64,000 bases of DNA, taken from Thermoanaerobaculia bacterium (GTDB taxonomy: Bacteria > Acidobacteriota > Thermoanaerobaculia > UBA5066). Numbering within the stretch: position 1 is the first letter of the stretch; every line of letters begins with the position of its first letter. Below the pieces are notes generated by a model. It made no database searches, was not told where the DNA came from, and worked only from the letters and a program-made list of their open reading frames with translations. Where the stretch lies: assembly GCA_038245905.1 (NCBI GenBank), contig JBBRRY010000004.1, positions 32,001-96,000 on the forward strand. Reading direction: 5' to 3'. Of the stretch, positions 1-64,000 are shown one piece after another. Position numbers and translations under genes: made by a program.

Positions 1-74
1 ACCGGGCACCTGACGCCGGCGCCCGCGTCGACCTCGCGGGCTTCCCGAGGCCGCGTCTCTCGCATAATCGCGGC

Positions 75-2072
75 GTGAGGGAAGCCGGACCGTCATTCAG
101 GCTTGGCGCGGCCAGCGGGGCCGCGCTCGTTGTGCTCGTCGTCCTCCTCGCGACGGTCGACACGCGCGCGTTCGGTCTCATTCCGGACGGTAAGGAGATG
201 CTGTCGGCATCGGCCGCCTTCTCGCGTTTCCTCGAAATCGGCGTTTCGCGCGACTTCGTCAATGCGCCGCGCCGTCCCGGAGGCGATGCCGTGTCGCGCT
301 ACGGGATGGGACTTTCCATCGCCGAGGCCGTGCCGGGAGCCGTGATGCGTGTGATCCGGATCGCCGCCCCTTCGGCGCCGTCGGCGCCCGTCTTCGTCCT
401 CTTGCCGATCGCGTGCCTCGTCGCCTCGGCATGGGCGACGGCCCGGGCCCTGCTCCTCGTCGGTGTAACGCTCCCCTGGGCCGCGGCGTCGGGCGCGGGC
501 CTCGTCCTCGCGACGCCGCTCTGGGGATACGCGGCGAGCGACTATGGTGAGCCGTTGCAGGCGTGCTGCGTTGCGATGCTCCTGCTCGCGGCCGTCGAGC
601 TCCGCGATGCCCCGGCCTCGCGCCGCTGGCAGATCGTCGCGGGGCTCGCCGCGGGGTTCGCGATTCTCACGAAGACCCTGCTGCTCATCGCGGTCGCACC
701 GTTCCTGGTCTATTTGTTTTTCGGAAGAGAGATGAGAAAGAAAGAATTCCTAGAAGGGAAGAGAGGAAACGCGTCAGCGCGGCGTGCCGCCGAGGCGGGT
801 GTTCGCCGCCCGGGGGCGCCATGGCCGCTGCTTCTTTCATTCGCAGGAGTCCTCTTTTTCTGGTCTCTCCTCGAGCTCGTCCGTTTCGGAAAGCTGTTCG
901 GCGGTTACTCCGGGGAGACGTTCACCTATCCCTTCTTCACGGGTCTTCTGCGCCTGACGCTCCTTCCGAACAAAGGCCTCTTCTGGTATGCCCCGATCGT
1001 TCTCCTCGCGCCGGTCGGCTTCGTCGCGCTGTTCCGCCGCGACGCGCGTCTCGCTTTCGCCTCCTCGGCTTCGGCCGTTTCGCTGCTCGTCGCGGCTTCC
1101 GCGTGGTGGGCGTGGGACGGGCAGGCGGGATGGGGGCCGCGCCTGCTCCTGCCCGCGCTCCCCCCCCTCGTCTTCCTTGCCGGCATCGCCTGCGCGTCGT
1201 CCTTCCGGCCTGCCCGCATCGCGGGCACGCTCGCGCTCTGCGTCGGATTGGGCGTCAATCTGCTCGGCGCCCTCGTGCCGTTTCCAGCCGTCTACGCGCT
1301 CTCGTCCGTCGTGCCGCCTCAGCCGATCGCGGAAGCGCGGGCGGAGGGAACGGCGTACGAAGTCGAACGCGGGTCGGACGGCATCTTGCGTGCCACGGCC
1401 CCGCATCACCTTTCGCTCACACCCGCATGGAGTCCGATCCGGGTTCACGCGCTTCTGCTCGCCGCGAAGCTACGGGGGAACGCCGCGGAGACTCTCTCGA
1501 GGGAGGGGTTTCCGCGTCTCGATCCGCCTTTCGGACCCGTCTTGCCGAAAGAGCCCGCTCCCGCGATGGCCCTCGCGCTTCGGCCGCTCCGCATCGGTTG
1601 GGGCCGCGAATATTTACTTGAAGGGAAAGAGAGACTCTCGGATCCGTGGGACGACGCCGCGCGTGACCAGACGATCCGCGCGATCGATGTGAAGGACTAC
1701 GTGCGGGCACAGGAGCTAGGAGAGGAAATCCTGAGAAGGAAGAACGGGGATTCGAATTCTGCGAATGACCCTCACGTTGTCGCGCTGATCGCCGAGTCGA
1801 TTCGCCTTGGCAGCGGCCGGGCCGCCGGCGCGCAATCGCTTGACTCGGGCACCGCCGCGTCCCTTTCCTACCTTTCCAGGAAATCTTCCTCTTCTTCTTT
1901 CGCCTGCAATCCCTGGATTCTCTTCGTCCGCGCGATGGCGGAGCCGCCGGGCGACTTCTCATGCATCCCCGAGCCGGGGCGGGAGGGATTCGCGCGAAGC
2001 CTCGACGCGGCGCGCCGGCGGGGCTGGAGCCTTACCTCGTGGGCGCGGGCGCTCCGGATGGGGGCGCCATAG
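75..2072 (+). CDS. Multi-pass membrane protein, probable GT-C fold glycosyltransferase (GT39/ArnT-like)
   Basis: 665 aa with many hydrophobic helices; DYGEPL, KGLFWYAP and WGPRLLLP segments typical of GT-C membrane proteins; CATAAT 6 nt before the GTG. Confidence 0.6.
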   Translation: MREAGPSFRLGAASGAALVVLVVLLATVDTRAFGLIPDGKEMLSASAAFSRFLEIGVSRDFVNAPRRPGGDAVSRYGMGLSIAEAVPGAVMRVIRIAAPSAPSAPVFVLLPIACLVASAWATARALLLVGVTLPWAAASGAGLVLATPLWGYAASDYGEPLQACCVAMLLLAAVELRDAPASRRWQIVAGLAAGFAILTKTLLLIAVAPFLVYLFFGREMRKKEFLEGKRGNASARRAAEAGVRRPGAPWPLLLSFAGVLFFWSLLELVRFGKLFGGYSGETFTYPFFTGLLRLTLLPNKGLFWYAPIVLLAPVGFVALFRRDARLAFASSASAVSLLVAASAWWAWDGQAGWGPRLLLPALPPLVFLAGIACASSFRPARIAGTLALCVGLGVNLLGALVPFPAVYALSSVVPPQPIAEARAEGTAYEVERGSDGILRATAPHHLSLTPAWSPIRVHALLLAAKLRGNAAETLSREGFPRLDPPFGPVLPKEPAPAMALALRPLRIGWGREYLLEGKERLSDPWDDAARDQTIRAIDVKDYVRAQELGEEILRRKNGDSNSANDPHVVALIAESIRLGSGRAAGAQSLDSGTAASLSYLSRKSSSSSFACNPWILFVRAMAEPPGDFSCIPEPGREGFARSLDAARRRGWSLTSWARALRMGAP

Positions 2073-3750
2073 GCGGTGCGACTCCGCGAAGGCGAATCAA
2101 CAGCTGGGCGTCGCCGAACGGCTCGACCGAGATGGCGCGCGCCTCGAATCCGCGGCGCAGCGGCGGCAGCCAGCCCCGAAGCCACACGAACTTGGGCCAG
2201 GATTCGGTGTTCTTCTCGATCGCGGCCGCCATGTCCCAGAGGAAGCGCGAGAAGAAGACCGTGTCGACCGGCGCGTCGGGGGTCATGGCCTGGCCGGCGA
2301 TTCCGGCGGCCCGCGCGCCGGACTCGTCGACGACGAGGGCCGTGACGCCGACGCGCCCGAGGTCGCCGCGCCGCACGCGCTCGAAGACGCGCCCCTGCTC
2401 CTGGCCCCAATCCACGTTCGAGTCGGAGAGGATGGCGGGGATGCCGGCAGGGCCTCCGGCGAGGACGTTGCCGAACGAGATCTCGCGGCCGAGGCGGAGC
2501 GCGGACTCTCCGGCGGCGAGGACGACGACTCCGGCGAGCACCGCGCGGAACGCTCGCGGCCGGCGGGCCAGGAGCGTCCTGCCGGCGCCGGCCGCCGCGA
2601 CGAGGAGGAACGGCACGGCGGGAAGGGCGTGCCGTACGCCGATGTTCACGTTCGAGGTGCAGGCCGCGGCGAGATACGCGCCACCGATCGCCGCCGGGAG
2701 AGCGGCGCGGGTGATGAGGAGCCGCCGGAGCCGCGAGCCACGGAAGAGGCCGAAGCCGGCGCCGAGAAACGCGGCCGTGAACGCGAGGACGGCTGCCGCC
2801 GTCAGCTTGATCCCGAGGGCCACCAGAAAGTAGAAGAGGTGTCCCTTCCCTGAGATTTCGCCGAAGAAATAGTTGAAACGTTCTCCCGGGCCCGCGACTC
2901 CCTGCACGAAGAGAAGCCCCGCACCGTACGCGGCGATCGCCTTCGGAAACGTGCGCGCGAGCGCCACGACGGCACGCTCCTGGGGCAGCCCTCCGAATTC
3001 GTGCGCGATGCCCGCCTGGAAGGCCGAATCGCTCGTACCGGCAAACGCGATGGACTGGATGGCGAACAGGGTCAGGAGGGCGATTCCAATGAGCAAGACA
3101 GCGGAGTAGAGAGCGGGAAGAGAGAAAGATTTTCTTAGAAGGTGAAGAGGGGGGCCGGAAATACCACCTGCTGCGAACCGAACCATCGCAATGACAGTGA
3201 AGACAGCGAGGAATGGGAAAGCAGAGTATTTCGACGCCATCGCAAGCCCATAGAGAATGCCGCTCGCGACGAGCCAGACTCTTTTTCGTTCTTGAGCTGC
3301 GTATTCCAGCGCGAGCGCTGCCGCGACGAGGAAGAACGTGACGAGGACGTCGCTCTGAACGAGCGTGCCGTGGCCGCGCAGCGTCGGCTCGATCGCGACG
3401 AGCCCCGCGGCGGCGAGGCCCGCGGCGTTTCCGGCGAGCGCGCGTCCAAGGAGTCCGGTCACGGCCGCGAGGGCCGCGAAGAGGAAGGGCATGGGCGCGC
3501 GGCCTGCACGCGTCTCGTCGATCTCCATCGCGGGCTTCTCGCGCGGGAGAGAGACTCCGGCGAGGAGCTTCATCAGGACGGGGTGCTCGAAGTTCGAGAC
3601 CATTCCGGGGCCGTAGCGCCACTCGCGTGCGGCGGCGAGGTGTGCGGGCTCGTCCGAGGTCGTCCAGAGGGAGAAGCGCGCGCTCTCGGCGCCCGCGAGG
3701 GCGAGACACGAGAGGATCGCGAGCGCGAATGCGAAGAGCCGCGAGGTCAC
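2032..3750 (-). CDS. GT-C fold glycosyltransferase (ArnT/PMT-like)
   Basis: TSDEPAH and FEHPVLMK after the first TM helix, SKYS, NIGVRH, DSNVDWGQ; start moved to GTG 3750 because the longer track ORF overlaps the ABC-F gene. Confidence 0.7.
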   Translation of the reverse strand: MTSRLFAFALAILSCLALAGAESARFSLWTTSDEPAHLAAAREWRYGPGMVSNFEHPVLMKLLAGVSLPREKPAMEIDETRAGRAPMPFLFAALAAVTGLLGRALAGNAAGLAAAGLVAIEPTLRGHGTLVQSDVLVTFFLVAAALALEYAAQERKRVWLVASGILYGLAMASKYSAFPFLAVFTVIAMVRFAAGGISGPPLHLLRKSFSLPALYSAVLLIGIALLTLFAIQSIAFAGTSDSAFQAGIAHEFGGLPQERAVVALARTFPKAIAAYGAGLLFVQGVAGPGERFNYFFGEISGKGHLFYFLVALGIKLTAAAVLAFTAAFLGAGFGLFRGSRLRRLLITRAALPAAIGGAYLAAACTSNVNIGVRHALPAVPFLLVAAAGAGRTLLARRPRAFRAVLAGVVVLAAGESALRLGREISFGNVLAGGPAGIPAILSDSNVDWGQEQGRVFERVRRGDLGRVGVTALVVDESGARAAGIAGQAMTPDAPVDTVFFSRFLWDMAAAIEKNTESWPKFVWLRGWLPPLRRGFEARAISVEPFGDAQLLIRLRGVAPPMAPPSGAPAPTR

Positions 3751-3757
3751 GACCGGA

Positions 3758-5392
3758 TTATGCGTGGACGCCCGGCGCCTCGTGTCCCGTCCGCGATACC
3801 CACTCGACGTACGAGCCGCCGTAGAGGTGGGGCGGGTCGGAGGAGTCGTTCTCGGAGAGGACGAGGACACGGTTCGAGAGCCCGCGGAGGAAGGCGCGGT
3901 CGTGGGACACGAAGAGCATCGTCCCCTCGAATTTCGAGAGCGCCTCGACGAGCATCTCCTTCGTCGCGAGGTCGAGGTGGTTCGTGGGCTCGTCGAGGAC
4001 GAGGAAGTTCGGCGGGTCGAAGAGCATGCGCGCCATGACGAGGCGCGATTTCTCGCCGCCCGAGAGGAAGCGGACCTTCTTGTCCACGTCGTCGCCGGAA
4101 AACTGAAAGGCACCGACGAGCGCGCGGAGGGTGCCGATTCCGGCAGCGGGGAAGTCCCTCTGAACCTGCTCGAGCACGGTCCGCTCGGGGTCGAGGACGT
4201 CGAGCGCCTGCTGCGAGAAGTAACCCATCCGGACGCTCGCGCCGACGCGTACGCTCCCGCCGTCCGGCGGCAGCATGCCCGCGACCATCTTCAGGAGCGT
4301 GGTCTTTCCGGCGCCGTTGACGCCCATCACGCACCAGCGCTCCCCCCGGCGGATGAGGAAGTCGAAGCCGTCGTAGAGGTGCCGCGCGCCGTAGCCCTTC
4401 GAGAGCTTCTCGAGGACCGCGACGTCGTCGCCCGAGCGGGCCGGCGCCTTGAAGTCGAACCGCACGACCGCGCGCTTCTTCGGCAGCTCGATCGTCTCGA
4501 TCTTCTCGAGCTTCTTGACGCGGCTCTGCACCTGCGCGGCCTTCGAAGCATGAGTTTGGAAGCGCTCGATGAACCGGTTCTCCTTCGCGAGCATCGCCTG
4601 CTGGCGCGCGAACGCCGCCTCGCGCTGGGACTCGCGTTGGAGGCGCTCCCTCTCGTAGAAGTCGTAGTTGCCGGAGTAGGTCACGGTCTCGCCGGCGTCG
4701 ATCTCGACGACTTTCGTGACGACGCGGTTCATGAAATCCCGGTCGTGGCAGGTCATGAGGAGAGAGCCCGGGTAACCCTTGAGGTACCCCTCGAGCCAGA
4801 GGATCGACTCGATGTCGAGGTGGTTCGTCGGCTCGTCCATGAGGAGGACGTCGGGCCTGCCGAGGAGCACCTTCGCCATCGCGACCCGCATCTTCCAGCC
4901 GCCGGAGAGAGCGCCGACGTCTCCGTCGATGCGCTCGTCGTCGAAGCCGAGGCCGTGAAGAACTTCCCGGGCGCGGGCCTCCAGCTCGTAGCCGCCGTGC
5001 GTCTGGTACTCGGACTGAACTTCGCCGAACCGCTCCAGGATCCTCTCCATCTCGTTCGAGCGAGCCGGATCCCCGAGCGCGTGCTCGAGGTCGATCAGCT
5101 CGTGGTGGAGGTCGCCGAGCCGCCCGCTCCCGGCGATCGCCTCGTCGAGGACGGGCCGGCCTGCCATCTCGTCGATCTCCTGCTTGAAGTAGCCGATCGA
5201 GAGTTTCTTCGGGACGGAGACGTCGCCGTCATCGGCGTGCTCCTCACCCGTGATGAGCCGGAAGATCGTCGTCTTGCCGGCCCCGTTCGGGCCGACGAGG
5301 CCGATCTTCTCGCCGTCGTTGAGCTGGAAGGAGGCGTCCACGAACAGGACCTGGCGGCCGTACTGCTTGTTGATGCCCGAGAGCGCGATCAT
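3758..5392 (-). CDS. ABC-F family ATP-binding protein
   Basis: Two NBDs (GPNGAGKTT/LSGGW/DEPTNHLD and GVNGAGKTT/LSGGE/DEPTNHLD) with no TM domain. Confidence 0.95.
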   Translation of the reverse strand: MIALSGINKQYGRQVLFVDASFQLNDGEKIGLVGPNGAGKTTIFRLITGEEHADDGDVSVPKKLSIGYFKQEIDEMAGRPVLDEAIAGSGRLGDLHHELIDLEHALGDPARSNEMERILERFGEVQSEYQTHGGYELEARAREVLHGLGFDDERIDGDVGALSGGWKMRVAMAKVLLGRPDVLLMDEPTNHLDIESILWLEGYLKGYPGSLLMTCHDRDFMNRVVTKVVEIDAGETVTYSGNYDFYERERLQRESQREAAFARQQAMLAKENRFIERFQTHASKAAQVQSRVKKLEKIETIELPKKRAVVRFDFKAPARSGDDVAVLEKLSKGYGARHLYDGFDFLIRRGERWCVMGVNGAGKTTLLKMVAGMLPPDGGSVRVGASVRMGYFSQQALDVLDPERTVLEQVQRDFPAAGIGTLRALVGAFQFSGDDVDKKVRFLSGGEKSRLVMARMLFDPPNFLVLDEPTNHLDLATKEMLVEALSKFEGTMLFVSHDRAFLRGLSNRVLVLSENDSSDPPHLYGGSYVEWVSRTGHEAPGVHA

Positions 5393-5432
5393 GGGCGGCG
5401 GACGATAGCAGGACCGCGCGAGCGGGAGCGGA

Positions 5433-5870
5433 TTATTCGATCATCGCGATCCGGCGGGCGTGGCGGCCACCGCCGGCCGCGGGGTCGAAAGGCGTCGCGA
5501 GAAATATCCGCACGATCGCGAGCGCCATCTCCTCGGTGATCATCCTCTCCCCGAGCGACAGGACATTCGCGTCGTTGTGCTCGCGGCACGCCTTCGCGGT
5601 GGCCTCGTTCCAGCAGAGCGCGCAGCGCACGCCCTTCACCTTGTTCGCGACGATGGCCTCCCCGTTTCCTGACCCGCCGAGAACGATGCCGCGCTCGCAC
5701 GCGCCGCTCGCGACGGCCTCGGCCGCCGGCCGGACGAAGAGCGGGTAGTCGACCATCTCCGGGGAGAACGTGCCGCAGTCCTGGACGGTGTGCCCCATCT
5801 CGAGAACGGCGGCCTTGATCACCTCTTTGTAAGCGTATCCGGCGTGATCGGAGCCAAGTGCGATCTTCAT
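5433..5870 (-). CDS. rpiB: Ribose-5-phosphate isomerase B
   Basis: MKIALGSDHAG, VDYP, GGSGNGE, ANKVKGVR, HNDANVL. Confidence 0.95.
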   Translation of the reverse strand: MKIALGSDHAGYAYKEVIKAAVLEMGHTVQDCGTFSPEMVDYPLFVRPAAEAVASGACERGIVLGGSGNGEAIVANKVKGVRCALCWNEATAKACREHNDANVLSLGERMITEEMALAIVRIFLATPFDPAAGGGRHARRIAMIE

Positions 5871-5910
5871 GATCGGCGAAGTTTACGTCGGCCTCGATAG
5901 AATCGGCACC

Positions 5911-6696
5911 GTGCCGACGGATCCTCTCCCCAGCCTCACGATGTTCTTTCCCTGCTTCAACGATGCCGCCACGATCGGCTCGCTGGTGGCGGGAGCAAAC
6001 CTCGTGGGAGCGGAATCCGGCCGCGCGTACGAGATCCTCGTCATCGACGACGGCTCGGAGGACAACAGCGCCGCCATTCTCGAAGAGCTCGGGAAGACGT
6101 ATCCAGCGCTCCGCGTCGTCTACCATGGCACGAACCGCGGGTACGGCGCCGCGCTGCGCTCGGGATTCGGCGAGGCCACGAAGGATCTCGTCTTCTACAC
6201 GGACGGCGACGGCCAGTACGACGTCCTCGAGCTCCGGAAGTTCCTTCCCGTTCTCCAGGAAGGCGTGGACGTCGTCAACGGCTACAAGATCTCGCGCTCG
6301 GACCCTTTGCACCGCGTCGTGATCGGAAAGCTCTACGTCGCCCTCATGCGAATTCTCTTCCAGTTCCACGTGCGCGACGTGGACTGCGACTTCCGGCTCA
6401 TCCGGCGCGCCTCGCTCGCGGCCGTCACGCTCAAGCACTCGAGCGGCGTCATCTGCCTCGAGCTCGTCAAGAAGCTCGAGCTGGCTGGCTTCCGCTTCGT
6501 AGATTTCCCGGTTCACCACTATCACCGCGTCGCCGGGAAGTCCCAGTTCTTCAACTTCCGGCGTCTTTTCGTCACGGGTGTGAACATCCTCAGGCTCTGG
6601 TGGGAGATCCAGGTCACGCGCGAGACCCCGCGCGACGTCGCGCACCTGTCGTCGAAGGTCCGCGTGAAGAGCCACTGGGGAGATCCCCGGCCGTGA
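5911..6696 (+). CDS. GT2 glycosyltransferase (polyprenol-phosphate sugar synthase-like)
   Basis: FFPCFND, IDDGSED, NRGYGAAL, YTDGDGQYD, DVDCDFRL; GTG 5911 lies 7 nt after TAGAAT. Confidence 0.9.
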   Translation: MPTDPLPSLTMFFPCFNDAATIGSLVAGANLVGAESGRAYEILVIDDGSEDNSAAILEELGKTYPALRVVYHGTNRGYGAALRSGFGEATKDLVFYTDGDGQYDVLELRKFLPVLQEGVDVVNGYKISRSDPLHRVVIGKLYVALMRILFQFHVRDVDCDFRLIRRASLAAVTLKHSSGVICLELVKKLELAGFRFVDFPVHHYHRVAGKSQFFNFRRLFVTGVNILRLWWEIQVTRETPRDVAHLSSKVRVKSHWGDPRP

Positions 6697-7832
6697 GTCG
6701 GGCGTCGAGTCGAGCCGTGAGCCGCCCCTCCTTGCCCTACCTCGATCTCGCGCGGGCGGCGGCGGAGGGTAAGGAGGCCTTCGAGGCCGCGCTCCTCGCA
6801 TGCGTGCGCCGCGGCCGTTACGTTCTCGGAGACGAGGTCGCGGCGTTCGAGAGGGAATGGGCGGCTTTCTGTGGGGCTCCGCACGCCGTCTCGTGCGCCA
6901 GCGGCACGGACGCGTTGACGCTGGCGCTCCTCGGCCTCGGCGTCGGGATCGGCGACGAGGTGCTCACGGTTTCGATGACCTGCGCCCCGTCGGCAGTCGG
7001 CATCCAGCGCGCGGACGCGACGCCGGTGTTCGTCGACGTGGAAGCCGATCGCCTCACGATGGATCCCTTGCGGCTCGAGACGGCCCTGACGGCCCGGACG
7101 AAGGCAATCGTGCCGGTTCACCTTTACGGGCGCATGGCGGACATGGAACGGATCGTGGCCTTCGCGAAGACGAAGGGGCTCCTCGTCGTCGAGGACTGCG
7201 CGCAGGCGCATGGCGCCGCGCTTTCGGGCTTGCCCGCGGGTTCTTTCGGCGATGCCGCCGCCTGGAGCTTCTACCCGACGAAGAACCTCGGAGCGCTCGG
7301 CGACGGCGGCGCGGTGACGACGGCCCGGCCCGAGGTCGCCGCGAAGGTCCGGAAGCTTCGCCTTTACGGCTACACGACGCGCAACGACGCGGACATCGCC
7401 GGCTTCAACAGCCGGTTCGACGAGCTTCAGGCGGCAGGCCTGCGCGTGAACCTCGGGCGGCTCGCGGCCAGGAATGCCCGCCGCGCGGAGATCGCCGCAC
7501 GCTACGACAAGGCCTTGACGTTACTCGCACCGGTCCTCCGCACGCCGCCACCCCCGCGGGCCGGCGAGACTTCCGCGCACCACCTGTACGTCGTGCGCGT
7601 CGGCGACCGCGACACGTTTCGCGCCCGCCTCGAGGCGGCCGGCGTCGGGTCCGACGTCCACTATCCGCGCGCCGTCCACGAACAGCCGGCCTTCGCGGCG
7701 CTGCCGCGGGGCCCGCTGCCGGAGACGGAACGGGCCATGCGGGAAGTCGTTTCCCTTCCTCTCTATCCACAGCTCACGGACGGCGAGGTCGAGCGCGTGA
7801 TCGAGGCCGTTCGAGCCTCAGCGGGGCGCTGA
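6693..7832 (+). CDS. DegT/DnrJ/EryC1/StrS family PLP-dependent sugar aminotransferase
   Basis: SGTDAL, PVHLYG, EDCAQAHGA, SFYPTKNLGALGDGG; GTGA overlap with the upstream gene. Confidence 0.92.
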   Translation: MSRASSRAVSRPSLPYLDLARAAAEGKEAFEAALLACVRRGRYVLGDEVAAFEREWAAFCGAPHAVSCASGTDALTLALLGLGVGIGDEVLTVSMTCAPSAVGIQRADATPVFVDVEADRLTMDPLRLETALTARTKAIVPVHLYGRMADMERIVAFAKTKGLLVVEDCAQAHGAALSGLPAGSFGDAAAWSFYPTKNLGALGDGGAVTTARPEVAAKVRKLRLYGYTTRNDADIAGFNSRFDELQAAGLRVNLGRLAARNARRAEIAARYDKALTLLAPVLRTPPPPRAGETSAHHLYVVRVGDRDTFRARLEAAGVGSDVHYPRAVHEQPAFAALPRGPLPETERAMREVVSLPLYPQLTDGEVERVIEAVRASAGR

Positions 7833-8612
7833 CGCGCGCTCGATCCGAGTCGCCAGGAAACGCGGCGTCCCCGAAGCCCGCACGCTGGTGATTCCGTAAA
7901 CCCACAGGCCCGTCGCGACCGGCCGGCCCCTCACGCCGCCGAGAAACGTGACCGTGACGTCGAAGGGCGTCCCGGGAGCGAGGCCGAAGGTCTTCCACGG
8001 GTCCTCGATGGTCTGCGGGAGCCCCGTCAGGACGAAGCTCGAGTCGTGCAGGAGCGCACCGGTGCCCGGCGCCGTCAGCCGCACGCGGACGCGGTACGGA
8101 GCCGCGTCTCGGTCCACGCCCGGAAACGTGAATCCGAAGTGGCTCCGTTCCGCTTCGTTCGAGACGATGGGGCCAAGGAGGAGCGAATCGCCTGGGCGCG
8201 CGAGGTCTTCCCGCGTGAGTACGGGCACGTTGAGGGCAGGGACGCGGCCGCGGCGATCCACGATCGACGCCGTCACCTTGAATGGCGAGCGGCTCTCGAA
8301 ATAGAGCGAAGACGGGGTGGAAGGCGGCGTCCGGACCGGCACGCGCCGCGTTGTGCCCCCCGGCACGTCGATCAGCTCCTCTTCGGCGTCGGCGGCATCG
8401 GGCGGCCAGCGCGTGAGCCGGACGACCGCCGGTGCTCCCTCGGGAGCCGTCAGGGTGAGGTGGGCCGCCCACGGGACATAGCCGTGCGCGCGCGACCAGA
8501 AGACGACGGGCAGGAAGGCGGTATGGGTGCCGAACGGCTCGGGCGGCCGCCGGCAGCCGGTGGAGAGAAGGGCGAGAAGGACCGCCGGAAGAAGGCGCCC
8601 GCGGACGGTCAT
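7818..8612 (-). CDS. Hypothetical lipoprotein
   Basis: Signal peptide ending LLSTG-C; ATG overlaps the upstream stop codon. Confidence 0.65.
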   Translation of the reverse strand: MTVRGRLLPAVLLALLSTGCRRPPEPFGTHTAFLPVVFWSRAHGYVPWAAHLTLTAPEGAPAVVRLTRWPPDAADAEEELIDVPGGTTRRVPVRTPPSTPSSLYFESRSPFKVTASIVDRRGRVPALNVPVLTREDLARPGDSLLLGPIVSNEAERSHFGFTFPGVDRDAAPYRVRVRLTAPGTGALLHDSSFVLTGLPQTIEDPWKTFGLAPGTPFDVTVTFLGGVRGRPVATGLWVYGITSVRASGTPRFLATRIERASAPR

Positions 8613-9754
8613 CCTGCCCAGTACCAGTGGACGAACGCCCACAGGTAGACGACCTGCGCGAGCCCCGTGAGGACGAGCAAGGTCCGGAAGAGATCGCGCC
8701 GGGCCTGAATCCCGGCGAGGACGGCGAAGGCGGGAAACGCGGGCAGGACGTACCGCCCCGCGCTCTCGAGCGTCCCGGACGTGAAGACGATCGCAACGGT
8801 CAGAAAGACGTAGAGCGCCTCGGCGTTGCGACGCTGCCTCACGAGGAACGCGGCGAGGACGACGAAGAGAAGAAGGTAGAGCCCCTCGAGAGTTCGGGCT
8901 GGCGCCGCCCCGAGGATGCGGCCTCGCTGGATGTCCTCGATCACGGCGTGCCAGATGAGCGACGGTCCGTCGAAGATCGACTTCGTCTGTCCGCTCCAGT
9001 TGTGCTGCGCCGTCACGAAGAGGAGCGGGTCCCGAAAGCGTTTCCAGAAGTAGAGACAGAAAAGGCCGAATCCCGCCATAGGCGAGGCCGCGGCGAGTGT
9101 GGCCACTCCGAGGACGCGGGCCCGCGGACTTCCCGCGTCGCGCTCTGCCCGGAGGGCCACGAGGGCGAGATAGGGGGCGAGGACGAGGCCCGAGATGCGC
9201 GTGAGGCCGGCGAGAAGGCCGGCGAGCGCTCCGAGCGCGAGGCGGCGCCGCTCGAAGGCCTCCACGGCCGAGAGCGACAGCGCGAGAAGCAGCGCCTCCG
9301 TGTAGACGGCCGCGAAGAAGAAAGAAGTCGGAAACAGGAGGAGGACGAGGACGGCTGGCACGACGCGCGCCTCTCCGTAGTGGCGCTTCGTCCAGCTCGC
9401 GAAAAGCAGCAACGCTCCGAGGAATGCCACGGCGGAGACGAGGTTTCCGGCGTGAGACGTCTCGATTCCCGTCGCCAGCACGACGAGCCGAATGAGGCCG
9501 GGGTACAGAGGGAAGAACGCGTGGTTCGTTTCCTGTCCGACCTGGTTCGGCGGCTCCCAGTAACCGGCTTCGGCGAGGTTCACGTACCAGCCGGAGTCCC
9601 AGCGCGTGAGGGGCGTGACCCGCCTCGTGATGTCGTAGCTCCAGGGTTGCCCGGCCGACATTCCGGACAGGATCGAACCCGAGATTCCCGCGACGAGGAA
9701 GACGCCCACGAGCCAGGAAAGGCCCAGCCCGAATACCCGCTGGCGTGTCGTCAC
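8609..9754 (-). CDS. GT-C mannosyltransferase-family protein (PIG-V/GT76-like)
   Basis: RWDSGWY, HAFFPLYP, FFFAAVYTEAL, RYVLPAFP; start uncertain (9754 or 9784). Confidence 0.8.
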   Translation of the reverse strand: MTTRQRVFGLGLSWLVGVFLVAGISGSILSGMSAGQPWSYDITRRVTPLTRWDSGWYVNLAEAGYWEPPNQVGQETNHAFFPLYPGLIRLVVLATGIETSHAGNLVSAVAFLGALLLFASWTKRHYGEARVVPAVLVLLLFPTSFFFAAVYTEALLLALSLSAVEAFERRRLALGALAGLLAGLTRISGLVLAPYLALVALRAERDAGSPRARVLGVATLAAASPMAGFGLFCLYFWKRFRDPLLFVTAQHNWSGQTKSIFDGPSLIWHAVIEDIQRGRILGAAPARTLEGLYLLLFVVLAAFLVRQRRNAEALYVFLTVAIVFTSGTLESAGRYVLPAFPAFAVLAGIQARRDLFRTLLVLTGLAQVVYLWAFVHWYWAG

Positions 9755-9782
9755 GACAGCGCGGATTATAGGGATCGCCCGC

Positions 9783-10556
9783 ATGAACCCGCGCGAATAC
9801 GAAATCATGTTCGCCCGCGAAGATGCCTACTGGTGGTATCGCGGAATGCGGTGCGTGACCCGGGCGTTCGCGCCGGGCCTCTTCGCGGCGCCTGCCGGGT
9901 CCCGGTTGCTCGACGCGGGCTGCGGTACAGGCCGCAACCTTCAGGAGCTCGAGGCCGCGGGAGGACTTGCGGTGGGCGTCGATGTTTCTCTGCGCGCGCT
10001 CGGCCTCGCGCGGCGGAGAGGCCGGACCCGGCTCGTGTGCGGCTCGATCGAGGCTCTGCCGTTTCGCGGCGGCGCGTTCCTCGGCGCGCTCTCGCGCGAC
10101 GTCCTCTACATGGTGCCCCGCCAGGAGGCCGCCCTGCGGGAGATCGCGCGAGCCCTCGAGGAAGGCGGGACGCTCGCGATCTCGTCACCCGCATTCGTCG
10201 CGCTCGCGGGCGCGCACGACGTCGCGGTCAGCGCCCTGAGACGCTACACCGCGAAAGGCCTTGAGAAGCTGCTGAAAGACGCCGGACTCTCGGTGATCCG
10301 CACGAGCTACGCCAATCTCTTCCTGGCAGGCCCTATTTGGATTCTTAGAAAGGTGACGAGAGCGAAGGCGCGCGGCCGCCCTTCCACGGAAGTCGCCTCC
10401 GAATTCCCTCTTTCTCCCAAACCATTCGAAGAAATCTTCTTCTTTCTTCTGTCTTTCGAAGCGCGCCTCGTTGCCCGCGTGCGCCTCCCGTTCGGGTCGA
10501 CGGTCTTCGTCCTGGCCGAAAAGCCCGTTCAGGGCACGAGCGTCGCGGCGAAATAG
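9783..10556 (+). CDS. Class I SAM-dependent methyltransferase
   Basis: EDAYWWYRG, LLDAGCGTG motif I, LPFGST C-terminus. Confidence 0.88.
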   Translation: MNPREYEIMFAREDAYWWYRGMRCVTRAFAPGLFAAPAGSRLLDAGCGTGRNLQELEAAGGLAVGVDVSLRALGLARRRGRTRLVCGSIEALPFRGGAFLGALSRDVLYMVPRQEAALREIARALEEGGTLAISSPAFVALAGAHDVAVSALRRYTAKGLEKLLKDAGLSVIRTSYANLFLAGPIWILRKVTRAKARGRPSTEVASEFPLSPKPFEEIFFFLLSFEARLVARVRLPFGSTVFVLAEKPVQGTSVAAK

Positions 10557-13525
10557 CTGCCGTCGTTCGTCCGGTTGTCGACGAGCGTTGCCCAGGCCGT
10601 CGCGGAGCCGCCGTCGACGACGTCGACGAGCATCGACGCCTGTTCGAGCGGCGGCGTCTGCATTTCGGCGAAGACGTCGTTCCACTGGACGGCTTCGCCC
10701 GGGGAGAGCGTCAGCGCGCGGACGGCGACCACGGCGCCCGACGCCGAGACGAGAGAGACTCGGAGACGCGTCACGAGGCCTCCCGTTTCGACGAATCCGA
10801 CGTTCGTGCGCTCCCGGGGGGAGCCGGAGAGGAACGCAAGCGCGAGCGTGCGCCCCGGAACGGCGTCGGACGCGCCGGAAACGGGATCGATCGCGACGCC
10901 GTAGCTCCTCGCTCCGTCGAGCGTGTACGTGCGGCTGGAGGCGAAGAGAGCGGCGCCGTCGAGCGCGGTCAGACGCAGCGCGCCCGAGGTGTCGGAAGCG
11001 GGCGCGAAGAGCTGCCCGAGGGCGTCGTCGAGGAAACGCGTTTCGCCGCCGGCGAGCGTCACGAGGACCGGAGAAAAGGCGCCGCCCGACGCCGGCGTGA
11101 AGGTCGCCCTGATGCGCGCCGGCGCGGCTCCCGCGTTCGCAAGCTTCAGATCGGTGACGTAACGCACGCCGAGCTGGCCGTTGGACCGCGCGACCGCCGG
11201 GAGGAGGAGATCCGCGCCGGAGACGGCTGCTCCTGAGAACGCGCCGTCGTTCGAGGAGTCGTCGACGGGCGTCGCGAAGGCTGCGATGCGCCCGGCCCCC
11301 GAAAGAACGCGCACTTCGAAGCGGTCCGAGGCGCCGGGCGGGATGCCGGCGGCCGTGTAAATGTCGTTGACCTGCACGAGACCGCCGCCGGGCACCGATT
11401 CCGGCAGGACGGCACGAACGGCACCGTGCGCGTCCTTGACGACGATCTCGGCGGCGACCTCGCTCCCGGTGACCTCGGTGAGCCCGATGTTCACGCGGAA
11501 ACCCGTGCTCGCGAACACGGGGACGAGCGTGAGGGTCGTGCCCGCGCCGGCCGCCGAGGAGGGCGGCATGGCGGGAATCGAGAGACCGAAGGCGCCTCCG
11601 CGCACCGCCGTCGTGGCCGTATGGGACGCGGCGACGACGGAATCGGCCGCCGAGAGAAACAGCGGCCCGTAGCCCTCCGTCCGGAACGCGTTGCCGAGCA
11701 CGTCGTCGAGTGCCCGGGTCGAGCGGGGCGGCAAGGTGAACGACACGGTGCGCGCCGGTCCTCCCGAAGCGGGCTGGAACCTTAGCGCGACCACACGGGA
11801 GCTCACGGCGTCGGTATTGAACAGCCGGACGTCCGTCGTGAAGGAGGCGCCGAGCTTTCCCATCACGTGCGCCGAGGTGGGGATCACCGAAGTCGTGCCC
11901 GGGAACGGGACGTCGGGGGGCAACGCCTCGGGCTCGATGACGATCGCCCAGGAGACCACGCGCCCGGCGCCGGCCCCGGGCGTGTCGTCGATTACCCGGA
12001 GCCGCCACGGACCCGCGGCTGGCTTTCCCGCGAAACTGGAGAGGGGGAGGAGCGGATCGAGAGTGCGCCCGAAGACCTCCCGGAGCGCTTCGCCTGGATG
12101 GCCGCCGTGGTTCATGAGGAGAACGTTCGTGCCGTCCGGACCCGTCAGCGACACGACGAGCTGCGTGGGATCGGGATGGTCGATCGAGAGCGCGACGGTC
12201 ACCGTGGAAACGCGGCCGAGGAGCGCGGACACGACCGCCTCGCAGACGAGCGTCTCGCCGGTCCCGTCCGGAATCGAGCTGCCACCGCAGGAGCCGACGG
12301 GTGTCGTGGCGTCGAGGGCCGCGGAGAGATCGAGGCGCGGCGTGAACCGGCCCGTGCGATTGTCCAGGACCGGAACGCCCGTCGCGCGCAGAAGGTCGAA
12401 CGCGAGCGCGGGATCGGCGAGCGGCCGGGCCTGACGCGCGAGCAGCACGGCGCCGGTGGCGGCGGGTGCGGCGGCCGACGTCCCGGAGAAGATCGCGGTG
12501 CGCCCGCCGCCGGCCGCGGTCGTCGTCCACCCGACGCCCGGCGCGAGAACCGAAAGGCCGGTTCCCGACGTGCTCGCGCAGGGGACGACGTCCGGCCCGG
12601 TCAGGGCGTCCTCGCACGAAGCGGATCCACCCCACGCGACCGAACCGGAAGACGCCGAGTACACCATTCCCACCGCGGCGACGTTCGAGAAGCACGCGGG
12701 CCACGGCAGTCCCGACGTCTTGCCGTCGTTCCCGGCGGCCGCCACGACCGCGAGCCCCGCCGCGCGCGCGGCCGCGAACGTGGATGCGCCGGCCGGGTCC
12801 TCCGTGTCGCAGAACGCGCGGTGCGACGTGTCGTCGGCGAGACTGAGGTTGATCGCCTCGACGTTCCAGAGGTCGCGGTTCGAAAGCACCCAGTCCACGG
12901 ACGCGAGGACGTCGGAGGCGCGCGCGCTTCGGCATCCGTCGCGCAGGCTGAAGACCTTCAAAACGACGAGGCCGGCATCCGGCGCGATTCCCTGCGGACC
13001 CGCGATGACTCCGGCCACCTCCGTTCCGTGGCCGCTGCAGTCCGCGAGATTCCCGTCGTTGTCGGCGAAGTTCCAGCCCGGCCAGACCGAGCCCGCTCTC
13101 GGCTTGAGGTCGGGATGCGCCACATCGATTCCGCTGTCCACGACGGCGACGCTTCGGCCCCGCCCGGTCACGCCGAGGCCGAGGAGCCGGTCCGCTCCGA
13201 TTTGTGCGGTTCCGATCTGACCCGCGGGCCGCACGAGGCGGTCGTAGCCGACGTGGACGACGTCCGGCCGGAGCGCGAGGGCGGCGATCTCGGCTGCGGT
13301 CGCCCAGCCCGCGATGACCGGGACGTTCGTGAGGCGGCGCACGACGGGGAAGCCCGCGGGCTCTGCCATCCCTCTCGCCCTGAGCGAGACGACGACCGGA
13401 ATCCGTGCCTCGCCGGCTCTCACGTGCTCCGCGATCTCCTTCGACACGACAGCCGCCCGCGCGGAAGCGGGTGCGAGAGCGAGCGCGGCGGCCACCGCGG
13501 ACAGGAGGAGCGGATTGGCGTTCAT
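10529..13525 (-). CDS. Secreted S8 (subtilisin-like) peptidase with P-domain and two C-terminal repeats
   Basis: Signal peptide; catalytic triad VVDSG, GHGTEVAG, SGTSAAAP; P-domain (LTGPDGT...GPWRLRVID). Confidence 0.9.
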   Translation of the reverse strand: MNANPLLLSAVAAALALAPASARAAVVSKEIAEHVRAGEARIPVVVSLRARGMAEPAGFPVVRRLTNVPVIAGWATAAEIAALALRPDVVHVGYDRLVRPAGQIGTAQIGADRLLGLGVTGRGRSVAVVDSGIDVAHPDLKPRAGSVWPGWNFADNDGNLADCSGHGTEVAGVIAGPQGIAPDAGLVVLKVFSLRDGCRSARASDVLASVDWVLSNRDLWNVEAINLSLADDTSHRAFCDTEDPAGASTFAAARAAGLAVVAAAGNDGKTSGLPWPACFSNVAAVGMVYSASSGSVAWGGSASCEDALTGPDVVPCASTSGTGLSVLAPGVGWTTTAAGGGRTAIFSGTSAAAPAATGAVLLARQARPLADPALAFDLLRATGVPVLDNRTGRFTPRLDLSAALDATTPVGSCGGSSIPDGTGETLVCEAVVSALLGRVSTVTVALSIDHPDPTQLVVSLTGPDGTNVLLMNHGGHPGEALREVFGRTLDPLLPLSSFAGKPAAGPWRLRVIDDTPGAGAGRVVSWAIVIEPEALPPDVPFPGTTSVIPTSAHVMGKLGASFTTDVRLFNTDAVSSRVVALRFQPASGGPARTVSFTLPPRSTRALDDVLGNAFRTEGYGPLFLSAADSVVAASHTATTAVRGGAFGLSIPAMPPSSAAGAGTTLTLVPVFASTGFRVNIGLTEVTGSEVAAEIVVKDAHGAVRAVLPESVPGGGLVQVNDIYTAAGIPPGASDRFEVRVLSGAGRIAAFATPVDDSSNDGAFSGAAVSGADLLLPAVARSNGQLGVRYVTDLKLANAGAAPARIRATFTPASGGAFSPVLVTLAGGETRFLDDALGQLFAPASDTSGALRLTALDGAALFASSRTYTLDGARSYGVAIDPVSGASDAVPGRTLALAFLSGSPRERTNVGFVETGGLVTRLRVSLVSASGAVVAVRALTLSPGEAVQWNDVFAEMQTPPLEQASMLVDVVDGGSATAWATLVDNRTNDGSYFAATLVP

Positions 13526-13599
13526 GGGGAGGACACCGGACGAGACACGAGAGGAGCAAGGGACGTGCCGGAAGTGACGCGAGCCGCTAAGATCTCACT

Positions 13600-14388
13600 G
13601 TGCCGGTCTTCCCACAACCCCTCGACGTCGACGGCGGCGTGGCCGTCTTCGCCGACGCGCATCTCGGGCAGGTGGAAGGGGATGGCAGGGATTTCCTCGA
13701 CGCTCTCGAGAGGGTCCGGAGCCGCGGTTTCGGCACGGTAGTGCTCCTCGGGGACATCTTTCATTACTTCATCGGCGACCCGAAGCTCGAAACGCCCCTC
13801 CTCATGCGAACGCTCCAGGGGTTGAAAGAGGTTGCTTCACGCGGTCTTTCGCTTCGGTACGTGGAAGGGAACCGCGATTTTTTCGTCGCCGGCTCGAAGT
13901 ACGCGGAACCTTTTGCATCCTGGACGCTGGCGGACGGCCTCCGCGTCGGGCCGACGCGGTACGCGTTCGTCCATGGAGATCGCGTGAACACCGCCGACCT
14001 GCCGTACCGGTTCTGGCGCCGGATCTCGAAGAACCCGGTCGCACACGGCGTCCTGAAGGTGATCCCAGGAGCGCTCGCGCGCGCGATCGTTTCGCGCACG
14101 GAAGCGCGGCTCTACCGCTCGAACTTCCGGCACAAGAAGAGGCTGCCGGAGGCCGCGCTGCTCGCGGAAGGCCGCGCGGCTCGCAGCGCCGGATACGACG
14201 CCCTCCTCGTCGGCCACTTCCACGTCGAAAGGACGCTGGCGGATGGCGGCGCCGTCACGCACGTTCTCCCCGCGTGGCTCGAGGAGCGCAAGCACGCCGA
14301 GATCGCCGCGGACGGCACGCTGTCGATCGTTCAGGAAGAATCTGTCGAAAGGGCGAAGCGCCGGGGATTCGGAGCGCTCGAGGAGTGA
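13600..14388 (+). CDS. lpxH: Metallophosphoesterase, UDP-2,3-diacylglucosamine diphosphatase-like
   Basis: DAHL, GDIF, EGNRD, HGD, GHFH motifs. Confidence 0.75.
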   Translation: MPVFPQPLDVDGGVAVFADAHLGQVEGDGRDFLDALERVRSRGFGTVVLLGDIFHYFIGDPKLETPLLMRTLQGLKEVASRGLSLRYVEGNRDFFVAGSKYAEPFASWTLADGLRVGPTRYAFVHGDRVNTADLPYRFWRRISKNPVAHGVLKVIPGALARAIVSRTEARLYRSNFRHKKRLPEAALLAEGRAARSAGYDALLVGHFHVERTLADGGAVTHVLPAWLEERKHAEIAADGTLSIVQEESVERAKRRGFGALEE

Positions 14389-15686
14389 ACGCTGCACGGC
14401 CCCTGCGGCGCGGCCGACTCTCCGGAGACCTCCTCGTCCCCGGCAGCAAGAGCATCACGAATCGCGCTCTCGTGGCTGCGGCCTGCGCGGACGGGGAGAG
14501 CACGCTGCTCAATCCGCTGGACTCGTCCGACACACGCGCTCTGGCCGCGGCGCTGACGCAGCTCGGAGCGGAGATTTTCTTTGAGGGTGTGAGATGGAGG
14601 GTGCGCGGACCGCTCCGGCCCCGCGGCGACTCGGCGCCGGAGCTCGAGATCGATGTGGGAGACGCCGGCACTCCCGCGCGCTTTCTCGGTGCACTTCTCT
14701 CCGCGCTGCCGGGGCGGTTCGTCCTCGACGGCAGCCCGCGGATGCGGGAGAGGCCCATGTCTCCTCTTTTCGAAGCAATCCGAAATCTGAGGGGAGACGT
14801 GACGTGCCTCGTGCGCGAAGGCTTCCTGCCCGCCAGGATCAGGGGTGGCTCGCTCGGCGGCGGCCACGTCGCGATCCGCGGAGACGTCTCCTCACAGTTT
14901 CTCTCGGCTCTCATGCTGATCTCGCCTCTCGTGCCGGGAGGCATCGAGCTCGAAATCGACGGACCTCTCGCGTCCGCTTCCTACCTCGCCCTGACGCGCC
15001 GCGTCCTCGAAGGTTTCGGAGCGTCCGGCGGCGGCTATCGTCCCGCGCGCTACCGCGTGCCGGGCGACGACTCGGCGGCGTGCTTTCCAATCGCGGGAGC
15101 GATTGCGTCCGGCGGGCGCGTCACGCTGCGTGGCCTCGCGCGCGATTCCGAGCAGCCGGACGCGGCCTTTCGCGCGTGGGCGGCGTCCGCCGGGGGCACG
15201 CTCGGCTGGGAGTCTTCGACGGAAGGCGAGGATGCACTCACGGTCTCGGGGCCTCCCGGTGGTGCGCAGGCGCTTCTTCCGGTCACTGTCGACGTGGACG
15301 CGGCTCCCGATGCCGCGCTCCCTCTCGCGGCGCTCGCGGCGTTCGCGGACGGGACGTCCCGGCTCACGGGCGTCGCGCGCCTGCGCGAGAAGGAGTCCGA
15401 CCGCCTCGCGGCGGCCCACGATCTCCTTACCCGCGCCGGAGCAGTGGCTCGCGAGGAGCGGGACTCGCGCGGCCCCGTCCTCGTCGTGGACGGCCGAATG
15501 GGGTTGCCGCGGGCCGCGGAGTTCGCGGCACACGGTGATCACCGCGTGGCGATGTCGGCGGCCGTTCTCGCGCTCACGCTGCCCGAGGGCTCGACGCTCG
15601 ACCATCCGGAATCGGTGGCGAAGTCATGGCCGGGATTCTGGAGCGCGTGGGACGCGCTGATCGAGGGAGATCGCGGAATCAGGTGA
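14385..15686 (+). CDS. aroA: 3-phosphoshikimate 1-carboxyvinyltransferase
   Basis: PGSKSITNR, GDAGT, RERPM, SSQFLSAL, KESDRL, DHRVAM, KSWP. Confidence 0.93.
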   Translation: MNAARPLRRGRLSGDLLVPGSKSITNRALVAAACADGESTLLNPLDSSDTRALAAALTQLGAEIFFEGVRWRVRGPLRPRGDSAPELEIDVGDAGTPARFLGALLSALPGRFVLDGSPRMRERPMSPLFEAIRNLRGDVTCLVREGFLPARIRGGSLGGGHVAIRGDVSSQFLSALMLISPLVPGGIELEIDGPLASASYLALTRRVLEGFGASGGGYRPARYRVPGDDSAACFPIAGAIASGGRVTLRGLARDSEQPDAAFRAWAASAGGTLGWESSTEGEDALTVSGPPGGAQALLPVTVDVDAAPDAALPLAALAAFADGTSRLTGVARLREKESDRLAAAHDLLTRAGAVAREERDSRGPVLVVDGRMGLPRAAEFAAHGDHRVAMSAAVLALTLPEGSTLDHPESVAKSWPGFWSAWDALIEGDRGIR

Positions 15687-16524
15687 GCGCGGCGAAGGTT
15701 GCCGTCGCGATGCCGCGGGCGGCGAGGGCCGCCGCGACCGCGCCGGACTCGAGAGCTTCTGCCTCCGCGCGCCAGTCGTAGCCCCAGTGGTAGCGCTGGC
15801 GTGTGACGTCGTCCTCGTCCCCGGAGTGAAGCGCGATCTCGTAGTCCCCCTCCGGCAGATTCGCGACGGCGCGCGCGAAGCGCGCGGCAGTCATGTGTCC
15901 AGCCTCCGCGAGCCCGAGAACGCGCGGAGGCTCGGGAAGTCCCGCCTCGTCGAGGAGCCTCCGGCCGCGGCGGCCGAGACGCGCGAGAAGGCGCGCGCGA
16001 AGCCGGGAGAGAAGCGGAGCATCCGGCCGGCCGGGCGGGTCGTCGGCGCGGGGGGCACGCACGAAGGGCACGCGGAAGCGCCGCGCGAGCGCCACGGCGA
16101 CCGGGAAGAGAAGCGGGTGCAGGTGAAGGTTCTGATGCGAGTCGAGGTGCGTGACCCGGACGCCGGCGCTCTCCGCCCGCGCGATCTGTGCCTCCCATTC
16201 GCGCTCCACCTCGGCGCGCCGGATGCGGCCGGCCGTGAGGGCGAAGAGAACGCCGGGCCAGTGTTTGTGGAAAGTGCCACCGGACAGGAGCGACGGGACG
16301 TCGTGGGGTTCTGCGACCGGTCGCTCGCCGCCCGTGATGCAGAGATGGACGCCTGCATCGGAAATCCCCGCGCCGCGCAGGCTCATGGCGGCCTCCTCGA
16401 ACGACGTGCCGTTCACGAGAAGACTCACGTCCGAGAGGAGCCCCTTCGCACGGAGCGCGGCGACACGGCGCGTGTGCGCGGGAGCGAGGCCGAAGTCGTC
16501 GGCGTTGAGGATGACGCGCGTCAA
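15679..16524 (-). CDS. ChbG/HpnK (YdjC) family carbohydrate deacetylase
   Basis: NADDFG, GVHL, THLDSHQNLH; TTG start overlaps the upstream stop. Confidence 0.88.
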   Translation of the reverse strand: MTRVILNADDFGLAPAHTRRVAALRAKGLLSDVSLLVNGTSFEEAAMSLRGAGISDAGVHLCITGGERPVAEPHDVPSLLSGGTFHKHWPGVLFALTAGRIRRAEVEREWEAQIARAESAGVRVTHLDSHQNLHLHPLLFPVAVALARRFRVPFVRAPRADDPPGRPDAPLLSRLRARLLARLGRRGRRLLDEAGLPEPPRVLGLAEAGHMTAARFARAVANLPEGDYEIALHSGDEDDVTRQRYHWGYDWRAEAEALESGAVAAALAARGIATATFAALT

Positions 16525-17300
16525 GGCGTTCCGCGCCGGCGCCGCTCGGCGCGGATCTCCGGCGCGAAGCGCGCCATTTCGCGCAGGATCGTGAAGACCG
16601 TCCCCGGCGAGGAGAGGGTCGAAAGGCCGCGCGTCCGGGGGAAGTAGTTGACGCCCAGCTGCTGGATCACGGCGCCGTGCGCCACCGAGCGCGCGAGGAG
16701 CTCGGCGTCGATGAAGGACCCCTCGCTTCGCAGCGTCATTCCAGACAGCAGGCTCCGCCGGATGAGCTTGCAGGAGAAATTGACATCCCGGAGGACGATC
16801 CCGAAGAGCGCGTGCACGAGCCCGTTGTACGCGAACGAGTACAGAGAGCGCAGGAGGCCTTCTCCGGTCCTGTCCAGCCGGTAGGCCGAGATGAGATCCG
16901 CCCCGGTGATCTCGGCGGCGCGAAACAAGCGATCCGTCTCCGCGAGGTCCCAGGGCAGGTCGCAGTCGCTGTAAAGAATCCACTCCAGCCGTGCGGCGGC
17001 GAAGCCCTCGCGAAGGGTTCCTCCGAGACCGCGGTTCGACGGCTGCGCGATCACGCGAATCCGCGGCTCCTTCTCGGCGCGCAACCGGGCGAACGCCAGC
17101 GTCGTGTCCGTGGAGGCGTCGTCCACGAGGACGATCTCCCATGTGTCGACGTGCTCTTCGAGAGCCGGGATCGCGACGTCGAGGAGCCGCCCGACGCTTT
17201 TCTCTTCGTTGAACATGGGGACGACGAGGGAGACGGAGCGGGGAGGTCGCGCGGCGCCCGCCGCGCCCGCGATGCCCGAGCCGGTGTTTGTCGGCGTCAC
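16521..17300 (-). CDS. GT2 glycosyltransferase
   Basis: VVPMFNE, VDDASTD, YSDCD, DVNFSCKL; GTG 17300 lies 7 nt after TATGCT. Confidence 0.88.
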   Translation of the reverse strand: MTPTNTGSGIAGAAGAARPPRSVSLVVPMFNEEKSVGRLLDVAIPALEEHVDTWEIVLVDDASTDTTLAFARLRAEKEPRIRVIAQPSNRGLGGTLREGFAAARLEWILYSDCDLPWDLAETDRLFRAAEITGADLISAYRLDRTGEGLLRSLYSFAYNGLVHALFGIVLRDVNFSCKLIRRSLLSGMTLRSEGSFIDAELLARSVAHGAVIQQLGVNYFPRTRGLSTLSSPGTVFTILREMARFAPEIRAERRRRGTP

Positions 17301-17322
17301 GGCCCGAAGCATACCCGGCCCC

Positions 17323-18417
17323 TCACGAGACGAAGCGCCAGTTCACGAAGAAGGCGGCGCGCAGGAGCAGGAGCGCCGTCGACAAGGCGAGGGCCGCCGC
17401 GCGGAGACGCGGACGGTGCTCGAGCAGCTCGAAGAGAAGGATCATCCCCGGAAAGATCGTCAGCGTGTAGCGCGGCACGCCGTTCGTTGTCCCCGTCAGG
17501 AATGCCAGGCCGAGAACGCCCGCCGTCCACGCCGCGTCGGCGAAACGACGCCTCTTCAACTGCACGGCGGCGAGAACAGCGAAGAGAGTGAAGTGCGCGA
17601 GAGGCGCGATCGCCCCCGGATGCTGAAGAAGCGTGCCGCTCGTCAGGAGCGTGACCTGCTCGCCCACGAACGCCGCGCCCCCGGCGAGAGGATTCGTCGA
17701 GCGGTGAGCCCAGGCGCCGATCGACCGGAAGAACAGCCCCGGCTCCCCCTTCCACCATCCGATACCAAACACGTACGTCAGAACGCCCACAAGCGGCGCG
17801 GTGGCGAGAGCGAAAGACGCAAGAAGCCGCTTGCGAGGATGCGCGCCAAGATCGTGCGCGCCGAGCCCATAGGCGAGCGCCAGCGCGGGACCGACTGCGG
17901 CGGCAGGGGCGCGCGTCAGGCCCAGCAGAACGCCGACGCAGACGGACGCGAACGGGCGATCCGTTCTTATGAATCGAAAGGCGAGGAGAAGCAGCAGGAA
18001 AAAGAGCGGTTCGGTATACGCGGCCGCGAAGAAGAACGCCACGGGGTAGAGGAGGAGGAAGAAGAGCGGACCCCGCGCGCGCTCCGGGCCGAGACGCGCG
18101 CGACACTCCTCACCGAAGAGAGGAAGCGCGAAGACGAACGCGACCCAGGAGACGGCTGTCAGCGCCCACAACGGGGCCAGCCCGGTGAGAAGCGAGAGCC
18201 CACGGGCGAGCATCGGATAGAGCGGGAAGAACGCATGCGCGGATTCCAGCCCCGGCGCCGGAGGCGGGCCGTATCCGTCGCGGGCGATGCTGAAGTACCA
18301 GCCCGAGTCGAAGCGCGCGAAATACGGATTCACCCCGGGGCCCCAGGGCGACGGGCGCGCGAGCGGCAGGACGTGGACGGCGAACGCGGCCCAGAGATGA
18401 ATCGCCACGAGCCACAC
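17323..18417 (-). CDS. GT-C mannosyltransferase-family protein, paralogue of 8609..9754
   Basis: RFDSGWY, HAFFPLYP, FFFAAAYTEPL, PRYTL; the frame stays open upstream to a stop at 18508-18510, so the start is uncertain. Confidence 0.78.
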   Translation of the reverse strand: MWLVAIHLWAAFAVHVLPLARPSPWGPGVNPYFARFDSGWYFSIARDGYGPPPAPGLESAHAFFPLYPMLARGLSLLTGLAPLWALTAVSWVAFVFALPLFGEECRARLGPERARGPLFFLLLYPVAFFFAAAYTEPLFFLLLLLAFRFIRTDRPFASVCVGVLLGLTRAPAAAVGPALALAYGLGAHDLGAHPRKRLLASFALATAPLVGVLTYVFGIGWWKGEPGLFFRSIGAWAHRSTNPLAGGAAFVGEQVTLLTSGTLLQHPGAIAPLAHFTLFAVLAAVQLKRRRFADAAWTAGVLGLAFLTGTTNGVPRYTLTIFPGMILLFELLEHRPRLRAAALALSTALLLLRAAFFVNWRFVS

Positions 18418-18519
18418 GACCGCCAGTGCCGCGAGCCGGCGGTCCTCGCCGGCCCGAAACGGCCACGGATAGGGCGCGGAGGAAGGGACGGGGCTCGTGG
18501 CTGTAGTCTACGGGCGCCC

Positions 18520-19218
18520 ATGGAACGGCACGCCGAACCGGCAGCGGGAGCGCCCCTGACTCTCGGAAGCGGTGAAGCTGCCGCGCTTCACAAGGCCGCC
18601 CGGCCGCTCACGCTTCTGGAGCGCGCGCACCTCGATCTGAGGTTCCGGAGCGCTCCCTGGAGGCGCGTCGTCGAGGCCTTCGAGCCGGACGGGAGCCTCG
18701 TGGACTTCGGCTGCGGGCCGGGCCTCCTCGCGCACCTCCTGCTCCGCGCGGGATTCCGGGGAACGTATCTCGGACTCGATCCCGACGCCCGCAAGCCGGA
18801 TCGCGCGCGCCGCTGGCTTCCGGAGTCGCCGGCACGCCTTTTCCGGGCGGGAACGGTCGATGCCGCGCCCGAGGGCACGTTCTCGCAGGCGGCCCTGATC
18901 GACGTTCTCTACCTCGTGCCGCCGCCCGAGAGACCCGAATTTCTCGCGCGGGCCGCGCGCTCCCTGACTCCCGGCGGACTCTTCGTCGCCTTGACGAGCG
19001 GGGGAGGGCCGCGCTGGAAGAGACGGCTGGATACGGCGCAGGAACGGCTTGCCGTCGGCCTCGGCATCACTCGGGGCGGGGGCGTGGCCACCTGCGACGG
19101 CGCGGAGGTCGCCCGGCTGCTCGCGGCGGCCGGTCTCACCGGGGCCACGGTCGTCGACGTGGGCCGCGGCTTTCTCCACGGTTTCGAGCTCGTTTCGGCG
19201 CGCCGCCCGCGCACTTGA
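18520..19218 (+). CDS. Class I SAM-dependent methyltransferase
   Basis: LVDFGCGPG motif I, GLDPD, IDVLY; C-terminal part of the 704 aa track ORF. Confidence 0.8.
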   Translation: MERHAEPAAGAPLTLGSGEAAALHKAARPLTLLERAHLDLRFRSAPWRRVVEAFEPDGSLVDFGCGPGLLAHLLLRAGFRGTYLGLDPDARKPDRARRWLPESPARLFRAGTVDAAPEGTFSQAALIDVLYLVPPPERPEFLARAARSLTPGGLFVALTSGGGPRWKRRLDTAQERLAVGLGITRGGGVATCDGAEVARLLAAAGLTGATVVDVGRGFLHGFELVSARRPRT

Positions 19219-19289
19219 CGGCGGGGCCGATTTCCGAAATCGTTCGGCCCAGGACAAGAGGCTGAGACCCGCTCGGCGGAAGGACGGAA

Positions 19290-22200
19290 ATGCCTTTGAA
19301 GGCGCTCCGGCAGTGGACGATTCCGCGCCGCGATCTCGCAGCGGGTGGCTCGGCGCTCGTGCGGCTTTCTCATCCCCTCCTTCCGGCTTTCGTCTCGGCG
19401 TGCTCGGGCCCGCACGGCCTCGTCCTCGGCCTCGAGGGCGCGCGCCCCGTGCCGCTCGGCCGGCTCGACGCTCGTGCCCGCCGTGCGTACCTCGTGAGGC
19501 TCGGCTCGCTCGCGGGATTCCTGTCGTTTCACGGTCTCGGCATCGCCGCGGAAGACGTCCCTCTTCTCGGCGCGCGCGAGGGCGATGCGGACCGGCCGGC
19601 GCTGGGTGCGCCCCCGGCCGCCGCGTGGCGCACCGTGCCTTCCGCGCTCCTGGTCGCGGGCGCGGCCCTGCGACTCGCCGGACGGGCCGTCAAAGGCGAC
19701 GACGCGGACGCGCTGCGCCGTTCGATCCAGAGCGCACTCAATCGCTCCCTGCCGCGCGACGTCACGGAAGACGTTCTTTCCGCGCTCCGCGCCGCGGATG
19801 CGCGCGCGCGTCCGGAGGCGCTCGTCTCGGAGCTCGCCCGGCGGGGCGCCGTGGGACGCGCCGTGTCGCGCGATCTGCTCGGCCTCGCGCTTCCGGCCGT
19901 GACGATCCCGCCCGCTCATCCGGCCCGGCCCGCCGTGGCGGTCGGGCCCGCCGCTCTCTGGCTCGCGCGCGGAGCCGCGCGCCGGGACGAGCCGCCCGCG
20001 TTCCTGGAGTGCGGATCTCTCTCGGCCCTCGAGGAAGGCGGTGCGCTCCGCCGGCTCGCGCGCGCTCTCTCCGGGGATCCGCGAGCGGCGCTCCTCGAGG
20101 CGCTCGCGGACGGGACGCGCGTTCCACGCGCAACTGACGGACCTCCCGTCGCTCTCGTCGCGATCTCTCTCGACCGCTGGGACGGGCGTTCGCGCCGGGC
20201 GTTCGAGGAAGAGCTTCCCGCGTTCGGGTTCCGGCTCTTTGCCACGCGTGCCGCGAGCCTGCGTCTCTGGGAGGAGGCGCCGCTCATCACCTTCCGGATG
20301 AGCCGCGGCGACGCGGCGTCGATTCTCTGGCTTCCCTTTGCGTCCCTCAACGACACCGTGGACGCGTGGCGCGAGGCGGAAGACGTGGCCGGAGCGACGG
20401 ACGCGGGCCGCTTTCTCGAGGTCGCACACGGACTCGCGGCGCGGTTCGATTCCGCGGAAGGGCGCCTCGGTCCCGCTAGGCCGCGGCCGGCCGCTTCGCA
20501 CCGTCCGGATCCCGTGCTCGAAGCGGCCTCTCTTCTCGCCAGCGGATTTGGGGCCGCGGAGGCCGCCGAGGCCGCGGACGTGCCCCTCCGAAATGCGCAA
20601 GAGGCTCTCGCGGCGGCCGCGGAAGCGGGAATCGTCGTACCGTGCGACGCGAACGCGTACTCGTTTCGGGACGACGAAGAACGTGGGAGGGTGGCGGCGC
20701 GCGTGCCCGCTTCGGCTCGCAGGGACGCGGTGGCGCGCCTCGCGAAAGCGGGACTCCCGGACCTCACGCCGTCGCGACTCGCCGTCGCGTCGCTCGCGCG
20801 CGCGAATGCCGGCGACCTTGCGGCGGCTCGCAGCGTCCTCGACGCAGCCGCCCTGAACGCCGACTCCTCCCTCGCCGCGGAGCTTCTCTCTCGCGCGCCC
20901 CGAACAGAGCCCGATCTGGGGCGGCCGCTTCTCGCGGTTTGCGTCCTTCAGAGGGCGGGCCGCCCGGAACGCGCGCGCGCCTTGGCGGGGCGCATCACTG
21001 CCGAGGCGATCGCCAGCAGCCCGCTCGACGAGCGGCTCGCGACGGCCCGGGCGCTCGTCCGCCTGCGCGAGGAGGAACGCGCCCTCGTCCTCTGCCCGGG
21101 AGGCGCACCCGAGGAGGATGTCGCGCGCGCCTGGGTCCTCGTCGAATCCCGGCGTGACGGTGAGGCCAGGCGCGCGCTCGAGCGCGCTCTGGTTGGTCTC
21201 GCGGGGGCCCCCGTAGCGTTCCGCCTCCTCGCGAAGCTGCTCGGCGCGGAGCTTCACGAACGCGCGTCCGAATATGCCGCCGCGGGCGCCGCTCTCGTCG
21301 AGGCGGAGGCGCTGCTGCCTCTCGTCTCCGAGGAGGGGTTCGCGCGCGAGATGGCTCGAACGGCGGGCTACCTCGCGAACGACCTCGGCCGCACCGACGA
21401 GGCCCTCGCGCTCTTCCGGCGCGCGGAAACCCTCTCGAGGAGCGGCCTCGAGCGGGCGGACGCGGCTTACGACGTCGCGCACGCGGCTCTCGACGGCGGT
21501 CGCCTCGATGTCGCGGCGCGTGAGCTGGACGCCGCGCTGGGCCTATACGCGGCGGGCCGGCATGAAGAGCGCTATCTCTCCGCGCTCGGGAACCGCATCG
21601 ACCTCCTCCTTCGCATGGGCGACTTCCCGGCTGCCCGAAGCGTGCTCGAACGGGTTCTCGCCCACGAGCGTGCGAGCGGGCGACGACACCAGATCCTGTT
21701 CGCGGTTCCGAGCCTGCAGGAGCTCGCGCTTCTCGAGGGCGACGACGGCGAGGCTTCGGCAGCGTTCCGCGAGGCGGAGGAGCGCGGGGCGGCGGACCCG
21801 TCGCACCCGGCCTGGCGGGAGATTCTTCTGCTCGAAGCCGAGCGAGTACTTGCGGCGCCGGATCCGGAGGCGGCGCTCACGCTCCTCGCGCGCGCGAGGG
21901 AGATTCCGGACAACCGCTCCCGCACGGAGGCGCGCAGGCTTCGGCTCGTTGCCTCTGCGTCGCGCGACGTCGGCCGAGCGCCCCGTGAGCAACCGGCGGC
22001 CTTTACTCTCGACGAGCGTGTCCTTCTCGACGCGGAGATTGCTTTCGCCTCCGGACGCGCGGCGCCGGATGCCGCGAGTGCGGCTCTCGAACGCCTGGCG
22101 GCGTCGGGCGCCGGGGCCGGAGCCGCGATCCGGCGCGTTCTCGAGTGGTCCGGCCGCTTCCCGGCGTTCTTCGCGACGTCGGCGGCCGGTCCGCTCCTGA

Positions 22201-23237
22201 GACTCGCGGGGCGCGTCGCGGCGCGGGCCGGCCTCTCTCGCGCCGAGGAGCGCTTTTCGCGGCTGCTCGAGCACGGCGCGCCACGCGAGCCTTCGCAGGT
22301 GCCGATCACGTCGCCTCCAGCCGTCGTCGCCGAGGATGCCGCCACGCAGGATCTGTTCGCGAAGGCGGCCCGAGTGGCCCGGTCGACGATTTCGGTTCTC
22401 CTTCTCGGGGAGAGTGGCACCGGGAAGGAGATCGTTGCGCACGAGCTCCATCGCCTCTCGGGCCGGCGAGGACGTTTCCTTGCGGTCAACGTCGCGGCGC
22501 TTCCGGGCACGCTCGCGGAGGCGGAGTTGTTCGGCCACGCGCGAGGCGCTTTCACGGGTGCCGACCGGGATCGCCGGGGCCTCGTCGAAGAGTCGTCCGG
22601 TGGAACGCTATTCCTCGACGAGATCGGCGACCTGCCCCTCGCCCTGCAGGGCAAGCTCCTCCGGGTCCTCCAGGAAGGCGAGGTGAGGCGGCTGGGCGAG
22701 ACCGCCGTGAGGCGCGTCGACCTTCGCGTGCTGGCGGCGACTCACCGCCCTCTCAAGGCGATGGCCGAGGCGGGCTCGTTCCGGATCGATCTGTACTTCC
22801 GGCTGGCCGGGCTCGAGCTCGAGCTGGCTCCTCTGCGGGAGCGTCCGAAGGATCTCGCGCGGCTCGTCGAGGTGGCTCTTGCAGGGCGCGCGACGCTGGC
22901 GCACGAGGCGTCGGCCGCCCTCAAAGCGTGGCCGTGGCCGGGAAACGTACGCGAGCTCCTAGCCGCCATCGAGGCCGCCGTTGCGCTTTCGGCGCCCGGA
23001 CGGGTCATCGCCCTCGAGCACCTTCCCCGCGGCCTGCGCGAGAGGACTCGGGCGCCCGCGGGCGCACGGTCCTATCAGGACGCGCTCCGGGCGGCGCGTC
23101 TCGCGGCCGTCGGCGGGGCGCTCGAGGCGGCCGGGGGTAACCGGACCCGCGCGGCCCGCGCGCTCGGAATCTCGCGTCAGTCGTTGCTCTATGAGATGAA
23201 GAAGCTGGAGATCCATGCGGCGCGCGGCGGACGCTAG
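19290..23237 (+). CDS. Large sigma54-dependent activator with long helical/TPR-like N-terminus
   Basis: GESGTGKE, ELFGHARGAFTGA, LFLDEIG, WPGNVREL, Fis-type HTH (NRTRAARALGISRQSL). Confidence 0.9.
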   Translation: MPLKALRQWTIPRRDLAAGGSALVRLSHPLLPAFVSACSGPHGLVLGLEGARPVPLGRLDARARRAYLVRLGSLAGFLSFHGLGIAAEDVPLLGAREGDADRPALGAPPAAAWRTVPSALLVAGAALRLAGRAVKGDDADALRRSIQSALNRSLPRDVTEDVLSALRAADARARPEALVSELARRGAVGRAVSRDLLGLALPAVTIPPAHPARPAVAVGPAALWLARGAARRDEPPAFLECGSLSALEEGGALRRLARALSGDPRAALLEALADGTRVPRATDGPPVALVAISLDRWDGRSRRAFEEELPAFGFRLFATRAASLRLWEEAPLITFRMSRGDAASILWLPFASLNDTVDAWREAEDVAGATDAGRFLEVAHGLAARFDSAEGRLGPARPRPAASHRPDPVLEAASLLASGFGAAEAAEAADVPLRNAQEALAAAAEAGIVVPCDANAYSFRDDEERGRVAARVPASARRDAVARLAKAGLPDLTPSRLAVASLARANAGDLAAARSVLDAAALNADSSLAAELLSRAPRTEPDLGRPLLAVCVLQRAGRPERARALAGRITAEAIASSPLDERLATARALVRLREEERALVLCPGGAPEEDVARAWVLVESRRDGEARRALERALVGLAGAPVAFRLLAKLLGAELHERASEYAAAGAALVEAEALLPLVSEEGFAREMARTAGYLANDLGRTDEALALFRRAETLSRSGLERADAAYDVAHAALDGGRLDVAARELDAALGLYAAGRHEERYLSALGNRIDLLLRMGDFPAARSVLERVLAHERASGRRHQILFAVPSLQELALLEGDDGEASAAFREAEERGAADPSHPAWREILLLEAERVLAAPDPEAALTLLARAREIPDNRSRTEARRLRLVASASRDVGRAPREQPAAFTLDERVLLDAEIAFASGRAAPDAASAALERLAASGAGAGAAIRRVLEWSGRFPAFFATSAAGPLLRLAGRVAARAGLSRAEERFSRLLEHGAPREPSQVPITSPPAVVAEDAATQDLFAKAARVARSTISVLLLGESGTGKEIVAHELHRLSGRRGRFLAVNVAALPGTLAEAELFGHARGAFTGADRDRRGLVEESSGGTLFLDEIGDLPLALQGKLLRVLQEGEVRRLGETAVRRVDLRVLAATHRPLKAMAEAGSFRIDLYFRLAGLELELAPLRERPKDLARLVEVALAGRATLAHEASAALKAWPWPGNVRELLAAIEAAVALSAPGRVIALEHLPRGLRERTRAPAGARSYQDALRAARLAAVGGALEAAGGNRTRAARALGISRQSLLYEMKKLEIHAARGGR

Positions 23238-23246
23238 ACTCCGCGC

Positions 23247-25292
23247 GTGTCTCTGCGTCGCCGGCTCGGTCTCGCGCTCCTCGCGCTGCTCCCGTTCCTG
23301 AACGGGCTTCCGTACGATTTCACGTACGACGACAAGCTCATCATTCGCGACAACGAGCGCATCGCAGCCCCGGAAAAAGCGGGCGAGATCTTCACGACGC
23401 AATATTTCGGCGGGGCCCTCACGTCGGCCCAGAATTACAGGCCGATCCTCCTCCTGACCTATGCCGTGCAGCACTGGATTCACGGGAACCGGCCGTGGCT
23501 CTTCCGGGTGGTGAATCTCGCGCTGCACGCGGCGGTGACGGTGTCGCTCGGCGAGTGGCTCTTCGCTCTCGGCTTCGCCGCCGGCCCCGCCTCGGCGGTG
23601 GCCGCGCTGTTCGCCGTTGCGACGATCCACGTCGAGGCGGTGACGTCCCTCGTCGGCCGCGCCGAGCTCCTCGCCTCACTGCTCGTCTTCGTCGTGGCAC
23701 GCCTCTGGGTGCGCGCGACGCGCGAAGGCCGCGTCGAGGCGTGGCCCTACTCGGCCGCGCTCGGCCTCTTCCTTCTCGCGGTGTTCGTCAAGGAGAACGC
23801 GATCGTGGCGCCGGGCGTCGTCGTCCTCGGCGAGCTTTTTCGCGGCGGACGCGGCCGATCGCCGCGGGAAACCTGGGTCGGCCTTTCCAAGGCGGCGCGC
23901 TGGGCGCTCGCGGGTTTCACCTTACCGATCGTCGTCCTCTTCGCCGTGCGTCTCGTCGTCATCAAGGGATTCCTCATTTCGAAGGAAGCGGGAATTTTCG
24001 AGCTCGAGAATCCTCTCGTCGTGCTTTCGTTCCCGCTGCGGGCCGCGAACGCCCTCGGCCTCGGTTTGCGCTACGTCGCGATGACGTTTCTGCCGATTCA
24101 CCTCTCGGCCGACCACTCCGCTTACGCCCTGCCGGTCGCGCGCTCGATGAGCGATCCCGCCGCCTGGTGGGGAATCGCCGGGACGCTGGCCGGCGCCGTC
24201 CTCGCGCTCGCGCTTTGGAGGAGTAGGCCGCTCGCCTCGCTCGGCCTCTGCCTTTTCGCCGGCGCGCTGTTTCCCGTCTCGAACGTCCCCTTCGTGATCG
24301 GCACGATCTTCGCCGAGCGTCTCGCCTACCTTCCGTCCGCCGGACTGTTTTGTCTCGCGGTAGGCCTCCTCGCCGCTCCGTTCCGGCAGGTTCCCCGGCC
24401 GGCGCTGCCGTGGCGCGAATGGCTTCTCCTCGCCGTTGTCGCCCTCAGCGGCGCGGCGACCATCTGGCGCAACCGGGTCTGGAGAGACGACCGGACGCTC
24501 TACGCCGACATGGTCGCGAAATATCCCAACTCGGCGAAGGCCCACTACAACGTGGCCTGGGACGCGCAGCGCGAGGGACGCCGGGCCGAAGCCATCCCGC
24601 ATCTGCGCGCGGCCGTCGCGATCTTCCCGTCCTACTACGACGGGTGGGCTCTGCTCGGAAAGCAGCTCTGGGACGAGAAGAAATGGGACGAGGCGATCGC
24701 GTGCTACCGCAAGTCGGTTGAGATCTTCCCAGCTTACGAGAACGGACAGTGGGGGCTCGCGAAGACGCTCGAGGAGTCCGGCAAAGTCGAAGAGGCCCGG
24801 AAGGCTTTCGACGCCGGCGCTGATCAATTCCCCGAGTCGTATCCGATCGCGTATCACCGGGCGGCCTTTCTCGACCTTCACGGCACTCTGGAAGAGGCCG
24901 AGGACGCCTGGAGCGACGCCGTCGAGAACGGCGACGGTGCCGTCTCCGCGCGCCTCGGGCACGCCCGCGTTCTACGGAAGCTCGCGCGTGAGGAGGAGGC
25001 CTGGGACGAGGCGCGCTGGGCGCTCGTGAACGACCCCGCGAACGGCGAGGCGCGCCGTTTTCTCGCGGAGGGGTACGAGCGCGCCGGCCGGATACTTGCC
25101 GGAGGCGCGGAGTGGACGCGCGCCGTGCGCGCGAATCCCGGCGATCCGGTCCTCGCGTCCGAGTTCCTCGAGTACGCGACTCGTCACCGGAATACGCGAT
25201 CCCGCGCATCGCTCCAGATGCCCGTGATTCGCCGGAACTTTCCGAAGCCCGACGAGCGCCTCGCGAGGGCGCTCGCAGCGTTCGGCGACTAG
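23247..25292 (+). CDS. TMTC-like GT-C membrane protein with C-terminal TPRs
   Basis: FTYDD, YRP, HVEAVTSLVGRAELL, KE, AERLAYLPS, RNRVWRD, then TPRs. Confidence 0.85.
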   Translation: MSLRRRLGLALLALLPFLNGLPYDFTYDDKLIIRDNERIAAPEKAGEIFTTQYFGGALTSAQNYRPILLLTYAVQHWIHGNRPWLFRVVNLALHAAVTVSLGEWLFALGFAAGPASAVAALFAVATIHVEAVTSLVGRAELLASLLVFVVARLWVRATREGRVEAWPYSAALGLFLLAVFVKENAIVAPGVVVLGELFRGGRGRSPRETWVGLSKAARWALAGFTLPIVVLFAVRLVVIKGFLISKEAGIFELENPLVVLSFPLRAANALGLGLRYVAMTFLPIHLSADHSAYALPVARSMSDPAAWWGIAGTLAGAVLALALWRSRPLASLGLCLFAGALFPVSNVPFVIGTIFAERLAYLPSAGLFCLAVGLLAAPFRQVPRPALPWREWLLLAVVALSGAATIWRNRVWRDDRTLYADMVAKYPNSAKAHYNVAWDAQREGRRAEAIPHLRAAVAIFPSYYDGWALLGKQLWDEKKWDEAIACYRKSVEIFPAYENGQWGLAKTLEESGKVEEARKAFDAGADQFPESYPIAYHRAAFLDLHGTLEEAEDAWSDAVENGDGAVSARLGHARVLRKLAREEEAWDEARWALVNDPANGEARRFLAEGYERAGRILAGGAEWTRAVRANPGDPVLASEFLEYATRHRNTRSRASLQMPVIRRNFPKPDERLARALAAFGD

Positions 25293-25816
25293 ACCGGCGG
25301 GGGGCTCTCCTCGGCGTGCGCGGCCTCTCCCCGGTCGCTTTCCGTCAGGAGGACGGCGGCGAGCTTCGCCCGGTGGCGCCGGATGAGGTTCACGAGGACC
25401 ACGTACGTGAGCGCGCCGGCGATCACCGAGAGAAAAAGCATTCCGACCGCCATCTGGACGCCGATGGCCTTCATCGTGGGCCCGGCAGCCGTCCAGAACG
25501 AACGCCGGAACATCTCGTGCCATGGCAGGTGGGCGACGGCCTCGCGCCGGGCACGCAGGAGGATGCGTCCGATGGGGATGGCGGCGGCCGCGACCGGAGG
25601 CAGCGTCAGCGGATTCACGACGAGCGTCCCGAGGAGGACGTCCACCTTGTTGAGCTTCAGGATGAAGGCGAGGAGAAGCGCGATGACCCAGTGAAGGCCG
25701 AGAAGCGGCGTGAAGGAGATCGCGACGCCGATCGCGAAAGACGCCGCGACCGTCTCGGGGGGCGAGTCGCTCCCGAGCATGTGAAGGAACCGGTGCTTGA
25801 AGCCCTCACTGTTCAA
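25289..25816 (-). CDS. DUF2062-like membrane protein
   Basis: DSPPETVAASFAIG, FTPLLGLH, NPLT; TTG 25816 or ATG 25780. Confidence 0.75.
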   Translation of the reverse strand: MNSEGFKHRFLHMLGSDSPPETVAASFAIGVAISFTPLLGLHWVIALLLAFILKLNKVDVLLGTLVVNPLTLPPVAAAAIPIGRILLRARREAVAHLPWHEMFRRSFWTAAGPTMKAIGVQMAVGMLFLSVIAGALTYVVLVNLIRRHRAKLAAVLLTESDRGEAAHAEESPPPV

Positions 25817-26837
25817 AGTGGTCGAAGCCCGCGTCCGGAAGGGGCGTGCGCTTTCCACCCCGCACGAGGCGGACGCCGGCGCCGTCGTCGATGGTGCCGA
25901 TCCGCCGGAGGGCGAACCGGCCCGTGAGAGCGTCGATCGCGGCTTGTTTGCGCCGCGGCACCGTGAAGAGCAGCCCGAAGTCCTCGCCGCCGTAGAGAGC
26001 CGTGGCAAGCGGATCCATCCGGAGCACGCCGGCGAGATTGGACAGGGCGGAGTCGGCCGGCAAAAGAGAGGCCTCGACGGTCGCGCCCACGTCCGACGCG
26101 CGGCAGATGCGATAGAGATCGCGCGCGAGACCGTCGGAGACGTCGATGGCCGCCGAGGCGAGCCCCGCGGCGGCGAGCGCGGCGCCGAGCTCTAGCTGCG
26201 GGCGCGGATCGACCTGATGGCGGATGAGCCGCGCCTTCTCGGGCGCGCGCGGCGCCGGGACGCGCCGCCCCTTCGGGTCGAGAACGTCCTTCTCCGCGGA
26301 AAGACGGTAGCCGGCTTCGAGCAGCCGCAGACCCGCGGCCGCGGCGCCGAGCGTTCCGGAGACGTAGAGAGCGTCTCCCGGTTCGGCGCCGGAACGAAGA
26401 AGCGGTTTCTCCGGTGCCTGCCCCATGACCGTCACGGAGACGAAGATCTTCTCGGACGCGGAAAGGTCTCCGCCCACGATGGCGACGCCGTGGTCGGCGG
26501 CGGCTTCGCGTACGCCCTCCGTGAGGGCGTCGAGCCACTCGGGACGCGTCTTTTTCGGGAGGCCGAGGGCGAGGACGGCCCACAGGGGCGTCGCCCCCAT
26601 CGCGGCGAGGTCGGAGAGGTTCACGTTGAGAGCCTTGCGGCCCAATCGACGCGGATCGGAATCGCGCCGGAAGTCGTGATCCTCGAGGAGGACGTCGGTC
26701 GTCACCGCGAGGCGCGCCGGCGCGGCCAGGATCGCGGCGTCGTCGCCGATGCCCGTCTTCACGTCGCGCCGGCGGGTCGCAAATGCCGCGGCGAGTCGCT
26801 GGACGATCGCGTCCTCCGGTGGGAGACCCGCTTTCAT
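25806..26837 (-). CDS. thiL: Thiamine-monophosphate kinase
   Basis: [42 protein letters not shown]. Confidence 0.93.
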
Positions 26838-29233
26838 GCGATCTTCTTCCCCTTTGCGCGGGTCCTCGCGGGCTTCGAAGTGGGGGCGGGGCCGAGCGCG
26901 GCCTTCAGGACGTCGTCGACGCGCGCCGCCTGGACGAACGTGAGGTCCCGCCTCAGCTCCTTCGGAATCTCGGACAGGTCGCGGACGTTCGCCTTCGGGA
27001 TTACGACGACGCGTATTCCGGCGCGCCGGGCCGCGAGGACCTTTTCCTTGAGGCCGCCGATCGGCAGAACGTCTCCGCGAAGCGTGATTTCGCCGGTCAT
27101 GGCCACGTCGCGGCGCACCGGGCGGTTCCCGAACGCCGAGATCATGGCCGTAGCCATGGTGACGCCTGCCGACGGTCCGTCCTTCGGGATCGCGCCTTCG
27201 GGCACGTGCACGTGGATGTCGTGCGTCTCGAAGTAGTCGTCCGCGAGCCCGAAGCGGTCCGCGCGCGAACGGGCGAACGTGAGGGCGGCCTGGGCGGACT
27301 CCTTCATGACGTCCCCGAGCTGGCCCGTGAGCTGGAGCTTGCCCTTGCCGCGCACGGCGCGCGCCTCGACGATCAGGACGTCGCCGCCGACGGCCGTCCA
27401 CGCGAGGCCCGTCGCCGTCCCGACCTGGTCGGTCCTGAGGGCCTCGTCGCGCGTGAACCTCGGATTGCCGAGGAAGAGGCGGACTTCCCGTGGCGTCACC
27501 GCGACGCGTTTCTTGCGGCCGGAGGCCCAACGCACCGCCACCTTGCGGCAGCACGAGCCGATCTCCCGTTCGAAGCTGCGGAGCCCCGCTTCGCGGGTGT
27601 GCCCTTCCACGATCGCCCGGAGGCCCGCGTCGGTAAACGTTACGGCCGCGGGCGGAAGGCCGTTTTCCTTCAGCTGCTTCGGAATCGTGTGCGCCTTCGC
27701 GATCGCGAGCTTCTCCTCCAGCGTGTAGCCCGAGAGGCGGATGACTTCCATGCGATCGAGGAAGGCGGGCTGGATCGTGTCGAGGACGTTCGCCGTGGTG
27801 ATGAAGAGGACCTTCGAGAGGTCGTAGTTCACGCCGAGGTAGTGGTCGCGAAACGTCTTGTTCTGCTCGGGGTCGAGCACCTCGAGGAGCGCCGAGGAGG
27901 GGTCGCCGCGGAAGTCGGCGCCGATCTTGTCGACCTCGTCGAGGATGAAGACGGGGTTCGACGTGCCCGCCTGCGAAAGGCCCTGCACGATGCGCCCCGG
28001 CATGGCGCCCACGTAGGTGCGCCGGTGGCCCCGGATCTCGGCTTCGTCGCGCACGCCACCTAGCGACAGGCGCAGGAACTTGCGGTCGAGGGCGCGCGCG
28101 ATCGAGCGTCCCAACGACGTCTTCCCGACGCCGGGCGGCCCGACGAAGCAGAGGATCGGGCCCTTCGAATCCGGCGCGAGCTTCCGCACCGCGAGAAACT
28201 CGATGATGCGCGTCTTGATCTTGTCGAGATCGTAGTGGTCCTCGTCGAGGATTTTTCGCGCGCGCGGGAGGTCGAGCGTGTCCTTGGAGACGGTTCCCCA
28301 CGGCAGGTTCGCGAGCCAGTCGAGGTACGTGCGCAGCATCGCGTTCTCGGCGGAATCGGGGTTGCCCCGCTCCAGCCGCTTGACCTGTTTCTCGATCTCC
28401 AGCGCCGCTTCCTCCGGGATCTGCTTTTCCGTGATCTTCTTGCGATAGGCGGCGATCTCCTCGGAGATGTCTTCCGTCTCGCCGAGCTCCTGCTGAATCG
28501 CCTTGAGCTGCTGCCTCAGGAAGTACTCGCGCTGGTTCTTGTCGATCTCTCCCTTCGCCGCGCCGGTGATCTCCTGCTGGACGGTCAGGACGCGGACCTC
28601 GCGCCGCAGGATCTCGAGCACCGTGCGCACGCGCTCGAGCGTGGGGATCGTCTCGAGGATTTTCTGGGACTCCTCGATCTTGAGCTCCAGGTTCGAAGCG
28701 GCGAGGTCCGCGAGACGCGCCGGATCGTCAAGACCGGCTGCCACGACCATGACCTCCGGCGAGATCGACTTTCCCAGCGTGACCGTCTTCTCCAGCGCCT
28801 CTTTCACGCTGCGGGTGAGCGCCTCGATCTCCTCCGAGTGGGGCGCCTTCTCATCGGGTTCGGCGATGCGCGTGACCTTCGCGCGCAGAGAGGGCGACTC
28901 GGCGAGAAACGAGTCGATTCTCACGCGCGCGAGGCCCTGCACGAGAAGCCGGATGCGGCCGTCGGGCAGCTTGAGCATGCGCATGACGGCGGCGGCCGTC
29001 CCGATCGTGTAGAGGTCCTCCGGCTTCGGTTCTTCGACGGAGGAGTCCCGCTGGGCGACGAGAAGGAGCACGCGCTGCTCGGCGAGCGCCGCGTCGACGG
29101 CGGAGATCGATTTTTCCCGGGAGACCGACAGCGGCACGATCACATACGGAAAGAGGACGACGTCCTTCAGCGGGAGGACCGGAAGGATGTCGGGGATGAC
29201 GACCTTTTCTGCGGGAGGAGCTTCCGCGCTCAT
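26834..29233 (-). CDS. lon: Endopeptidase La
   Basis: LON N-domain, [36 protein letters not shown]. Confidence 0.97.
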
Positions 29234-29634
29234 GCGCCCTTCTTCCCCTTGACGACGGGGATCGAACGGCCGCCGGGCGTCGCTCTCTTCTTCGGCACGT
29301 CGAGGATGAGTAGGCCGTCCGTGTAGGTCGCGCGCGTGTGTTCCGGGTCGGGGTCCTCCGGGAGCTCGAGGGAGCGCTCGAAGGCACCCGCCGCGCGCTC
29401 GACTCGGAGGAAAAGGCCATCCGCGCGGTCCGTCGCGCGGCGGAGGCCCCGGAGCGTGAGGACGCGGCCCTGGATGTTCACCGCGATCTGGTCGGGGTCG
29501 GCGCCCGGGACCTCGAACACGAGCCGCCAGCCGTTCGCGTCCTCGACGACGTCCACGGGCGGCATGCGGCGGTCGGATCGCAGGGAGGTCTCTTCGCCGA
29601 ACAGGAACGCGACGGGACGCTCGCGCTTCTTCAC
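29230..29634 (-). CDS. Hsp20/alpha-crystallin small heat-shock protein
   Basis: PPVDVVE, ERAAGAFERSLELP, ATYTDGLLILDVPK. Confidence 0.9.
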   Translation of the reverse strand: MKKRERPVAFLFGEETSLRSDRRMPPVDVVEDANGWRLVFEVPGADPDQIAVNIQGRVLTLRGLRRATDRADGLFLRVERAAGAFERSLELPEDPDPEHTRATYTDGLLILDVPKKRATPGGRSIPVVKGKKGA

Positions 29635-30107
29635 TTCGATCTCCCCGCCCCGGGCACGCGGCCGAGGAGCGCCTTGAGCTCGTCCACGAAATCTCCGAGA
29701 TCTTCGAACCGGCGATAGACGGACGCGAAGCGAACGTAGGCGACCTGATCGAGCTCCTTGAGCTTCTCCATGACCTGCGCGCCGAGCTCGACGGTCGTCA
29801 TCTCGCGGGGCTCACGCGCCGAGAGCGCGGCTTCGATCTCGTCGCAAATTGCCTCGAGCGTCTTCGTCTCGACGGGCCGCTTCTCGCATGCCTTCATGAG
29901 GCCCCGGAGGAGCTTGTTACGGTCGAACGGCTCGCGTCGGCCGTCTTTCTTCACGACGAGGAGCGGGATGTCCTCGACGGTCTCGTAGGACGTGAAACGG
30001 CGCTGGCAGGCATTGCATTCCCGCCGCCGGCGAATGACCGCCCCTTCGCGGCTTTCGCGCGAGTCGACGACCCGGTCGTCGCCCACACCGCAATAAGGGC
30101 AGCGCAT
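29631..30107 (-). CDS. nrdR: Transcriptional repressor NrdR
   Basis: MRCPYC, VVDSR, RRRECNAC, RFTSYE, AYVRFASVYR. Confidence 0.97.
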   Translation of the reverse strand: MRCPYCGVGDDRVVDSRESREGAVIRRRRECNACQRRFTSYETVEDIPLLVVKKDGRREPFDRNKLLRGLMKACEKRPVETKTLEAICDEIEAALSAREPREMTTVELGAQVMEKLKELDQVAYVRFASVYRRFEDLGDFVDELKALLGRVPGAGRSK

Positions 30108-30131
30108 GGCGGGAGCCTAGCAGGACCGGGG

Positions 30132-30737
30132 TCAGTTGCGCCCGAACGGGAACGGAATCACGTCGCCGTCACCGGGCGTCTGGGGCTGCTCCACGGCGGC
30201 GGGACGGTCCGCGCGCGCGCCGCGCCGGACCTCGAGAATGAGGTCGCACAGCTCGCGGACCGCACCGGCGCCTCCGGGCTTCGTCAATTGAAGAGCCGCG
30301 GCCTCCCGCACGATCTGAACGGCGTCGGAGGGCGCCGCGCCGACGCCCGCGCGCCGTAGGATGCCGAGGTCCGGCAGGTCGTCTCCGACGGCCACGATCT
30401 CGAACGCGTCGAGCGACCAGCGCTTCGCGAGGGAATCGAACGCGGCCACCTTGTCACGCTCGCCCTGCAAGACATTCTCCTCGGGAATCTTCAGCTCGGC
30501 GCAACGGTGAGCGACGACCCTCGACGTGCGGCTCGAGATGATGCCCAGCTTGTAGCCAAGGTCGCGCAGGAGCACGAGGCCGAGGCCGTCCTTCACGTCG
30601 AACGTCTTCCACTCGCGCCCGTTCTCGTCGAACGTGATCGAGCCGTCGGTCAGGACGCCGTCCACGTCGAGAACGATCCCGCGGATGCGCGAGAGCTTGG
30701 TTCGGAGGTCGTCGGGGACGATCGGGTTCGCGGGCAT
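30132..30737 (-). CDS. kdsC: KDO 8-phosphate phosphatase (HAD)
   Basis: DVDGVLTDG, KDGLG, GDDLPD, GGAGAVRE. Confidence 0.92.
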   Translation of the reverse strand: MPANPIVPDDLRTKLSRIRGIVLDVDGVLTDGSITFDENGREWKTFDVKDGLGLVLLRDLGYKLGIISSRTSRVVAHRCAELKIPEENVLQGERDKVAAFDSLAKRWSLDAFEIVAVGDDLPDLGILRRAGVGAAPSDAVQIVREAAALQLTKPGGAGAVRELCDLILEVRRGARADRPAAVEQPQTPGDGDVIPFPFGRN

Positions 30738-30766
30738 GTGTGCGGGAGATTATGCGCCGCGGGCCC

Positions 30767-31744
30767 CTAAATCGATTCGATTCCCCAGAGGTCGTGCAGG
30801 TGCAGGATGCCGGAGGGCCTTCCGTCGGCGTCGAGCACGAACAGCGACGTGATTTTCTGCTCCTCCATGAGCCGAAGCGCCTCGGCCGCGTAAGCGGCGG
30901 CGACGATCGACTTCGGAGCGCGGCCCATCGCGTCGGCGGCCGTGTCGCTCATGATCTTCGGCCCGTCCCGCTCGAGGAGGCGGCGAATGTCGCCGTCCGA
31001 CACGACCCCCACGAGCCGTCCGGACGCATTCGTGACGCCCGTGATGCCGAGGCGCTTGCGCGACATCTCGTACACGACGTCCTTCATGGCCGCGGACTCG
31101 GGCACGAGGGGGATGGCCTCTCCCGTGTGCATGAGGTCGGCCACCTTCCGGAAGCGTTTCCCCAATTTCCCTCCGGGGTGCAGCGCCGCGAAGTCCTCGG
31201 GCTGGAAGCCCTTCTCGACCGAGAGCGCCATTGCCAGCGCGTCGCCCATCACGAGCTGGGCCGTCGTGGAGGCCGTGGGCGCGAGGTTCAGCGGGCAGGC
31301 TTCCTCGCGGATGACGACCGGGACGACGACGTCCGCGCCCTTTCCGAGCGTCGAATCTCTCCGCCCGGTCATGGCGACGAGCGTCGCCCCGCGCCGCTTC
31401 ACGTGGGGGATCAGCGCGACCACTTCGGCGGCTTCGCCCGAATGCGAGAGCGCAAGCACGACGTCGCCCTTCAGGATCATCCCGAGATCGCCGTGAATGG
31501 CTTCTGACGGGTGGAGAAAAAAGGCCGCGGTCCCCGTCGAAGCCAGAGTCGCGGCGATCTTCTGTCCCACGATCCCGCTCTTGCCGATTCCCGTGACGAC
31601 AACGCGGCACGACGTGACGGACGTCGCCTTCATGGCCTCGACGGCCCGGTCGAAACCCTCGTCGAGCCCGTCGGCGAGGCCGCGAACGGCCTCGGCCTCG
31701 GTCTCGATCACGCGGCGGGCTTCCCGGCGGGCGGACGTGGTCAC
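30767..31744 (-). CDS. kdsD: Arabinose-5-phosphate isomerase (KpsF/GutQ)
   Basis: GIGKSG, ASTGT, HGDLG, APTASTT, HPGG, CBS pair. Confidence 0.94.
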   Translation of the reverse strand: MTTSARREARRVIETEAEAVRGLADGLDEGFDRAVEAMKATSVTSCRVVVTGIGKSGIVGQKIAATLASTGTAAFFLHPSEAIHGDLGMILKGDVVLALSHSGEAAEVVALIPHVKRRGATLVAMTGRRDSTLGKGADVVVPVVIREEACPLNLAPTASTTAQLVMGDALAMALSVEKGFQPEDFAALHPGGKLGKRFRKVADLMHTGEAIPLVPESAAMKDVVYEMSRKRLGITGVTNASGRLVGVVSDGDIRRLLERDGPKIMSDTAADAMGRAPKSIVAAAYAAEALRLMEEQKITSLFVLDADGRPSGILHLHDLWGIESI

Positions 31745-31756
31745 GGAAGGTCGATC

Positions 31757-33718
31757 TTACTTGCTCCGGCCGAGAAGCACCGTCTGCGCTCCCGTCGCCG
31801 GGTCGATGCGAACGAGGCGGCGCTCGGCATCGAGGAACAAACACGACGAGGGCAGGCCAGCCTCTGCGGGCTGCAGGACGGGAGAGAACCATGACGAGAA
31901 GCGGTCCGCGGGGACGAGACCGTCGGGACCTGCTGAAACCGCTCCCGTTCCAGTGTCTACGAACACGATCTTCCACGCAGACCGCGAGCGTTCGTCATTG
32001 CTTCGAAAGGGAGTGAGAGCCACGGCCACGCGTCCGGGCGAGACCTCGCCTCCGAGAATGGCGCCCGCGGCTGGACCGAGCTCGATCGAGCGCGCGGGCG
32101 ATCTTTCACCCTCCAAGAAAATTTTCAGAATTCCCTTCCCATCCGCAACGCCGGCCACCGCCATGCGGCCGCCCGACAGGAACCTCACTCTCGGCGCCTC
32201 GAGATCCTCCGAGAGCGTCATGAGGTGCGCGCCTGTCCGCCCGTCGTGGAGCGTCAGGATCTGGGGCGCCGACGGGTCGTCTTTCGTTCGCCGCGTCCCG
32301 ACAAGGAACCGCGCGTCTGCACTCAGGCGCAGGAACGGGAGGGTCCCGGGTTCGAACCGGCCGGTCACGAGGGATTTCTTCGAAGACAGGGAGAACTCGG
32401 TGATGTCGAGTCTTGCCAGGTCCAGGCCCTTGACCTGTGTGTTGAAGAATCTCGGAAAGGCGCGAATCGTGTCCTCGTCGACGAACGTGTACCGGAGGTC
32501 TCTCGCGATACGGAAGACGGCGATCTGCTTCGGGTTCCCGGCGTCTGACACGTCGAAGGCCGCGAGCGTCTTCCCGTCGAAGGACGCGAGGCGCCGGCCG
32601 CTGGGCGAAAGGGCGAGCGTGGCCCAGCCCGCGGGCTCGAGGCCCGTCGCGACTGGACGGCCCGCGGAGAGGTCGGCGACGAAGAGGTCGAGCCTGTTGT
32701 CCTTCATCTCGAAGAATCCGAATCGAGGCTCGCCCCACGCGGCGCGGGTGCCGTCCGCGGAGAAGGCGACGGTCCCGTCCCACGAGAACGGACACTTGAC
32801 GAATCGGCCCGACATCGCGTCGAAGATGAACGAGGCCTCGGCGGAGCCGCGAGAGCGCACCGCCCCGGCGACGCCGACCCACGTACCATGCGGGGCCGCC
32901 TGGATGCCATCGACGTGTACGAGGTCTTTCGGTGTGGCCGCGTTCACCCACAGGGCGAGGCCGCCGAGCGGAAGGGCGAGCAGAGCCGTGAGCCCCCACA
33001 GAGTCACCGACAGCGCGCCATGCGAGCGCCGCGCGTCCGTCCTCCCGTCGGCCACCTGCATGTAACTGGCGGCGAGGAGAGCGGTGATGAGCGGAGCGGC
33101 CAGCCACCAGGCGAGCCACTCGGGCGAATGTTTCATCTCGTAGAGGTTCCAGAAGCCGGCGAGGAAAAGACTTCGGAGGGAGAGAGCGATCAGGGCGGCG
33201 AACAAGGCGGCCAGAAGAAAGTCGAGGACGATCCAGGCCGACCGCAGGCGCACCATCGAAGAGAACGTGTGTGCCCCGGCAAGGAGCAGAAGTGTCGTGA
33301 GGACGAAGTAGACAGTGGCCGGGCCCGAAGTATCGAATGCGGCGAAGGCTCGTTTCCCGTCGACGAGAATCGTCGGGATGGCGGCGAGGCAGGCTCCGGA
33401 AACCGAGATGAAGAGAGCTCCAAGCAGCTTTCCGGCCCAGATCGAAACCGGGGGTAGCGGCCGCGAAAAATAGAATGCGATGCGCTTCTGGGTGATTTCG
33501 GAGACCAGGATCGTGGCACCGAACGCGATTGGAAATGCCACGGCGATCGTGAGGGCGAGGTAGAACGCGGCCACGAAGCGGACATCACGCGCCCCTGCGC
33601 CGCCCAGGCCTGGAAGAAACGGCAGGGTGAGCGGCAAGAGGCCCACCAGCAGCGTTCCGAGAAGAACGAGTCTCCTCTCGACGATCTCCCGCGCCGCGAC
33701 GGCGAGCGTGGTTTTCAT
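31757..33718 (-). CDS. ABC permease-like membrane protein with C-terminal beta-propeller-like domain
   Basis: FYFSRP...IWAGK permease motif, several TM helices, then AFSADG/LSPSG/LSADA repeats; ATGA-coupled to the ABC ATPase. Confidence 0.7.
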   Translation of the reverse strand: MKTTLAVAAREIVERRLVLLGTLLVGLLPLTLPFLPGLGGAGARDVRFVAAFYLALTIAVAFPIAFGATILVSEITQKRIAFYFSRPLPPVSIWAGKLLGALFISVSGACLAAIPTILVDGKRAFAAFDTSGPATVYFVLTTLLLLAGAHTFSSMVRLRSAWIVLDFLLAALFAALIALSLRSLFLAGFWNLYEMKHSPEWLAWWLAAPLITALLAASYMQVADGRTDARRSHGALSVTLWGLTALLALPLGGLALWVNAATPKDLVHVDGIQAAPHGTWVGVAGAVRSRGSAEASFIFDAMSGRFVKCPFSWDGTVAFSADGTRAAWGEPRFGFFEMKDNRLDLFVADLSAGRPVATGLEPAGWATLALSPSGRRLASFDGKTLAAFDVSDAGNPKQIAVFRIARDLRYTFVDEDTIRAFPRFFNTQVKGLDLARLDITEFSLSSKKSLVTGRFEPGTLPFLRLSADARFLVGTRRTKDDPSAPQILTLHDGRTGAHLMTLSEDLEAPRVRFLSGGRMAVAGVADGKGILKIFLEGERSPARSIELGPAAGAILGGEVSPGRVAVALTPFRSNDERSRSAWKIVFVDTGTGAVSAGPDGLVPADRFSSWFSPVLQPAEAGLPSSCLFLDAERRLVRIDPATGAQTVLLGRSK

Positions 33719-34659
33719 GTGTTCCTCCCCGGCGACGCTTCGCCCGCGACGGCGACAAAGATCTCCTCGAGGGACAGGGCGGAAGCCTCGGCGTCCACGA
33801 CGCCCTCCTTGGCCGCGAAGCGCGCGAACGCCTCGTCGCCGTAATTCGAGACGACCGCTTCGACGCCCCAGCCCCGCACCTTCACCTTCACCGCGTCGAA
33901 ATCGGAGAGCTCCTGGCCGTAGAGAGCCGGGTCCTCGGTCTGTTCGTTCGCGTAGCGCAGGCGCCGGAAGCGTCCTTTGAGCGTTTCGAGGTCCTCGTCG
34001 AGAACGAGCCTGCCGCCCTTGAGCATCCCCACTCGGTCGGCCATCTTCTCGACGCCTGACAGATCGTGCGAGGTGAGAAGAACGGTCGTCTCCCGGTCGG
34101 CCAGCTCGCCCACCAGCTCGTCGAAGAACGCCGCGCGCGCCACGGCATCGAGGCCCAGCGTTGGATCGTCTAGCAGCAGGAGTTCCGGCGACGATCCGAG
34201 CGCCAGCGAGAGCGACACGAGGGCTTTCTGGCCCTTCGAGAGGCTGCCGAAGAGAGTGTCCGGGGGGACTCCGAATCGGCGAAGCCTGTCGAAGACGGAG
34301 GCGTCGTTCCAGCGGGGGTAGAGTCGCGAGAAGAAAGCCGAGAGTTGGCGCGCCGTCATCGAGGGCGGCGCGTCCGGATCCTCGGGGACGACGCCGGTCC
34401 TTGCCATCAGGAGTGAGCGGTGTTTCCAGACGTCCTCGCCGAAGAGGAAGCACTTCCCGGACGACGGCTTCTGCTGGCCGAGGAGGCAGCGCACGAGAGA
34501 GGACTTCCCCGCGCCGTTGCGCCCCAGGAGGCCATAGACGGAGCCACGAGGGATGGAGAAAGAGACTTCTTCGAGCGTAGGAGAAGGGTTGCCGCCGTAC
34601 TTCACGAGGAGGCTCTTGACCTCGACCACGGCAGCCTCGTTTCCGCGCATGCCGTTCAT
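33715..34659 (-). CDS. ABC transporter ATP-binding protein (YtrB-like)
   Basis: GRNGAGKSS, LSKGQ, LLDDPT, SHDL, LSLEEIF. Confidence 0.92.
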   Translation of the reverse strand: MNGMRGNEAAVVEVKSLLVKYGGNPSPTLEEVSFSIPRGSVYGLLGRNGAGKSSLVRCLLGQQKPSSGKCFLFGEDVWKHRSLLMARTGVVPEDPDAPPSMTARQLSAFFSRLYPRWNDASVFDRLRRFGVPPDTLFGSLSKGQKALVSLSLALGSSPELLLLDDPTLGLDAVARAAFFDELVGELADRETTVLLTSHDLSGVEKMADRVGMLKGGRLVLDEDLETLKGRFRRLRYANEQTEDPALYGQELSDFDAVKVKVRGWGVEAVVSNYGDEAFARFAAKEGVVDAEASALSLEEIFVAVAGEASPGRNT

Positions 34660-35063
34660 TTCACCCCTCCGTCCCTCTTCCTTCTAAGAAATCCCAGACT
34701 GCGTTCCACGCGACCCATCGCATCCTCGTTCGTCGCGCCGAGCGTGACCGCAAGGCTCGCGTAGCGCATCGCGCCCCCCTCCAGGTCCTTCTCGCGCTCG
34801 CCTCGCGCGAGCGCGGGCGGCTTCTCGGCGACGAACGTCCCTTCGCCTCGCTTTACGTCGAGAACCCCGGCGTCTACGAGGCGCTGGTAGCCCTTTGCGA
34901 CGGTCGCGGGGTTGATCGACAGGTCGCGAGCGAGGTCACGCACCGAAGGCATGACAGAGCCGGGCTTCATCGCTCCCGACGCCACGAGCCGCCGTACGTT
35001 GTCCTCGATCTGCCGCCAGAGGGGGACGGCGTCGGAGGGGTCGACCTGCAGTCCGCGAGTCAT
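34656..35063 (-). CDS. GntR family regulator, YtrA subfamily
   Basis: PLWRQI, PSVRDLA, INPATVAKGY, RGEGTFV; short C-terminal domain; upstream of an ABC ATPase. Confidence 0.92.
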   Translation of the reverse strand: MTRGLQVDPSDAVPLWRQIEDNVRRLVASGAMKPGSVMPSVRDLARDLSINPATVAKGYQRLVDAGVLDVKRGEGTFVAEKPPALARGEREKDLEGGAMRYASLAVTLGATNEDAMGRVERSLGFLRRKRDGGVK

Positions 35064-35074
35064 CCCTTACCGCC

Positions 35075-35125
35075 TCGGTGTATCATTACACCGATACAGT
35101 ACGGACGCCGACGCCTTCCTGTCAA
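35075..35125 (-). promoter_or_regulatory. Sigma70 promoter overlapped by YtrA-type operator dyads
   Basis: Minus strand TTGACA (35125-35120), 18 bp, TACTGT (35101-35096); dyads TGTATC-N8-GATACA (35079-35098) and TCGGTGTA-N4-TACACCGA (35075-35094). Confidence 0.75.
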
Positions 35126-35158
35126 GGGTTTCGCGCGAATTAAATCAAACGGGCCGGG

Positions 35159-35998
35159 TCAGGGGTTCGTCTGGCGCCTGAGCGCGTCGAACTTCAGGAG
35201 GTCGGCCAGGAACTTCGGAAGGATCGCGAGTGGAAGCTGCGTGGCCTTGTCGGACTTCGCGGCGGCGGGATTGTCGTGGACTTCGAAGAAGTAGCCGTCC
35301 ACGCCGACCGACGCCGCCGCCCGGACGAGAGCAGGAGCGTATTCGCGCGAGCCGCCTGTCTCTTTGCCGAGGCTGCCCGGAAGCTGAAGGGAGTGCGTCG
35401 CGTCGTAGATCACGGGAACGCCGAGCGACCGCATCATGGGGAGGCCTCGGAAGTCTACGACGAGGTTGTGATACCCGAAGCTCGTGCCGCGCTCGCAAAG
35501 CATGACGTTCGAGTTCCCGGCGGAATGGCACTTGTCGACGATTTGCTTGCAGTCGTCGGGCGCCAGAAACTGTCCCTTCTTGACGTTCACGGCCTTCTTC
35601 GTGGCGGCCGCCGCCATGATGAGGTCGGTCTGCCGGCAGAGGAACGCGGGGATCTGGAGGACGTCGGCCACTTCGGCCACGAGCGCGCAGTGCTCGGGGT
35701 CGTGGACGTCGGTCAGGACAGGCAGGTCGGTCTTCTCCTTCACCTCCGAGAGGATCGCGAGCCCCTTCTCGATGCCAGGCCCCCGGAAGCTGGCCCCGGC
35801 GGAACGGTTCGCCTTGTCGAACGAGGATTTGTAGACGAGCCGGTCGGCGACCCCGGCGTCCGTGAAGACCTTTTTCAGCTCTTTCGCCATTTTCAGGGCG
35901 TGCGCCCGCGACTCGATGACGCACGGGCCCGCAAAAAAGACGGGGCGACAGCGGTCGCCGACGGAAAGGTGCGGCGTGATCGAGGCGAAGACGCGCAT
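35159..35998 (-). CDS. kdsA: KDO 8-phosphate synthase
   Basis: AGPCVIES, KSSFDKANRS, QIPAFLCRQT, KKGQF, ERGTSFGY, DATHS. Confidence 0.96.
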   Translation of the reverse strand: MRVFASITPHLSVGDRCRPVFFAGPCVIESRAHALKMAKELKKVFTDAGVADRLVYKSSFDKANRSAGASFRGPGIEKGLAILSEVKEKTDLPVLTDVHDPEHCALVAEVADVLQIPAFLCRQTDLIMAAAATKKAVNVKKGQFLAPDDCKQIVDKCHSAGNSNVMLCERGTSFGYHNLVVDFRGLPMMRSLGVPVIYDATHSLQLPGSLGKETGGSREYAPALVRAAASVGVDGYFFEVHDNPAAAKSDKATQLPLAILPKFLADLLKFDALRRQTNP

Positions 35999-36035
35999 GT
36001 GCAGGCCAGTCTAGCGTGACCGCGGGAGCCGCCGC

Positions 36036-36782
36036 TCAGGGCTTGTGCGCGACGAGGTAGTGGTCCATCCGGTCGGCGCGCCGCTGGACGTCCGCCAGGC
36101 CTTCGGCGGCAAGCCAGGCCTCGACGTCGGAAAGGGCGTATCGCTCGTGGACGCCCGGCGAGACGGTGTCGAAGTACTCGAGGATCTCGCCGGGCGGCGC
36201 CACGGCGCGGAGGGCCTCGACCTTCTCGGGAAAAGTAAGGGGTGCGACGCGCGCCCGCCAGGCCTCGACGCCGGCGACCTCCTGCTCGTCAGTCGGACAG
36301 CCCGGCCTTGGCCGGCCGTAGAGCATCAGGAAGAGGACGCCTCCGCGGCGGAGGGAGGCCACCAGCCGCGCGAGCGAACCGCGGACGTCGCCGGTGTGGT
36401 GAAGCACCCCGAAGCTCCAGACAAGGTCGAAGGACGCGCCCACGGCCAGCGGGGCGAGGAGGTCCGCGGCGAGCGCCCCGCGGAAACCGGGGAGGCCCGT
36501 GCAGGCCGCCCGCGTCGCCAGGAGGGCGGGGAGCGAGCGGTCGACCGCGAGGACACGCGCCCCGAGCCGGCAGAGCGCCCAGGTGTGACGGCCGCATCCG
36601 CAGCCCGCGTCGAGCGCGTCGCGCCCCGCGAACCACTCCGGAGGCCGGCCGACCCACTCGGCCACGAGCCCGGGCAGCTCCTCGCGGAACTCCGGGCTCG
36701 CGAGCGACCACCGGTTCTGGGGGAGCCGCGACCACTGGTAGTCGAAGCTCGCGCGCGTCTGGAGGACGTCCAGATCGGTCAT
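36036..36782 (-). CDS. Class I SAM-dependent methyltransferase
   Basis: SFDYQW, LDAGCGCGR motif I, FDLVWSFGVLHHT; starts 19 nt after the precursor stop. Confidence 0.85.
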   Translation of the reverse strand: MTDLDVLQTRASFDYQWSRLPQNRWSLASPEFREELPGLVAEWVGRPPEWFAGRDALDAGCGCGRHTWALCRLGARVLAVDRSLPALLATRAACTGLPGFRGALAADLLAPLAVGASFDLVWSFGVLHHTGDVRGSLARLVASLRRGGVLFLMLYGRPRPGCPTDEQEVAGVEAWRARVAPLTFPEKVEALRAVAPPGEILEYFDTVSPGVHERYALSDVEAWLAAEGLADVQRRADRMDHYLVAHKP

Positions 36783-36801
36783 CGCGGCGTCGGCGGGGAG
36801 G

Positions 36802-37164
36802 TCAGCCGTGGCCGAGCTGCTTGTTCGGACCGGCGAAGCCGCCGCCGAGCTGCTGCGCGCCACCGAGCTGCTGCATGCCTCCGAGCTGGGCGCCTCCGAG
36901 CTGCTGGTGGCTCATGCCGCCCGCCACCTTGTCGAGGTCCTGGTCGACGAGCTCACCGCCAGGGAGAGGCGGCAGAACGAAATGGCGCGTGCCCGCCGTG
37001 TCCTCGACGAAGCGCACGCTCACGCCCTCCGAAAGCCGGATTCCGACCCCGGCGAGCGCCTCGTGCGGCGCGGAGAGGAGGCGGGCGCGAAACGCGGGGT
37101 CCGATGCCGCCTTCGATTCGATGGACGCGAGCGCTTCGGGGGAGATCACGTCACGAAGGCCCAT
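36802..37164 (-). CDS. NHLP (nitrile hydratase-like leader peptide) RiPP precursor
   Basis: KAASDPAFRARLL..P, VRFVED, HFVLP, ELVDQDLDKVAGG double-glycine site; 37 aa core; strong AAGGAGG RBS. Confidence 0.88.
   Translation of the reverse strand: MGLRDVISPEALASIESKAASDPAFRARLLSAPHEALAGVGIRLSEGVSVRFVEDTAGTRHFVLPPLPGGELVDQDLDKVAGGMSHQQLGGAQLGGMQQLGGAQQLGGGFAGPNKQLGHG
36811..36906 (-). repeat. Coding tandem repeat, (Q)QLGG units
   Basis: CCGAGCTG on the + strand at 36812, 36845, 36863, 36881 and 36896. Confidence 0.85.
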
Positions 37165-37285
37165 TTCGTCCTCCTTGATTCCGGGTCGGGTCGGCTCGCA
37201 ATTGAGACTCTATCAGGTTCGGAAGCGGAACCGCCCCACTCCCCCGGAAGGAGCCCGCCGGCCTCAGAATGGCCTGAGAGGGAAC

Positions 37286-37777
37286 ATGTCCATCCGCATT
37301 CTCGTGACCGGCGGGACCTTCGACAAGGAATACGACGAGTTGACGGGCCGCCTCTATTTCAAGGACACGCACATCCAGGAGATGCTGCGGCTCGGCCGCT
37401 GCCGCGTGCCGGTGGCCGTCGAGACGGTGATGATGAAGGACAGCCTCGAGATGATTCCCGGGGATCGCGAGACGATCGCCTGGCGCTGCCGGGAGGCCGC
37501 GGAAAGCTGGATCGTCGTCACGCACGGCACCGACACGATGGTCGAGACGGCGGCGATCCTCGCCGAGGCCGAGACGGGGAAGACGATCGTCCTGACGGGC
37601 GCCATGGTGCCGTGGGCGTTCGGCAGCTCCGACGGCCTCTTCAACCTCGGGAGCGCATTGTCGTTCGTCCAGGTCCTACCGCCGGGCGTCTACGTCGCCA
37701 TGAACGGCCGCTGCTTTCCGTGGGACGACGTCCGGAAGGACCGCGAGCAAGGAGTCTTCGAGAGGATCGAACGGTAG
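37286..37777 (+). CDS. Short asparaginase-domain protein
   Basis: TGGTFDK, HGTDTM, LTGAM, SDGLFNLG; N-terminal domain only. Confidence 0.85.
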   Translation: MSIRILVTGGTFDKEYDELTGRLYFKDTHIQEMLRLGRCRVPVAVETVMMKDSLEMIPGDRETIAWRCREAAESWIVVTHGTDTMVETAAILAEAETGKTIVLTGAMVPWAFGSSDGLFNLGSALSFVQVLPPGVYVAMNGRCFPWDDVRKDREQGVFERIER

Positions 37778-37817
37778 GGCGTTCCGCCACAGGAGGGTTC
37801 GGCCGCAGAATGCAACC

Positions 37818-39482
37818 ATGAGTAAGCCCATCACATCTCCATTCACGGGCCTCGGCCTCGACGCCCGGCTCGTGAGTGCGCTCGTGGCCCTGGGCTACGA
37901 AGAACCCACCCCCATCCAGAGCGCCGCGATCCCGCCGCTCATCGAAGGCCACGACGTCTTCGCACAGGCCGCCACCGGTACCGGGAAGACCGCCGCATTC
38001 GCGCTCCCGATCCTCAACGCAATGGCCGCTCCTTCCGAAAGGGGAGTCGCCCCTTCCGCCCTCGTCCTCGTGCCGACCCGGGAGCTCGCGATGCAGCTCG
38101 CGGAGGCCGTACACAAGTACGGCCGGGAGATGAACGTGAGGGTGCTTCCCGTATACGGGGGAGCCTCGATGGAGACGCAGCTCCGGGCTCTCAAGCGCGG
38201 AGTGGACGTCGTCGTCGCGACCCCAGGGCGCGCGCTCGATCACGTCAACCGGAAGTCGCTCGCGCTCGGAAGTCTCAAGACGCTCGTCCTCGACGAGGCC
38301 GACGAGATGCTCGACATGGGCTTCGCGGAGGATCTCGACGCGATCCTCGCGGCGACGCCGAAGACGCGCCAGACGGCGCTCTTCTCGGCGACGCTTCCGC
38401 CCCGTATCGCGACGCTCGCGGCCCGCCACCTTCGTGACCCGATCCGGATCGCGATCGAGAAGGAAAAGACCGCTCCGGGGAAGATGCCGAAGGTGCGGCA
38501 GACGGCGTACGTCGTCGCCCGCGGCCACAAGCGCGCGGCACTCGGCCGCATCCTCGACCTCGAAAGCCCGGCGGGAGCGCTCGTGTTCTGCCGGACGCGG
38601 ATCGAGGTCGACGACCTGACCGAGAGCCTCAAGGGCCGCGGGATGCGGGTCGAGGCGATGCACGGCGGGATGTCGCAGGAGCAGCGCGACCGCGTCATGA
38701 AGAAGTTCCGCGCCGGGACGCTCGAGCTCCTCATCGCGACGGACGTGGCCGCGCGGGGCCTCGACATCGGGCATCTCTCGCACGTCGTGAACTATGACGT
38801 GCCGTCGTCGCCGGAGGTGTACGTCCACCGCATCGGCCGAACCGGGCGCGCCGGGCGGGAGGGCGTCGCCATCACTCTTGCGGAGCCCCGCGAGCACTGG
38901 CAGCTCAAGAACATCGAACGCCTCACGAAGCAGAAGATCGAGATCGCGAGCGTCCCGACCGTCGCGGACCTCCGCGCGAAGCGCCTCGAGCTGACGCGGG
39001 CGTCGCTCCGCGAGTCGATCCTCAAGGGAGGCCTCGACGACTATCGCGTCGTCGTGGAGTCGCTCGCCGAGGAGTTCGATCCGATGGACGTGGCCGCGGC
39101 AGCCGTGAAGCTGGCCGACCCGGCGGCCGAAGGCTCCGGCTCGGTCGGGGACGAGCACGAGATCCCGGCGATCGCCGCGGCACCGCCCGCGCGCGCGAAA
39201 GCGGGCCCGAAGTACCAGTCCGGGGGACGCGAACCCGGCAACTCCGCACGCATCTTCATCGGCGCCGGGCGCGCCGCGGGCGTCCGCCCGGGAGACCTCG
39301 TGGGCGCCATCTGCAACGAAGCCAAGGTCAGCCCGAAGGACGTCGGCTCGATCCAGATTGCCGATCGCTTTTCGCTCGTGGAGATCTCCGAGGCGCTCGT
39401 CGAACCGGTCATGAAGGCGCTCCGGGGCACGATGATCCGCGGCCAGAAGGTCGTCGTGAAGCGCGACCGCGTCGGGGGATAG
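37818..39482 (+). CDS. deaD: DEAD-box RNA helicase with DbpA-type C-terminal domain
   Basis: AATGTGKT, PTRELA, DEAD, SAT, ARGLD, HRIGRTGRAG, RPGDLVGAI. Confidence 0.92.
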   Translation: MSKPITSPFTGLGLDARLVSALVALGYEEPTPIQSAAIPPLIEGHDVFAQAATGTGKTAAFALPILNAMAAPSERGVAPSALVLVPTRELAMQLAEAVHKYGREMNVRVLPVYGGASMETQLRALKRGVDVVVATPGRALDHVNRKSLALGSLKTLVLDEADEMLDMGFAEDLDAILAATPKTRQTALFSATLPPRIATLAARHLRDPIRIAIEKEKTAPGKMPKVRQTAYVVARGHKRAALGRILDLESPAGALVFCRTRIEVDDLTESLKGRGMRVEAMHGGMSQEQRDRVMKKFRAGTLELLIATDVAARGLDIGHLSHVVNYDVPSSPEVYVHRIGRTGRAGREGVAITLAEPREHWQLKNIERLTKQKIEIASVPTVADLRAKRLELTRASLRESILKGGLDDYRVVVESLAEEFDPMDVAAAAVKLADPAAEGSGSVGDEHEIPAIAAAPPARAKAGPKYQSGGREPGNSARIFIGAGRAAGVRPGDLVGAICNEAKVSPKDVGSIQIADRFSLVEISEALVEPVMKALRGTMIRGQKVVVKRDRVGG

Positions 39483-39498
39483 TCGTCGGTGCCCGCGT

Positions 39499-39783
39499 AT
39501 GATCGGTTTCGTGCTCGAAGGTTTGCCAGGATCTGAGATCTTTCGGAGAGGAATCGACGACTTGTCGGAGGGCGTCGAATCCGAAGCCGCGCTCCTCGTC
39601 TCGATCGGGGCGCCGCGTCTCCGTCGAATCGGCTTCAGGCTTCCAAGAACGATTCCGAAACCCGAGGATCGGCTCTATGCGTTTCTGGCTCGATCGAATC
39701 CGGACTCGGCTCACTCCAGGTACAACGCGCTGATCCGGCGCCTCGTCTCGTTCGAACGCGCGGCGGAATGCGGCGTCCGGTAG
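39499..39783 (+). CDS. Small hypothetical protein
   Basis: 94 aa ORF (LPG...G, ALLVSIGAPRL, AHSRYNALIRRLVSFERA) overlapping the next gene. Confidence 0.65.
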   Translation: MIGFVLEGLPGSEIFRRGIDDLSEGVESEAALLVSIGAPRLRRIGFRLPRTIPKPEDRLYAFLARSNPDSAHSRYNALIRRLVSFERAAECGVR

Positions 39784-40295
39784 ACGCGGAGCGCGTCCGG
39801 AAGCTCATGGCCGCCCTCGGGGCCGAGGCGCGGCACGAGGGGCGCATTTATCTCGTGGGAGGCGCGACCGCCGTGCTGGTCGGGTGGCGCTCCAGCACGA
39901 TCGACGTCGACCTGAAGCTGGTGCCTGAGGATGACGACATCCTCCGGGCGATCCCGCGCCTCAAAGATGAGCTCGAGATCAATGTCGAGCTGGCTTCACC
40001 CGATGCCTTCATCCCCGAGGTGGGGGGATGGGAGACGAGGAGCCCCTTCGTCGCGCGAGAGGGCCGGATCTCGTTTCATCATTACGATCTCTACTCGCAG
40101 GCCCTGGCGAAGCTGGAGCGCAGCCACGAGAAAGACCTCGACGACGTCCGCGCGATGAGAGCCGCGGGCTTGATCGACTCGAAGAGTCTCCTCTCCTACT
40201 TCGATGAGATCGAGCCGAAGCTCTACCGCTTCCCGGCGATCGACGCGCCGTCGTTTCGACGCGCGGTCGAGGGCTTCGTCGCGGGAGAAGGATAG
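39768..40295 (+). CDS. Nucleotidyltransferase-fold protein (DUF6036-like)
   Basis: YLVGGATA, STIDVDL, LAKLER...KDLDD. Confidence 0.75.
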   Translation: MRRPVDAERVRKLMAALGAEARHEGRIYLVGGATAVLVGWRSSTIDVDLKLVPEDDDILRAIPRLKDELEINVELASPDAFIPEVGGWETRSPFVAREGRISFHHYDLYSQALAKLERSHEKDLDDVRAMRAAGLIDSKSLLSYFDEIEPKLYRFPAIDAPSFRRAVEGFVAGEG

Positions 40296-40421
40296 CGCTC
40301 TCGTCGCTGCATCTCTATCGCATGGAGCAGTTAGCCCGCGGCTTTCCCTGACGAGTCTGATTCATTTGCGGCATACCGAAGGGCCTCTTGCGCGGGTACC
40401 TTGACCGTGGAGGCTTCCGGT

Positions 40422-41819
40422 ATGCCAACCGCTCTCAGGGAACGTCCCAAGCCCTTCCTTCTGCCCGAGTACTGCAAGGGCTGCGGACGCTGCATCGACT
40501 CGTGCGCGAAGCATTGCATCGAGCCCGGCTCCGAGATCGACCCCCTGACGGGCCTCGTGCCGGTGACCCTCAACCTCGACGCATGCAACGGGTGCGGGCT
40601 CTGCATGGAGGCGTGCCCAGAGCCGTACGGGCTCCGGCCGCAGGTGGAAGGCGCCGACTTCGAGCTTCAGGACCCGGAGAAGCTCTTTGGCGACAGGCCG
40701 GCGATACGTCCGCGGCCCGCGGCGATTCCCCCGGAAGCGATCTCGCTCCCGCCCGTCTCGCCGCTCGTCCTCAAGGGAAACTACGCCTCGGCGATCGGGG
40801 CGCTGCTCGCCGGGTGCCGGCACGTTTTCGGCTATCCGATCACGCCCTCCACCGAGGGCGCCGAGCTGATGGCGAGGCTCATGCCGAAGCTCGACGGTGT
40901 CTTCCTGCAGGCGGTGAGCGAAGTCGCGACCGTGAACATGATGTACGGCTGCGGGGGTGCGGGACTGCCCTGCATGACGTTCACGTCGTCGCCCGGCTTC
41001 AGCCTCATGCTCGAAGGGATCTCCTACATGATCGGCGCCGAGGTGCCTGGCGTCTTCGTGAACGTGATGCGCGGCGGCCCCGGCCTCGGCAACATCGCGC
41101 CCGAGCAGGCCGACGTGAAGCTCGTGTGCCGCGGCCTCGGCCACGGGAACACACACGCGATCGTGCTCGCCCCGTCGACTCCCCAGGAGATGCTCGACCT
41201 GACGCGCCTCGCCTTCGAGCTGACGTTTCGCTACCGGAATCCGGTCGTCGTCGTCGCGGACGGTTACCTCGGGCAGATGACCGGGAAGGTCGTGCTGCCG
41301 TCCACGATGGTCCGGCCCGGCCTCCCCGACTGGGCCGTCATCGGCGACGCCGCGCATCGCGGCAACCTCATTTCCTCGATTTATCTCGACGAAAAGGACC
41401 TCGAGGCGCACAACGAGCGCCTCAACGAGAAGTACCGGCTCATGGAATCCGAGCAGAGGGCGGATCTCTTCGCGTGCGGCGACGCGTCCACGCTCGTCAT
41501 CGCGTTCGGCACGCCCGCGCGGATGGCGAAGGGGGCGGTGGAGGCGCTGCGCCGCGAGGGCCTTCCCGTGGGGCTCTTCCGGCCGCTCACGCTCTGGCCC
41601 TTCCCGATCGCGTCACTCCGGGCGTTCCTGCCTAACGTGAAGAAGATCCTCGTCGTCGAGGCGAGCAACGGGCAGCTCGAGGACGAGCTTCGCCTCGCCC
41701 TCTCGAAGGGCGGGCTGGCGGCGCCCGAGATCCAATCCGTTCGCCATTTTGGCGGCGTCCTTCCCCAGTCGAGCGAAATCGCCGCGGCTGTCCGGAACCA
41801 TGCGGAGGTGGCGGCATGA
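40422..41819 (+). CDS. 2-oxoacid:ferredoxin oxidoreductase, ferredoxin(delta)-alpha fusion
   Basis: CKGCGRC and CNGCGLC...CP, GYPITP, SSPG, RGGPGLG; GGAGG RBS. Confidence 0.9.
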   Translation: MPTALRERPKPFLLPEYCKGCGRCIDSCAKHCIEPGSEIDPLTGLVPVTLNLDACNGCGLCMEACPEPYGLRPQVEGADFELQDPEKLFGDRPAIRPRPAAIPPEAISLPPVSPLVLKGNYASAIGALLAGCRHVFGYPITPSTEGAELMARLMPKLDGVFLQAVSEVATVNMMYGCGGAGLPCMTFTSSPGFSLMLEGISYMIGAEVPGVFVNVMRGGPGLGNIAPEQADVKLVCRGLGHGNTHAIVLAPSTPQEMLDLTRLAFELTFRYRNPVVVVADGYLGQMTGKVVLPSTMVRPGLPDWAVIGDAAHRGNLISSIYLDEKDLEAHNERLNEKYRLMESEQRADLFACGDASTLVIAFGTPARMAKGAVEALRREGLPVGLFRPLTLWPFPIASLRAFLPNVKKILVVEASNGQLEDELRLALSKGGLAAPEIQSVRHFGGVLPQSSEIAAAVRNHAEVAA

Positions 41820-43237
41820 GCGTCTTCTACGAGAAATTCGAACGCCACGCCGGCGGCGCCGGGTTGAAGGGCCATGCCACCCACTACTGCCCCGGCTGCG
41901 GCCACGGGCTCGTGCACAAATTCCTGGCCGAGGCCATCGAGGAGCTTGGGATCCAGGACCGGACCGTCGCGATTTCGCCGGTCGGCTGCTCGGTCTTCCT
42001 CTACTACTACTTCGACGTCGGCAATTCGCAGGCGGCGCACGGGCGCGCGCCCGCTGTCGCGCTCGGACACAAGTACGCGAACCCGAATGCCGTCGTCATC
42101 AGCTATCAGGGCGACGGCGACCTCGCCTCCATCGGGCTCGCGGAAATCGTCTCGGCCGCGCAGCTCGGAACGCCCTTGACCGTGATCTTCGTGAACAACG
42201 CGATCTACGGCATGACGGGCGGCCAGATGGCCCCGACGACGCTCATGGGCCAGAAGAGCGCCACGAGCCCGGAGGGCCGCACCGCGCTGATGGGCCAGCC
42301 GATGAAGATGGCGGAGCTCATCGCGGGTCTCGACGGCCCGGTGTACGTCGAAAGGGTCGCCCTCTTCGACGCGAAGCAGCGCATGAAGGCGAAGAAAGCC
42401 GTTCTCAAGGCCGTGAAGATCCAGGCCGAGAACCGCGGGCTCGCGTTCGTCGAGGTGCTCGCCGAGTGCCCGACGCACCTCGGGATGACGCCTGAGGCCA
42501 CGGAGACCTGGGTGAAGGAGAAGATGGTTCCGGTCTTCCCGCTCGGCGTGAAGAAGGACACGGTTCCGGAGCCCTGGTTTCACCTCGAGAAGCCCCGCTT
42601 CGACGCCGACAGCCTCCTCGCGGCCGTCGGGGCCTCGGCCGAGCGCCCGCCGCGGTTCGCGACGGGATTTCCGAAGCACCTCGGCGGCACCGACATCGCC
42701 CTGAAGCTCGCGGGCGCGGGGGGCGACGGCGCGCAGACGGCCGCGATGCTTCTCACCCGCGCGGCCATCCACGAGGGGTACGACGCGACGCACATTCCGA
42801 GCTACGGGCCCGAGTCGCGTGGCGGCACGTCCTACGCCGACGTTCACGTGAGCGCGGACGAGGTGCTCTCGCCGGCCTCGCCGCATCCCTGGATCCTGGT
42901 GGCGTTCAATGCCCCGAGTCTCGCGAAGTTCGCACCGGACGTGCCGCCCGGCGGCACGATTCTCTACGACAGCTCCGTGGTGAAGAACCCACCGGCGTTC
43001 CCGGACGGCGTCCGCGTGTTCGGCGTGCCGTTCACGGAGATCGCGGTCGACCTCGGCAAGGCGATGGTGAAGAACATCGTCGCCCTCGGCGCGCTCCAGG
43101 CCGCGACGAACCTCTTTCCGGAGGAGACGTTCCGCACCGCTTTCCGCCTCGCCTTGAAGGACAAATGCGCTCTGATTCCCTTGAACGAAGAGGCCTTCTC
43201 GTGGGGCATGCGCTCCGTCCAGCCGCCCGCGAACTGA
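41816..43237 (+). CDS. 2-oxoacid:ferredoxin oxidoreductase, beta-gamma fusion
   Basis: YCPGCGH, HGRAP, GDGD, YGMTGGQ, then GAGGDG and SYGPESRGG. Confidence 0.9.
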   Translation: MSVFYEKFERHAGGAGLKGHATHYCPGCGHGLVHKFLAEAIEELGIQDRTVAISPVGCSVFLYYYFDVGNSQAAHGRAPAVALGHKYANPNAVVISYQGDGDLASIGLAEIVSAAQLGTPLTVIFVNNAIYGMTGGQMAPTTLMGQKSATSPEGRTALMGQPMKMAELIAGLDGPVYVERVALFDAKQRMKAKKAVLKAVKIQAENRGLAFVEVLAECPTHLGMTPEATETWVKEKMVPVFPLGVKKDTVPEPWFHLEKPRFDADSLLAAVGASAERPPRFATGFPKHLGGTDIALKLAGAGGDGAQTAAMLLTRAAIHEGYDATHIPSYGPESRGGTSYADVHVSADEVLSPASPHPWILVAFNAPSLAKFAPDVPPGGTILYDSSVVKNPPAFPDGVRVFGVPFTEIAVDLGKAMVKNIVALGALQAATNLFPEETFRTAFRLALKDKCALIPLNEEAFSWGMRSVQPPAN

Positions 43238-43253
43238 GCCAAGGAGAGACGCC

Positions 43254-43529
43254 ATGAACCAGGATCTGATCCCGGTTTCGCTGACTCAAGCCGAGTACCG
43301 CATGCTCATGGGCCTACGGGACGTGCCCGAGTCGTCGCTGAAGACGCGGGTCAAGGCCCTCATCGAGGCTCTCCTGTCGATGGCGCGGGAGCCGCGCTGC
43401 CCCGAGCAGCAGTCCGACGGCGTGCCCTGCGTCAGCGTGCACGCGAACTGCGACCAGTGCGTCGAGGTCACGCGCATGCTCGACGGCCTCGAGGCGATGG
43501 AACTGCAGATCCGCGGCTTTCCGGGATGA
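43254..43529 (+). CDS. Small cysteine-motif protein
   Basis: AAGGAG RBS; C-x9-C-x6-C-x2-C; ATGA coupling to the next gene. Confidence 0.75.
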   Translation: MNQDLIPVSLTQAEYRMLMGLRDVPESSLKTRVKALIEALLSMAREPRCPEQQSDGVPCVSVHANCDQCVEVTRMLDGLEAMELQIRGFPG

Positions 43530-45754
43530 GCGGAAGCGGTCCGGATGGCCGGACGTCTCTTCTCGAGCACGAGGTGTACGCGCTCCTCGCGGGCGCGGGA
43601 TTCGACGTTCCGCGGCATGTCTTCTGGGAAGGAGCGCCGGAAGAGATTTCGGAGGAGATAAAAGATTTCTTAGAAGGGTTGGGAGCGGAGGAGGTCGTAC
43701 TCAAGATCGCCTCGCCCGATCTCGCCCACAAGTCGGACGTCGGAGGGCTTTCATTTTCTAAGAACATGCCCCTTTCCGTCGCCGTTGCTGCGAGGAGGAT
43801 GTGGGACGACGTCGGCCGCCGCGCGCCTGGCGCGCAGCGAACCGGGATCCTCGTCGTCGAGAAGCTCGTGCCGGCGACCGGCGCGCCGGCCGCCGAGGCG
43901 CTTCTCTCGTACCGGAACGACCCGGCATTCGGGCCGGTGCTCGTCTTCGGCCTCGGAGGACTTCTCACTGAGTGGTACGGCGAGATGGCGCCGGGCAATA
44001 CGACTGTGATTCTGAGACCCGGAGAGGTGAAGCGGGGCCTCCAGGCCGCCGCGCAGGAGCAGGCGGCGCTTAGGATTTTCTTTGAAGGTAGTAGAGCCCA
44101 CGCGCAGGCGCCCCTCGTGTTGGAGACGGTTGCCGGTCTGCTCGAAAACCTTTCTAAGAATCTTTCTCTTTCTTTCTCCCCCTCGAACTCTCTCGGCAAT
44201 CTGACTCTCGAAGAGCTGGAGGTGAATCCTCTGCTCCTCTGCGAAGGCGGCCGGTGGGTGGCCGCCGACGGCAAGGCGCGCTTCTCAACCCGTCGCTTCG
44301 TCGAGTCATCGCGGCCTCTCGAGAAGATCGAGAAGCTCCTCGCCCCGAAGAGCGCGGTCGTGTTCGGAGCCTCCGCGAACGACATGAACCCGGGGCGCAT
44401 CATTCTGCGAAACCTGAAGGCGTCCGAGACGATCGCTTACGGCGGCCTCCGCACCGTGCATCCGCGTGCCGAGACGATCGAGGGCGTGCCGTGCCTCCGG
44501 AAGGCCTCGGACCTCGAGGGCCCGGTCGACCTCGCGGTCGTCGCGATCCCGGCCGCCGGCGCACGCGACGCCGTCCGGGATCTCTGTGCGGGGGACCTCG
44601 CGCGCGCGATCATCCTGATCCCGGGCGGGTTCTCGGAAACAGGGGACCGCGTCCTCGAGGACGAGATGAAGCTGGCCCTCGCGGAATCGCGGAAACTGCC
44701 TTCCCGAGGCCCCGTTCTCGTGGGTGGAAACTGCCTCGGGGTCGTCTCGAAACACGCCTACAACACCTTCTTCCTCCCGCAGTACAAGCTCCCGTTCCAC
44801 GATGCGCCGGGGGACCGCCTTGTCGCCGTGAGCCAGAGCGGCGCGTACCTCGTGTCTCTCACGAGCAATCTCGACGGTATCGTGTTCCCGCGCGCGTCGA
44901 TTTCCTACGGCAACCAGATCGACCTAACGGCGGCCGACTTTCTCGAGTACTTCGAGATGGACCCATCCGTCCGGGTCTTCGCCTTCTACGTCGAGGGCTT
45001 CCTGCCGCTCGACGGCGCGCGCTTCGCGGCCATCGCGCGGCGGCTCACGGCCGCGGGCCGGCACGTGCTCGTCTACAAGGCGGGCCGCACGCCTCTCGGC
45101 GCGCGGGCGGCCGAGAGCCACACGGCGTCCCTCGCCGGCGACTGGGAGGTCGCCCGGGCGCTGCTCGAGGGCGCGGGTGCGGTCGTGGCGGTCACGCTCG
45201 ACATGTTCGAGGACAACACGAAGATCTTCACGATGCTCGCGGACCGGCTTCCGTCGGGGCGGCGGCTCGCGGTCCTCTCGAACGCCGGCTTCGAATGCGG
45301 GGCCGTGCTCGACCGCCTGTACGCGCTCACGCCCGCGGCGCTCTCCCCCGGGACGAAAGCGCGCCTCGAGGCCTGCCTCCCCGCGATCGCGCACGCGGAC
45401 AACCCCGTCGACGCGACGCCAATGGCCGACACGGCCGCGTTCGTCGCCGCGGCCGAGGCGCTGCTCGAGGACCCCGGAGTAGACGCGCTGATCGTCTCGC
45501 CGATTCCGGTTACTCCGGCGCTCGACGACCTCGCGCCCGATCTCTCGGGTTCGCACGGGGAGAACATCTACTCTCCGGGCTCGCTGGCGCAGGAGCTTCT
45601 GCGTCTCTTCCGCGCGACGGCCAAGCCGGTCGTCGTGAACGTGGATTCCGGCCGCCTCTACGATGACTTCGTCGGCGTGCTGCAACGCGGCGGGATCCCC
45701 GTCTACCGGAAGATCGACCGTGCTTCGCGCGCGCTCTCGGCGCTCTGCTCCTGA
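43526..45754 (+). CDS. ADP-forming acyl-CoA synthetase, ATP-grasp domain first
   Basis: HKSDVGG, DPAFGP, LEVNPL, then CoA-binding domain, GGNCLG, SQSGA, ESHTASLAG phospho-His, NPVD. Confidence 0.88.
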   Translation: MSGSGPDGRTSLLEHEVYALLAGAGFDVPRHVFWEGAPEEISEEIKDFLEGLGAEEVVLKIASPDLAHKSDVGGLSFSKNMPLSVAVAARRMWDDVGRRAPGAQRTGILVVEKLVPATGAPAAEALLSYRNDPAFGPVLVFGLGGLLTEWYGEMAPGNTTVILRPGEVKRGLQAAAQEQAALRIFFEGSRAHAQAPLVLETVAGLLENLSKNLSLSFSPSNSLGNLTLEELEVNPLLLCEGGRWVAADGKARFSTRRFVESSRPLEKIEKLLAPKSAVVFGASANDMNPGRIILRNLKASETIAYGGLRTVHPRAETIEGVPCLRKASDLEGPVDLAVVAIPAAGARDAVRDLCAGDLARAIILIPGGFSETGDRVLEDEMKLALAESRKLPSRGPVLVGGNCLGVVSKHAYNTFFLPQYKLPFHDAPGDRLVAVSQSGAYLVSLTSNLDGIVFPRASISYGNQIDLTAADFLEYFEMDPSVRVFAFYVEGFLPLDGARFAAIARRLTAAGRHVLVYKAGRTPLGARAAESHTASLAGDWEVARALLEGAGAVVAVTLDMFEDNTKIFTMLADRLPSGRRLAVLSNAGFECGAVLDRLYALTPAALSPGTKARLEACLPAIAHADNPVDATPMADTAAFVAAAEALLEDPGVDALIVSPIPVTPALDDLAPDLSGSHGENIYSPGSLAQELLRLFRATAKPVVVNVDSGRLYDDFVGVLQRGGIPVYRKIDRASRALSALCS

Positions 45755-45763
45755 GCGCGCGCT

Positions 45764-45987
45764 TCAGGAGTTGTTCGGGTTGTCCGAGGTCCTGAGGTAG
45801 TAGTAGAGGCGCTTTCCGGGATCCTGGGGAAAGACGTTCACGCGCGACACGCGGTACGTGGTCTCCCCCTCGCCCTCGAAGTTGAAGCGCGTGTCGACTT
45901 CGGCGTTCCCCTCGGAGAGGAGAACGTTTCCCCAGCGTTCCGCGGTCTTCCCGTAGCGGCTCCTCGGATCGAAGGAGACGACGTCCG

Positions 45988-45991
<4 letters not shown>
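45764..45991 (-). CDS. Small hypothetical protein (75 aa)
   Basis: GTG start overlaps the pyrG stop; host-like GC3; fills the gap between convergent genes. Confidence 0.55.
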
Positions 45992-47679
<1,688 letters not shown>

Positions 47680-47718
47680 GCTACACCTCCGTCGCGGCTG
47701 AAAGGGTTGTGGTTCGGC

Positions 47719-48525
47719 TCACGTAAGGTTGCTTTTCTTAGAAGGTGAAGAGAGCAGGGCGGCGGCGCTCTCTTCCTTTCTAAGCAAATTTTCAATTCTT
47801 TCGGCGTCCTCGATCGTATCCACGCCGATCGAATCCGACACCGCGTCCAGAACCGCCATCGCCATCCCGGCCGCGAGCGCGCGGAGCTGCTCGAGGCCCT
47901 CCGCCCGTTCGAGGGGATGCGGCGGGAGACTCGTCCACCTTCTCAAGGCTTCTTTCCGATAGCCGTAAAGCCCGAGGTGCTTGAGTGTCGCGAGGCCCGG
48001 CTCGGCCCGCCGGCGATAGGGGAGAGGCGACCTCGAGAAGTACAGGGCGCGCCCGTCGTCTCCGCGCACGACCTTGACGTTGTTGGGGTTCGCGATCTCG
48101 TTCGGGTCACGGATGGGCAGCGCGACAGTCGCGAGCGGAAAGTCGGGATGGTCGAGGAGGAATCCCGCCACCCGGTCGATGTTCTCGGGATCCATCATCG
48201 GCTCGTCGCCCTGCACGTTCAGGACGACGGTCACGTCGAGGTCCTTTACGGCGGCGAAGACCCGGTCGGTTCCCGAAGGCAGGGCGGGATCGGTCATCAC
48301 GGCCCTTCCGCCCGCGGACTCGACGACCCGGGCGATCCGCTCGTCGTCCGTCGCGACGAGAACGAGCGAGACGCGCTTCGCCTTAAGGGCCCTCTCGAGG
48401 ACTCTCACGACCATCGGAATCCCGGCGATCGGATGGAGAGGTTTTCCTGGAAAGCGCTCCGCCCCGTAGCGGGAGGGGATGACGGCGACCGAGGAGAGGG
48501 GAGTGTTGGTCGCCAGCCGGTGCAC
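47719..48525 (-). CDS. kdsB: CMP-KDO synthetase
   Basis: PSRYGAERFPGKPL, SGTDR, NVQGDEP, YFSR, LEQLRAL; start 48525 or 48540. Confidence 0.94.
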   Translation of the reverse strand: MHRLATNTPLSSVAVIPSRYGAERFPGKPLHPIAGIPMVVRVLERALKAKRVSLVLVATDDERIARVVESAGGRAVMTDPALPSGTDRVFAAVKDLDVTVVLNVQGDEPMMDPENIDRVAGFLLDHPDFPLATVALPIRDPNEIANPNNVKVVRGDDGRALYFSRSPLPYRRRAEPGLATLKHLGLYGYRKEALRRWTSLPPHPLERAEGLEQLRALAAGMAMAVLDAVSDSIGVDTIEDAERIENLLRKEESAAALLSSPSKKSNLT

Positions 48526-48673
48526 GTTCGATAATAACATCGGCGCCCGTCGGCGAGTCAACGACCGCCGGTTCGCGCCCCGGTGTCCCCCAAAAGGTCG
48601 TCGTCACCGGCCCGGACCCGCGGGTCGATGACGACTTCAAGAGGATGGGGAGAGAGGGATTCGGGGGAGCCCG

Positions 48674-49108
48674 CTATCCGGCCACGGGTTGGGCGCGGCT
48701 TTGCGTGTCTTCGCTGGATTCGTCTTCGTCCACGAGGCCCGGGAGGGAAAGCGCGGTTGTTTCGAGCGCGCCCTCCAGCTCGCGGATGCCCTCGCGGGCC
48801 GCGACGCAGTAGGAGTTGGACTCGTCGTACCCGGAGGCGGCGACGACCTTCTCGTACGTGAGGAGGGCCTTCGTCGGTTCCACGAGCGCGAAGTGATACG
48901 TGTGCGCCACCGTCATGCGGGCCTGCAGGTCGTAGGGGTTGAGGCGCAGGATCTTCGCGAGAAACACGAGCGCGTCGTTGTAGCGCTCCTCTTCGAGCGC
49001 GACTTCGGCGCGGTGGCGGTAGAGCGCGACCTCTTCCTCGAGAGTGAAGTCCTCACGCGACGTGGCGCTGAAGGGCGACCGAAAGGACCGGAAAAGCTTT
49101 TCGATCAT
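48674..49108 (-). CDS. Small TPR-containing protein
   Basis: YNDALVFLAKILRLNP and ALLTYEKVV helical repeats; AGGAG RBS. Confidence 0.7.
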   Translation of the reverse strand: MIEKLFRSFRSPFSATSREDFTLEEEVALYRHRAEVALEEERYNDALVFLAKILRLNPYDLQARMTVAHTYHFALVEPTKALLTYEKVVAASGYDESNSYCVAAREGIRELEGALETTALSLPGLVDEDESSEDTQSRAQPVAG

Positions 49109-49351
49109 TCGCTCTCCTGACCGTTCCCGAAAGTTGTGGGGGCCGATCCGTGACCCACGATATGTTGGGGAGAGCTTAAGACTGCGGAGCGCTAAAATCA
49201 AGAGAGATTCCAGAAAAAAGAAGGCTGAAAGGCGAATAACCCTTACTTCATTCGGTCATTGCTTCTACAACTTGACCAACAGCTGGTTTCGTTAGGCAGA
49301 ACCTTCCCGCAGCCTAATTACATTCAAAGTCACTAAATTATTTATTATTAA

Positions 49352-50425
49352 TTACTTACGACGATTTGCGGCGTACTCGGCGGCCAGTAGGAAGCCTTCT
49401 CGGGACGCTGTCTCGGGGAAGCGCGAGGCGATTTCGCGGGCTCGCTCGGCGTGCGTCTCGACCATTTCGCGGGCGCGCTCGAGGGCGGAGAGGCGGTGGA
49501 CGATCTCGAGGATCTGCTCTGGCCTCACGGAGTCGAATCCCTCCTCGGCAACGACCGCCTCCACGAGCTTGCGCTCGGCGCGCGTGGCGTGCGGCAGACA
49601 GAGGATGAGAGGCAGCGTGAGCTTTCCCTCCTTGAGATCCGAGAGGACCGGCTTGCCGAGGTCGACTTCCTTCGCCGTGTAGTCGAGGACGTCGTCCTGG
49701 AGCTGGAAGGCGATCCCGAGGGACATTCCGTACTCCCAGAGCCGGGCGCCCCAGGTCTCGGCCGTCTCGTCGTACGCTTCCGACACGAGGAACGACGGGA
49801 TCTTGCACGCGCCCGCGAACAGAAGGGCTGTCTTGCGGCGGACGATGTCGAGGTAGCCCTCGAGCGTGAGGTCGAGCAGTCCACGCCTCTCGGCACCGAT
49901 GATCTCGCCTTCGGTCATGCGGAGCGTCACATCCGAAAGGAGGCGTAGGACGCGCAGATCGCCCTCTTCGAGGGCGATCTCCATCGATTTCATGTAAAGA
50001 AAATCGCCGAAGAGAACGGTCAGCTCGTTGCCCCAGCGGCGATTCACGCTTGGCCGGCCACGGCGCAGCTCGGCGTCGTCGATGATGTCGTCGTGGACGA
50101 GCGTCGCCGTGTGGATGAACTCGATCATCGCGGCGTAGTTCACGTCGCGCTCGCCGTCGTAGCCGAGGAGATGCGACCCCAGGAGGAGGAGCGCGGGCCG
50201 GATTCTCTTGCCCCCGCCCTCGACGAGATAGTCGCCGATGAGCGAGATCGTCGGAATCCCGGAGCGCGTCCGCTCCTGGAGGCGCGTCTCGACGAGCCGC
50301 AGCTTGCCTTCGATCGGCGCGAGAGCCGAAAGCAGACGCCGCCCGTTCTCCCGCTCTTCGGCGGGAAGGGTGGCGACGAGCAGGCGGTCTTTCAGTGAGG
50401 TCTGGAACATTTCGACGGGCTGCAT
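49352..50425 (-). CDS. ispB: Polyprenyl diphosphate synthase
   Basis: GGKRIRP, HDDIID, RRG, FQLQDDVLD, DLKEGK. Confidence 0.9.
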   Translation of the reverse strand: MQPVEMFQTSLKDRLLVATLPAEERENGRRLLSALAPIEGKLRLVETRLQERTRSGIPTISLIGDYLVEGGGKRIRPALLLLGSHLLGYDGERDVNYAAMIEFIHTATLVHDDIIDDAELRRGRPSVNRRWGNELTVLFGDFLYMKSMEIALEEGDLRVLRLLSDVTLRMTEGEIIGAERRGLLDLTLEGYLDIVRRKTALLFAGACKIPSFLVSEAYDETAETWGARLWEYGMSLGIAFQLQDDVLDYTAKEVDLGKPVLSDLKEGKLTLPLILCLPHATRAERKLVEAVVAEEGFDSVRPEQILEIVHRLSALERAREMVETHAERAREIASRFPETASREGFLLAAEYAANRRK

Positions 50426-50476
50426 CTTACAGCCCCCTCCGACCCGGATTACGCCCGTATGGGTGGGCAGGATGCT

Positions 50477-50968
50477 CTAGCCCCGGAAGTTCGTGAACTG
50501 GAGGGGGATGCCGAAGTCGGCGCCCCGAAGAAGAGCGATGACGGCCTGTAGATCGTCCCTCTTCTTGCCCGAGACCCGCAGCTGCTCGCCCTGGATCGCG
50601 ACCTGCACCTTCAGCTTGCTGTCCTTGATCGCCTTGACGATCTCCCGGGCCTTCTCGGACTCGATGCCCTGGCGGATCGTGACCACCTGGCGCACGGTAC
50701 CTTTCGTCGCGGGCTCGATCGTGCCGTAGTCGAGGGACTTCAGGGAGACGCCGCGCTTCACGAGCTTGGTCTGGAGAATGTCCGTCACGGCCTTCAGGCC
50801 GAATTCGTCGTTTGCCGTGAGAGTGAGCTCCTTGTCCTTGTGCTCGATCCCGGCGGCGCTGCTCTTCAGGTCGTAGCGCTGCGCGGTTTCCTTCTGAGCC
50901 TGCGCGACCGCGTTCCCGACTTCGGGAAGGTTGACCTCGGAAACAACGTCGAATGTGGGGTCTGCCAT
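50477..50968 (-). CDS. yajQ: YajQ nucleotide-binding protein
   Basis: FDVVSE, RYDLK, RVSGKKRDDLQ, LQFTNFR. Confidence 0.96.
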   Translation of the reverse strand: MADPTFDVVSEVNLPEVGNAVAQAQKETAQRYDLKSSAAGIEHKDKELTLTANDEFGLKAVTDILQTKLVKRGVSLKSLDYGTIEPATKGTVRQVVTIRQGIESEKAREIVKAIKDSKLKVQVAIQGEQLRVSGKKRDDLQAVIALLRGADFGIPLQFTNFRG

Positions 50969-50972
50969 GGCT

Positions 50973-51650
50973 TCACTCCGAGAGGATCTTCGTGCCCGCG
51001 GGGGGCGCGAGGGCGAAGTCCGAGTCGGGGCGCTTCGGCCCGGACATCTTCTGCGTAAACGTGAACGCCGTGCGGTTGCCGGCGGCGTCCACGAGGATGA
51101 GCCTCTTCACGTCGCCGGTCGCGGCGACGAGGAGCATGAGCGACTTCGGGTCGCCGCCGGCGCGCGGGGTGAGCGTGAGCTCGACGAGGCCGGTGTCCGT
51201 CGGGGCGGCGCGTGCGGAATAGCGCGCGAGGAGCTCCTCGGTCGACTCGAGGAAAACGAGCGGCAGGCGCGCGCGCTCTTCAGGCCGGAGGGTCCTGAGG
51301 ACGAGCTGCCGGTCGGCCGCCACGTACTGGCGGGCAAACTTCCCGTCGAACGTGAAGACCTTTCCCTCAGGGCCGTCGTAGTCGAACCGCACGCGGTCGG
51401 GCGCCTGGAGGATGAGCCGGCCGGTCTCGGGCGCGGTTTCCGCGAAACCCGCGGGCGCGTACGTCTGGACGAACGTGCAGTTGACCGAGGGAGAGGATGA
51501 GTATGCTTTTCGGATGCTCGCGAGAACGGCGTGCGCGTCGAGGGAGGCGGTCCCAACCGTACCCGGTGTCGCGGCCGGCTTCGCCGGCCGTGCTTCGAGG
51601 GTGAGAAAAACGAGGAGAAGACAGACGAGGGATTTCGCGGGCATATTCAC
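50973..51650 (-). CDS. lolA: Outer-membrane lipoprotein carrier LolA-like
   Basis: Signal peptide, FVQT, RFDY, FDGK, GNRT, F..PPAG. Confidence 0.75.
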   Translation of the reverse strand: MNMPAKSLVCLLLVFLTLEARPAKPAATPGTVGTASLDAHAVLASIRKAYSSSPSVNCTFVQTYAPAGFAETAPETGRLILQAPDRVRFDYDGPEGKVFTFDGKFARQYVAADRQLVLRTLRPEERARLPLVFLESTEELLARYSARAAPTDTGLVELTLTPRAGGDPKSLMLLVAATGDVKRLILVDAAGNRTAFTFTQKMSGPKRPDSDFALAPPAGTKILSE

Positions 51651-51675
51651 CTTCTAAGAAGCTCTTCTCTTTCTT

Positions 51676-53220
51676 TCAATGCCTGAAGTGTCTCTTCCCC
51701 GTGAAGACCATCGTGATGCCCGCGGCGTCCGCCGCGGCGATGACGTCGGGATCCTTGACGGAGCCGCCGGGTTGGATGACCGCCGTGACGCCCGCGCCCG
51801 CGAGAACCTCGAGGCCGTCCGGGAACGGGAAGAATGCGTCGGAAGCCGCCACGGCGCCTCTCGCTCGCTCTCCGGCTTTCGCAATTGCATCCCGGCAGGC
51901 GTCCACACGGCTCGTGCGCCCTCCCCCGATGCCGTACGTCGCGGACTCGCCCGCGACGACGATGCCATTCGAGACGACGCCTCGGAGGACGAGGTTCGCG
52001 AAGCGCATCGCACGCGTCTCGGCGTCGGTCGGTGCGCGCTTCGTGACGACCTTCCACGCGCTTTCCTCGTCCGGCAGAAGGTCGCCTTCCTGTACGAGGA
52101 GGCCGCCGTCGATGCCGCGCGCCTCGAGGCGCGGGCGCGGCCCGTGCTCCGCCTCGACGGTCAGGACGCGGAGATTCGGTTTCTTCGCGAGGACGGGCTT
52201 TGCGTCGTCCGTCACGGCGTGGACGACGACGACCTCGAGGAATCGCGACGTGAGCGTGCCGGCGGCCTCCGCATCGAGCGTGCCCGTCCAGGCGACGACG
52301 CCGCCGAATCCCGCGATCGGGTCGGAGGCCCACGCGGCTTCGAACGCCTCGGCCATCGTGCGGCCCTTCGCGGCCCCCGCGGGGATTCGGTGCTTCACGA
52401 TCGTGAGGGCGTTCGCTCCCACGATGCGTGACGTGTAGAGAGCGGCGTCGGCGTCGAGGAAGTTGTTATACGAGAGCTCCTTCCCCTGCACGAAGCGGTA
52501 ACGTGAGAGGGCCGGCGCCGCCGCGGCCGCGTCGACATAGAGGGAGGCCTTCTGGTGCGGGTTTTCCCCGTAACGGAGACCGGCTCCGAGCGAAAAGGTC
52601 AGCGACAGGCGCTCCGGAAACGTCTCGCCCGGCCCCGAGGAGAACCAGCGGGCGATCGCGGCGTCGTACGCCGCCGTGTGCCGGAAGACCTTCGCGGCGA
52701 GGCGGCGGCGCGTCTCGTCCGAGAGGGTCCCACCCGTCCGCAGGAGCTCCTCGGCAATCGCGGGATAGTCGGCCGGGTCGCACACGACGCCGACGTGCGC
52801 ATGGTTCTTGGCCGCGGCCCGGAGAAGCGACGGCCCGCCGACGTCGATCTTCTCGATGGCCTCGGCGAAGGTCACGCCGGCCCGCGCGACGGTCTCCTCG
52901 AACGGGTAGAGGTTCACGACGACGAGGTCGATGGGGGAGACCCCGTTCGCGGCCGCCTCGCCGAGGTCGCGGTCCAGGGAGCGGTCGAAGAGGATGCCCC
53001 CAAAGAGCTTCGGATGCAGCGTCTTCACCCGACCGCCGAACACCTCCGGGAAACCCGTGACGTCGGAAACGCTCGTGACCGAAAGATCGGACGCGGCGAG
53101 TTGCGCCGCCGTCCCTCCCGTCGAGACGAGGCCGAACCCAATCCCGGTCAGAACGTGCGCGAAATCCACGAGGCCGGTGCGATCCGAGACGGAGAGAAGC
53201 GCGATTCGGGTGTTACTCAC
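51676..53220 (-). CDS. purH: AICAR transformylase/IMP cyclohydrolase
   Basis: ALLSVSD, RVKTLHP, LRYGENPHQ, SDAFFPF, RHFRH. Confidence 0.97.
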   Translation of the reverse strand: MSNTRIALLSVSDRTGLVDFAHVLTGIGFGLVSTGGTAAQLAASDLSVTSVSDVTGFPEVFGGRVKTLHPKLFGGILFDRSLDRDLGEAAANGVSPIDLVVVNLYPFEETVARAGVTFAEAIEKIDVGGPSLLRAAAKNHAHVGVVCDPADYPAIAEELLRTGGTLSDETRRRLAAKVFRHTAAYDAAIARWFSSGPGETFPERLSLTFSLGAGLRYGENPHQKASLYVDAAAAAPALSRYRFVQGKELSYNNFLDADAALYTSRIVGANALTIVKHRIPAGAAKGRTMAEAFEAAWASDPIAGFGGVVAWTGTLDAEAAGTLTSRFLEVVVVHAVTDDAKPVLAKKPNLRVLTVEAEHGPRPRLEARGIDGGLLVQEGDLLPDEESAWKVVTKRAPTDAETRAMRFANLVLRGVVSNGIVVAGESATYGIGGGRTSRVDACRDAIAKAGERARGAVAASDAFFPFPDGLEVLAGAGVTAVIQPGGSVKDPDVIAAADAAGITMVFTGKRHFRH

Positions 53221-53815
53221 GGATGGAGAGCGGTCCTTTGGATTCGGGGTGCTGGCGGACGATCGAGGCGTCGCCTCCCGCGGCGTTCCAGATCCAGGCG
53301 AAGAGGCGGGTCGAAAGCGTGACAGTCGCGTCGTAACGCTCACGCGCGGTGGTCGCGGGGAGCGGCGCCGCGGCCAGGGTTTCGGGCGCGGCGAAGGGTT
53401 CCGCCGGATAGCCGAGGAAGCGGGAGGCCTTCGAGGCGTTGCCTGGCGCGCCTCCCTGCGGAGGCAGCGCGAGGGCGAACTCGTGGACGATCCCGCCCAT
53501 CTGATAGACGATTTCGTCGAAGGCCGTATGCCGGCGAATGGCCTCGGCGAGCGCACGCGCGCCGCGGGCCGCGGCCGCGCGATGGGCGTTCGCGTCGCGC
53601 GTGCCGTGTTCTGCGGCCGCCGCGTCGCTCACGCCCTGCATGAGCCGGCGGCTGTGCCGCGCGAGCTGACGCTTGAAGTCCGGGGGCGCGAACGAGGAGG
53701 CGTCGGCCGCCATTCGGGCCTCGTCCGCGACGCTCCAGCGCACGAGCTCCGCCGCGCGCGCGCCGGACGCGAAGAGAACGGCGGCGAGACAGGCGGCGGA
53801 CGCGTGGCGTTTCAC
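53213..53815 (-). CDS. Secreted hypothetical protein
   Basis: Signal peptide, helical character; RBS; overlaps the purH start. Confidence 0.65.
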   Translation of the reverse strand: MKRHASAACLAAVLFASGARAAELVRWSVADEARMAADASSFAPPDFKRQLARHSRRLMQGVSDAAAAEHGTRDANAHRAAAARGARALAEAIRRHTAFDEIVYQMGGIVHEFALALPPQGGAPGNASKASRFLGYPAEPFAAPETLAAAPLPATTARERYDATVTLSTRLFAWIWNAAGGDASIVRQHPESKGPLSIRE

Positions 53816-53828
53816 GGTTTCTCCTCTT

Positions 53829-56807
53829 CTAGAAGATCTTCAGGATGTTCAGCGAAAGGACGACGCCCGTCTGCCCGCGGTTGCGGCCGGAGACGGGCGT
53901 TCCGGCATCGAGCCGGATCAGCGTCGCCCACGGCCCGGCGAACTCGCCCGAGATTCCCGCGCCGCTGAAGTAGGCCCAGTCGAGGCCCGCGGCCCGGTCC
54001 CTCACGCGCGCATCCTCGTAGATCGCCTCGAGGCGGAAGGCGCTCCCGATGACATAACCGTACGCGACCTTCGACGTGACCGCTTCCTCGGCACGCAGGG
54101 CACCCGACCGGAAGCCGCGCAGCGACGTTCCGCCGAAGAAGCCGAAGGTGTACTTCGAGAAGCGATCCGTGTTGTCGGAGCCGACGTACCCGAGCGACGC
54201 GCGCACGCGCTGGAAGCGCGGCAGGTGGAAGTCTTTCTGAATCTCGGCGCCCCAGGTCGTGAAGACGTCCTTGCCCGGGTCGTAGTCCGGGTTACCCGCG
54301 AAGCCCCACGGATCCCACTGCGACCTCTTGTTCCACGCCCACCGGCCCGTAACCGCCCACCCGCGCCAGTCCCAGGCGAGCTGGCCCTCGAGGCGTGTGA
54401 GCCAGTGGTCCGATGGAATCGCGAACGCCGATGATGTTTCGACGTCGTCGACCGCGAAGTCCCGGTGCGACTCGGTGACCGTCCCCGTGAGCTTGATGTG
54501 GCGCGCGATCGGGACGCCCGCCTTGAACGCGGCCGCGAATGACCGGCTCTTCACCCGCTGCGCCTTGTCTTCCTCGCCGGAGACGAAGAGCGCGTCCGTG
54601 CCCCGAAGCGCGATGCCGAAGACGTCGACGCCGACGTCGACTGGCGAGCCGAAGAGCCTCGGCTGGCTCCACGAGGCCGCGAGCAGGACGCCGCCGAAGA
54701 GGACCTGGAACTGGTCATGGCGTTTGCTCGCGTCGAGGTCGATCCAGTAGACGCCGAGGAGGGGGAGCGGATAGTCGTATGCGCCATCGTAGAAAAGGCC
54801 GCCGAGCCCGAAGAGCTTGCCGTGTTTCGCGTCCTCCGTGACGCGGCGGCCGCCGTCCTTCGTCTTCTCGAGGTAACGAACACCCTTCTCGGTCTCACGC
54901 ACCATCGTGTCCTTCGACGCGAAAGTCTCTTCGCGCGCCGCGCGGAAGGCGGGATCGTCGAGCCGGATGTCGGTGAGCACGCTTTCGCGCTCGATCACGG
55001 TCGTGCGCGAAAACGTTTTGAGGATCCACTGGCCCGTCGTGCGCGTCGGGAGGCGCAGCGGCGGCCCGCCGTCGGGTGCGGGCACATCCGTGAAGTCGGC
55101 CGTCTCGTCCACGGCCTGAATCTCGGCCGTGAGGTTCAGCTGCCGCGTCCGGACGCGGACGGCCGCGAACCCGTCTCGCGCGATCCACACGCGACCCGCG
55201 TACACGGGCTTGTCCGTCACGGCGACGCGCGGCTCGAAGTCGAGCGCCCAGCAGGGAATGCCCCGCACGGTCTCTTCGCCGACGAGCGCGTAGCGGTATG
55301 TGTCGTCGAGCGTGAGGGCGAGCGGCATGTCCGAGACCTTCTCGGGCTGCAGGAGCGGGAGCTCGGGGAGCTTTTTTCCCTTCCAGCGGACGCCGTTGAA
55401 GTACGCGTCGTGCCACGCCCAGTCGAAGCCCGAGCCCCTCTCGTAGAAGAACGGCCCGGCGAGCGTGAGGTCGATCGTGTTGCCGAGGTTCGCGAAGCGA
55501 AAGCGCATCGAGAGCGAGTTCGTCGCCGAGAGCGTCTTCCAGCGCGCATCGCGGGCCGCCCGCCACGCCTGGTGCTGCGCGAGAATCTCCTCCGCCGTGA
55601 TCCCGCGCGCGGCGGCGACCCCGACCGCGGCCTTCGGGGCCTCGGCCGGGGCTTTCTCGCGCGCCGTGAGGCGCACGGCGAGGGGACCATTCGCGAGCGA
55701 GAGGGTGAGGCGTACGGGGACCGCGCCTGCAGGGATCTCGAGCTTCCTCGAGGCCCCCGTCGCGAGCTCGAAAATCTCCGCCAAGCCGTACGGCGTCGCA
55801 TCCAGGGTGACCGTCACGGGCCCCGCCGGAGCGGGCGCGCCGCCCTTCGTGCCGGGAACGAGGACGACACCGCCCAGGTCGGCGCCCGAGACGACGCGGA
55901 ATGCGTCGCGCGGCGTTCCGTCGGACGCCGCGACGGACACGGCGCGGGTGTCGGCGCCGAAGTCGCCCGCGACCATGCGCGCGAAGCGCTCGAGCGTCGC
56001 GTCTTCGGCGGCCGACCACGCGGGTGTCGCGACGACGAACGGAAGGTTCTCGGACGCGAACCGCGCGGAAGCAGCGATGAGCGCGCCGGGCGTGCGGACG
56101 GAGGCACCGAGATCGACGAGCCCCGGCTTGCCGAATGCGACGGCGTCGATCGCTTTTCGGACCTCAGACGCATCAACCTGTGCGATTTCGGTCACGCCGA
56201 CCATGTCGAGATAGGCCGTGTTTTCTTCTGAAAGGAGGAGACGGTCGGCGGGTGCGATGAGCGGGCCCGAAGCGTCGGGTGCGGCCGCGAACGCAATCAG
56301 GGCGTGGGGAGCTGCGGCGCGCGCGCCCGCGGCCACCTTTCTAAGAAAATACGCCCGTGCCTTGGGGTCGCCGGAAACGGGCGTCGCGAAGTCGATGGAT
56401 ACGAGATCCGCCGTCCTTGCCTCTCTCAGAATCTCTCCGATCCCCGGCCAGAGGTCGTCCACGTTTGCCGCTTCGGCGGCTCGTACATCGGCCGGCACGG
56501 CCACATTGGGCAGCGCGAGCGCGAGCCCCCAGCGCCAGCCGGCGGTGTGGGCGTGCTCCGCGAGCTCGCGGACGCCGGCGATCGCCGCCGGCCTGTCCAC
56601 GCCCCGCGCGTCGGGGTCGAGTCGCAGCAAGAGGCCCGGAGCGTTCGGCGAATGGGCGGCGATCGGCAGGCCCGAGATGCGGGCGATCCTCGGGTCGCCG
56701 GGCGAGACCGCGAGCCACGGCGCCGCGTATGGGCGGGGCGTCACCCCCGCCGCGGCGTGAGAGAGGAGCGCCCCGAGGAGAGCGGCAAGAGCCCGGTGCT
56801 GCGTCAC
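53829..56807 (-). CDS. Large secreted / outer-membrane protein with probable C-terminal beta-barrel
   Basis: Signal peptide; alternating aromatic strands; ends SLNILKIF. Confidence 0.7.
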   Translation of the reverse strand: MTQHRALAALLGALLSHAAAGVTPRPYAAPWLAVSPGDPRIARISGLPIAAHSPNAPGLLLRLDPDARGVDRPAAIAGVRELAEHAHTAGWRWGLALALPNVAVPADVRAAEAANVDDLWPGIGEILREARTADLVSIDFATPVSGDPKARAYFLRKVAAGARAAAPHALIAFAAAPDASGPLIAPADRLLLSEENTAYLDMVGVTEIAQVDASEVRKAIDAVAFGKPGLVDLGASVRTPGALIAASARFASENLPFVVATPAWSAAEDATLERFARMVAGDFGADTRAVSVAASDGTPRDAFRVVSGADLGGVVLVPGTKGGAPAPAGPVTVTLDATPYGLAEIFELATGASRKLEIPAGAVPVRLTLSLANGPLAVRLTAREKAPAEAPKAAVGVAAARGITAEEILAQHQAWRAARDARWKTLSATNSLSMRFRFANLGNTIDLTLAGPFFYERGSGFDWAWHDAYFNGVRWKGKKLPELPLLQPEKVSDMPLALTLDDTYRYALVGEETVRGIPCWALDFEPRVAVTDKPVYAGRVWIARDGFAAVRVRTRQLNLTAEIQAVDETADFTDVPAPDGGPPLRLPTRTTGQWILKTFSRTTVIERESVLTDIRLDDPAFRAAREETFASKDTMVRETEKGVRYLEKTKDGGRRVTEDAKHGKLFGLGGLFYDGAYDYPLPLLGVYWIDLDASKRHDQFQVLFGGVLLAASWSQPRLFGSPVDVGVDVFGIALRGTDALFVSGEEDKAQRVKSRSFAAAFKAGVPIARHIKLTGTVTESHRDFAVDDVETSSAFAIPSDHWLTRLEGQLAWDWRGWAVTGRWAWNKRSQWDPWGFAGNPDYDPGKDVFTTWGAEIQKDFHLPRFQRVRASLGYVGSDNTDRFSKYTFGFFGGTSLRGFRSGALRAEEAVTSKVAYGYVIGSAFRLEAIYEDARVRDRAAGLDWAYFSGAGISGEFAGPWATLIRLDAGTPVSGRNRGQTGVVLSLNILKIF

Positions 56808-57893
56808 TTACTTCCGGAAGGCCTTCGACGGAGCCCTGGGCTCCGGTGCGGGGAGCGCCACGGGAGCCGGTCCGGCTGGCACGACGACGTCGCCCGTCGG
56901 AAGACCGAGGTTCGCCCGGATCTTCTTCTCGATCTCGGCGGCGATGTCGGGGTTGTCGCGGAAGAACTGCTTGGAGTTTTCGCGGCCCTGCCCAAGGCGG
57001 ATATCGCCGTAGCTGAACCAGGCGCCGGACTTCTCGACGATCTTCATCTCGATCCCGATGTCGATGAGCTCGCCCGTCTTCGAGATGCCCTCGCCGTACG
57101 CGATGTCGAACTCGGCGAACCGGAAGGGGGGAGCGACCTTGTTCTTGACGATCTTGACCTTCGTGCGGCTTCCGACGACGACCTCGCCGTCCTTGATGGC
57201 ATTGATGCGCCGGATGTCGATACGGACCGACGAATAGAACTTCAAGGCCCGGCCGCCCGTCGTCGTCTCTGGGTTCCCGAACATGACGCCGATCTTTTCG
57301 CGGATCTGGTTGATGAAGATGAGGGTCGTGTTCGATTTCGAGACGACCGCCGTGAGTTTGCGCATGGCCTGCGACATGAGGCGCGCCTGCAGGCCCACCA
57401 CGGCGTCGCCCATCTCGCCTTCGAGCTCGGCCTTCGGAACGAGCGCCGCGACGGAGTCGATGACGACGACGTCGATCGCGGCCGACCGCACGAGCGCCTC
57501 GGCGATCTCGAGCGCCTGTTCGCCCGAGTCGGGCTGGGACACCATGAGGTTGTCGACGTCGACGCCGAGCTTCTTGGCGTAGTCGGGGTCCATCGCGTGC
57601 TCGGCGTCGATGAAGGCGGCGAGCCCGCCACGCTTCTGCGCCTCGGCGATGACGTGGAGGGTCAGGGTCGTCTTGCCCGAAGACTCCGGCCCGAAGACTT
57701 CGATGACACGGCCGCGCGGGATGCCGCCGATTCCCAAGGCGGCGTCCACGCCGATCGAGCCCGTCGAGATGCACTGGATGACGGTGTGTGGCTTGTCACC
57801 GAGACGGACGAGAGCGCCTTTGCCGAACTGCCGGTCGATCTGCTGGAGCGCTTGCTCGAGTGCTTTCTGCTTTTCCTTGTTCACTTCGACCAT
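56808..57893 (-). CDS. recA: Recombinase A
   Basis: [35 protein letters not shown]. Confidence 0.99.
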
Positions 57894-57940
57894 TTGGTCT
57901 CCTTCAAGAAGAGAGGCGGATTATAGGAAGAGAAAGAGGA

Positions 57941-57977
57941 GGATTTTGATTTGGATTCGGATTTCGGATTCGGATTT
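57941..57977. repeat. Six imperfect tandem GGATTY units
   Basis: GGATTT TGATTT GGATTC GGATTTC GGATTC GGATTT. Confidence 0.75.
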
Positions 57978-58115
57978 CTTAGAAGGGTGAATGAGGCTGA
58001 GGCGCTCGAAGGACGTCGAGGCGCCACACTCTGCACCGGCGCCACTCGACCTTCTAAGAAAATCTTCTCTGGGGGCGAAACGGCCTACGATGGCGTCGCC
58101 GAGCGGAAGGAACGT

Positions 58116-58661
58116 GTGAAAGTTAGGTCCGATATCTCCGAAACGCAAGGAATTCTTCGCCCGTGGCCCGAGGTTTTCGCGGCCTCGCGCGTGACGACCC
58201 TCGTCGCGACGTGGTTCGGGACCGGGCTCCTTCCGAAGGCTCCGGGCACATGGGGCAGTCTGGCCGCGATCCCGGCCGCCCATCTCGTCGCGACGATCTG
58301 GGGAGTCTCGGGCCTCATCGGCTTCGCGCTCGCGGTCACGTTTGTTGGCGTGCACGCGGCGGGCGAGACGGCGCGCCTCCGCGGCATCGGCGATCCGCCG
58401 GAAGTCGTCGTGGACGAGGTGGCGGGGCAGTCCATCGCGCTTCTGCCGGTCTACGCGCTCGTGCCGCCCGAGGCCACGCTCTTCCGGATCGGCGCCGTGC
58501 TCCTTGCGTTCGCCCTCTTTCGCGTTCTCGACGTCTGGAAGCCCGGCCCAATAGGCGCGCTCGAGCGATTGCCGCGAGGCTGGGGTGTGATGATGGACGA
58601 CGTTCTCGGCGGTGCCGTTGCGGGAGCTTGCGTCGGCGCCGCGCTTCTCCTCTGGCGATGA
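58116..58661 (+). CDS. pgpA: Phosphatidylglycerophosphatase A
   Basis: APGTWGS, VVDEVAG, FRVLDVWKP, GVMMDD; start uncertain. Confidence 0.9.
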   Translation: MKVRSDISETQGILRPWPEVFAASRVTTLVATWFGTGLLPKAPGTWGSLAAIPAAHLVATIWGVSGLIGFALAVTFVGVHAAGETARLRGIGDPPEVVVDEVAGQSIALLPVYALVPPEATLFRIGAVLLAFALFRVLDVWKPGPIGALERLPRGWGVMMDDVLGGAVAGACVGAALLLWR

Positions 58662-59545
58662 TCGAGAGCGCCCTCTCCGGCTTGCGCGCGGTCGTCCGCG
58701 AGAACGTCCCGCTTTCCGGCCGGACGACGCTCCGAATTGGCGGACCGGCCCGGTATTTCGTGGAAGTCCACGACGCGGAGGCGCTAGCGGCTCTCCTCCG
58801 CGCGGGCCGCGCCGCAGGGCTGCCTGTTCTCGCGCTCGGGAAGGGATCGAACCTCCTCGTTCCCGACGCGGGATTCCCAGGAGTCGTTTTCGCCCTCGCG
58901 GGCGACTTCTTGAGGACGCGGATCGAACCGCCGGAGGTCATGGCGGGAGGCGGGGTCTCGCTCATGTCGCTTGCCTCCCGGACGCAGAGGGCGGGCCTCT
59001 CCGGTCTCGAGAACCTGTCCGGCATTCCGTCCTCGCTCGGCGGGGCCGTGCGCATCAACGCCGGGGCCTACGGGTCGGAGCTGTTCGACGTCCTCGTGTC
59101 GGTCGACCTCGTCTCGGGCGGTGGAGAGCAACGCACGGATTCCGCTTCGGCGATCGCGCACGGCTACCGGTGGACGGCGCTCTCGGACTGCGACGACGTC
59201 GTGACCGGGGCGCGCCTCCGCCTCACGCCGAACCCCCCCGACGAGATCGCATCGCGGATGGCGGAGGTCACCGCGAAGAGAAAAGTCGCCCTGCCGAAGC
59301 AGCCGAATGCCGGTTCGATTTTCAAGAACCCGCCGGGCCTCTTCGCAGGGAAGCTGCTCGAGGAGTGCGGTTTGAAGAGTCGCCGCATCGGAGGCGCCCA
59401 GATCTCGCCCGTCCACGCGAACGTAATCGTCAACGTCGGCGGCGCGACGGCGGCGGACGTCACGTCGCTCATGGAAGAGATGAAAAGGGCCGTGAAAGAC
59501 AGGTTCGGGATCGAATTGGCAGCCGAAATCCGACTTCTCGGATAA
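58658..59545 (+). CDS. murB: UDP-N-acetylmuramate dehydrogenase
   Basis: RIGGPA, GKGSN, GIP, NAGAYG, AGSIFKNP, HANVIVN. Confidence 0.95.
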   Translation: MIESALSGLRAVVRENVPLSGRTTLRIGGPARYFVEVHDAEALAALLRAGRAAGLPVLALGKGSNLLVPDAGFPGVVFALAGDFLRTRIEPPEVMAGGGVSLMSLASRTQRAGLSGLENLSGIPSSLGGAVRINAGAYGSELFDVLVSVDLVSGGGEQRTDSASAIAHGYRWTALSDCDDVVTGARLRLTPNPPDEIASRMAEVTAKRKVALPKQPNAGSIFKNPPGLFAGKLLEECGLKSRRIGGAQISPVHANVIVNVGGATAADVTSLMEEMKRAVKDRFGIELAAEIRLLG

Positions 59546-59575
59546 CGTATCGCTCGCGCTTCTGGAGGCCGCCCC

Positions 59576-60724
59576 ATGAGAAGACGTTCCGCACTCCTTT
59601 TTCTCCTGCTCGCGGCCGCTGCGCTCGCCGGGGCCTGTGGAAAGAAGGAGCTCCCCGACCTCGCGATCGGAGTGATCGCCGAGCTCACCGGCGACATTCC
59701 CGCCGTCGGCGCCTCGTGCAAGAACGCCGCCGAGATGGCCGTCGGGGAGATCAACGAAGCCGGCGGCGTGAAGGTCGCCGGGAAGGCGTATCGGCTCCGT
59801 CTCGTCGTGGAGGACAGCAAGGGAAACGCGGCGGAGGCCGGGGAGGCCTTGAAGCGCCTCGCCTCGGAAGACAAGGTGTTCGCGATCGTGGGTCCGAACG
59901 CGAGCACGGGTGCGATTCCCGCCGCCGAGGCGGCGGAGTCAACGAAGATCCCCATGATCACTCCCTGGTCCACGAACCCGCTGACGACGGCGGGGAAGAA
60001 ATGGGTCTTTCGCGCCTGCTTCACCGACGCGTTCGAAGGGCACGTCCTCGCGCGGTTCGCGACGGGATACCTTCACGCGGCGAAGGCGGCCGTTCTCTAC
60101 GACCCGGACTCTCAGGCGCCGAAGAGCCAAGCGGAGCTCTTCCGGAAGGACTTCGAGGAGGCGGGAGGAAAAGTCGTCGCCTTCGAGACGTACAAGACCG
60201 GCGACAAGGATTTCGCAGCCCCGCTCGGCCGGATCGCGGCCGCCGCTCCCGACATCATCTTCCTGCCGAGCTATTACAACGAGGTCCCTCTGCAGATGAA
60301 GCAGGCGCGCAAGATGGGGATCAAGGTGCCTTTCCTCGGCAGCGACAACTGGAGCAGCCCGGAGCTGGTCAAGCTGGTAGGCGGGGATGCCGAGGGAGCG
60401 ACGTTCTGCAACCACTACGCGCCGGAAGTGCGCGTGGACGCTGTCGCGCACTTCGTCACGCCGTACAAGAACAAATACGGGCAGACGCCCGACGACGTGG
60501 CTGCCCTCACATACGACTCGTTCAAGCTCCTCGCGAAGGCCCTCGCGGGCGCTTCGGGGCTGAATCGCGAGGCGATTCGGGAGGCCCTGTCGAAGATCCG
60601 TGAGTTCGAAGGCGTTACCGGCAAGATGACGTTCAAGGAAGGTTCGGGCGACCCGGTCAAGAGCGCCGTGATGATGAGGGTCGAAGGCGGCAAGCCGGTC
60701 TTCGTGACCACCATCGACCCCTGA
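59576..60724 (+). CDS. Branched-chain amino acid ABC substrate-binding lipoprotein (LivJ-like)
   Basis: Lipobox LAGA-C, EINEAGG, FRACFTD, ALTYD, GVTG. Confidence 0.88.
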   Translation: MRRRSALLFLLLAAAALAGACGKKELPDLAIGVIAELTGDIPAVGASCKNAAEMAVGEINEAGGVKVAGKAYRLRLVVEDSKGNAAEAGEALKRLASEDKVFAIVGPNASTGAIPAAEAAESTKIPMITPWSTNPLTTAGKKWVFRACFTDAFEGHVLARFATGYLHAAKAAVLYDPDSQAPKSQAELFRKDFEEAGGKVVAFETYKTGDKDFAAPLGRIAAAAPDIIFLPSYYNEVPLQMKQARKMGIKVPFLGSDNWSSPELVKLVGGDAEGATFCNHYAPEVRVDAVAHFVTPYKNKYGQTPDDVAALTYDSFKLLAKALAGASGLNREAIREALSKIREFEGVTGKMTFKEGSGDPVKSAVMMRVEGGKPVFVTTIDP

Positions 60725-60783
60725 CCTTTTCGAAAGCCCCGCCTCGCAATCGCCGGAGCCGCGGCGCCCGTACAATCTCGGGA

Positions 60784-61881
60784 ATGTCGAGCACCGCCGG
60801 AGTCTGCGCGCTCATCCTCGCCGGCGGGAGCGGCACAAGGCTGTGGCCCCGCTCGACGGACGAAAGGCCGAAGCCTTTCCTTGCGCTGTCGGGCGGAGAG
60901 TCGCTCCTTCGGGAGACCTGGCGGCGCGCCGCCGGCCTCGCCGGGAAGGACAACGTCTTCGTCTCGGGCCGCGCGTCGCACGAGGCGCTCCTCGTCGCAG
61001 AGCTCCCGGAAGTCCCGCGCGAGCGCCTTGTCCTCGAGCCCACGCGCCGCAACACTGCCCCCGCGATCGCCCTCTCGGCGCTGGCGGCCTCAGAGGACGC
61101 GCCCGACGTCGTTCTCGCCGTGCTGCCGTCTGACCAGGCGGTGCGCGATGAACCGGCGTTCCTCTCCGCTCTCCGCGCGGCCGTCTCGGCGGCGCGGACG
61201 CGCGAGGCGTTCGTCACACTCGGGATTCCTCCGACGCGGCCCGAGGCGGGCTTCGGATATATGGAAGTTGAAGAGCACAAGGAAGGGGAAAGCGATTTTT
61301 CTTTGAATGGGAAGAGTAGGAGCGAGGCCTCGCTCCTGCGGGTGGTGCGGTTCGTCGAGAAGCCCAGCCAGACTCGCGCGGAGGAGTTTCTTGCGTCGGG
61401 GCGCTTCCTCTGGAACGCCGGCATCTTCGTATTCCGGACGTCCTGGCTCTTCGAAGAGATGGAGAGGGTCTGTCCGGATATCCTGAAGGTCGCCCGCCGC
61501 GCGCATGCAGCGAGAAAAGCGGCGGATTCTTCCTCCTTCAAAGAAATCTTCTCCTCCTCCCCGTCCGTCTCCATCGATGTCGCCGTGATGGAGAAAGCAC
61601 GAACCGTGCTCACAGTTCCGTGTGCCTGCGGCTGGAGCGACCTGGGTTCGTGGGAAGCCGTGTTCGAGTTCCGGGGCGGATCGTCCGCGCGGAACGTTCT
61701 CGAGGGCCCGGCCGATTCGGTGGACGGCTCGGGCAACCTCGTGCTGGCGGAGGCGAGGCCGGTGCGCGTCGTCGGCCTCTCGGACATCGTGGTCGTGGAA
61801 TCTCCAGGCGGCCTCCTCGTCATGCGCCGGGGCGCGTCGGACGCGCTTCGCCGGAGCGTGGAAAAAGGGCTCAGGGGATGA
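60784..61881 (+). CDS. manC: Mannose-1-phosphate guanylyltransferase
   Basis: ILAGGSGTRLWP, RNTAPAI, FVEKP, WNAGIF, WSDLGSW. Confidence 0.92.
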   Translation: MSSTAGVCALILAGGSGTRLWPRSTDERPKPFLALSGGESLLRETWRRAAGLAGKDNVFVSGRASHEALLVAELPEVPRERLVLEPTRRNTAPAIALSALAASEDAPDVVLAVLPSDQAVRDEPAFLSALRAAVSAARTREAFVTLGIPPTRPEAGFGYMEVEEHKEGESDFSLNGKSRSEASLLRVVRFVEKPSQTRAEEFLASGRFLWNAGIFVFRTSWLFEEMERVCPDILKVARRAHAARKAADSSSFKEIFSSSPSVSIDVAVMEKARTVLTVPCACGWSDLGSWEAVFEFRGGSSARNVLEGPADSVDGSGNLVLAEARPVRVVGLSDIVVVESPGGLLVMRRGASDALRRSVEKGLRG

Positions 61882-62834
61882 CCGTGGCGGCGCCTGTTCT
61901 CGCGTCTCTCTCCCGGCTCGTCGCGACCGTGCGGACCGCCTACCGCGGACCGGCGGCCGCCGTCGAGGACGCGGTCGTGTGCCTTCTCGCGCGCGGCCAC
62001 CTCCTCATCGAGGACGTGCCGGGCGTGGGCAAGACGACGCTCGCCTCCGCGCTCGGCAAGGCGATCGGCGTCGGCATGCATCGCATCCAGTTCACGCCGG
62101 ATACGCTTCCATCCGACATCCTCGGCCTCACGGTCTTCAACGTGCGGACGCAGGAGTTCGAGTTTCACCCGGGCCCCGTGTTCACGCCCGTGCTCCTCGC
62201 CGACGAGATCAACCGGGCGACACCGAAGACGCAGGCGGCGCTCCTGCAGGCGATGAACGAACGCGCCGTCTCCTCCGACGGTGTCACCCGGCCGCTGCCC
62301 GAGCCGTTCCTCGTCCTCGCGACGCAGAACCCTGTGGAGTATCTCGGGACCTACCCGCTTCCCGAGTCGCAGCTCGACCGCTTCCTCATGCGCATCTCAC
62401 TGGGCTATCCGTCGTTGGAGGAGGAGCGCCGGCTTCTCGTGTCGGGCGGTGCCGACCGCATCCTCGCGACGCTCGCGCCCGCGCTCTCGCTCGAGGAGCT
62501 GGGGGCGGCCCAGGCCGCCACCGAGCGCGTCACCGTGGCCGACAAGCTCATGGATTACGTGCTCGCGATTGTCGGTCGCACGCGGAGCGGCAAGGACCTC
62601 CTTCTCGGCGTCTCGCCACGGGGCGCGCAGGGGTTTTTCCGCGCGGTGCAGGCTCGCGCGCTCGTCTCGGGCCGGCCCTATGCGACTCCAGACGACGTCA
62701 AGCGCGTCGCCGTCCCGACGCTCGCCCACCGCGTCCTCGCGTCGCAGCCGGGTGCCTGGGACGGCGGAGGAAGCGGCCAGCGCGAGCGCGACGCGATCCA
62801 GCGCATCCTCGACGAGACGCCGGTTCCCCTCTGA
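61878..62834 (+). CDS. MoxR family AAA+ ATPase
   Basis: EDVPGVGKT, RIQFT, DEINRA, ATQNP, LPESQLDRF. Confidence 0.95.
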   Translation: MTVAAPVLASLSRLVATVRTAYRGPAAAVEDAVVCLLARGHLLIEDVPGVGKTTLASALGKAIGVGMHRIQFTPDTLPSDILGLTVFNVRTQEFEFHPGPVFTPVLLADEINRATPKTQAALLQAMNERAVSSDGVTRPLPEPFLVLATQNPVEYLGTYPLPESQLDRFLMRISLGYPSLEEERRLLVSGGADRILATLAPALSLEELGAAQAATERVTVADKLMDYVLAIVGRTRSGKDLLLGVSPRGAQGFFRAVQARALVSGRPYATPDDVKRVAVPTLAHRVLASQPGAWDGGGSGQRERDAIQRILDETPVPL

Positions 62835-62838
62835 AACC

Positions 62839-63858
62839 GTGGCTTTCGGCGCGCGCCTCCAGAAGCTCCTGCATCCCGGAATCCTGGTCCGGGTCACGAA
62901 CGTCGGACTCGGCTTCATCCTGATGACGCTCGTCGTCGCCGTCGCCGCGACGAACACGGGAAACAACGGCCTCTACGTCCTCGTCTCGCTTTTCCTTGGC
63001 GCGCTCGTCGTCTCGGGAATCGTCTCGCGCCGGAACGTGGAGAACGTCGCGCTAGAGCTGGACGGCCCCGCGGAGATCTTCGCCGGCGTCCCGGTGCGGT
63101 TCACGCTCCGGCTGACGAATCGGGGGCGGCTGCCGCGCCGCGCCCTTCTCGTGAAAATCTCGAGCGCGGCCGCCCCGATCCTCTTCGGGCGCCTGGATCC
63201 GGGACGGCCCGCCGAACGTGGCGTCGACCTGGTCTTCCCGAGACGCGGCCGCCGGTCCATCGAGTCGCTCCTCCTTTACAGCGGCTATCCGATCGGGCTC
63301 TTCCGAAAGGGACGGGTGCACCCGCTCGAGGACGAGCGCCTCGTCTATCCGGCCCCGGCGAACGTGTCTACCATTCCCCCCGACCCCCGGGAAGCCGAGG
63401 GCGGCGACCCGCGCGACCGGCGCCGCGGGCGAGGCGCCGAGATCCGCAACCTCCGCGAGGCGGGCTTCGGCGACGATCCGCGCGACGTCCATTGGCCGCA
63501 GACGGCGCGCCAGGGCAAATTCATCGTGAAGGAGCGTGCCTCCGAGGAAGGCCGGGACGCGCTCGTGGCTCTGGAAACGCATCGCCCGGCGGGCGCCGGC
63601 GCCGCCTGGGGCGACGCCTTCGAGAGGTCGGTGTCCGAGGCCGCGGGTCTCGCCCTGCTGCTCCTCACCCGCGGCAGCCGGGTGGGACTGCTGCTCGGAG
63701 GCTCCCTCGTGCCGCCGGGCTCGGGCCCGGCCCATCGCCGCGGCCTTTTGCGCGCGCTCGCGCTCGTCGAGCCGTCGACGGAGTCCGGGCGGCCGCCCGC
63801 CGTACCCGGTTCGGTCGCCGTCTACCGGGCGGGCCGCGGTCCGGAGCGCGCCGCATGA
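62839..63858 (+). CDS. DUF58 domain protein
   Basis: AATNTGNN, LRE..GDDPRDVHW; follows moxR. Confidence 0.85.
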   Translation: MAFGARLQKLLHPGILVRVTNVGLGFILMTLVVAVAATNTGNNGLYVLVSLFLGALVVSGIVSRRNVENVALELDGPAEIFAGVPVRFTLRLTNRGRLPRRALLVKISSAAAPILFGRLDPGRPAERGVDLVFPRRGRRSIESLLLYSGYPIGLFRKGRVHPLEDERLVYPAPANVSTIPPDPREAEGGDPRDRRRGRGAEIRNLREAGFGDDPRDVHWPQTARQGKFIVKERASEEGRDALVALETHRPAGAGAAWGDAFERSVSEAAGLALLLLTRGSRVGLLLGGSLVPPGSGPAHRRGLLRALALVEPSTESGRPPAVPGSVAVYRAGRGPERAA

Positions 63859-64000
63859 GCGGAGGTCCCGGCGCAGCCGCCGAAATCCCGTTCCTCCGGG
63901 AACGGCTTCTGGCGCTCGGAAGCCTCGCGCTTCTCGCCCCGGTTCCGCTCTTTTTCACGAACGCCCTCGAGTTCGCGGTTCTCCTCGTCTACCTCGTTGT
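63855..64000 (+). CDS. Partial membrane protein, probably transglutaminase-like (third gene of moxR-DUF58 operons)
   Basis: ATGA overlap, hydrophobic N-terminus, truncated by the window; product inferred from usual synteny. Confidence 0.5.
   Translation, partial: MSGGPGAAAEIPFLRERLLALGSLALLAPVPLFFTNALEFAVLLVYLV

Follow-up and report, generated by a model that had tools for sequence, protein, structure and literature searches.

The window analyzed here, a stretch of 64,000 nucleotides from a Thermoanaerobaculia bacterium (contig JBBRRY010000004.1, positions 32,001 to 96,000), contains aroA, kdsB, pyrG, purH, lolA, recA and pgpA among its genes, and scattered through it are copies of the AT-rich word TTCTWAGAA. 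Eleven exact cores were found, each at the coordinate given in the first-pass annotation and in the orientation claimed there, with a central T at 3132, 10342, 43667, 47735 and 57976 and a central A at 34682, 43756, 44152, 51652, 56339 and 58052. The estimate that chance would yield fewer than one exact core per window was confirmed by 100 dinucleotide shuffles, which gave a mean of 0.06 and a maximum of 2. When up to one mismatch was allowed, 20 cores were counted versus 2.31 expected. Eleven near matches had also been listed, and ten of them were recovered, seven with at most one mismatch (747, 10425, 32376, 44078, 47778, 61299 and 61537) and three with two mismatches (1874, 14577 and 32111), the latter scoring 18–24 bits with the position matrix. 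The eleventh, at 1729, was not retrieved by the position-matrix scan, and the closest weak match lies at 1614.

The whole genome contains 149 exact cores, 76 on the forward and 73 on the reverse strand, which corresponds to about one per 25 kb. The enrichment persisted under the codon-aware null that had been proposed as a check. The gene calls of the window hold 9 cores versus 0.10 in 200 shuffles (maximum 2), and genome-wide gene calls, which are crude and were made in-house, hold 92 cores versus 3.3 ± 1.3 (maximum 6) in 10 within-gene synonymous-codon shuffles. An assembly artefact is ruled out by the presence of the motif in all 18 other genomes of the genus, and among Logan contigs of runs X1, X2, X3 and X7, compared for presence only, the independent contigs X2/X3 span 43400–44233 with about 95–97% identity. 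The signal resides in the DNA and is not a protein motif, as had been proposed: all six reading frames are occupied (by 49, 33, 33, 48, 23 and 59 arms), the two strands are used equally, and the counts are far above the codon-aware null. The description of the copies as lying inside coding sequences, on both strands and in different frames, held for the most part, but some copies sit at gene junctions.

Each core belongs to a longer, directional arm of about 55 nt, which consists of a purine tract of about 25–30 nt, GAT, TTCTT[A/T/C]GAA, and GGTGAAGAG. The asymmetric conserved flanks noted in the window recur in the 149 genomic copies, with G, A, T and T on the 5′ side of the core and G (64%) and G (94%) behind it, and purine-rich DNA flanks the core on both sides. 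Variant cores exist beyond the exact word (TTCTTTGAA, TTCTTCGAA and TGCTTAGAA). Within genes, arms are carried by rare codons. The sixth base of the core is T or C wherever A would give a stop codon, and A was found in 0 of 33 and 0 of 48 arms in the two frames concerned. Arms are five times denser outside gene calls than inside (44.9 versus 9.2 per 100 kb), and they thin out where codon usage in the host gene is more biased (crude gene calls). The GC skew of the window is steadily positive, yet arms occur on both strands.

Most exact cores of the window are accompanied by a second arm of opposite orientation. Two such pairs lie in a gene for an ATP-grasp/CoA-ligase-like protein (43526–45754). 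The first (43637–43794) consists of a + arm (core 43667–43675) and a − arm (core 43756–43764) at a core-to-core distance of 89 bp, and its spacer codes for the conserved sequence VVLKIASPDLAHKSDVGG. The second (44048–44190) combines a + arm with the variant TTCTTTGAA (44078–44086) and a − arm (core 44152–44160) 74 bp apart. A gene for a methyltransferase (9783–10556) carries a pair in its 3′ part (10312–10463; + core 10342–10350, − TTCTTCGAA 10425–10433; 83 bp), and a gene for a nucleotidyl-transferase (60784–61881) carries a widely spaced one (61269–61575; + TTCTTTGAA 61299–61307, − arm 61537–61545; 238 bp). Two further pairs are found at gene junctions. One (47705–47816; + core 47735–47743, − TGCTTAGAA 47778–47786; 43 bp) lies in the tail of kdsB, immediately before pyrG; it forms a long hairpin on either strand (folding z −3.26 and −2.82 versus shuffles), it was matched by the terminator scan, and its spacer differs in a related strain. 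The other (57946–58090; + core 57976–57984, − core 58052–58060; 76 bp) is in the spacer between the divergent genes recA and pgpA and has a GC-rich hairpin between its arms; the pair folds with z −3.20 and −2.60. In contrast to these two, the two intragenic pairs that were folded were not more stable than their shuffled versions, with z values of −0.03 and −0.10.

The remaining arms of the window were classed as single or weak. A strong one (3102–3158, +; core 3132–3140, 44.5 bits) is antisense within a PMT_2 glycosyltransferase-like gene (2032–3750). One − arm (34664–34720, core 34682–34690) covers the final codons of a gene of the GntR family, and 22 nt separate it from the next gene start, that of an ABC ATPase gene. 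The purine tract of another (51634–51690, −; core 51652–51660) directly follows the stop codon of purH, upstream of lolA; this arm is present in the related genomes G017, G011, G008 and G009 and deleted in G003. A − arm of 17.7 bits (56321–56377, core 56339–56347) lies in an ORF of 992 amino acids (53829–56807), and relatives have TGCTTAGAA or weaker forms at this site. Near-match arms are TTCCTAGAA (717–773, +; core 747–755, 31.8 bits) in an ORF at 132–2072 and TTCTTTGAG (14547–14603, +; core 14577–14585, 24.4 bits), which falls within the 5′ portion of aroA (14385–15686). A weak − arm, TTCCTGGAA, was found at 1856–1912 (22.8 bits). Two weak arms at 32093–32402, in an ORF at 31757–33718, are arranged back-to-back (32111, −, 18.5 bits; 32376, +, 14.2 bits), and it is doubtful that they belong to the motif.

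The pairing seen in the window is the rule throughout the genome. Among neighboring arms less than 250 bp apart, 109 were convergent (+ then −), whereas only 4 were divergent (− then +), 11 were ++ and 5 were −−. The arms of a pair face each other, and their purine tracts point outward. The core-to-core spacing of convergent pairs ranges from 28 to 238 bp, with a median of 111 bp and 10th and 90th percentiles of 58 and 175 bp, and it shows neither a helical period of 10–11 bp nor a period of 3 bp. The spacers between paired arms are of ordinary composition, and no shared motif was found in them. In total, 442 arms were identified, and at least 218 of them are in facing pairs. The other 224 arms are "solo" at this threshold, but a partner of at least 5 bits was present in front of 104 of them and behind 8. 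Most arms are therefore probably members of facing pairs, and the number of units in the genome is about 333, or about one per 11 kb. At least 38 of the 109 facing pairs are intragenic, and 18 of those that were classed lie between genes on the same strand. The term "polarised", by which the motif had been introduced, is correct for the single arm, but the arms come in facing pairs. Judged from this arrangement, the functional unit is the facing pair of arms, and it was the pairing, together with the variant cores and the restriction to one genus, that the first-pass annotation had overlooked.

Partner arms were no more similar to each other than to non-partner arms, with z values of 0.8, 0.0, 2.2 and 0.8 for the regions compared and of at most 2.0 when the pairs were split by class. 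Counts of G·U-tolerant differences on the mRNA strand of the 38 intragenic pairs also revealed no excess (268 versus 256.6 ± 10.7). Taken together, the lack of partner-specific likeness and of a G·U excess shows that each arm is held to the consensus and not to its partner. Complementarity between the arms does not go further than the consensus that they have in common, and a hairpin or covariation reading for the whole set was rejected.

Comparison with related genomes revealed more than one mode of origin. In the ATP-grasp gene, the arms arose by substitution, and a codon alignment showed that the gene has the same length as its motif-free orthologues. In its orthologues, the two arms of a pair occur together or are missing together; pair 1 is absent from G017 and G009, whereas pair 2 is kept in G017. 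In the nucleotidyl-transferase gene, the + arm is within a variable in-frame insertion in a protein loop, while the − arm was made by substitution. In the recA spacer, 2 of 5 genomes of the genus have a second arm plus tract of about 75 nt, and the whole block is missing from the sister genus g10. The arm upstream of recA is followed by a hairpin in which compensatory changes have occurred. Amino acid identity, analyzed in one gene only, was 0.676 in arms and 0.747 elsewhere. The frequency of identical codons in the ATP-grasp gene was 0.622 in arms versus 0.628 elsewhere (11 orthologues) and is therefore not raised, so that additional purifying selection at synonymous sites is not supported there, even though TTA and other rare codons are retained. 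Similarity between copies is limited to the 30–60 nt of the arm and ends there. No two units were alike along their full length except in paralogous genes, and neither young long copies, as expected of an autonomous element, nor a full-length element with such ends were found; two of the three kb-spaced pairs of arms retrieved from G011 were inspected, and they enclose etfA and lysA and not a transposase.

The word is confined to one genus within the sample of the class. In 151 genomes, the exact core with A or T was raised in 10 of 10 genomes of this genus (g1) and in none of the 141 others. A 13-mer with the C-core was found in 12 of 12 g1 genomes, 7 of 8 genomes of g10 and 1 of 21 genomes of other genera, and controls yielded none. 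The form in g10 is sparse, with the same flanks and likewise facing arms. In 200 kb of a genome of another family (G022), no matrix matches occurred. Among the species of the genus, the copy number ranges from 79 to 346, which is a four-fold difference. The first-pass annotation did not recognize the word as a described site, and no account of it was found in the full-text literature: among the matches listed for TTCTTAGAA nothing was both bacterial and relevant, and among those listed for Thermoanaerobaculia genomes, judged by their abstracts, the motif is undescribed.

Two simple candidates were rejected. The arm resembles a complement of the 16S rRNA tail, but the 16S 3′ ends are canonical (GGATCACCTCCTTTCTAAG) in the four genomes of the genus compared, which did not include G000, whose assembly lacks a 16S gene; an altered anti-Shine-Dalgarno sequence is therefore not involved. 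Promoters are also not a likely explanation, as no sigma-70-like sites were found in 43000–59000 and the arm, inspected by eye, does not seem to fit −10 and −35 elements.

The earlier suggestion of a DNA-uptake-type sequence names the closest known analogue, but it leaves the facing-pair rule (109 versus 4) unaccounted for. The arms would then be self marks preferred by the uptake or recombination machinery, like USS in Pasteurellaceae and DUS in Neisseriaceae, and would accumulate by molecular drive, in which point mutations are joined by a bias in uptake and recombination. Known uptake sequences function singly, and their inverted pairs are a special case in which two copies lie close together between genes; to our knowledge, sequence-preferring natural transformation has not been reported for Acidobacteriota. 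The shared traits are ones of sequence: a lineage-specific overrepresented word with a dialect in the sister genus, hundreds of copies distributed equally over both strands, coding copies made by substitution at less conserved residues (in one gene) or in loops, the five-fold intergenic enrichment, and intergenic inverted pairs that fold as hairpins. In the portions of the literature cited here, uptake sequences are described as lying in ORFs in 34.5–65% of cases, at poorly conserved residues (PMC2817400), and as having dialects and inverted pairs at terminators (PMC3630211). A ComEC homologue is encoded in 12 of 12 genomes of the genus, and homologues of DprA, two secretins and a ComEA-like HHH_3 protein are also present; however, genera that lack the motif have ComEC just as often (37 of 41 genomes). 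Genes with atypical codon usage are not poorer in arms, the trend being the opposite (crude gene calls), and the arm, which measures about 55 nt and includes a purine tract of low complexity, is unlike an uptake sequence. The density is 10–50 times lower than that of uptake sequences, for which 765–1,892 copies per genome of about 2 Mb are given in the cited part of PMC2817400. Nor is the unit single: facing pairs, with arms up to 240 bp from each other, take in at least 218 of the 442 arms and probably the majority, they are found within genes as well (at least 38 of the 109 pairs), and the 104 solo arms mentioned above have weak partners in front. A self mark of this kind is unlikely. A chromosome-organizing site analogous to matS, parS, Noc or SlmA, which had been suggested too, or a polar guide like Chi or KOPS would agree with a genome-wide word at the DNA level that disregards gene boundaries. 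The analogy failed, because the arms are asymmetric and not palindromic, the units number hundreds and not tens, and the copies listed for the near-complete genome G011 (100 of 170 places) show no obvious regional confinement, extending from 0.16 to 2.99 Mb on a contig of 3.88 Mb. A strand bias that follows replication, as for Chi and KOPS, is absent, and facing pairs cancel polarity. This class of explanations is highly improbable.

Alternatively, the pairs could be relics of a decayed selfish mobile repeat, similar to MITEs, REPINs or RPEs, that once transposed and now persists in places in frame. The inverted-arm geometry, the presence or absence of spacer segments by indel (the ~75 nt near recA, the lolA arm lost in G003), the arm in a variable in-frame loop insertion, which recalls RPEs, and the four-fold range of copy numbers would all be expected of such an element. 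According to the cited parts of the respective papers, RPEs insert in frame within Rickettsia genes (PMC10969869), and REPINs consist of two inverted units plus a spacer, occur in hundreds per genome and persist vertically in a lineage (PMC3337134). However, REPINs are extragenic, each REP is palindromic, the doublet forms a hairpin with matching halves, and a single-copy RAYT is present, whereas here many pairs are intragenic, the arms are non-palindromic and do not covary with their partners, and a Y1/RAYT transposase (PF01797) was detected in only 1 of 12 genomes of the genus, as a weak match in G014, versus 25 of 29 genomes of other genera; G000, which is 96% complete, has none. Inserted RPEs measure about 150 bp and code for a conserved peptide. 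The arms resemble them, as far as the cited source describes these elements, and intragenic MITEs in being read through in frame in housekeeping genes, but differ in that six frames are used, that only the arm is common to the copies while the spacers consist of host DNA that is not related from copy to copy and is in part conserved coding sequence, and that at least one gene, for the ATP-grasp protein, gained both arms without a change in length. Full-length likeness, which characterizes MITEs and RPEs, was not observed, and insertion versus empty sites, also typical of them, was not seen in the ATP-grasp gene, indels being found in spacers and in one loop. A mobile origin is quite unlikely. 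The symmetry of the unit means that a transcript of either strand would contain a purine arm, the spacer and a pyrimidine- or U-rich arm, and the arms might thus pair in the transcript and serve to terminate transcription in both directions, to mark a site of processing or to stabilize the RNA as a hairpin. Bidirectional intrinsic terminators likewise have an A- or purine-rich arm, a GC-rich stem and a U- or pyrimidine-rich arm; the two intergenic pairs that were folded are more stable than their shuffles on each strand, one was matched by the terminator scan, many pairs are located between same-strand genes, and the hairpin next to the arm upstream of recA has compensatory changes. Yet a terminator could do with far less specificity than the conserved core and flanks show, pairs with coding spacers of 100–240 nt fold no better than chance, and neither partner covariation nor a G·U asymmetry on the mRNA strand exists. 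In the intragenic pairs, whose spacers code for conserved protein, termination or cleavage would be harmful, and the canonical 16S 3′ end indicates that the arm is no special ribosome-binding complement. A role at the RNA level is accordingly very unlikely.

Our best guess, based on the arrangement of the sequences, is a two-site recognition element in double-stranded DNA. We tentatively favor the view that the arm is a directional site in duplex DNA and that two facing arms form the unit that is read by a putative lineage-specific factor, most likely a protein. This factor would read each arm independently, and its action would need two bound copies facing one another across 28–240 bp of ordinary DNA, in a geometry like that of a transposase or recombinase meeting two inverted ends, or of two polar sites bounding a segment. 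Units would build up wherever the constraint on the sequence permits, between genes by insertion and within genes by substitution using rare codons or by insertions in surface loops, and the consensus would then be maintained by selection or by a copying bias. A search for the reader did not link the motif to any candidate gene. One point against two-site reading is the spacing, which extends from 28–50 up to 240 bp and is unphased, and thus fits poorly to a rigid protein bridge or loop. In addition, the four-fold range of copy numbers and the decrease of density with codon bias would be just as compatible with a selfish or driven sequence that is tolerated as with one that is useful.

Hundreds of AT-rich words of about 50 bases per GC-rich genome, nearly always in facing pairs, are not accounted for by any of the described systems considered here. 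It is rare for a genome to write a word through its own genes, and the strict two-site geometry places this one outside the known examples. Such words have led to mechanisms before: Chi to RecBCD, USS and DUS to uptake receptors, KOPS to FtsK, and REP to RAYT. The arms also have practical consequences, as they are AT-rich patches with rare codons and many stop codons that will lead gene calling and frame prediction astray in these MAGs, and they account for variable loop insertions within conserved enzymes. The host phylum is uncultured yet widespread in soil and sediment. It is possible, though somewhat doubtful, that the pairs represent the cis-acting side of a recognition system that operates genome-wide in one acidobacterial lineage and is as yet undescribed. 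Its dedicated reader would bind two facing arms and thereby tag or process "own" DNA in uptake, recombination or repair, or the arms would serve as boundaries for a DNA-tracking machine. Such a system would be strong enough to rewrite amino acids and to force rare codons in housekeeping genes, and its recent origin could be dated between the sister genera, from the sparse C-core form in g10 to the expanded A/T-core form in g1. The sparse form in the sister genus makes the origin datable, and a phyletic search for the gene of the reader is therefore practical.

The first-pass annotation had reported 11 exact TTCTWAGAA cores in the window, and an exact search recovered all of them at the positions and in the orientations claimed. 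In 100 dinucleotide shuffles of the window, the mean was 0.06 cores and 11 was never reached, and at up to one mismatch 20 matches were found versus 2.31 expected. The 11 near matches also claimed were largely recovered, seven as one-mismatch sites and three as two-mismatch sites scoring 18–24 bits with a position matrix; the match at 1729 was not. The source genome, G000 (a MAG of 3.80 Mb in 113 contigs, 67.8% G+C, 96% complete, 16S not assembled), in which the window is C4:32001–96000, contains 149 exact cores, divided almost equally between the strands (76 forward, 73 reverse). A codon-aware null, as the annotation had proposed, was generated by shuffling synonymous codons gene by gene in a crude set of 3,179 calls, with proteins and per-gene codon usage kept. 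For the whole genome, 92 cores were observed in gene calls versus 3.3 ± 1.3, and for the gene calls of the window, 9 were observed versus 0.10. This null is conservative because the amino acids imposed by the motif are retained in it. An assembly artefact as the source of the AT-rich patches was ruled out, as all 18 other genomes of the same genus, g1, have 79–346 cores. Contigs from an independent study span positions 43400–44233.

The anatomy of the arm, the directional word around the core, was derived from all 149 exact sites, oriented by the centre base. The 5′ side is a purine-rich tract of about 25–30 nt, often with TTCGGA-like units at its start, which is followed by G-A-T-(T), the core, G (64%), G (94%), and then T/G-G/A-A-A-G-A-G; the purine bias extends about 18 nt inward of the core. 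Variant cores with identical flanks were TTCTTTGAA (119 copies) and TGCTTAGAA (43 copies), and for TTCTTCGAA (161 analyzed) the flanks were shared by part of the copies. The consensus read off the site logo, GAAGATT-TC-TTAGAAG, is a mirror repeat, and therefore, reversed-pattern controls are somewhat raised in g1. The position matrix was trained on 311 sites, for which it is circular; at a cutoff of 20 bits, it found 443 arms in G000 versus 65 in the reversed sequence, and at a cutoff of 25 bits, the counts were 343 and 18.

The arms obey a strict rule of orientation. For neighbours at most 250 bp apart, the order plus-minus occurred 109 times, minus-plus 4 times, plus-plus 11 times, and minus-minus 5 times. 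In the convergent pairs, the purine tracts face outward, with GGTGAAGAG directed inward. For the 224 single arms, a partner scoring 5 bits or more was found in front in 104 cases and behind in 8, and the median best partner score was 1.0 in front versus −17.5 behind; therefore, most units are pairs. The distance between cores ranged from 28 to 238 bp (median 111), without a 10–11 bp periodicity (Rayleigh p > 0.07) and without a preference for multiples of three (42/31/36). The spacers had no motif of their own, and their composition was genome-typical. A matrix scan of the window yielded six facing pairs, all plus-minus, with cores at 10342/10425, 43667/43756, 44078/44152, 47735/47778, 57976/58052, and 61299/61537. 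Between arms 47735 and 47778, at 47752–47770, 17 nt of the spacer are swapped for 48 other letters in a related strain (contigs of runs X2 and X3). The spacer of the pair 57976/58052 contains a GC-rich hairpin beside arm 58052 (58005–58033) with compensatory changes between species, GGCGCC..GGCGCC in G000 and GCGGGC..GCCCGC in G014.

Partner arms were no more alike than non-partner arms, neither by region (z = 0.8, 0.0, 2.2 for the core, and 0.8) nor by class of intragenic, short, and long pairs (z at most 2.0). In the 38 intragenic pairs, the G·U-tolerant differences on the mRNA strand showed no excess (268 versus 256.6 ± 10.7), and on the antisense strand they numbered 236 versus 231.6 ± 9.9. 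Partner arms are thus not complementary beyond the consensus. In an all-versus-all BLAST of the arm regions, similarity was confined to 30–60 nt, with the exception of paralogous genes that carry an arm at identical codons. Together, these results show that each arm is held to the consensus and not to its partner, and that the arms are not recent copies.

Arm density was 9.2 per 100 kb within gene calls versus 44.9 outside, based on crude calls that assign too much of the genome, 93%, to coding DNA. For at least 38 of the 109 pairs, a single open frame with coding signal spans both arms. Intragenic arms are distributed uniformly along the length of genes, and all six reading frames are used (49, 33, 33, 48, 23, and 59 arms). 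At the sixth core base, A is absent (0/33 and 0/48) in both frames in which it would create TAG or TAA, and T or C is found instead; T is absent (0/33) where it would create TGA. Arm density decreased with codon bias, being 15.0 per 100 kb in the lowest quintile and 4.0 in the highest, although miscalled ORFs may inflate the value at the low end. The genome has about 333 units (one every 11 kb), with mild clumping (variance/mean 1.79 in 20-kb bins), and the two densest bins contain ribosomal protein, his, aro, lys/dap, and tRNA-synthetase genes. The window itself carries aroA, pyrG, kdsB, purH, lolA, recA, and murB, and also two long ORFs (132–2072, 646 aa; 53829–56807, 992 aa) with good coding scores and no Pfam family at E ≤ 1e-5. 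Paralogous genes on contigs C11 (~59932), C24 (~11542, 14193, and 27684), and C25 (~29579) of G000, which from their LKVLPEDFLEGEE stretch we take to be Ser/Thr kinase-like, carry an arm pair at matching codon positions; at the corresponding position, G171 of the sister genus g10 has TTCTTCGAA.

Comparison of orthologous loci indicated more than one mode of origin. In an ATP-grasp/CoA-ligase-like gene (43526–45754), the first arm pair flanks a conserved VVLKIASPDLAHKSDVGG. In the codon alignment of 15 g1 orthologues, most have GAA GAT TTC TTA/TTG GAA GG plus the partner arm, whereas G017, G013, and G009 have GC-rich codons at unchanged length, and G017 lacks both arms of pair 1 and retains pair 2. 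The amino acids also differ (LSKNLSLSFSP versus LARILAPLSP). Long ORFs use TTA at a frequency of only 0.31 per 1000 codons, yet 7 of the 12 orthologues with the motif have it at the arm leucine. However, same-residue pairs shared their codon no more often at the arms than in the rest of the gene (0.622 versus 0.628), and the arms lie at less conserved residues (0.676 versus 0.747). The alignment indicates that these arms arose by substitution. The orthologue is broken in four few-contig genomes (G018, G006, G003, and G007; loci L015–L018) by one TGA, one TAA, or a split into two frames, which may be long-read indel errors or real interruptions. In the nucleotidyl-transferase gene (60784–61881), arm 61299 lies within a loop that varies in length within g1 and is missing from G003 and five other genera; it originated by insertion in a protein loop, and arm 61537 by substitution.

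In spacers, comparison of loci showed that arms arose by insertion. Upstream of recA, the whole arm block is absent from g10. The first arm is present in all five g1 genomes displayed, degenerate in G017, and the second arm, together with its pyrimidine tract (~75 nt), is present only in G000 and G014. In these two genomes, the second arm and tract adjoin a −10-like box, CTATAATCCGCC, so that whatever acted as the −35 region was displaced. Four relatives have the arm 3′ of the purH stop codon, and in G003 it has been deleted. An exact CTATAATCCGCC is found about 25–45 nt upstream of the recA start in 13 of the 16 family loci displayed (57894–57960 in the window; loci L036–L057), with close variants in G003 and G164 and none in G166.

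In a class sample of 151 genomes, the exact core was raised in 10 of 10 g1 genomes including G000 (79–264 copies) and in none of the 141 others; in the few of these with about 50 cores, the reversed control word was equally or more frequent. The tallies for families f2 and f3 take in the unpublished genomes G019 and G024, and the conclusion on lineage is independent of both. The 13-mer ATTTCTTCGAARG was found in 12 of 12 g1 genomes (19–48 copies), 7 of 8 g10 genomes (2–14), and 1 of 21 genomes of the family's other eight genera, and its controls were at 0 in every genome. In 200 kb of G171 picked around ATTTCTTCGAARG matches, and thus biased, 16 of 22 matrix hits had the core TTCTTCGAA, with flanks as in g1 and several facing pairs; no hits were obtained in 200 kb of a genome of a different family, G022. 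A second g10 genome, G174, has the C-core form at both nucleotidyl-transferase arm positions. As g10 has C-core arms and the A/T core is restricted to g1, the element predates the split of the two genera, and in g1 it expanded and turned more AT-rich.

Several known families and functions were considered. A REPIN/RAYT origin was rejected, as the arms are not palindromes, many pairs are intragenic, and G000 yielded no Y1 transposase; a Y1/IS200-type domain occurs in 1 of 12 g1 genomes versus 25 of 29 genomes of nine other genera of the family. MITE and RPE elements were rejected because copies are not alike along their full length and the DNA between the arms is that of the host. Chi and KOPS were ruled out by the absent strand skew, and an altered ribosome-binding complement by canonical 16S 3′ ends. 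In G011, a near-complete relative, the two kb-spaced arm pairs examined enclose etfA and lysA. That the arms are a decayed selfish repeat is quite improbable; similarity between them ends within 30–60 nt. The analogy with matS, parS, Noc, or SlmA sites, drawn in the first-pass annotation, fails, as the sites are asymmetric and the units number hundreds, and a chromosome-organising or polar word is a very remote prospect. In G011, the 100 listed of 170 motif places span 0.16–2.99 Mb of a 3.88-Mb contig, and dnaA is on the other contig.

An uptake-type mark of self DNA is unlikely, but has points in its favour: most population-level traits of uptake sequences are shared (PMC2817400, PMC3630211), and ComEC, DprA, secretin, and ComEA-like genes were detected. 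However, ComEC is equally present in genera without the motif, and uptake sequences offer no counterpart to the pair rule, the arm length, or the low density. Function as an RNA hairpin or terminator is more doubtful still. The two intergenic pairs tested were predicted to form long hairpins on either strand (z = −2.6 to −3.3), whereas two pairs within the ATP-grasp gene folded no better than shuffles (z about 0). Secondary co-option of the intergenic pairs, as hairpins or terminators, is quite plausible whatever the primary reader.

Free spacing, the rule of orientation, mutually independent arms, and the use of six frames point to a duplex-DNA factor that needs facing arms. We therefore tentatively favour, at somewhat less than even confidence, a putative factor that would recognize arms singly in double-stranded DNA and would require two of them face to face in order to act. 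At the level of listings and abstracts, a full-text literature search found no published description of the motif. New are its limitation to one genus, the dialect of the sister genus g10, the codon-aware null, the absence of RAYT, and the split folding result.

What the first reader, a model, noticed from the sequence alone, without database searches (positions are those of the whole stretch)
36036..37164. Minimal RiPP-like cassette: NHLP precursor with (Q)QLGG-repeat core plus a methyltransferase
Seen: an 83 aa NHLP leader ending ELVDQDLDKVAGG, then the 37 aa core MSHQQLGGAQLGGMQQLGGAQQLGGGFAGPNKQLGHG (four QLGG plus QLGH, no Cys or Thr, one Ser). It has a strong RBS, and a class I methyltransferase starts 19 nt downstream on the same strand. 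No radical SAM, YcaO, LanM or C39 exporter is present in the window. Established: NHLP leaders occur in proteusins, where PoyE/AerE N-methylate Asn side chains and the FkbM-type EreM methylates the backbone. Inference: an undescribed class with iterative methylation of Gln side chains or backbone in a Gly/Gln repeat, with processing supplied in trans. Caveat: this methyltransferase also resembles ones found in polysaccharide loci, so the link may be coincidental.
Basis: partly seen in the sequence, partly recalled or inferred. Interest (0 to 1): 0.8.

Follow-up and report, generated by a model that had tools for sequence, protein, structure and literature searches.

The report
Two-gene peptide-plus-methyltransferase module
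A small exported-peptide gene and the methyltransferase gene behind it form a unit that stays together in several soil and sediment Acidobacteria, which points to an undescribed kind of methylated ribosomal peptide whose chemistry still has to be measured.

Summary
Window 36802-37164 (-) encodes a 120-aa NHLP-leader precursor (TIGR03793 61.2 bits, cut-off 50.9). Its 37-aa core has four QLGG units and one QLGH. A 248-aa class I methyltransferase (MT) starts 19 nt downstream.

The link is not coincidental. In every genome found carrying an MT of this clade (7 of 7), an NHLP precursor sits directly upstream, in five different gene contexts. None of 49 more distant MT relatives has one; 35 of those 49 lie beside polysaccharide genes. 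Within the genus the pair is a clean 1.25-kb insertion or deletion between kdsA and a core asparaginase-like gene.

Gln is the only functional side chain shared by all cores I tallied, and it lies in a Q-[L/I/M]-G unit in 10 of 11. That unit is multiplied in this genus, and as QQMG in Vicinamibacteria-type leaders whose context is unknown.

The genome carries one complete NHLP export and cleavage system (TIGR03794/6/7) on another contig, so processing in trans is plausible.

The chemistry is untested. Methylation of the Gln side-chain amide is my favoured site, and backbone or C-terminal methylation remains open. I found no description in the literature searched. I class it as a new variant of leader-guided RiPP tailoring, interest 0.6.

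The parts
36916..37164 (-). NHLP leader (residues 1-83) of the precursor, ending in the double-glycine cleavage motif
   Evidence: TIGR03793 scores 61.2 bits against a cut-off of 50.9, with precursor residues 12-83 aligned to model positions 6-77 of 77. The last 13 residues fit the published NHLP/bacteriocin cleavage logo (passages of PMC2887384).
36805..36915 (-). Core peptide (residues 84-120, 37 aa): four QLGG units, one QLGH, Gly/Gln-rich, no Cys or Thr
   Evidence: Translation and alignment A2.
36840..36906 (.). Tandem DNA repeat that encodes the QLGG units
   Evidence: Tandem Repeats Finder reports period 18 with 3.9 copies (score 85) and period 15 with 3.3 copies. The copy number differs in G019.
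37170..37176 (-). Shine-Dalgarno sequence AAGGAGG, 5 nt upstream of the precursor ATG
   Evidence: Read. Similar purine-rich sites precede four of the five relatives' precursor starts shown (L029, L030, L032, L052); none is evident before the three candidate starts printed for L031.
37165..37285 (.). 121-nt divergent intergenic region that should hold the precursor promoter (inferred)
   Evidence: The position follows. The sigma-70 consensus scan found no site, so no promoter is shown.
36783..36801 (-). 19-nt spacer between the precursor stop and the MT start, with no terminator-like site
   Evidence: The spacers in relatives are 0-27 nt.
36036..36782 (-). Class I SAM-dependent methyltransferase, 248 aa, a member of the NHLP-linked clade
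   Evidence: Pfam Methyltransf_11/12/25. The AlphaFold2 model has mean pLDDT 91.5.
35159..35998 (-). kdsA-like gene (DAHP_synth_1). It marks the boundary of the module and is not part of it
   Evidence: Pfam 217 bits. In 9 of 10 genus loci without the pair, its start lies about 40 nt from the asparaginase-like gene.
37286..37777 (+). Asparaginase-N-terminal-like gene. It marks the other boundary and is a core gene of the genus, not part of the module
   Evidence: Pfam 90.9 bits. It is present in 27 of 29 genus genomes whether or not they carry the pair.

Best explanation
This is a self-contained two-gene RiPP module. The precursor is translated from a strong ribosome-binding site, and the MT is made from the same transcript. 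In the cytoplasm the MT transfers methyl groups from SAM onto the core peptide at its Q-[L/I/M]-G units. The window's core has five such units; the shortest relatives have one. I favour the Gln side-chain amide nitrogen as the acceptor. The genome's only NHLP-type ABC transporter with a C39 peptidase domain (contig C64, with its HlyD and second ABC partners) then cuts after the leader's Gly-Gly and exports a linear, Gly/Gln-rich, methylated 37-mer. Shown: the gene pair, its conservation as a unit, the shared core motif, and the presence of the exporter. Inferred: that the MT acts on the peptide (about 0.65), that Gln is the acceptor (about 0.3), that this exporter does the cleavage and export, and any bioactivity.
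For: (1) An NHLP precursor lies directly upstream of the MT in all 7 genomes found with this MT clade: G000, G019, G010, G041, G042, G043 and G424. All 9 relatives' precursors tested pass the TIGR03793 cut-off; G424's was not tested against it.
(2) The pair sits in five different contexts. kdsA is adjacent only in G000 and G019.
(3) In 9 of 10 genus loci without the pair, kdsA and the asparaginase-like gene start about 40 nt apart. The pair is therefore gained or lost as one 1.25-kb unit.
(4) In the MT tree the 6 linked MTs included (the frameshifted MT of the seventh genome, G424, found later, is not in the tree) and 20 metagenome proteins of unknown context lie on one side of a branch with SH-aLRT 97. 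All 49 unlinked MTs lie on the other side (quick search only).
(5) Controls: my leader HMM found no hit in 73 other MT loci, and none of 19 other NHLP loci has this MT within 4 kb.
(6) The residues common to all cores are Ala, Gly and Gln, so Gln is the only shared functional side chain. Q-[L/I/M]-G occurs in 10 of 11 cores. I tallied this by eye.
(7) The unit is multiplied as QLGG in this genus, and as QQMG in 9 of the 10 cores P0125-P0134 (P0130 has a single unit). Those cores carry a Vicinamibacteria-type leader and their context is unknown.
(8) The exporter scores TIGR03796 1079.9, TIGR03797 893.8 and TIGR03794 200.9 bits, all above their cut-offs. The genome has a single C39 domain. All 5 other pair genomes tested have a TIGR03796-type gene. 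Among 41 relatives, only the 4 genomes that hold NHLP genes have one.
(9) In G041 a TP_methylase gene follows the MT, which fits a peptide-methylation cluster.
Against: The MT has no recognisable leader-binding domain. Its nearest solved folds are sugar and small-molecule MTs (AtmM/RebM, Rv2258c) with TM scores of only 0.5-0.6.

The wider MT family sits in polysaccharide loci.

The sequence has no NPPY-type motif, which is the hallmark of N5-Gln MTs as I recall it, and PrmC's model scores 11.8 bits against a cut-off of 199.

Amide nitrogen is a poor nucleophile. AerE needs a Tyr-Asp pair and a metal ion (passages of PMC9060474), and I could not show such a device here.

In G010-type cores several units read H-L-G-G instead of Q-L-G-G. 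G424's core reads Q-L-K, and the MT there is split between two reading frames.

The pair genomes are few and all are Acidobacteriota, so they are not independent samples.

I have no expression or mass data.
Confidence: 0.5

Rival explanations
1. The module is the same, but the site differs. The MT methylates a backbone amide within or next to the Q-L-G unit, or the C-terminal carboxylate, and not the Gln side chain.
For: Class I MTs of RiPP pathways are known to methylate peptide termini. LahSB appears at Foldseek rank 11 and the cypemycin N-terminal MT at E 2.7e-12 in the PDB profile search. An FkbM-type MT methylates the backbone in a proteusin (passages of PMC11285071). The amide-activating motifs known for Gln and Asn MTs were not found here.
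Against: The residues after the last Q-L-G differ in every lineage (none, HG, RT, RRGA and others), so the C-terminus is not conserved. N-terminal methylation would need the leader removed inside the cell, whereas C39 cleavage is coupled to export (established knowledge). The matches to the RiPP terminal MTs cover only the common Rossmann core.
Confidence: 0.2
2. The MT is functionally tied to the peptide but does not modify it. It could be a self-protection enzyme that methylates the producer's own target or surface polysaccharide, as rRNA methyltransferases protect thiopeptide producers.
For: The gene after a bacteriocin precursor is often an immunity gene (established knowledge). The MT's relatives lie in polysaccharide loci in 35 of 49 cases, and 15 of 49 are beside AsnB-like amidotransferases. 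The closest solved folds are sugar O-MTs. In the window the MT lies next to Kdo-pathway genes.
Against: The core motif is conserved together with the MT clade while the rest of the core is free to vary, as expected for an enzyme's recognition site. An unmodified 11-residue linear peptide is an unlikely toxin that would need dedicated immunity (inference). kdsA adjacency is absent in 5 of 7 pair loci. In G424 the MT appears broken while the precursor is intact.
Confidence: 0.2
3. The adjacency is coincidental. The MT is an ordinary polysaccharide or LPS methyltransferase that happens to sit beside an orphan NHLP gene.
For: Homology to the wider MT family and the neighbouring kdsA, kdsD-like and HAD genes in the window.
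Against: The adjacency is seen in 7 of 7 genomes, in five contexts, with 0-27 nt spacers. The pair is an indel as a unit. The MT clade is monophyletic. The adjacency is seen in 0 of 49 outgroup loci.
Confidence: 0.05

Closest known systems
NHLP/Nif11 precursor families with the three-gene NHLM export system (Haft et al. 2010, PMC2887384; passages seen)
   Same: The leader passes TIGR03793 and ends in Gly-Gly, followed by a hypervariable core. The genome holds TIGR03794/6/7 genes elsewhere. Precursors and exporter are found in the same genomes.
   Different: The described NHLP cores are rich in Cys, Ser and Thr and are paired with cyclodehydratases or LanM. Here the core has no Cys or Thr, and the only dedicated partner is a class I MT.
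Proteusin side-chain N-methylation by PoyE/AerE (PMC9060474 and review PMC11285071; passages seen)
   Same: An NHLP-type leader, a class I SAM-dependent MT, and repeated methylation of a side-chain carboxamide is conceivable.
   Different: AerE acts only on D-Asn made by a radical SAM epimerase, and by the residue ranges quoted it is about 350 aa or longer, with an N-terminal helical subdomain. The window MT is 248 aa. The window has no radical SAM gene. AerE is not among the listed sequence or fold matches (best 60 of 180; the ranks listed). The candidate residue here is L-Gln, for which the 2024 review of RiPP MTs has no entry (0 occurrences of glutamine or Gln).
Split borosins
   Same: A minimal layout of a precursor plus one methyltransferase.
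   Different: Borosin MTs belong to the TP_methylase class, and the precursor docks through its own domain. Here the MT is class I and the leader is NHLP-type. Only G041 has an additional TP_methylase gene.
RiPP terminal methyltransferases LahSB and CypM
   Same: Class I fold. Both appear among the sequence or fold matches.
   Different: The matches are limited to the Rossmann core, with TM about 0.49. The core termini are not conserved here.
Unnamed class I MT family of polysaccharide/O-antigen loci (the relatives at 31-47% identity)
   Same: Full-length homology, including the N-terminal motif and the YFD..SP motif, which are invariant across both groups.
   Different: They form a separate clade and have no NHLP neighbour (0 of 49). 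Four positions are fixed differently in the linked clade: S26, A28, G102 and A105.

Membership tests
NHLP leader peptide family RiPP precursor (TIGR03793) | The HMM score is above the curated cut-off | tested here: met
   61.2 bits against 50.9. The 9 related precursors tested score 54.9-70.5 bits.
NHLP leader peptide family RiPP precursor (TIGR03793) | A Gly-Gly cleavage motif lies at the end of the homology region, followed by a variable core | tested here: met
   The model alignment ends at residue 83, which is the second Gly. G82 and G83 are invariant in alignment A2, and the sequence varies after them.
NHLP leader peptide family RiPP precursor (TIGR03793) | The same genome holds the TIGR03794/TIGR03796/TIGR03797 export system | tested here: met
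   200.9, 1079.9 and 893.8 bits on contig C64, all above their cut-offs. The HlyD gene is cut by the contig end.
Proteusins (polytheonamide/aeronamide type) | A radical SAM epimerase and/or B12 radical SAM C-methyltransferases lie beside the precursor | tested here: not met
   No radical SAM domain in the 42 window ORFs scanned. I did not search the rest of the genome for them.
Proteusins (polytheonamide/aeronamide type) | A PoyE/AerE-type Asn N-methyltransferase | tested here: inconclusive
   AerE is not among the 60 PDB profile matches listed (of 180) or the Foldseek ranks listed. No direct pairwise comparison was possible.
N5-glutamine methyltransferases (PrmC/PrmB) | The family HMM, and the NPPY-type motif after strand 4 (motif recalled) | tested here: not met
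   TIGR03534 scores 11.8 bits against a cut-off of 199.1. No NPPY- or DPPY-like string occurs in the translation (read by eye).
Borosins | A TP_methylase-class alpha-N-methyltransferase | tested here: not met
   The window MT matches class I Pfam models only.
Daptide-type RiPP methyltransferase (NF041820) | The HMM score is above the cut-off | tested here: not met
   26 bits against a cut-off of 175.
Class II (unmodified) double-glycine bacteriocins | A short leader of about 15-30 aa and an immunity gene, with no tailoring enzyme | tested here: not met
   The leader is 83 aa and of the NHLP type, and the adjacent gene is an MT. Whether the MT serves as immunity is not testable here.

The most novel reading that the evidence does not exclude
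This would be a new RiPP class defined by N-methylation of L-glutamine side chains in short Q-[L/I/M]-G units, installed by one class I methyltransferase recruited from polysaccharide-modifying relatives. The number of units per core would have expanded independently in two acidobacterial lineages, from 1 unit up to 5-7. It would be the first natural-product use of a modification otherwise known from release factors and ribosomal protein uL3.
Probability: 0.28. Interest if true: 0.75.

Novelty: new variant of a known kind. Interest (0 to 1): 0.6.

Why it matters
Peptide methylation changes protease stability, conformation and membrane passage. Enzymes that install it on genetically encoded peptides are therefore wanted as tools.

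A 248-aa enzyme that recognises a three-residue unit, and may act repeatedly on an L-amino-acid peptide without prior epimerisation, would be simpler than the proteusin system.

The finding also gives a testable function to one of the many orphan NHLP precursors. It shows a polysaccharide-type methyltransferase lineage taking a peptide partner. And it comes from Acidobacteriota, whose natural products are barely explored.

If co-expression shows no modification, the pair becomes a candidate for a different type of immunity.

Tried and rejected
- Complex prediction of MT + SAM + precursor scored 0.01 against a mark of 0.32. That is no verdict and says nothing either way.
- The metagenome-contig scan with the MT alignment was swamped by a generic SAM-motif pattern. 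It returned no close relative, so the contexts of the 20 metagenome MTs in the linked clade (P0002-P0020 and P0024; P0001 is identical to the G019 MT at L029) remain unseen.
A scan of 401 genomes of G042's order added one locus, G424.
- The contexts of P0125-P0134 are unknown. Two matches of that kind do exist for P0115/P0007 and P0117/P0006, but they are only suggestive.
- Sequencing-run search: no RNA holder was listed, so I did not lay reads.
- The PDB sequence profile and Foldseek returned only generic class I matches.
- The asparaginase-like neighbour is not a partner enzyme: it is a core gene present in 27 of 29 genus genomes.
- A putative cyclase (PF04199) lies near the pair in G041, G042 and G043 but not in the window or G424. 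I did not pursue it.
- AsnB-like neighbours of the outgroup MTs (15 of 49) suggested an amide or amidine N-methylation ancestry. This is a lead only and rests partly on recall.
- The careful tree search did not finish in the time allowed, so the quick tree is reported.
- The residue tally of the cores was made by eye from printed alignments, not by script.
- Earlier notes of this scan held nothing on this system.

Full report
**Observation.** The ORF at 36802-37164 on the minus strand encodes 120 residues. The first 83 form an NHLP leader: TIGR03793 scores 61.2 bits against a curated cut-off of 50.9, and the match ends exactly at the second Gly of the terminal Gly-Gly. The last 13 leader residues fit the published cleavage-site logo: acidic at positions 1, 4 and 6, Leu at 2 and 7, Val at 10, Gly-Gly at 12-13 (passages of PMC2887384). 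The 37-residue core has four QLGG units and one QLGH, one Ser, and no Cys or Thr. It is encoded by a tandem DNA repeat of period 15/18 with 3.3-3.9 copies. An AAGGAGG site lies 5 nt before the ATG. Nineteen nucleotides after the stop codon, a 248-residue class I methyltransferase (MT) begins. It matches Methyltransf_11/12/25 and no NCBIfam model above its cut-off. Pfam scans of 42 ORFs across the window found no radical SAM, YcaO, LanM or C39 domain.

**Surroundings.** The pair lies among housekeeping genes. Downstream on the same strand are a kdsA-like gene, GntR plus an ABC transporter, a kdsD-like gene, a HAD hydrolase, NrdR, Hsp20 and Lon. Upstream and divergent are an asparaginase-N-terminal-like gene and a DeaD helicase. 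Names attached to close relatives place the organism in Acidobacteriota, class Thermoanaerobaculia.

That is true of the wider family. I examined 49 full-length relatives at 31-47% identity in species-representative genomes.
- 35 of 49 have a glycosyltransferase, sugar aminotransferase, epimerase, O-antigen ABC exporter or similar gene among their nearest neighbours.
- 15 of 49 have an AsnB-like amidotransferase.
- These counts come from 100 of the 126 neighbour ORFs, which is what I scanned.
- None of the 49 has an NHLP leader within 4 kb. My own leader HMM, run over all six-frame ORFs of 78 loci, hit only five loci.

Those five loci are exactly the five MTs with 50% identity or more to the window's MT. 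A later scan added a sixth locus, G424. Together with the window, 7 of 7 genomes carrying this MT clade have an NHLP precursor directly upstream, with spacers of 0-27 nt. The nine relatives' precursors I tested all pass the TIGR03793 cut-off; G424's was not tested against it.

In a maximum-likelihood tree, the six linked MTs then known and 20 metagenome proteins of unknown context lie on one side of a branch with SH-aLRT 97 and length 0.38. All 49 unlinked MTs lie on the other side. This is the quick search; the careful one did not finish. As a converse control, none of 19 other acidobacterial NHLP loci has this MT within 4 kb.

**Contexts.** The seven loci fall into five contexts:
- kdsA | pair | asparaginase-like gene (G000, G019);
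- DeaD | pair | asparaginase-like gene (G010);
- PadR and FtsX-type permease | pair | TP_methylase, cyclase (G041);
- cyclase, anti-sigma, ECF sigma | pair | a large PSCyt/DUF1553 protein (G042, G043);
- a further, different context in G424.

Within the genus, the MT and its QLGG-type precursor occur together in 3 of 25 genomes. The asparaginase-like gene is core: it is present in 27 of 29 genomes. In 9 of 10 loci without the pair, kdsA and that gene start about 40 nt apart (507 nt in the tenth). In G000 and G019 the 1.25-kb pair fills that gap. The pair therefore behaves as one insertion or deletion unit, and the neighbouring Kdo genes are incidental.

**What the cores share.** The cores range from 11 to 50 residues.
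- The short ones have a single Q-L-G or Q-M-G (G041, G042, G043, P0123, P0124).
- The window has five such units and G019 seven.
- The G010-type cores mix Q-L-G-G with H-L-G-G units and end in K-Q-L-G.

I tallied residues by eye from those outputs. The residues present in every core are Ala, Gly and Gln, so Gln is the only shared side chain that can accept a methyl group. Cys, Ser/Thr, Asp/Glu, Lys, Arg and His are each missing from at least one core. Q-[L/I/M]-G occurs in 10 of the 11 cores tallied; the short-core relatives P0123 and P0124 also carry a single Q-L-G. The exception is G424, which has Q-L-K, and its MT is split between two reading frames by a frameshift or an assembly error.

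A further set of ten metagenome precursors with a Vicinamibacteria-type leader carries two to five QQMG-type units in nine of them, and one unit in the tenth, P0130. I could not see their gene context. If they are also MT-linked, the unit has been multiplied independently in two lineages, which would point to the unit itself as the functional element.

**Processing.** The genome has four NHLP precursors at three loci, no YcaO and a single C39 peptidase domain. That domain belongs to a TIGR03796 transporter (1079.9 bits). A TIGR03797 partner (893.8 bits) and a TIGR03794 HlyD-type protein (200.9 bits, cut by the contig end) flank it on the 7-kb contig C64. All five other pair genomes tested have a TIGR03796-type gene, four above the cut-off and one at 850.6 against 853.3. 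Among 41 relatives, only G000, G010, G015 and G019 have the transporter, and those are the same four that have NHLP genes. These genomes are close kin, so this is consistency rather than statistics. It matches the co-distribution reported when the NHLP family was defined (PMC2887384).

**Mechanism proposed.** The two genes are co-transcribed. The MT methylates the core at its Q-[L/I/M]-G units. The exporter then cuts after the leader's Gly-Gly and exports the product. I put the claim that the MT acts on the peptide at about 0.65 and Gln as the acceptor at about 0.3. Several observations count against Gln:
- there is no NPPY-type motif (recalled hallmark), and the PrmC model scores 11.8 bits;
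- the nearest solved folds are sugar and small-molecule MTs at TM 0.5-0.6, from a model with pLDDT 91.5;
- AerE, the only well-studied amide N-methyltransferase of RiPPs, uses a Tyr-Asp pair, a metal ion and D-Asn (passages of PMC9060474), and none of these is shown here.

N-terminal methylation is unlikely, because the leader comes off at export. The C-terminus is not conserved. Backbone methylation stays open. A distinct rival is that the MT protects the producer by methylating a cell component. The polysaccharide ancestry of the family fits that idea, while the co-conserved core motif argues against it.

**Comparison with what is known.** The precursor is a member of the NHLP family, and all three defining features are met. 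The system is not a proteusin in the polytheonamide sense, not a borosin and not a daptide (see the membership rows). It resembles proteusin side-chain N-methylation and the split borosins in layout. The 2024 review of RiPP methyltransferases does not mention glutamine at all (0 occurrences). My literature searches returned no description of such a pair:
- NHLP with methyltransferase and glutamine;
- NHLP leader with PoyE/AerE;
- N5-methylglutamine with ribosomally synthesised peptides;
- NHLP with Acidobacteria;
- TIGR03793 with methyltransferase.

For those searches I saw listings and abstracts only, except for the three papers cited by passage. Subscription journals are not covered. A newer Pfam family, PF27893, is precomputed on the QQMG-type precursors but is absent from the local Pfam copy and from the paper library. 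Curators may therefore already have delimited that precursor group.

**Verdict.** The precursor-MT link and the trans exporter are supported. The chemistry is open. I class this as a new variant of leader-guided peptide tailoring, worth a co-expression experiment, with interest 0.6.

Noticed in passing
G000 contig C79 (L001/L002), 1844-2821; also G010:C190 (L204), G015:C94 (L020), G019:C114 (L027): Two tandem NHLP precursors with Gly-rich cores ending in a conserved '...GGQNTRVEFN...' tail. They follow a roughly 500-aa ORF whose N-terminus reads like a HAD hydrolase (by eye; it gave no NCBIfam hit in the frame I submitted). In G010 they lie about 10 kb from the NHLM transporter on the same contig. 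This is probably the transporter's primary clientele.
   Followed up: partly
G000 contig C28, 27893-28228 (-): A fourth, orphan NHLP precursor (TIGR03793 56.4 bits) with a 24-aa Thr/Gly/Arg-rich core. It lies next to what reads like a VapB/VapC (PIN) pair. The pair was not tested against Pfam.
   Followed up: no
window 35999-36035: Insertion of the pair leaves kdsA only 37 nt downstream of the MT on the same strand. In genomes without the pair, kdsA starts about 40 nt from the divergent asparaginase-like gene. kdsA must therefore now be read through from the precursor promoter or from a promoter inside the MT gene.
   Followed up: no
L031 4671-5525 (+) (G041): A TP_methylase-family gene (PF00590, 54.1 bits) directly follows, and by ORF call overlaps, the class I MT. 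That locus therefore has two methyltransferases of different classes behind a 13-residue core.
   Followed up: partly
L031 5655-6431, L032 1230-2087, L052 453-1301: A 'putative cyclase' gene (PF04199; two of the three tested, at 142-149 bits) lies within 1-2.5 kb of the pair in G041, G042 and G043, on the opposite strand. It is absent near the pair in the window and in G424.
   Followed up: no
P0125-P0134: Eight of these ten QQMG-type precursors (not P0126 or P0133) carry a precomputed Pfam accession, PF27893.1. It is missing from the local Pfam copy and from the paper library, so its name and scope are unknown to me.
   Followed up: partly
L230 6368-7130 (G424:C1): The MT behind the precursor is split between two reading frames at about residue 137. 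This is a frameshift or a long-read assembly error. The core there reads Q-L-K instead of Q-L-G.
   Followed up: partly
window 53829-56807 (-): A 992-aa ORF with gene-like codon bias (GC3 0.88) and no Pfam match at E 1e-6. It lies directly upstream of recA.
   Followed up: no
window 10529-13525 (-) and 19290-23237 (+): A 998-aa S8 subtilase with a proprotein-convertase P-domain, and a 1315-aa sigma-54 activator with about 1000 unassigned N-terminal residues. Both are far from the pair, and I found no link to it.
   Followed up: no
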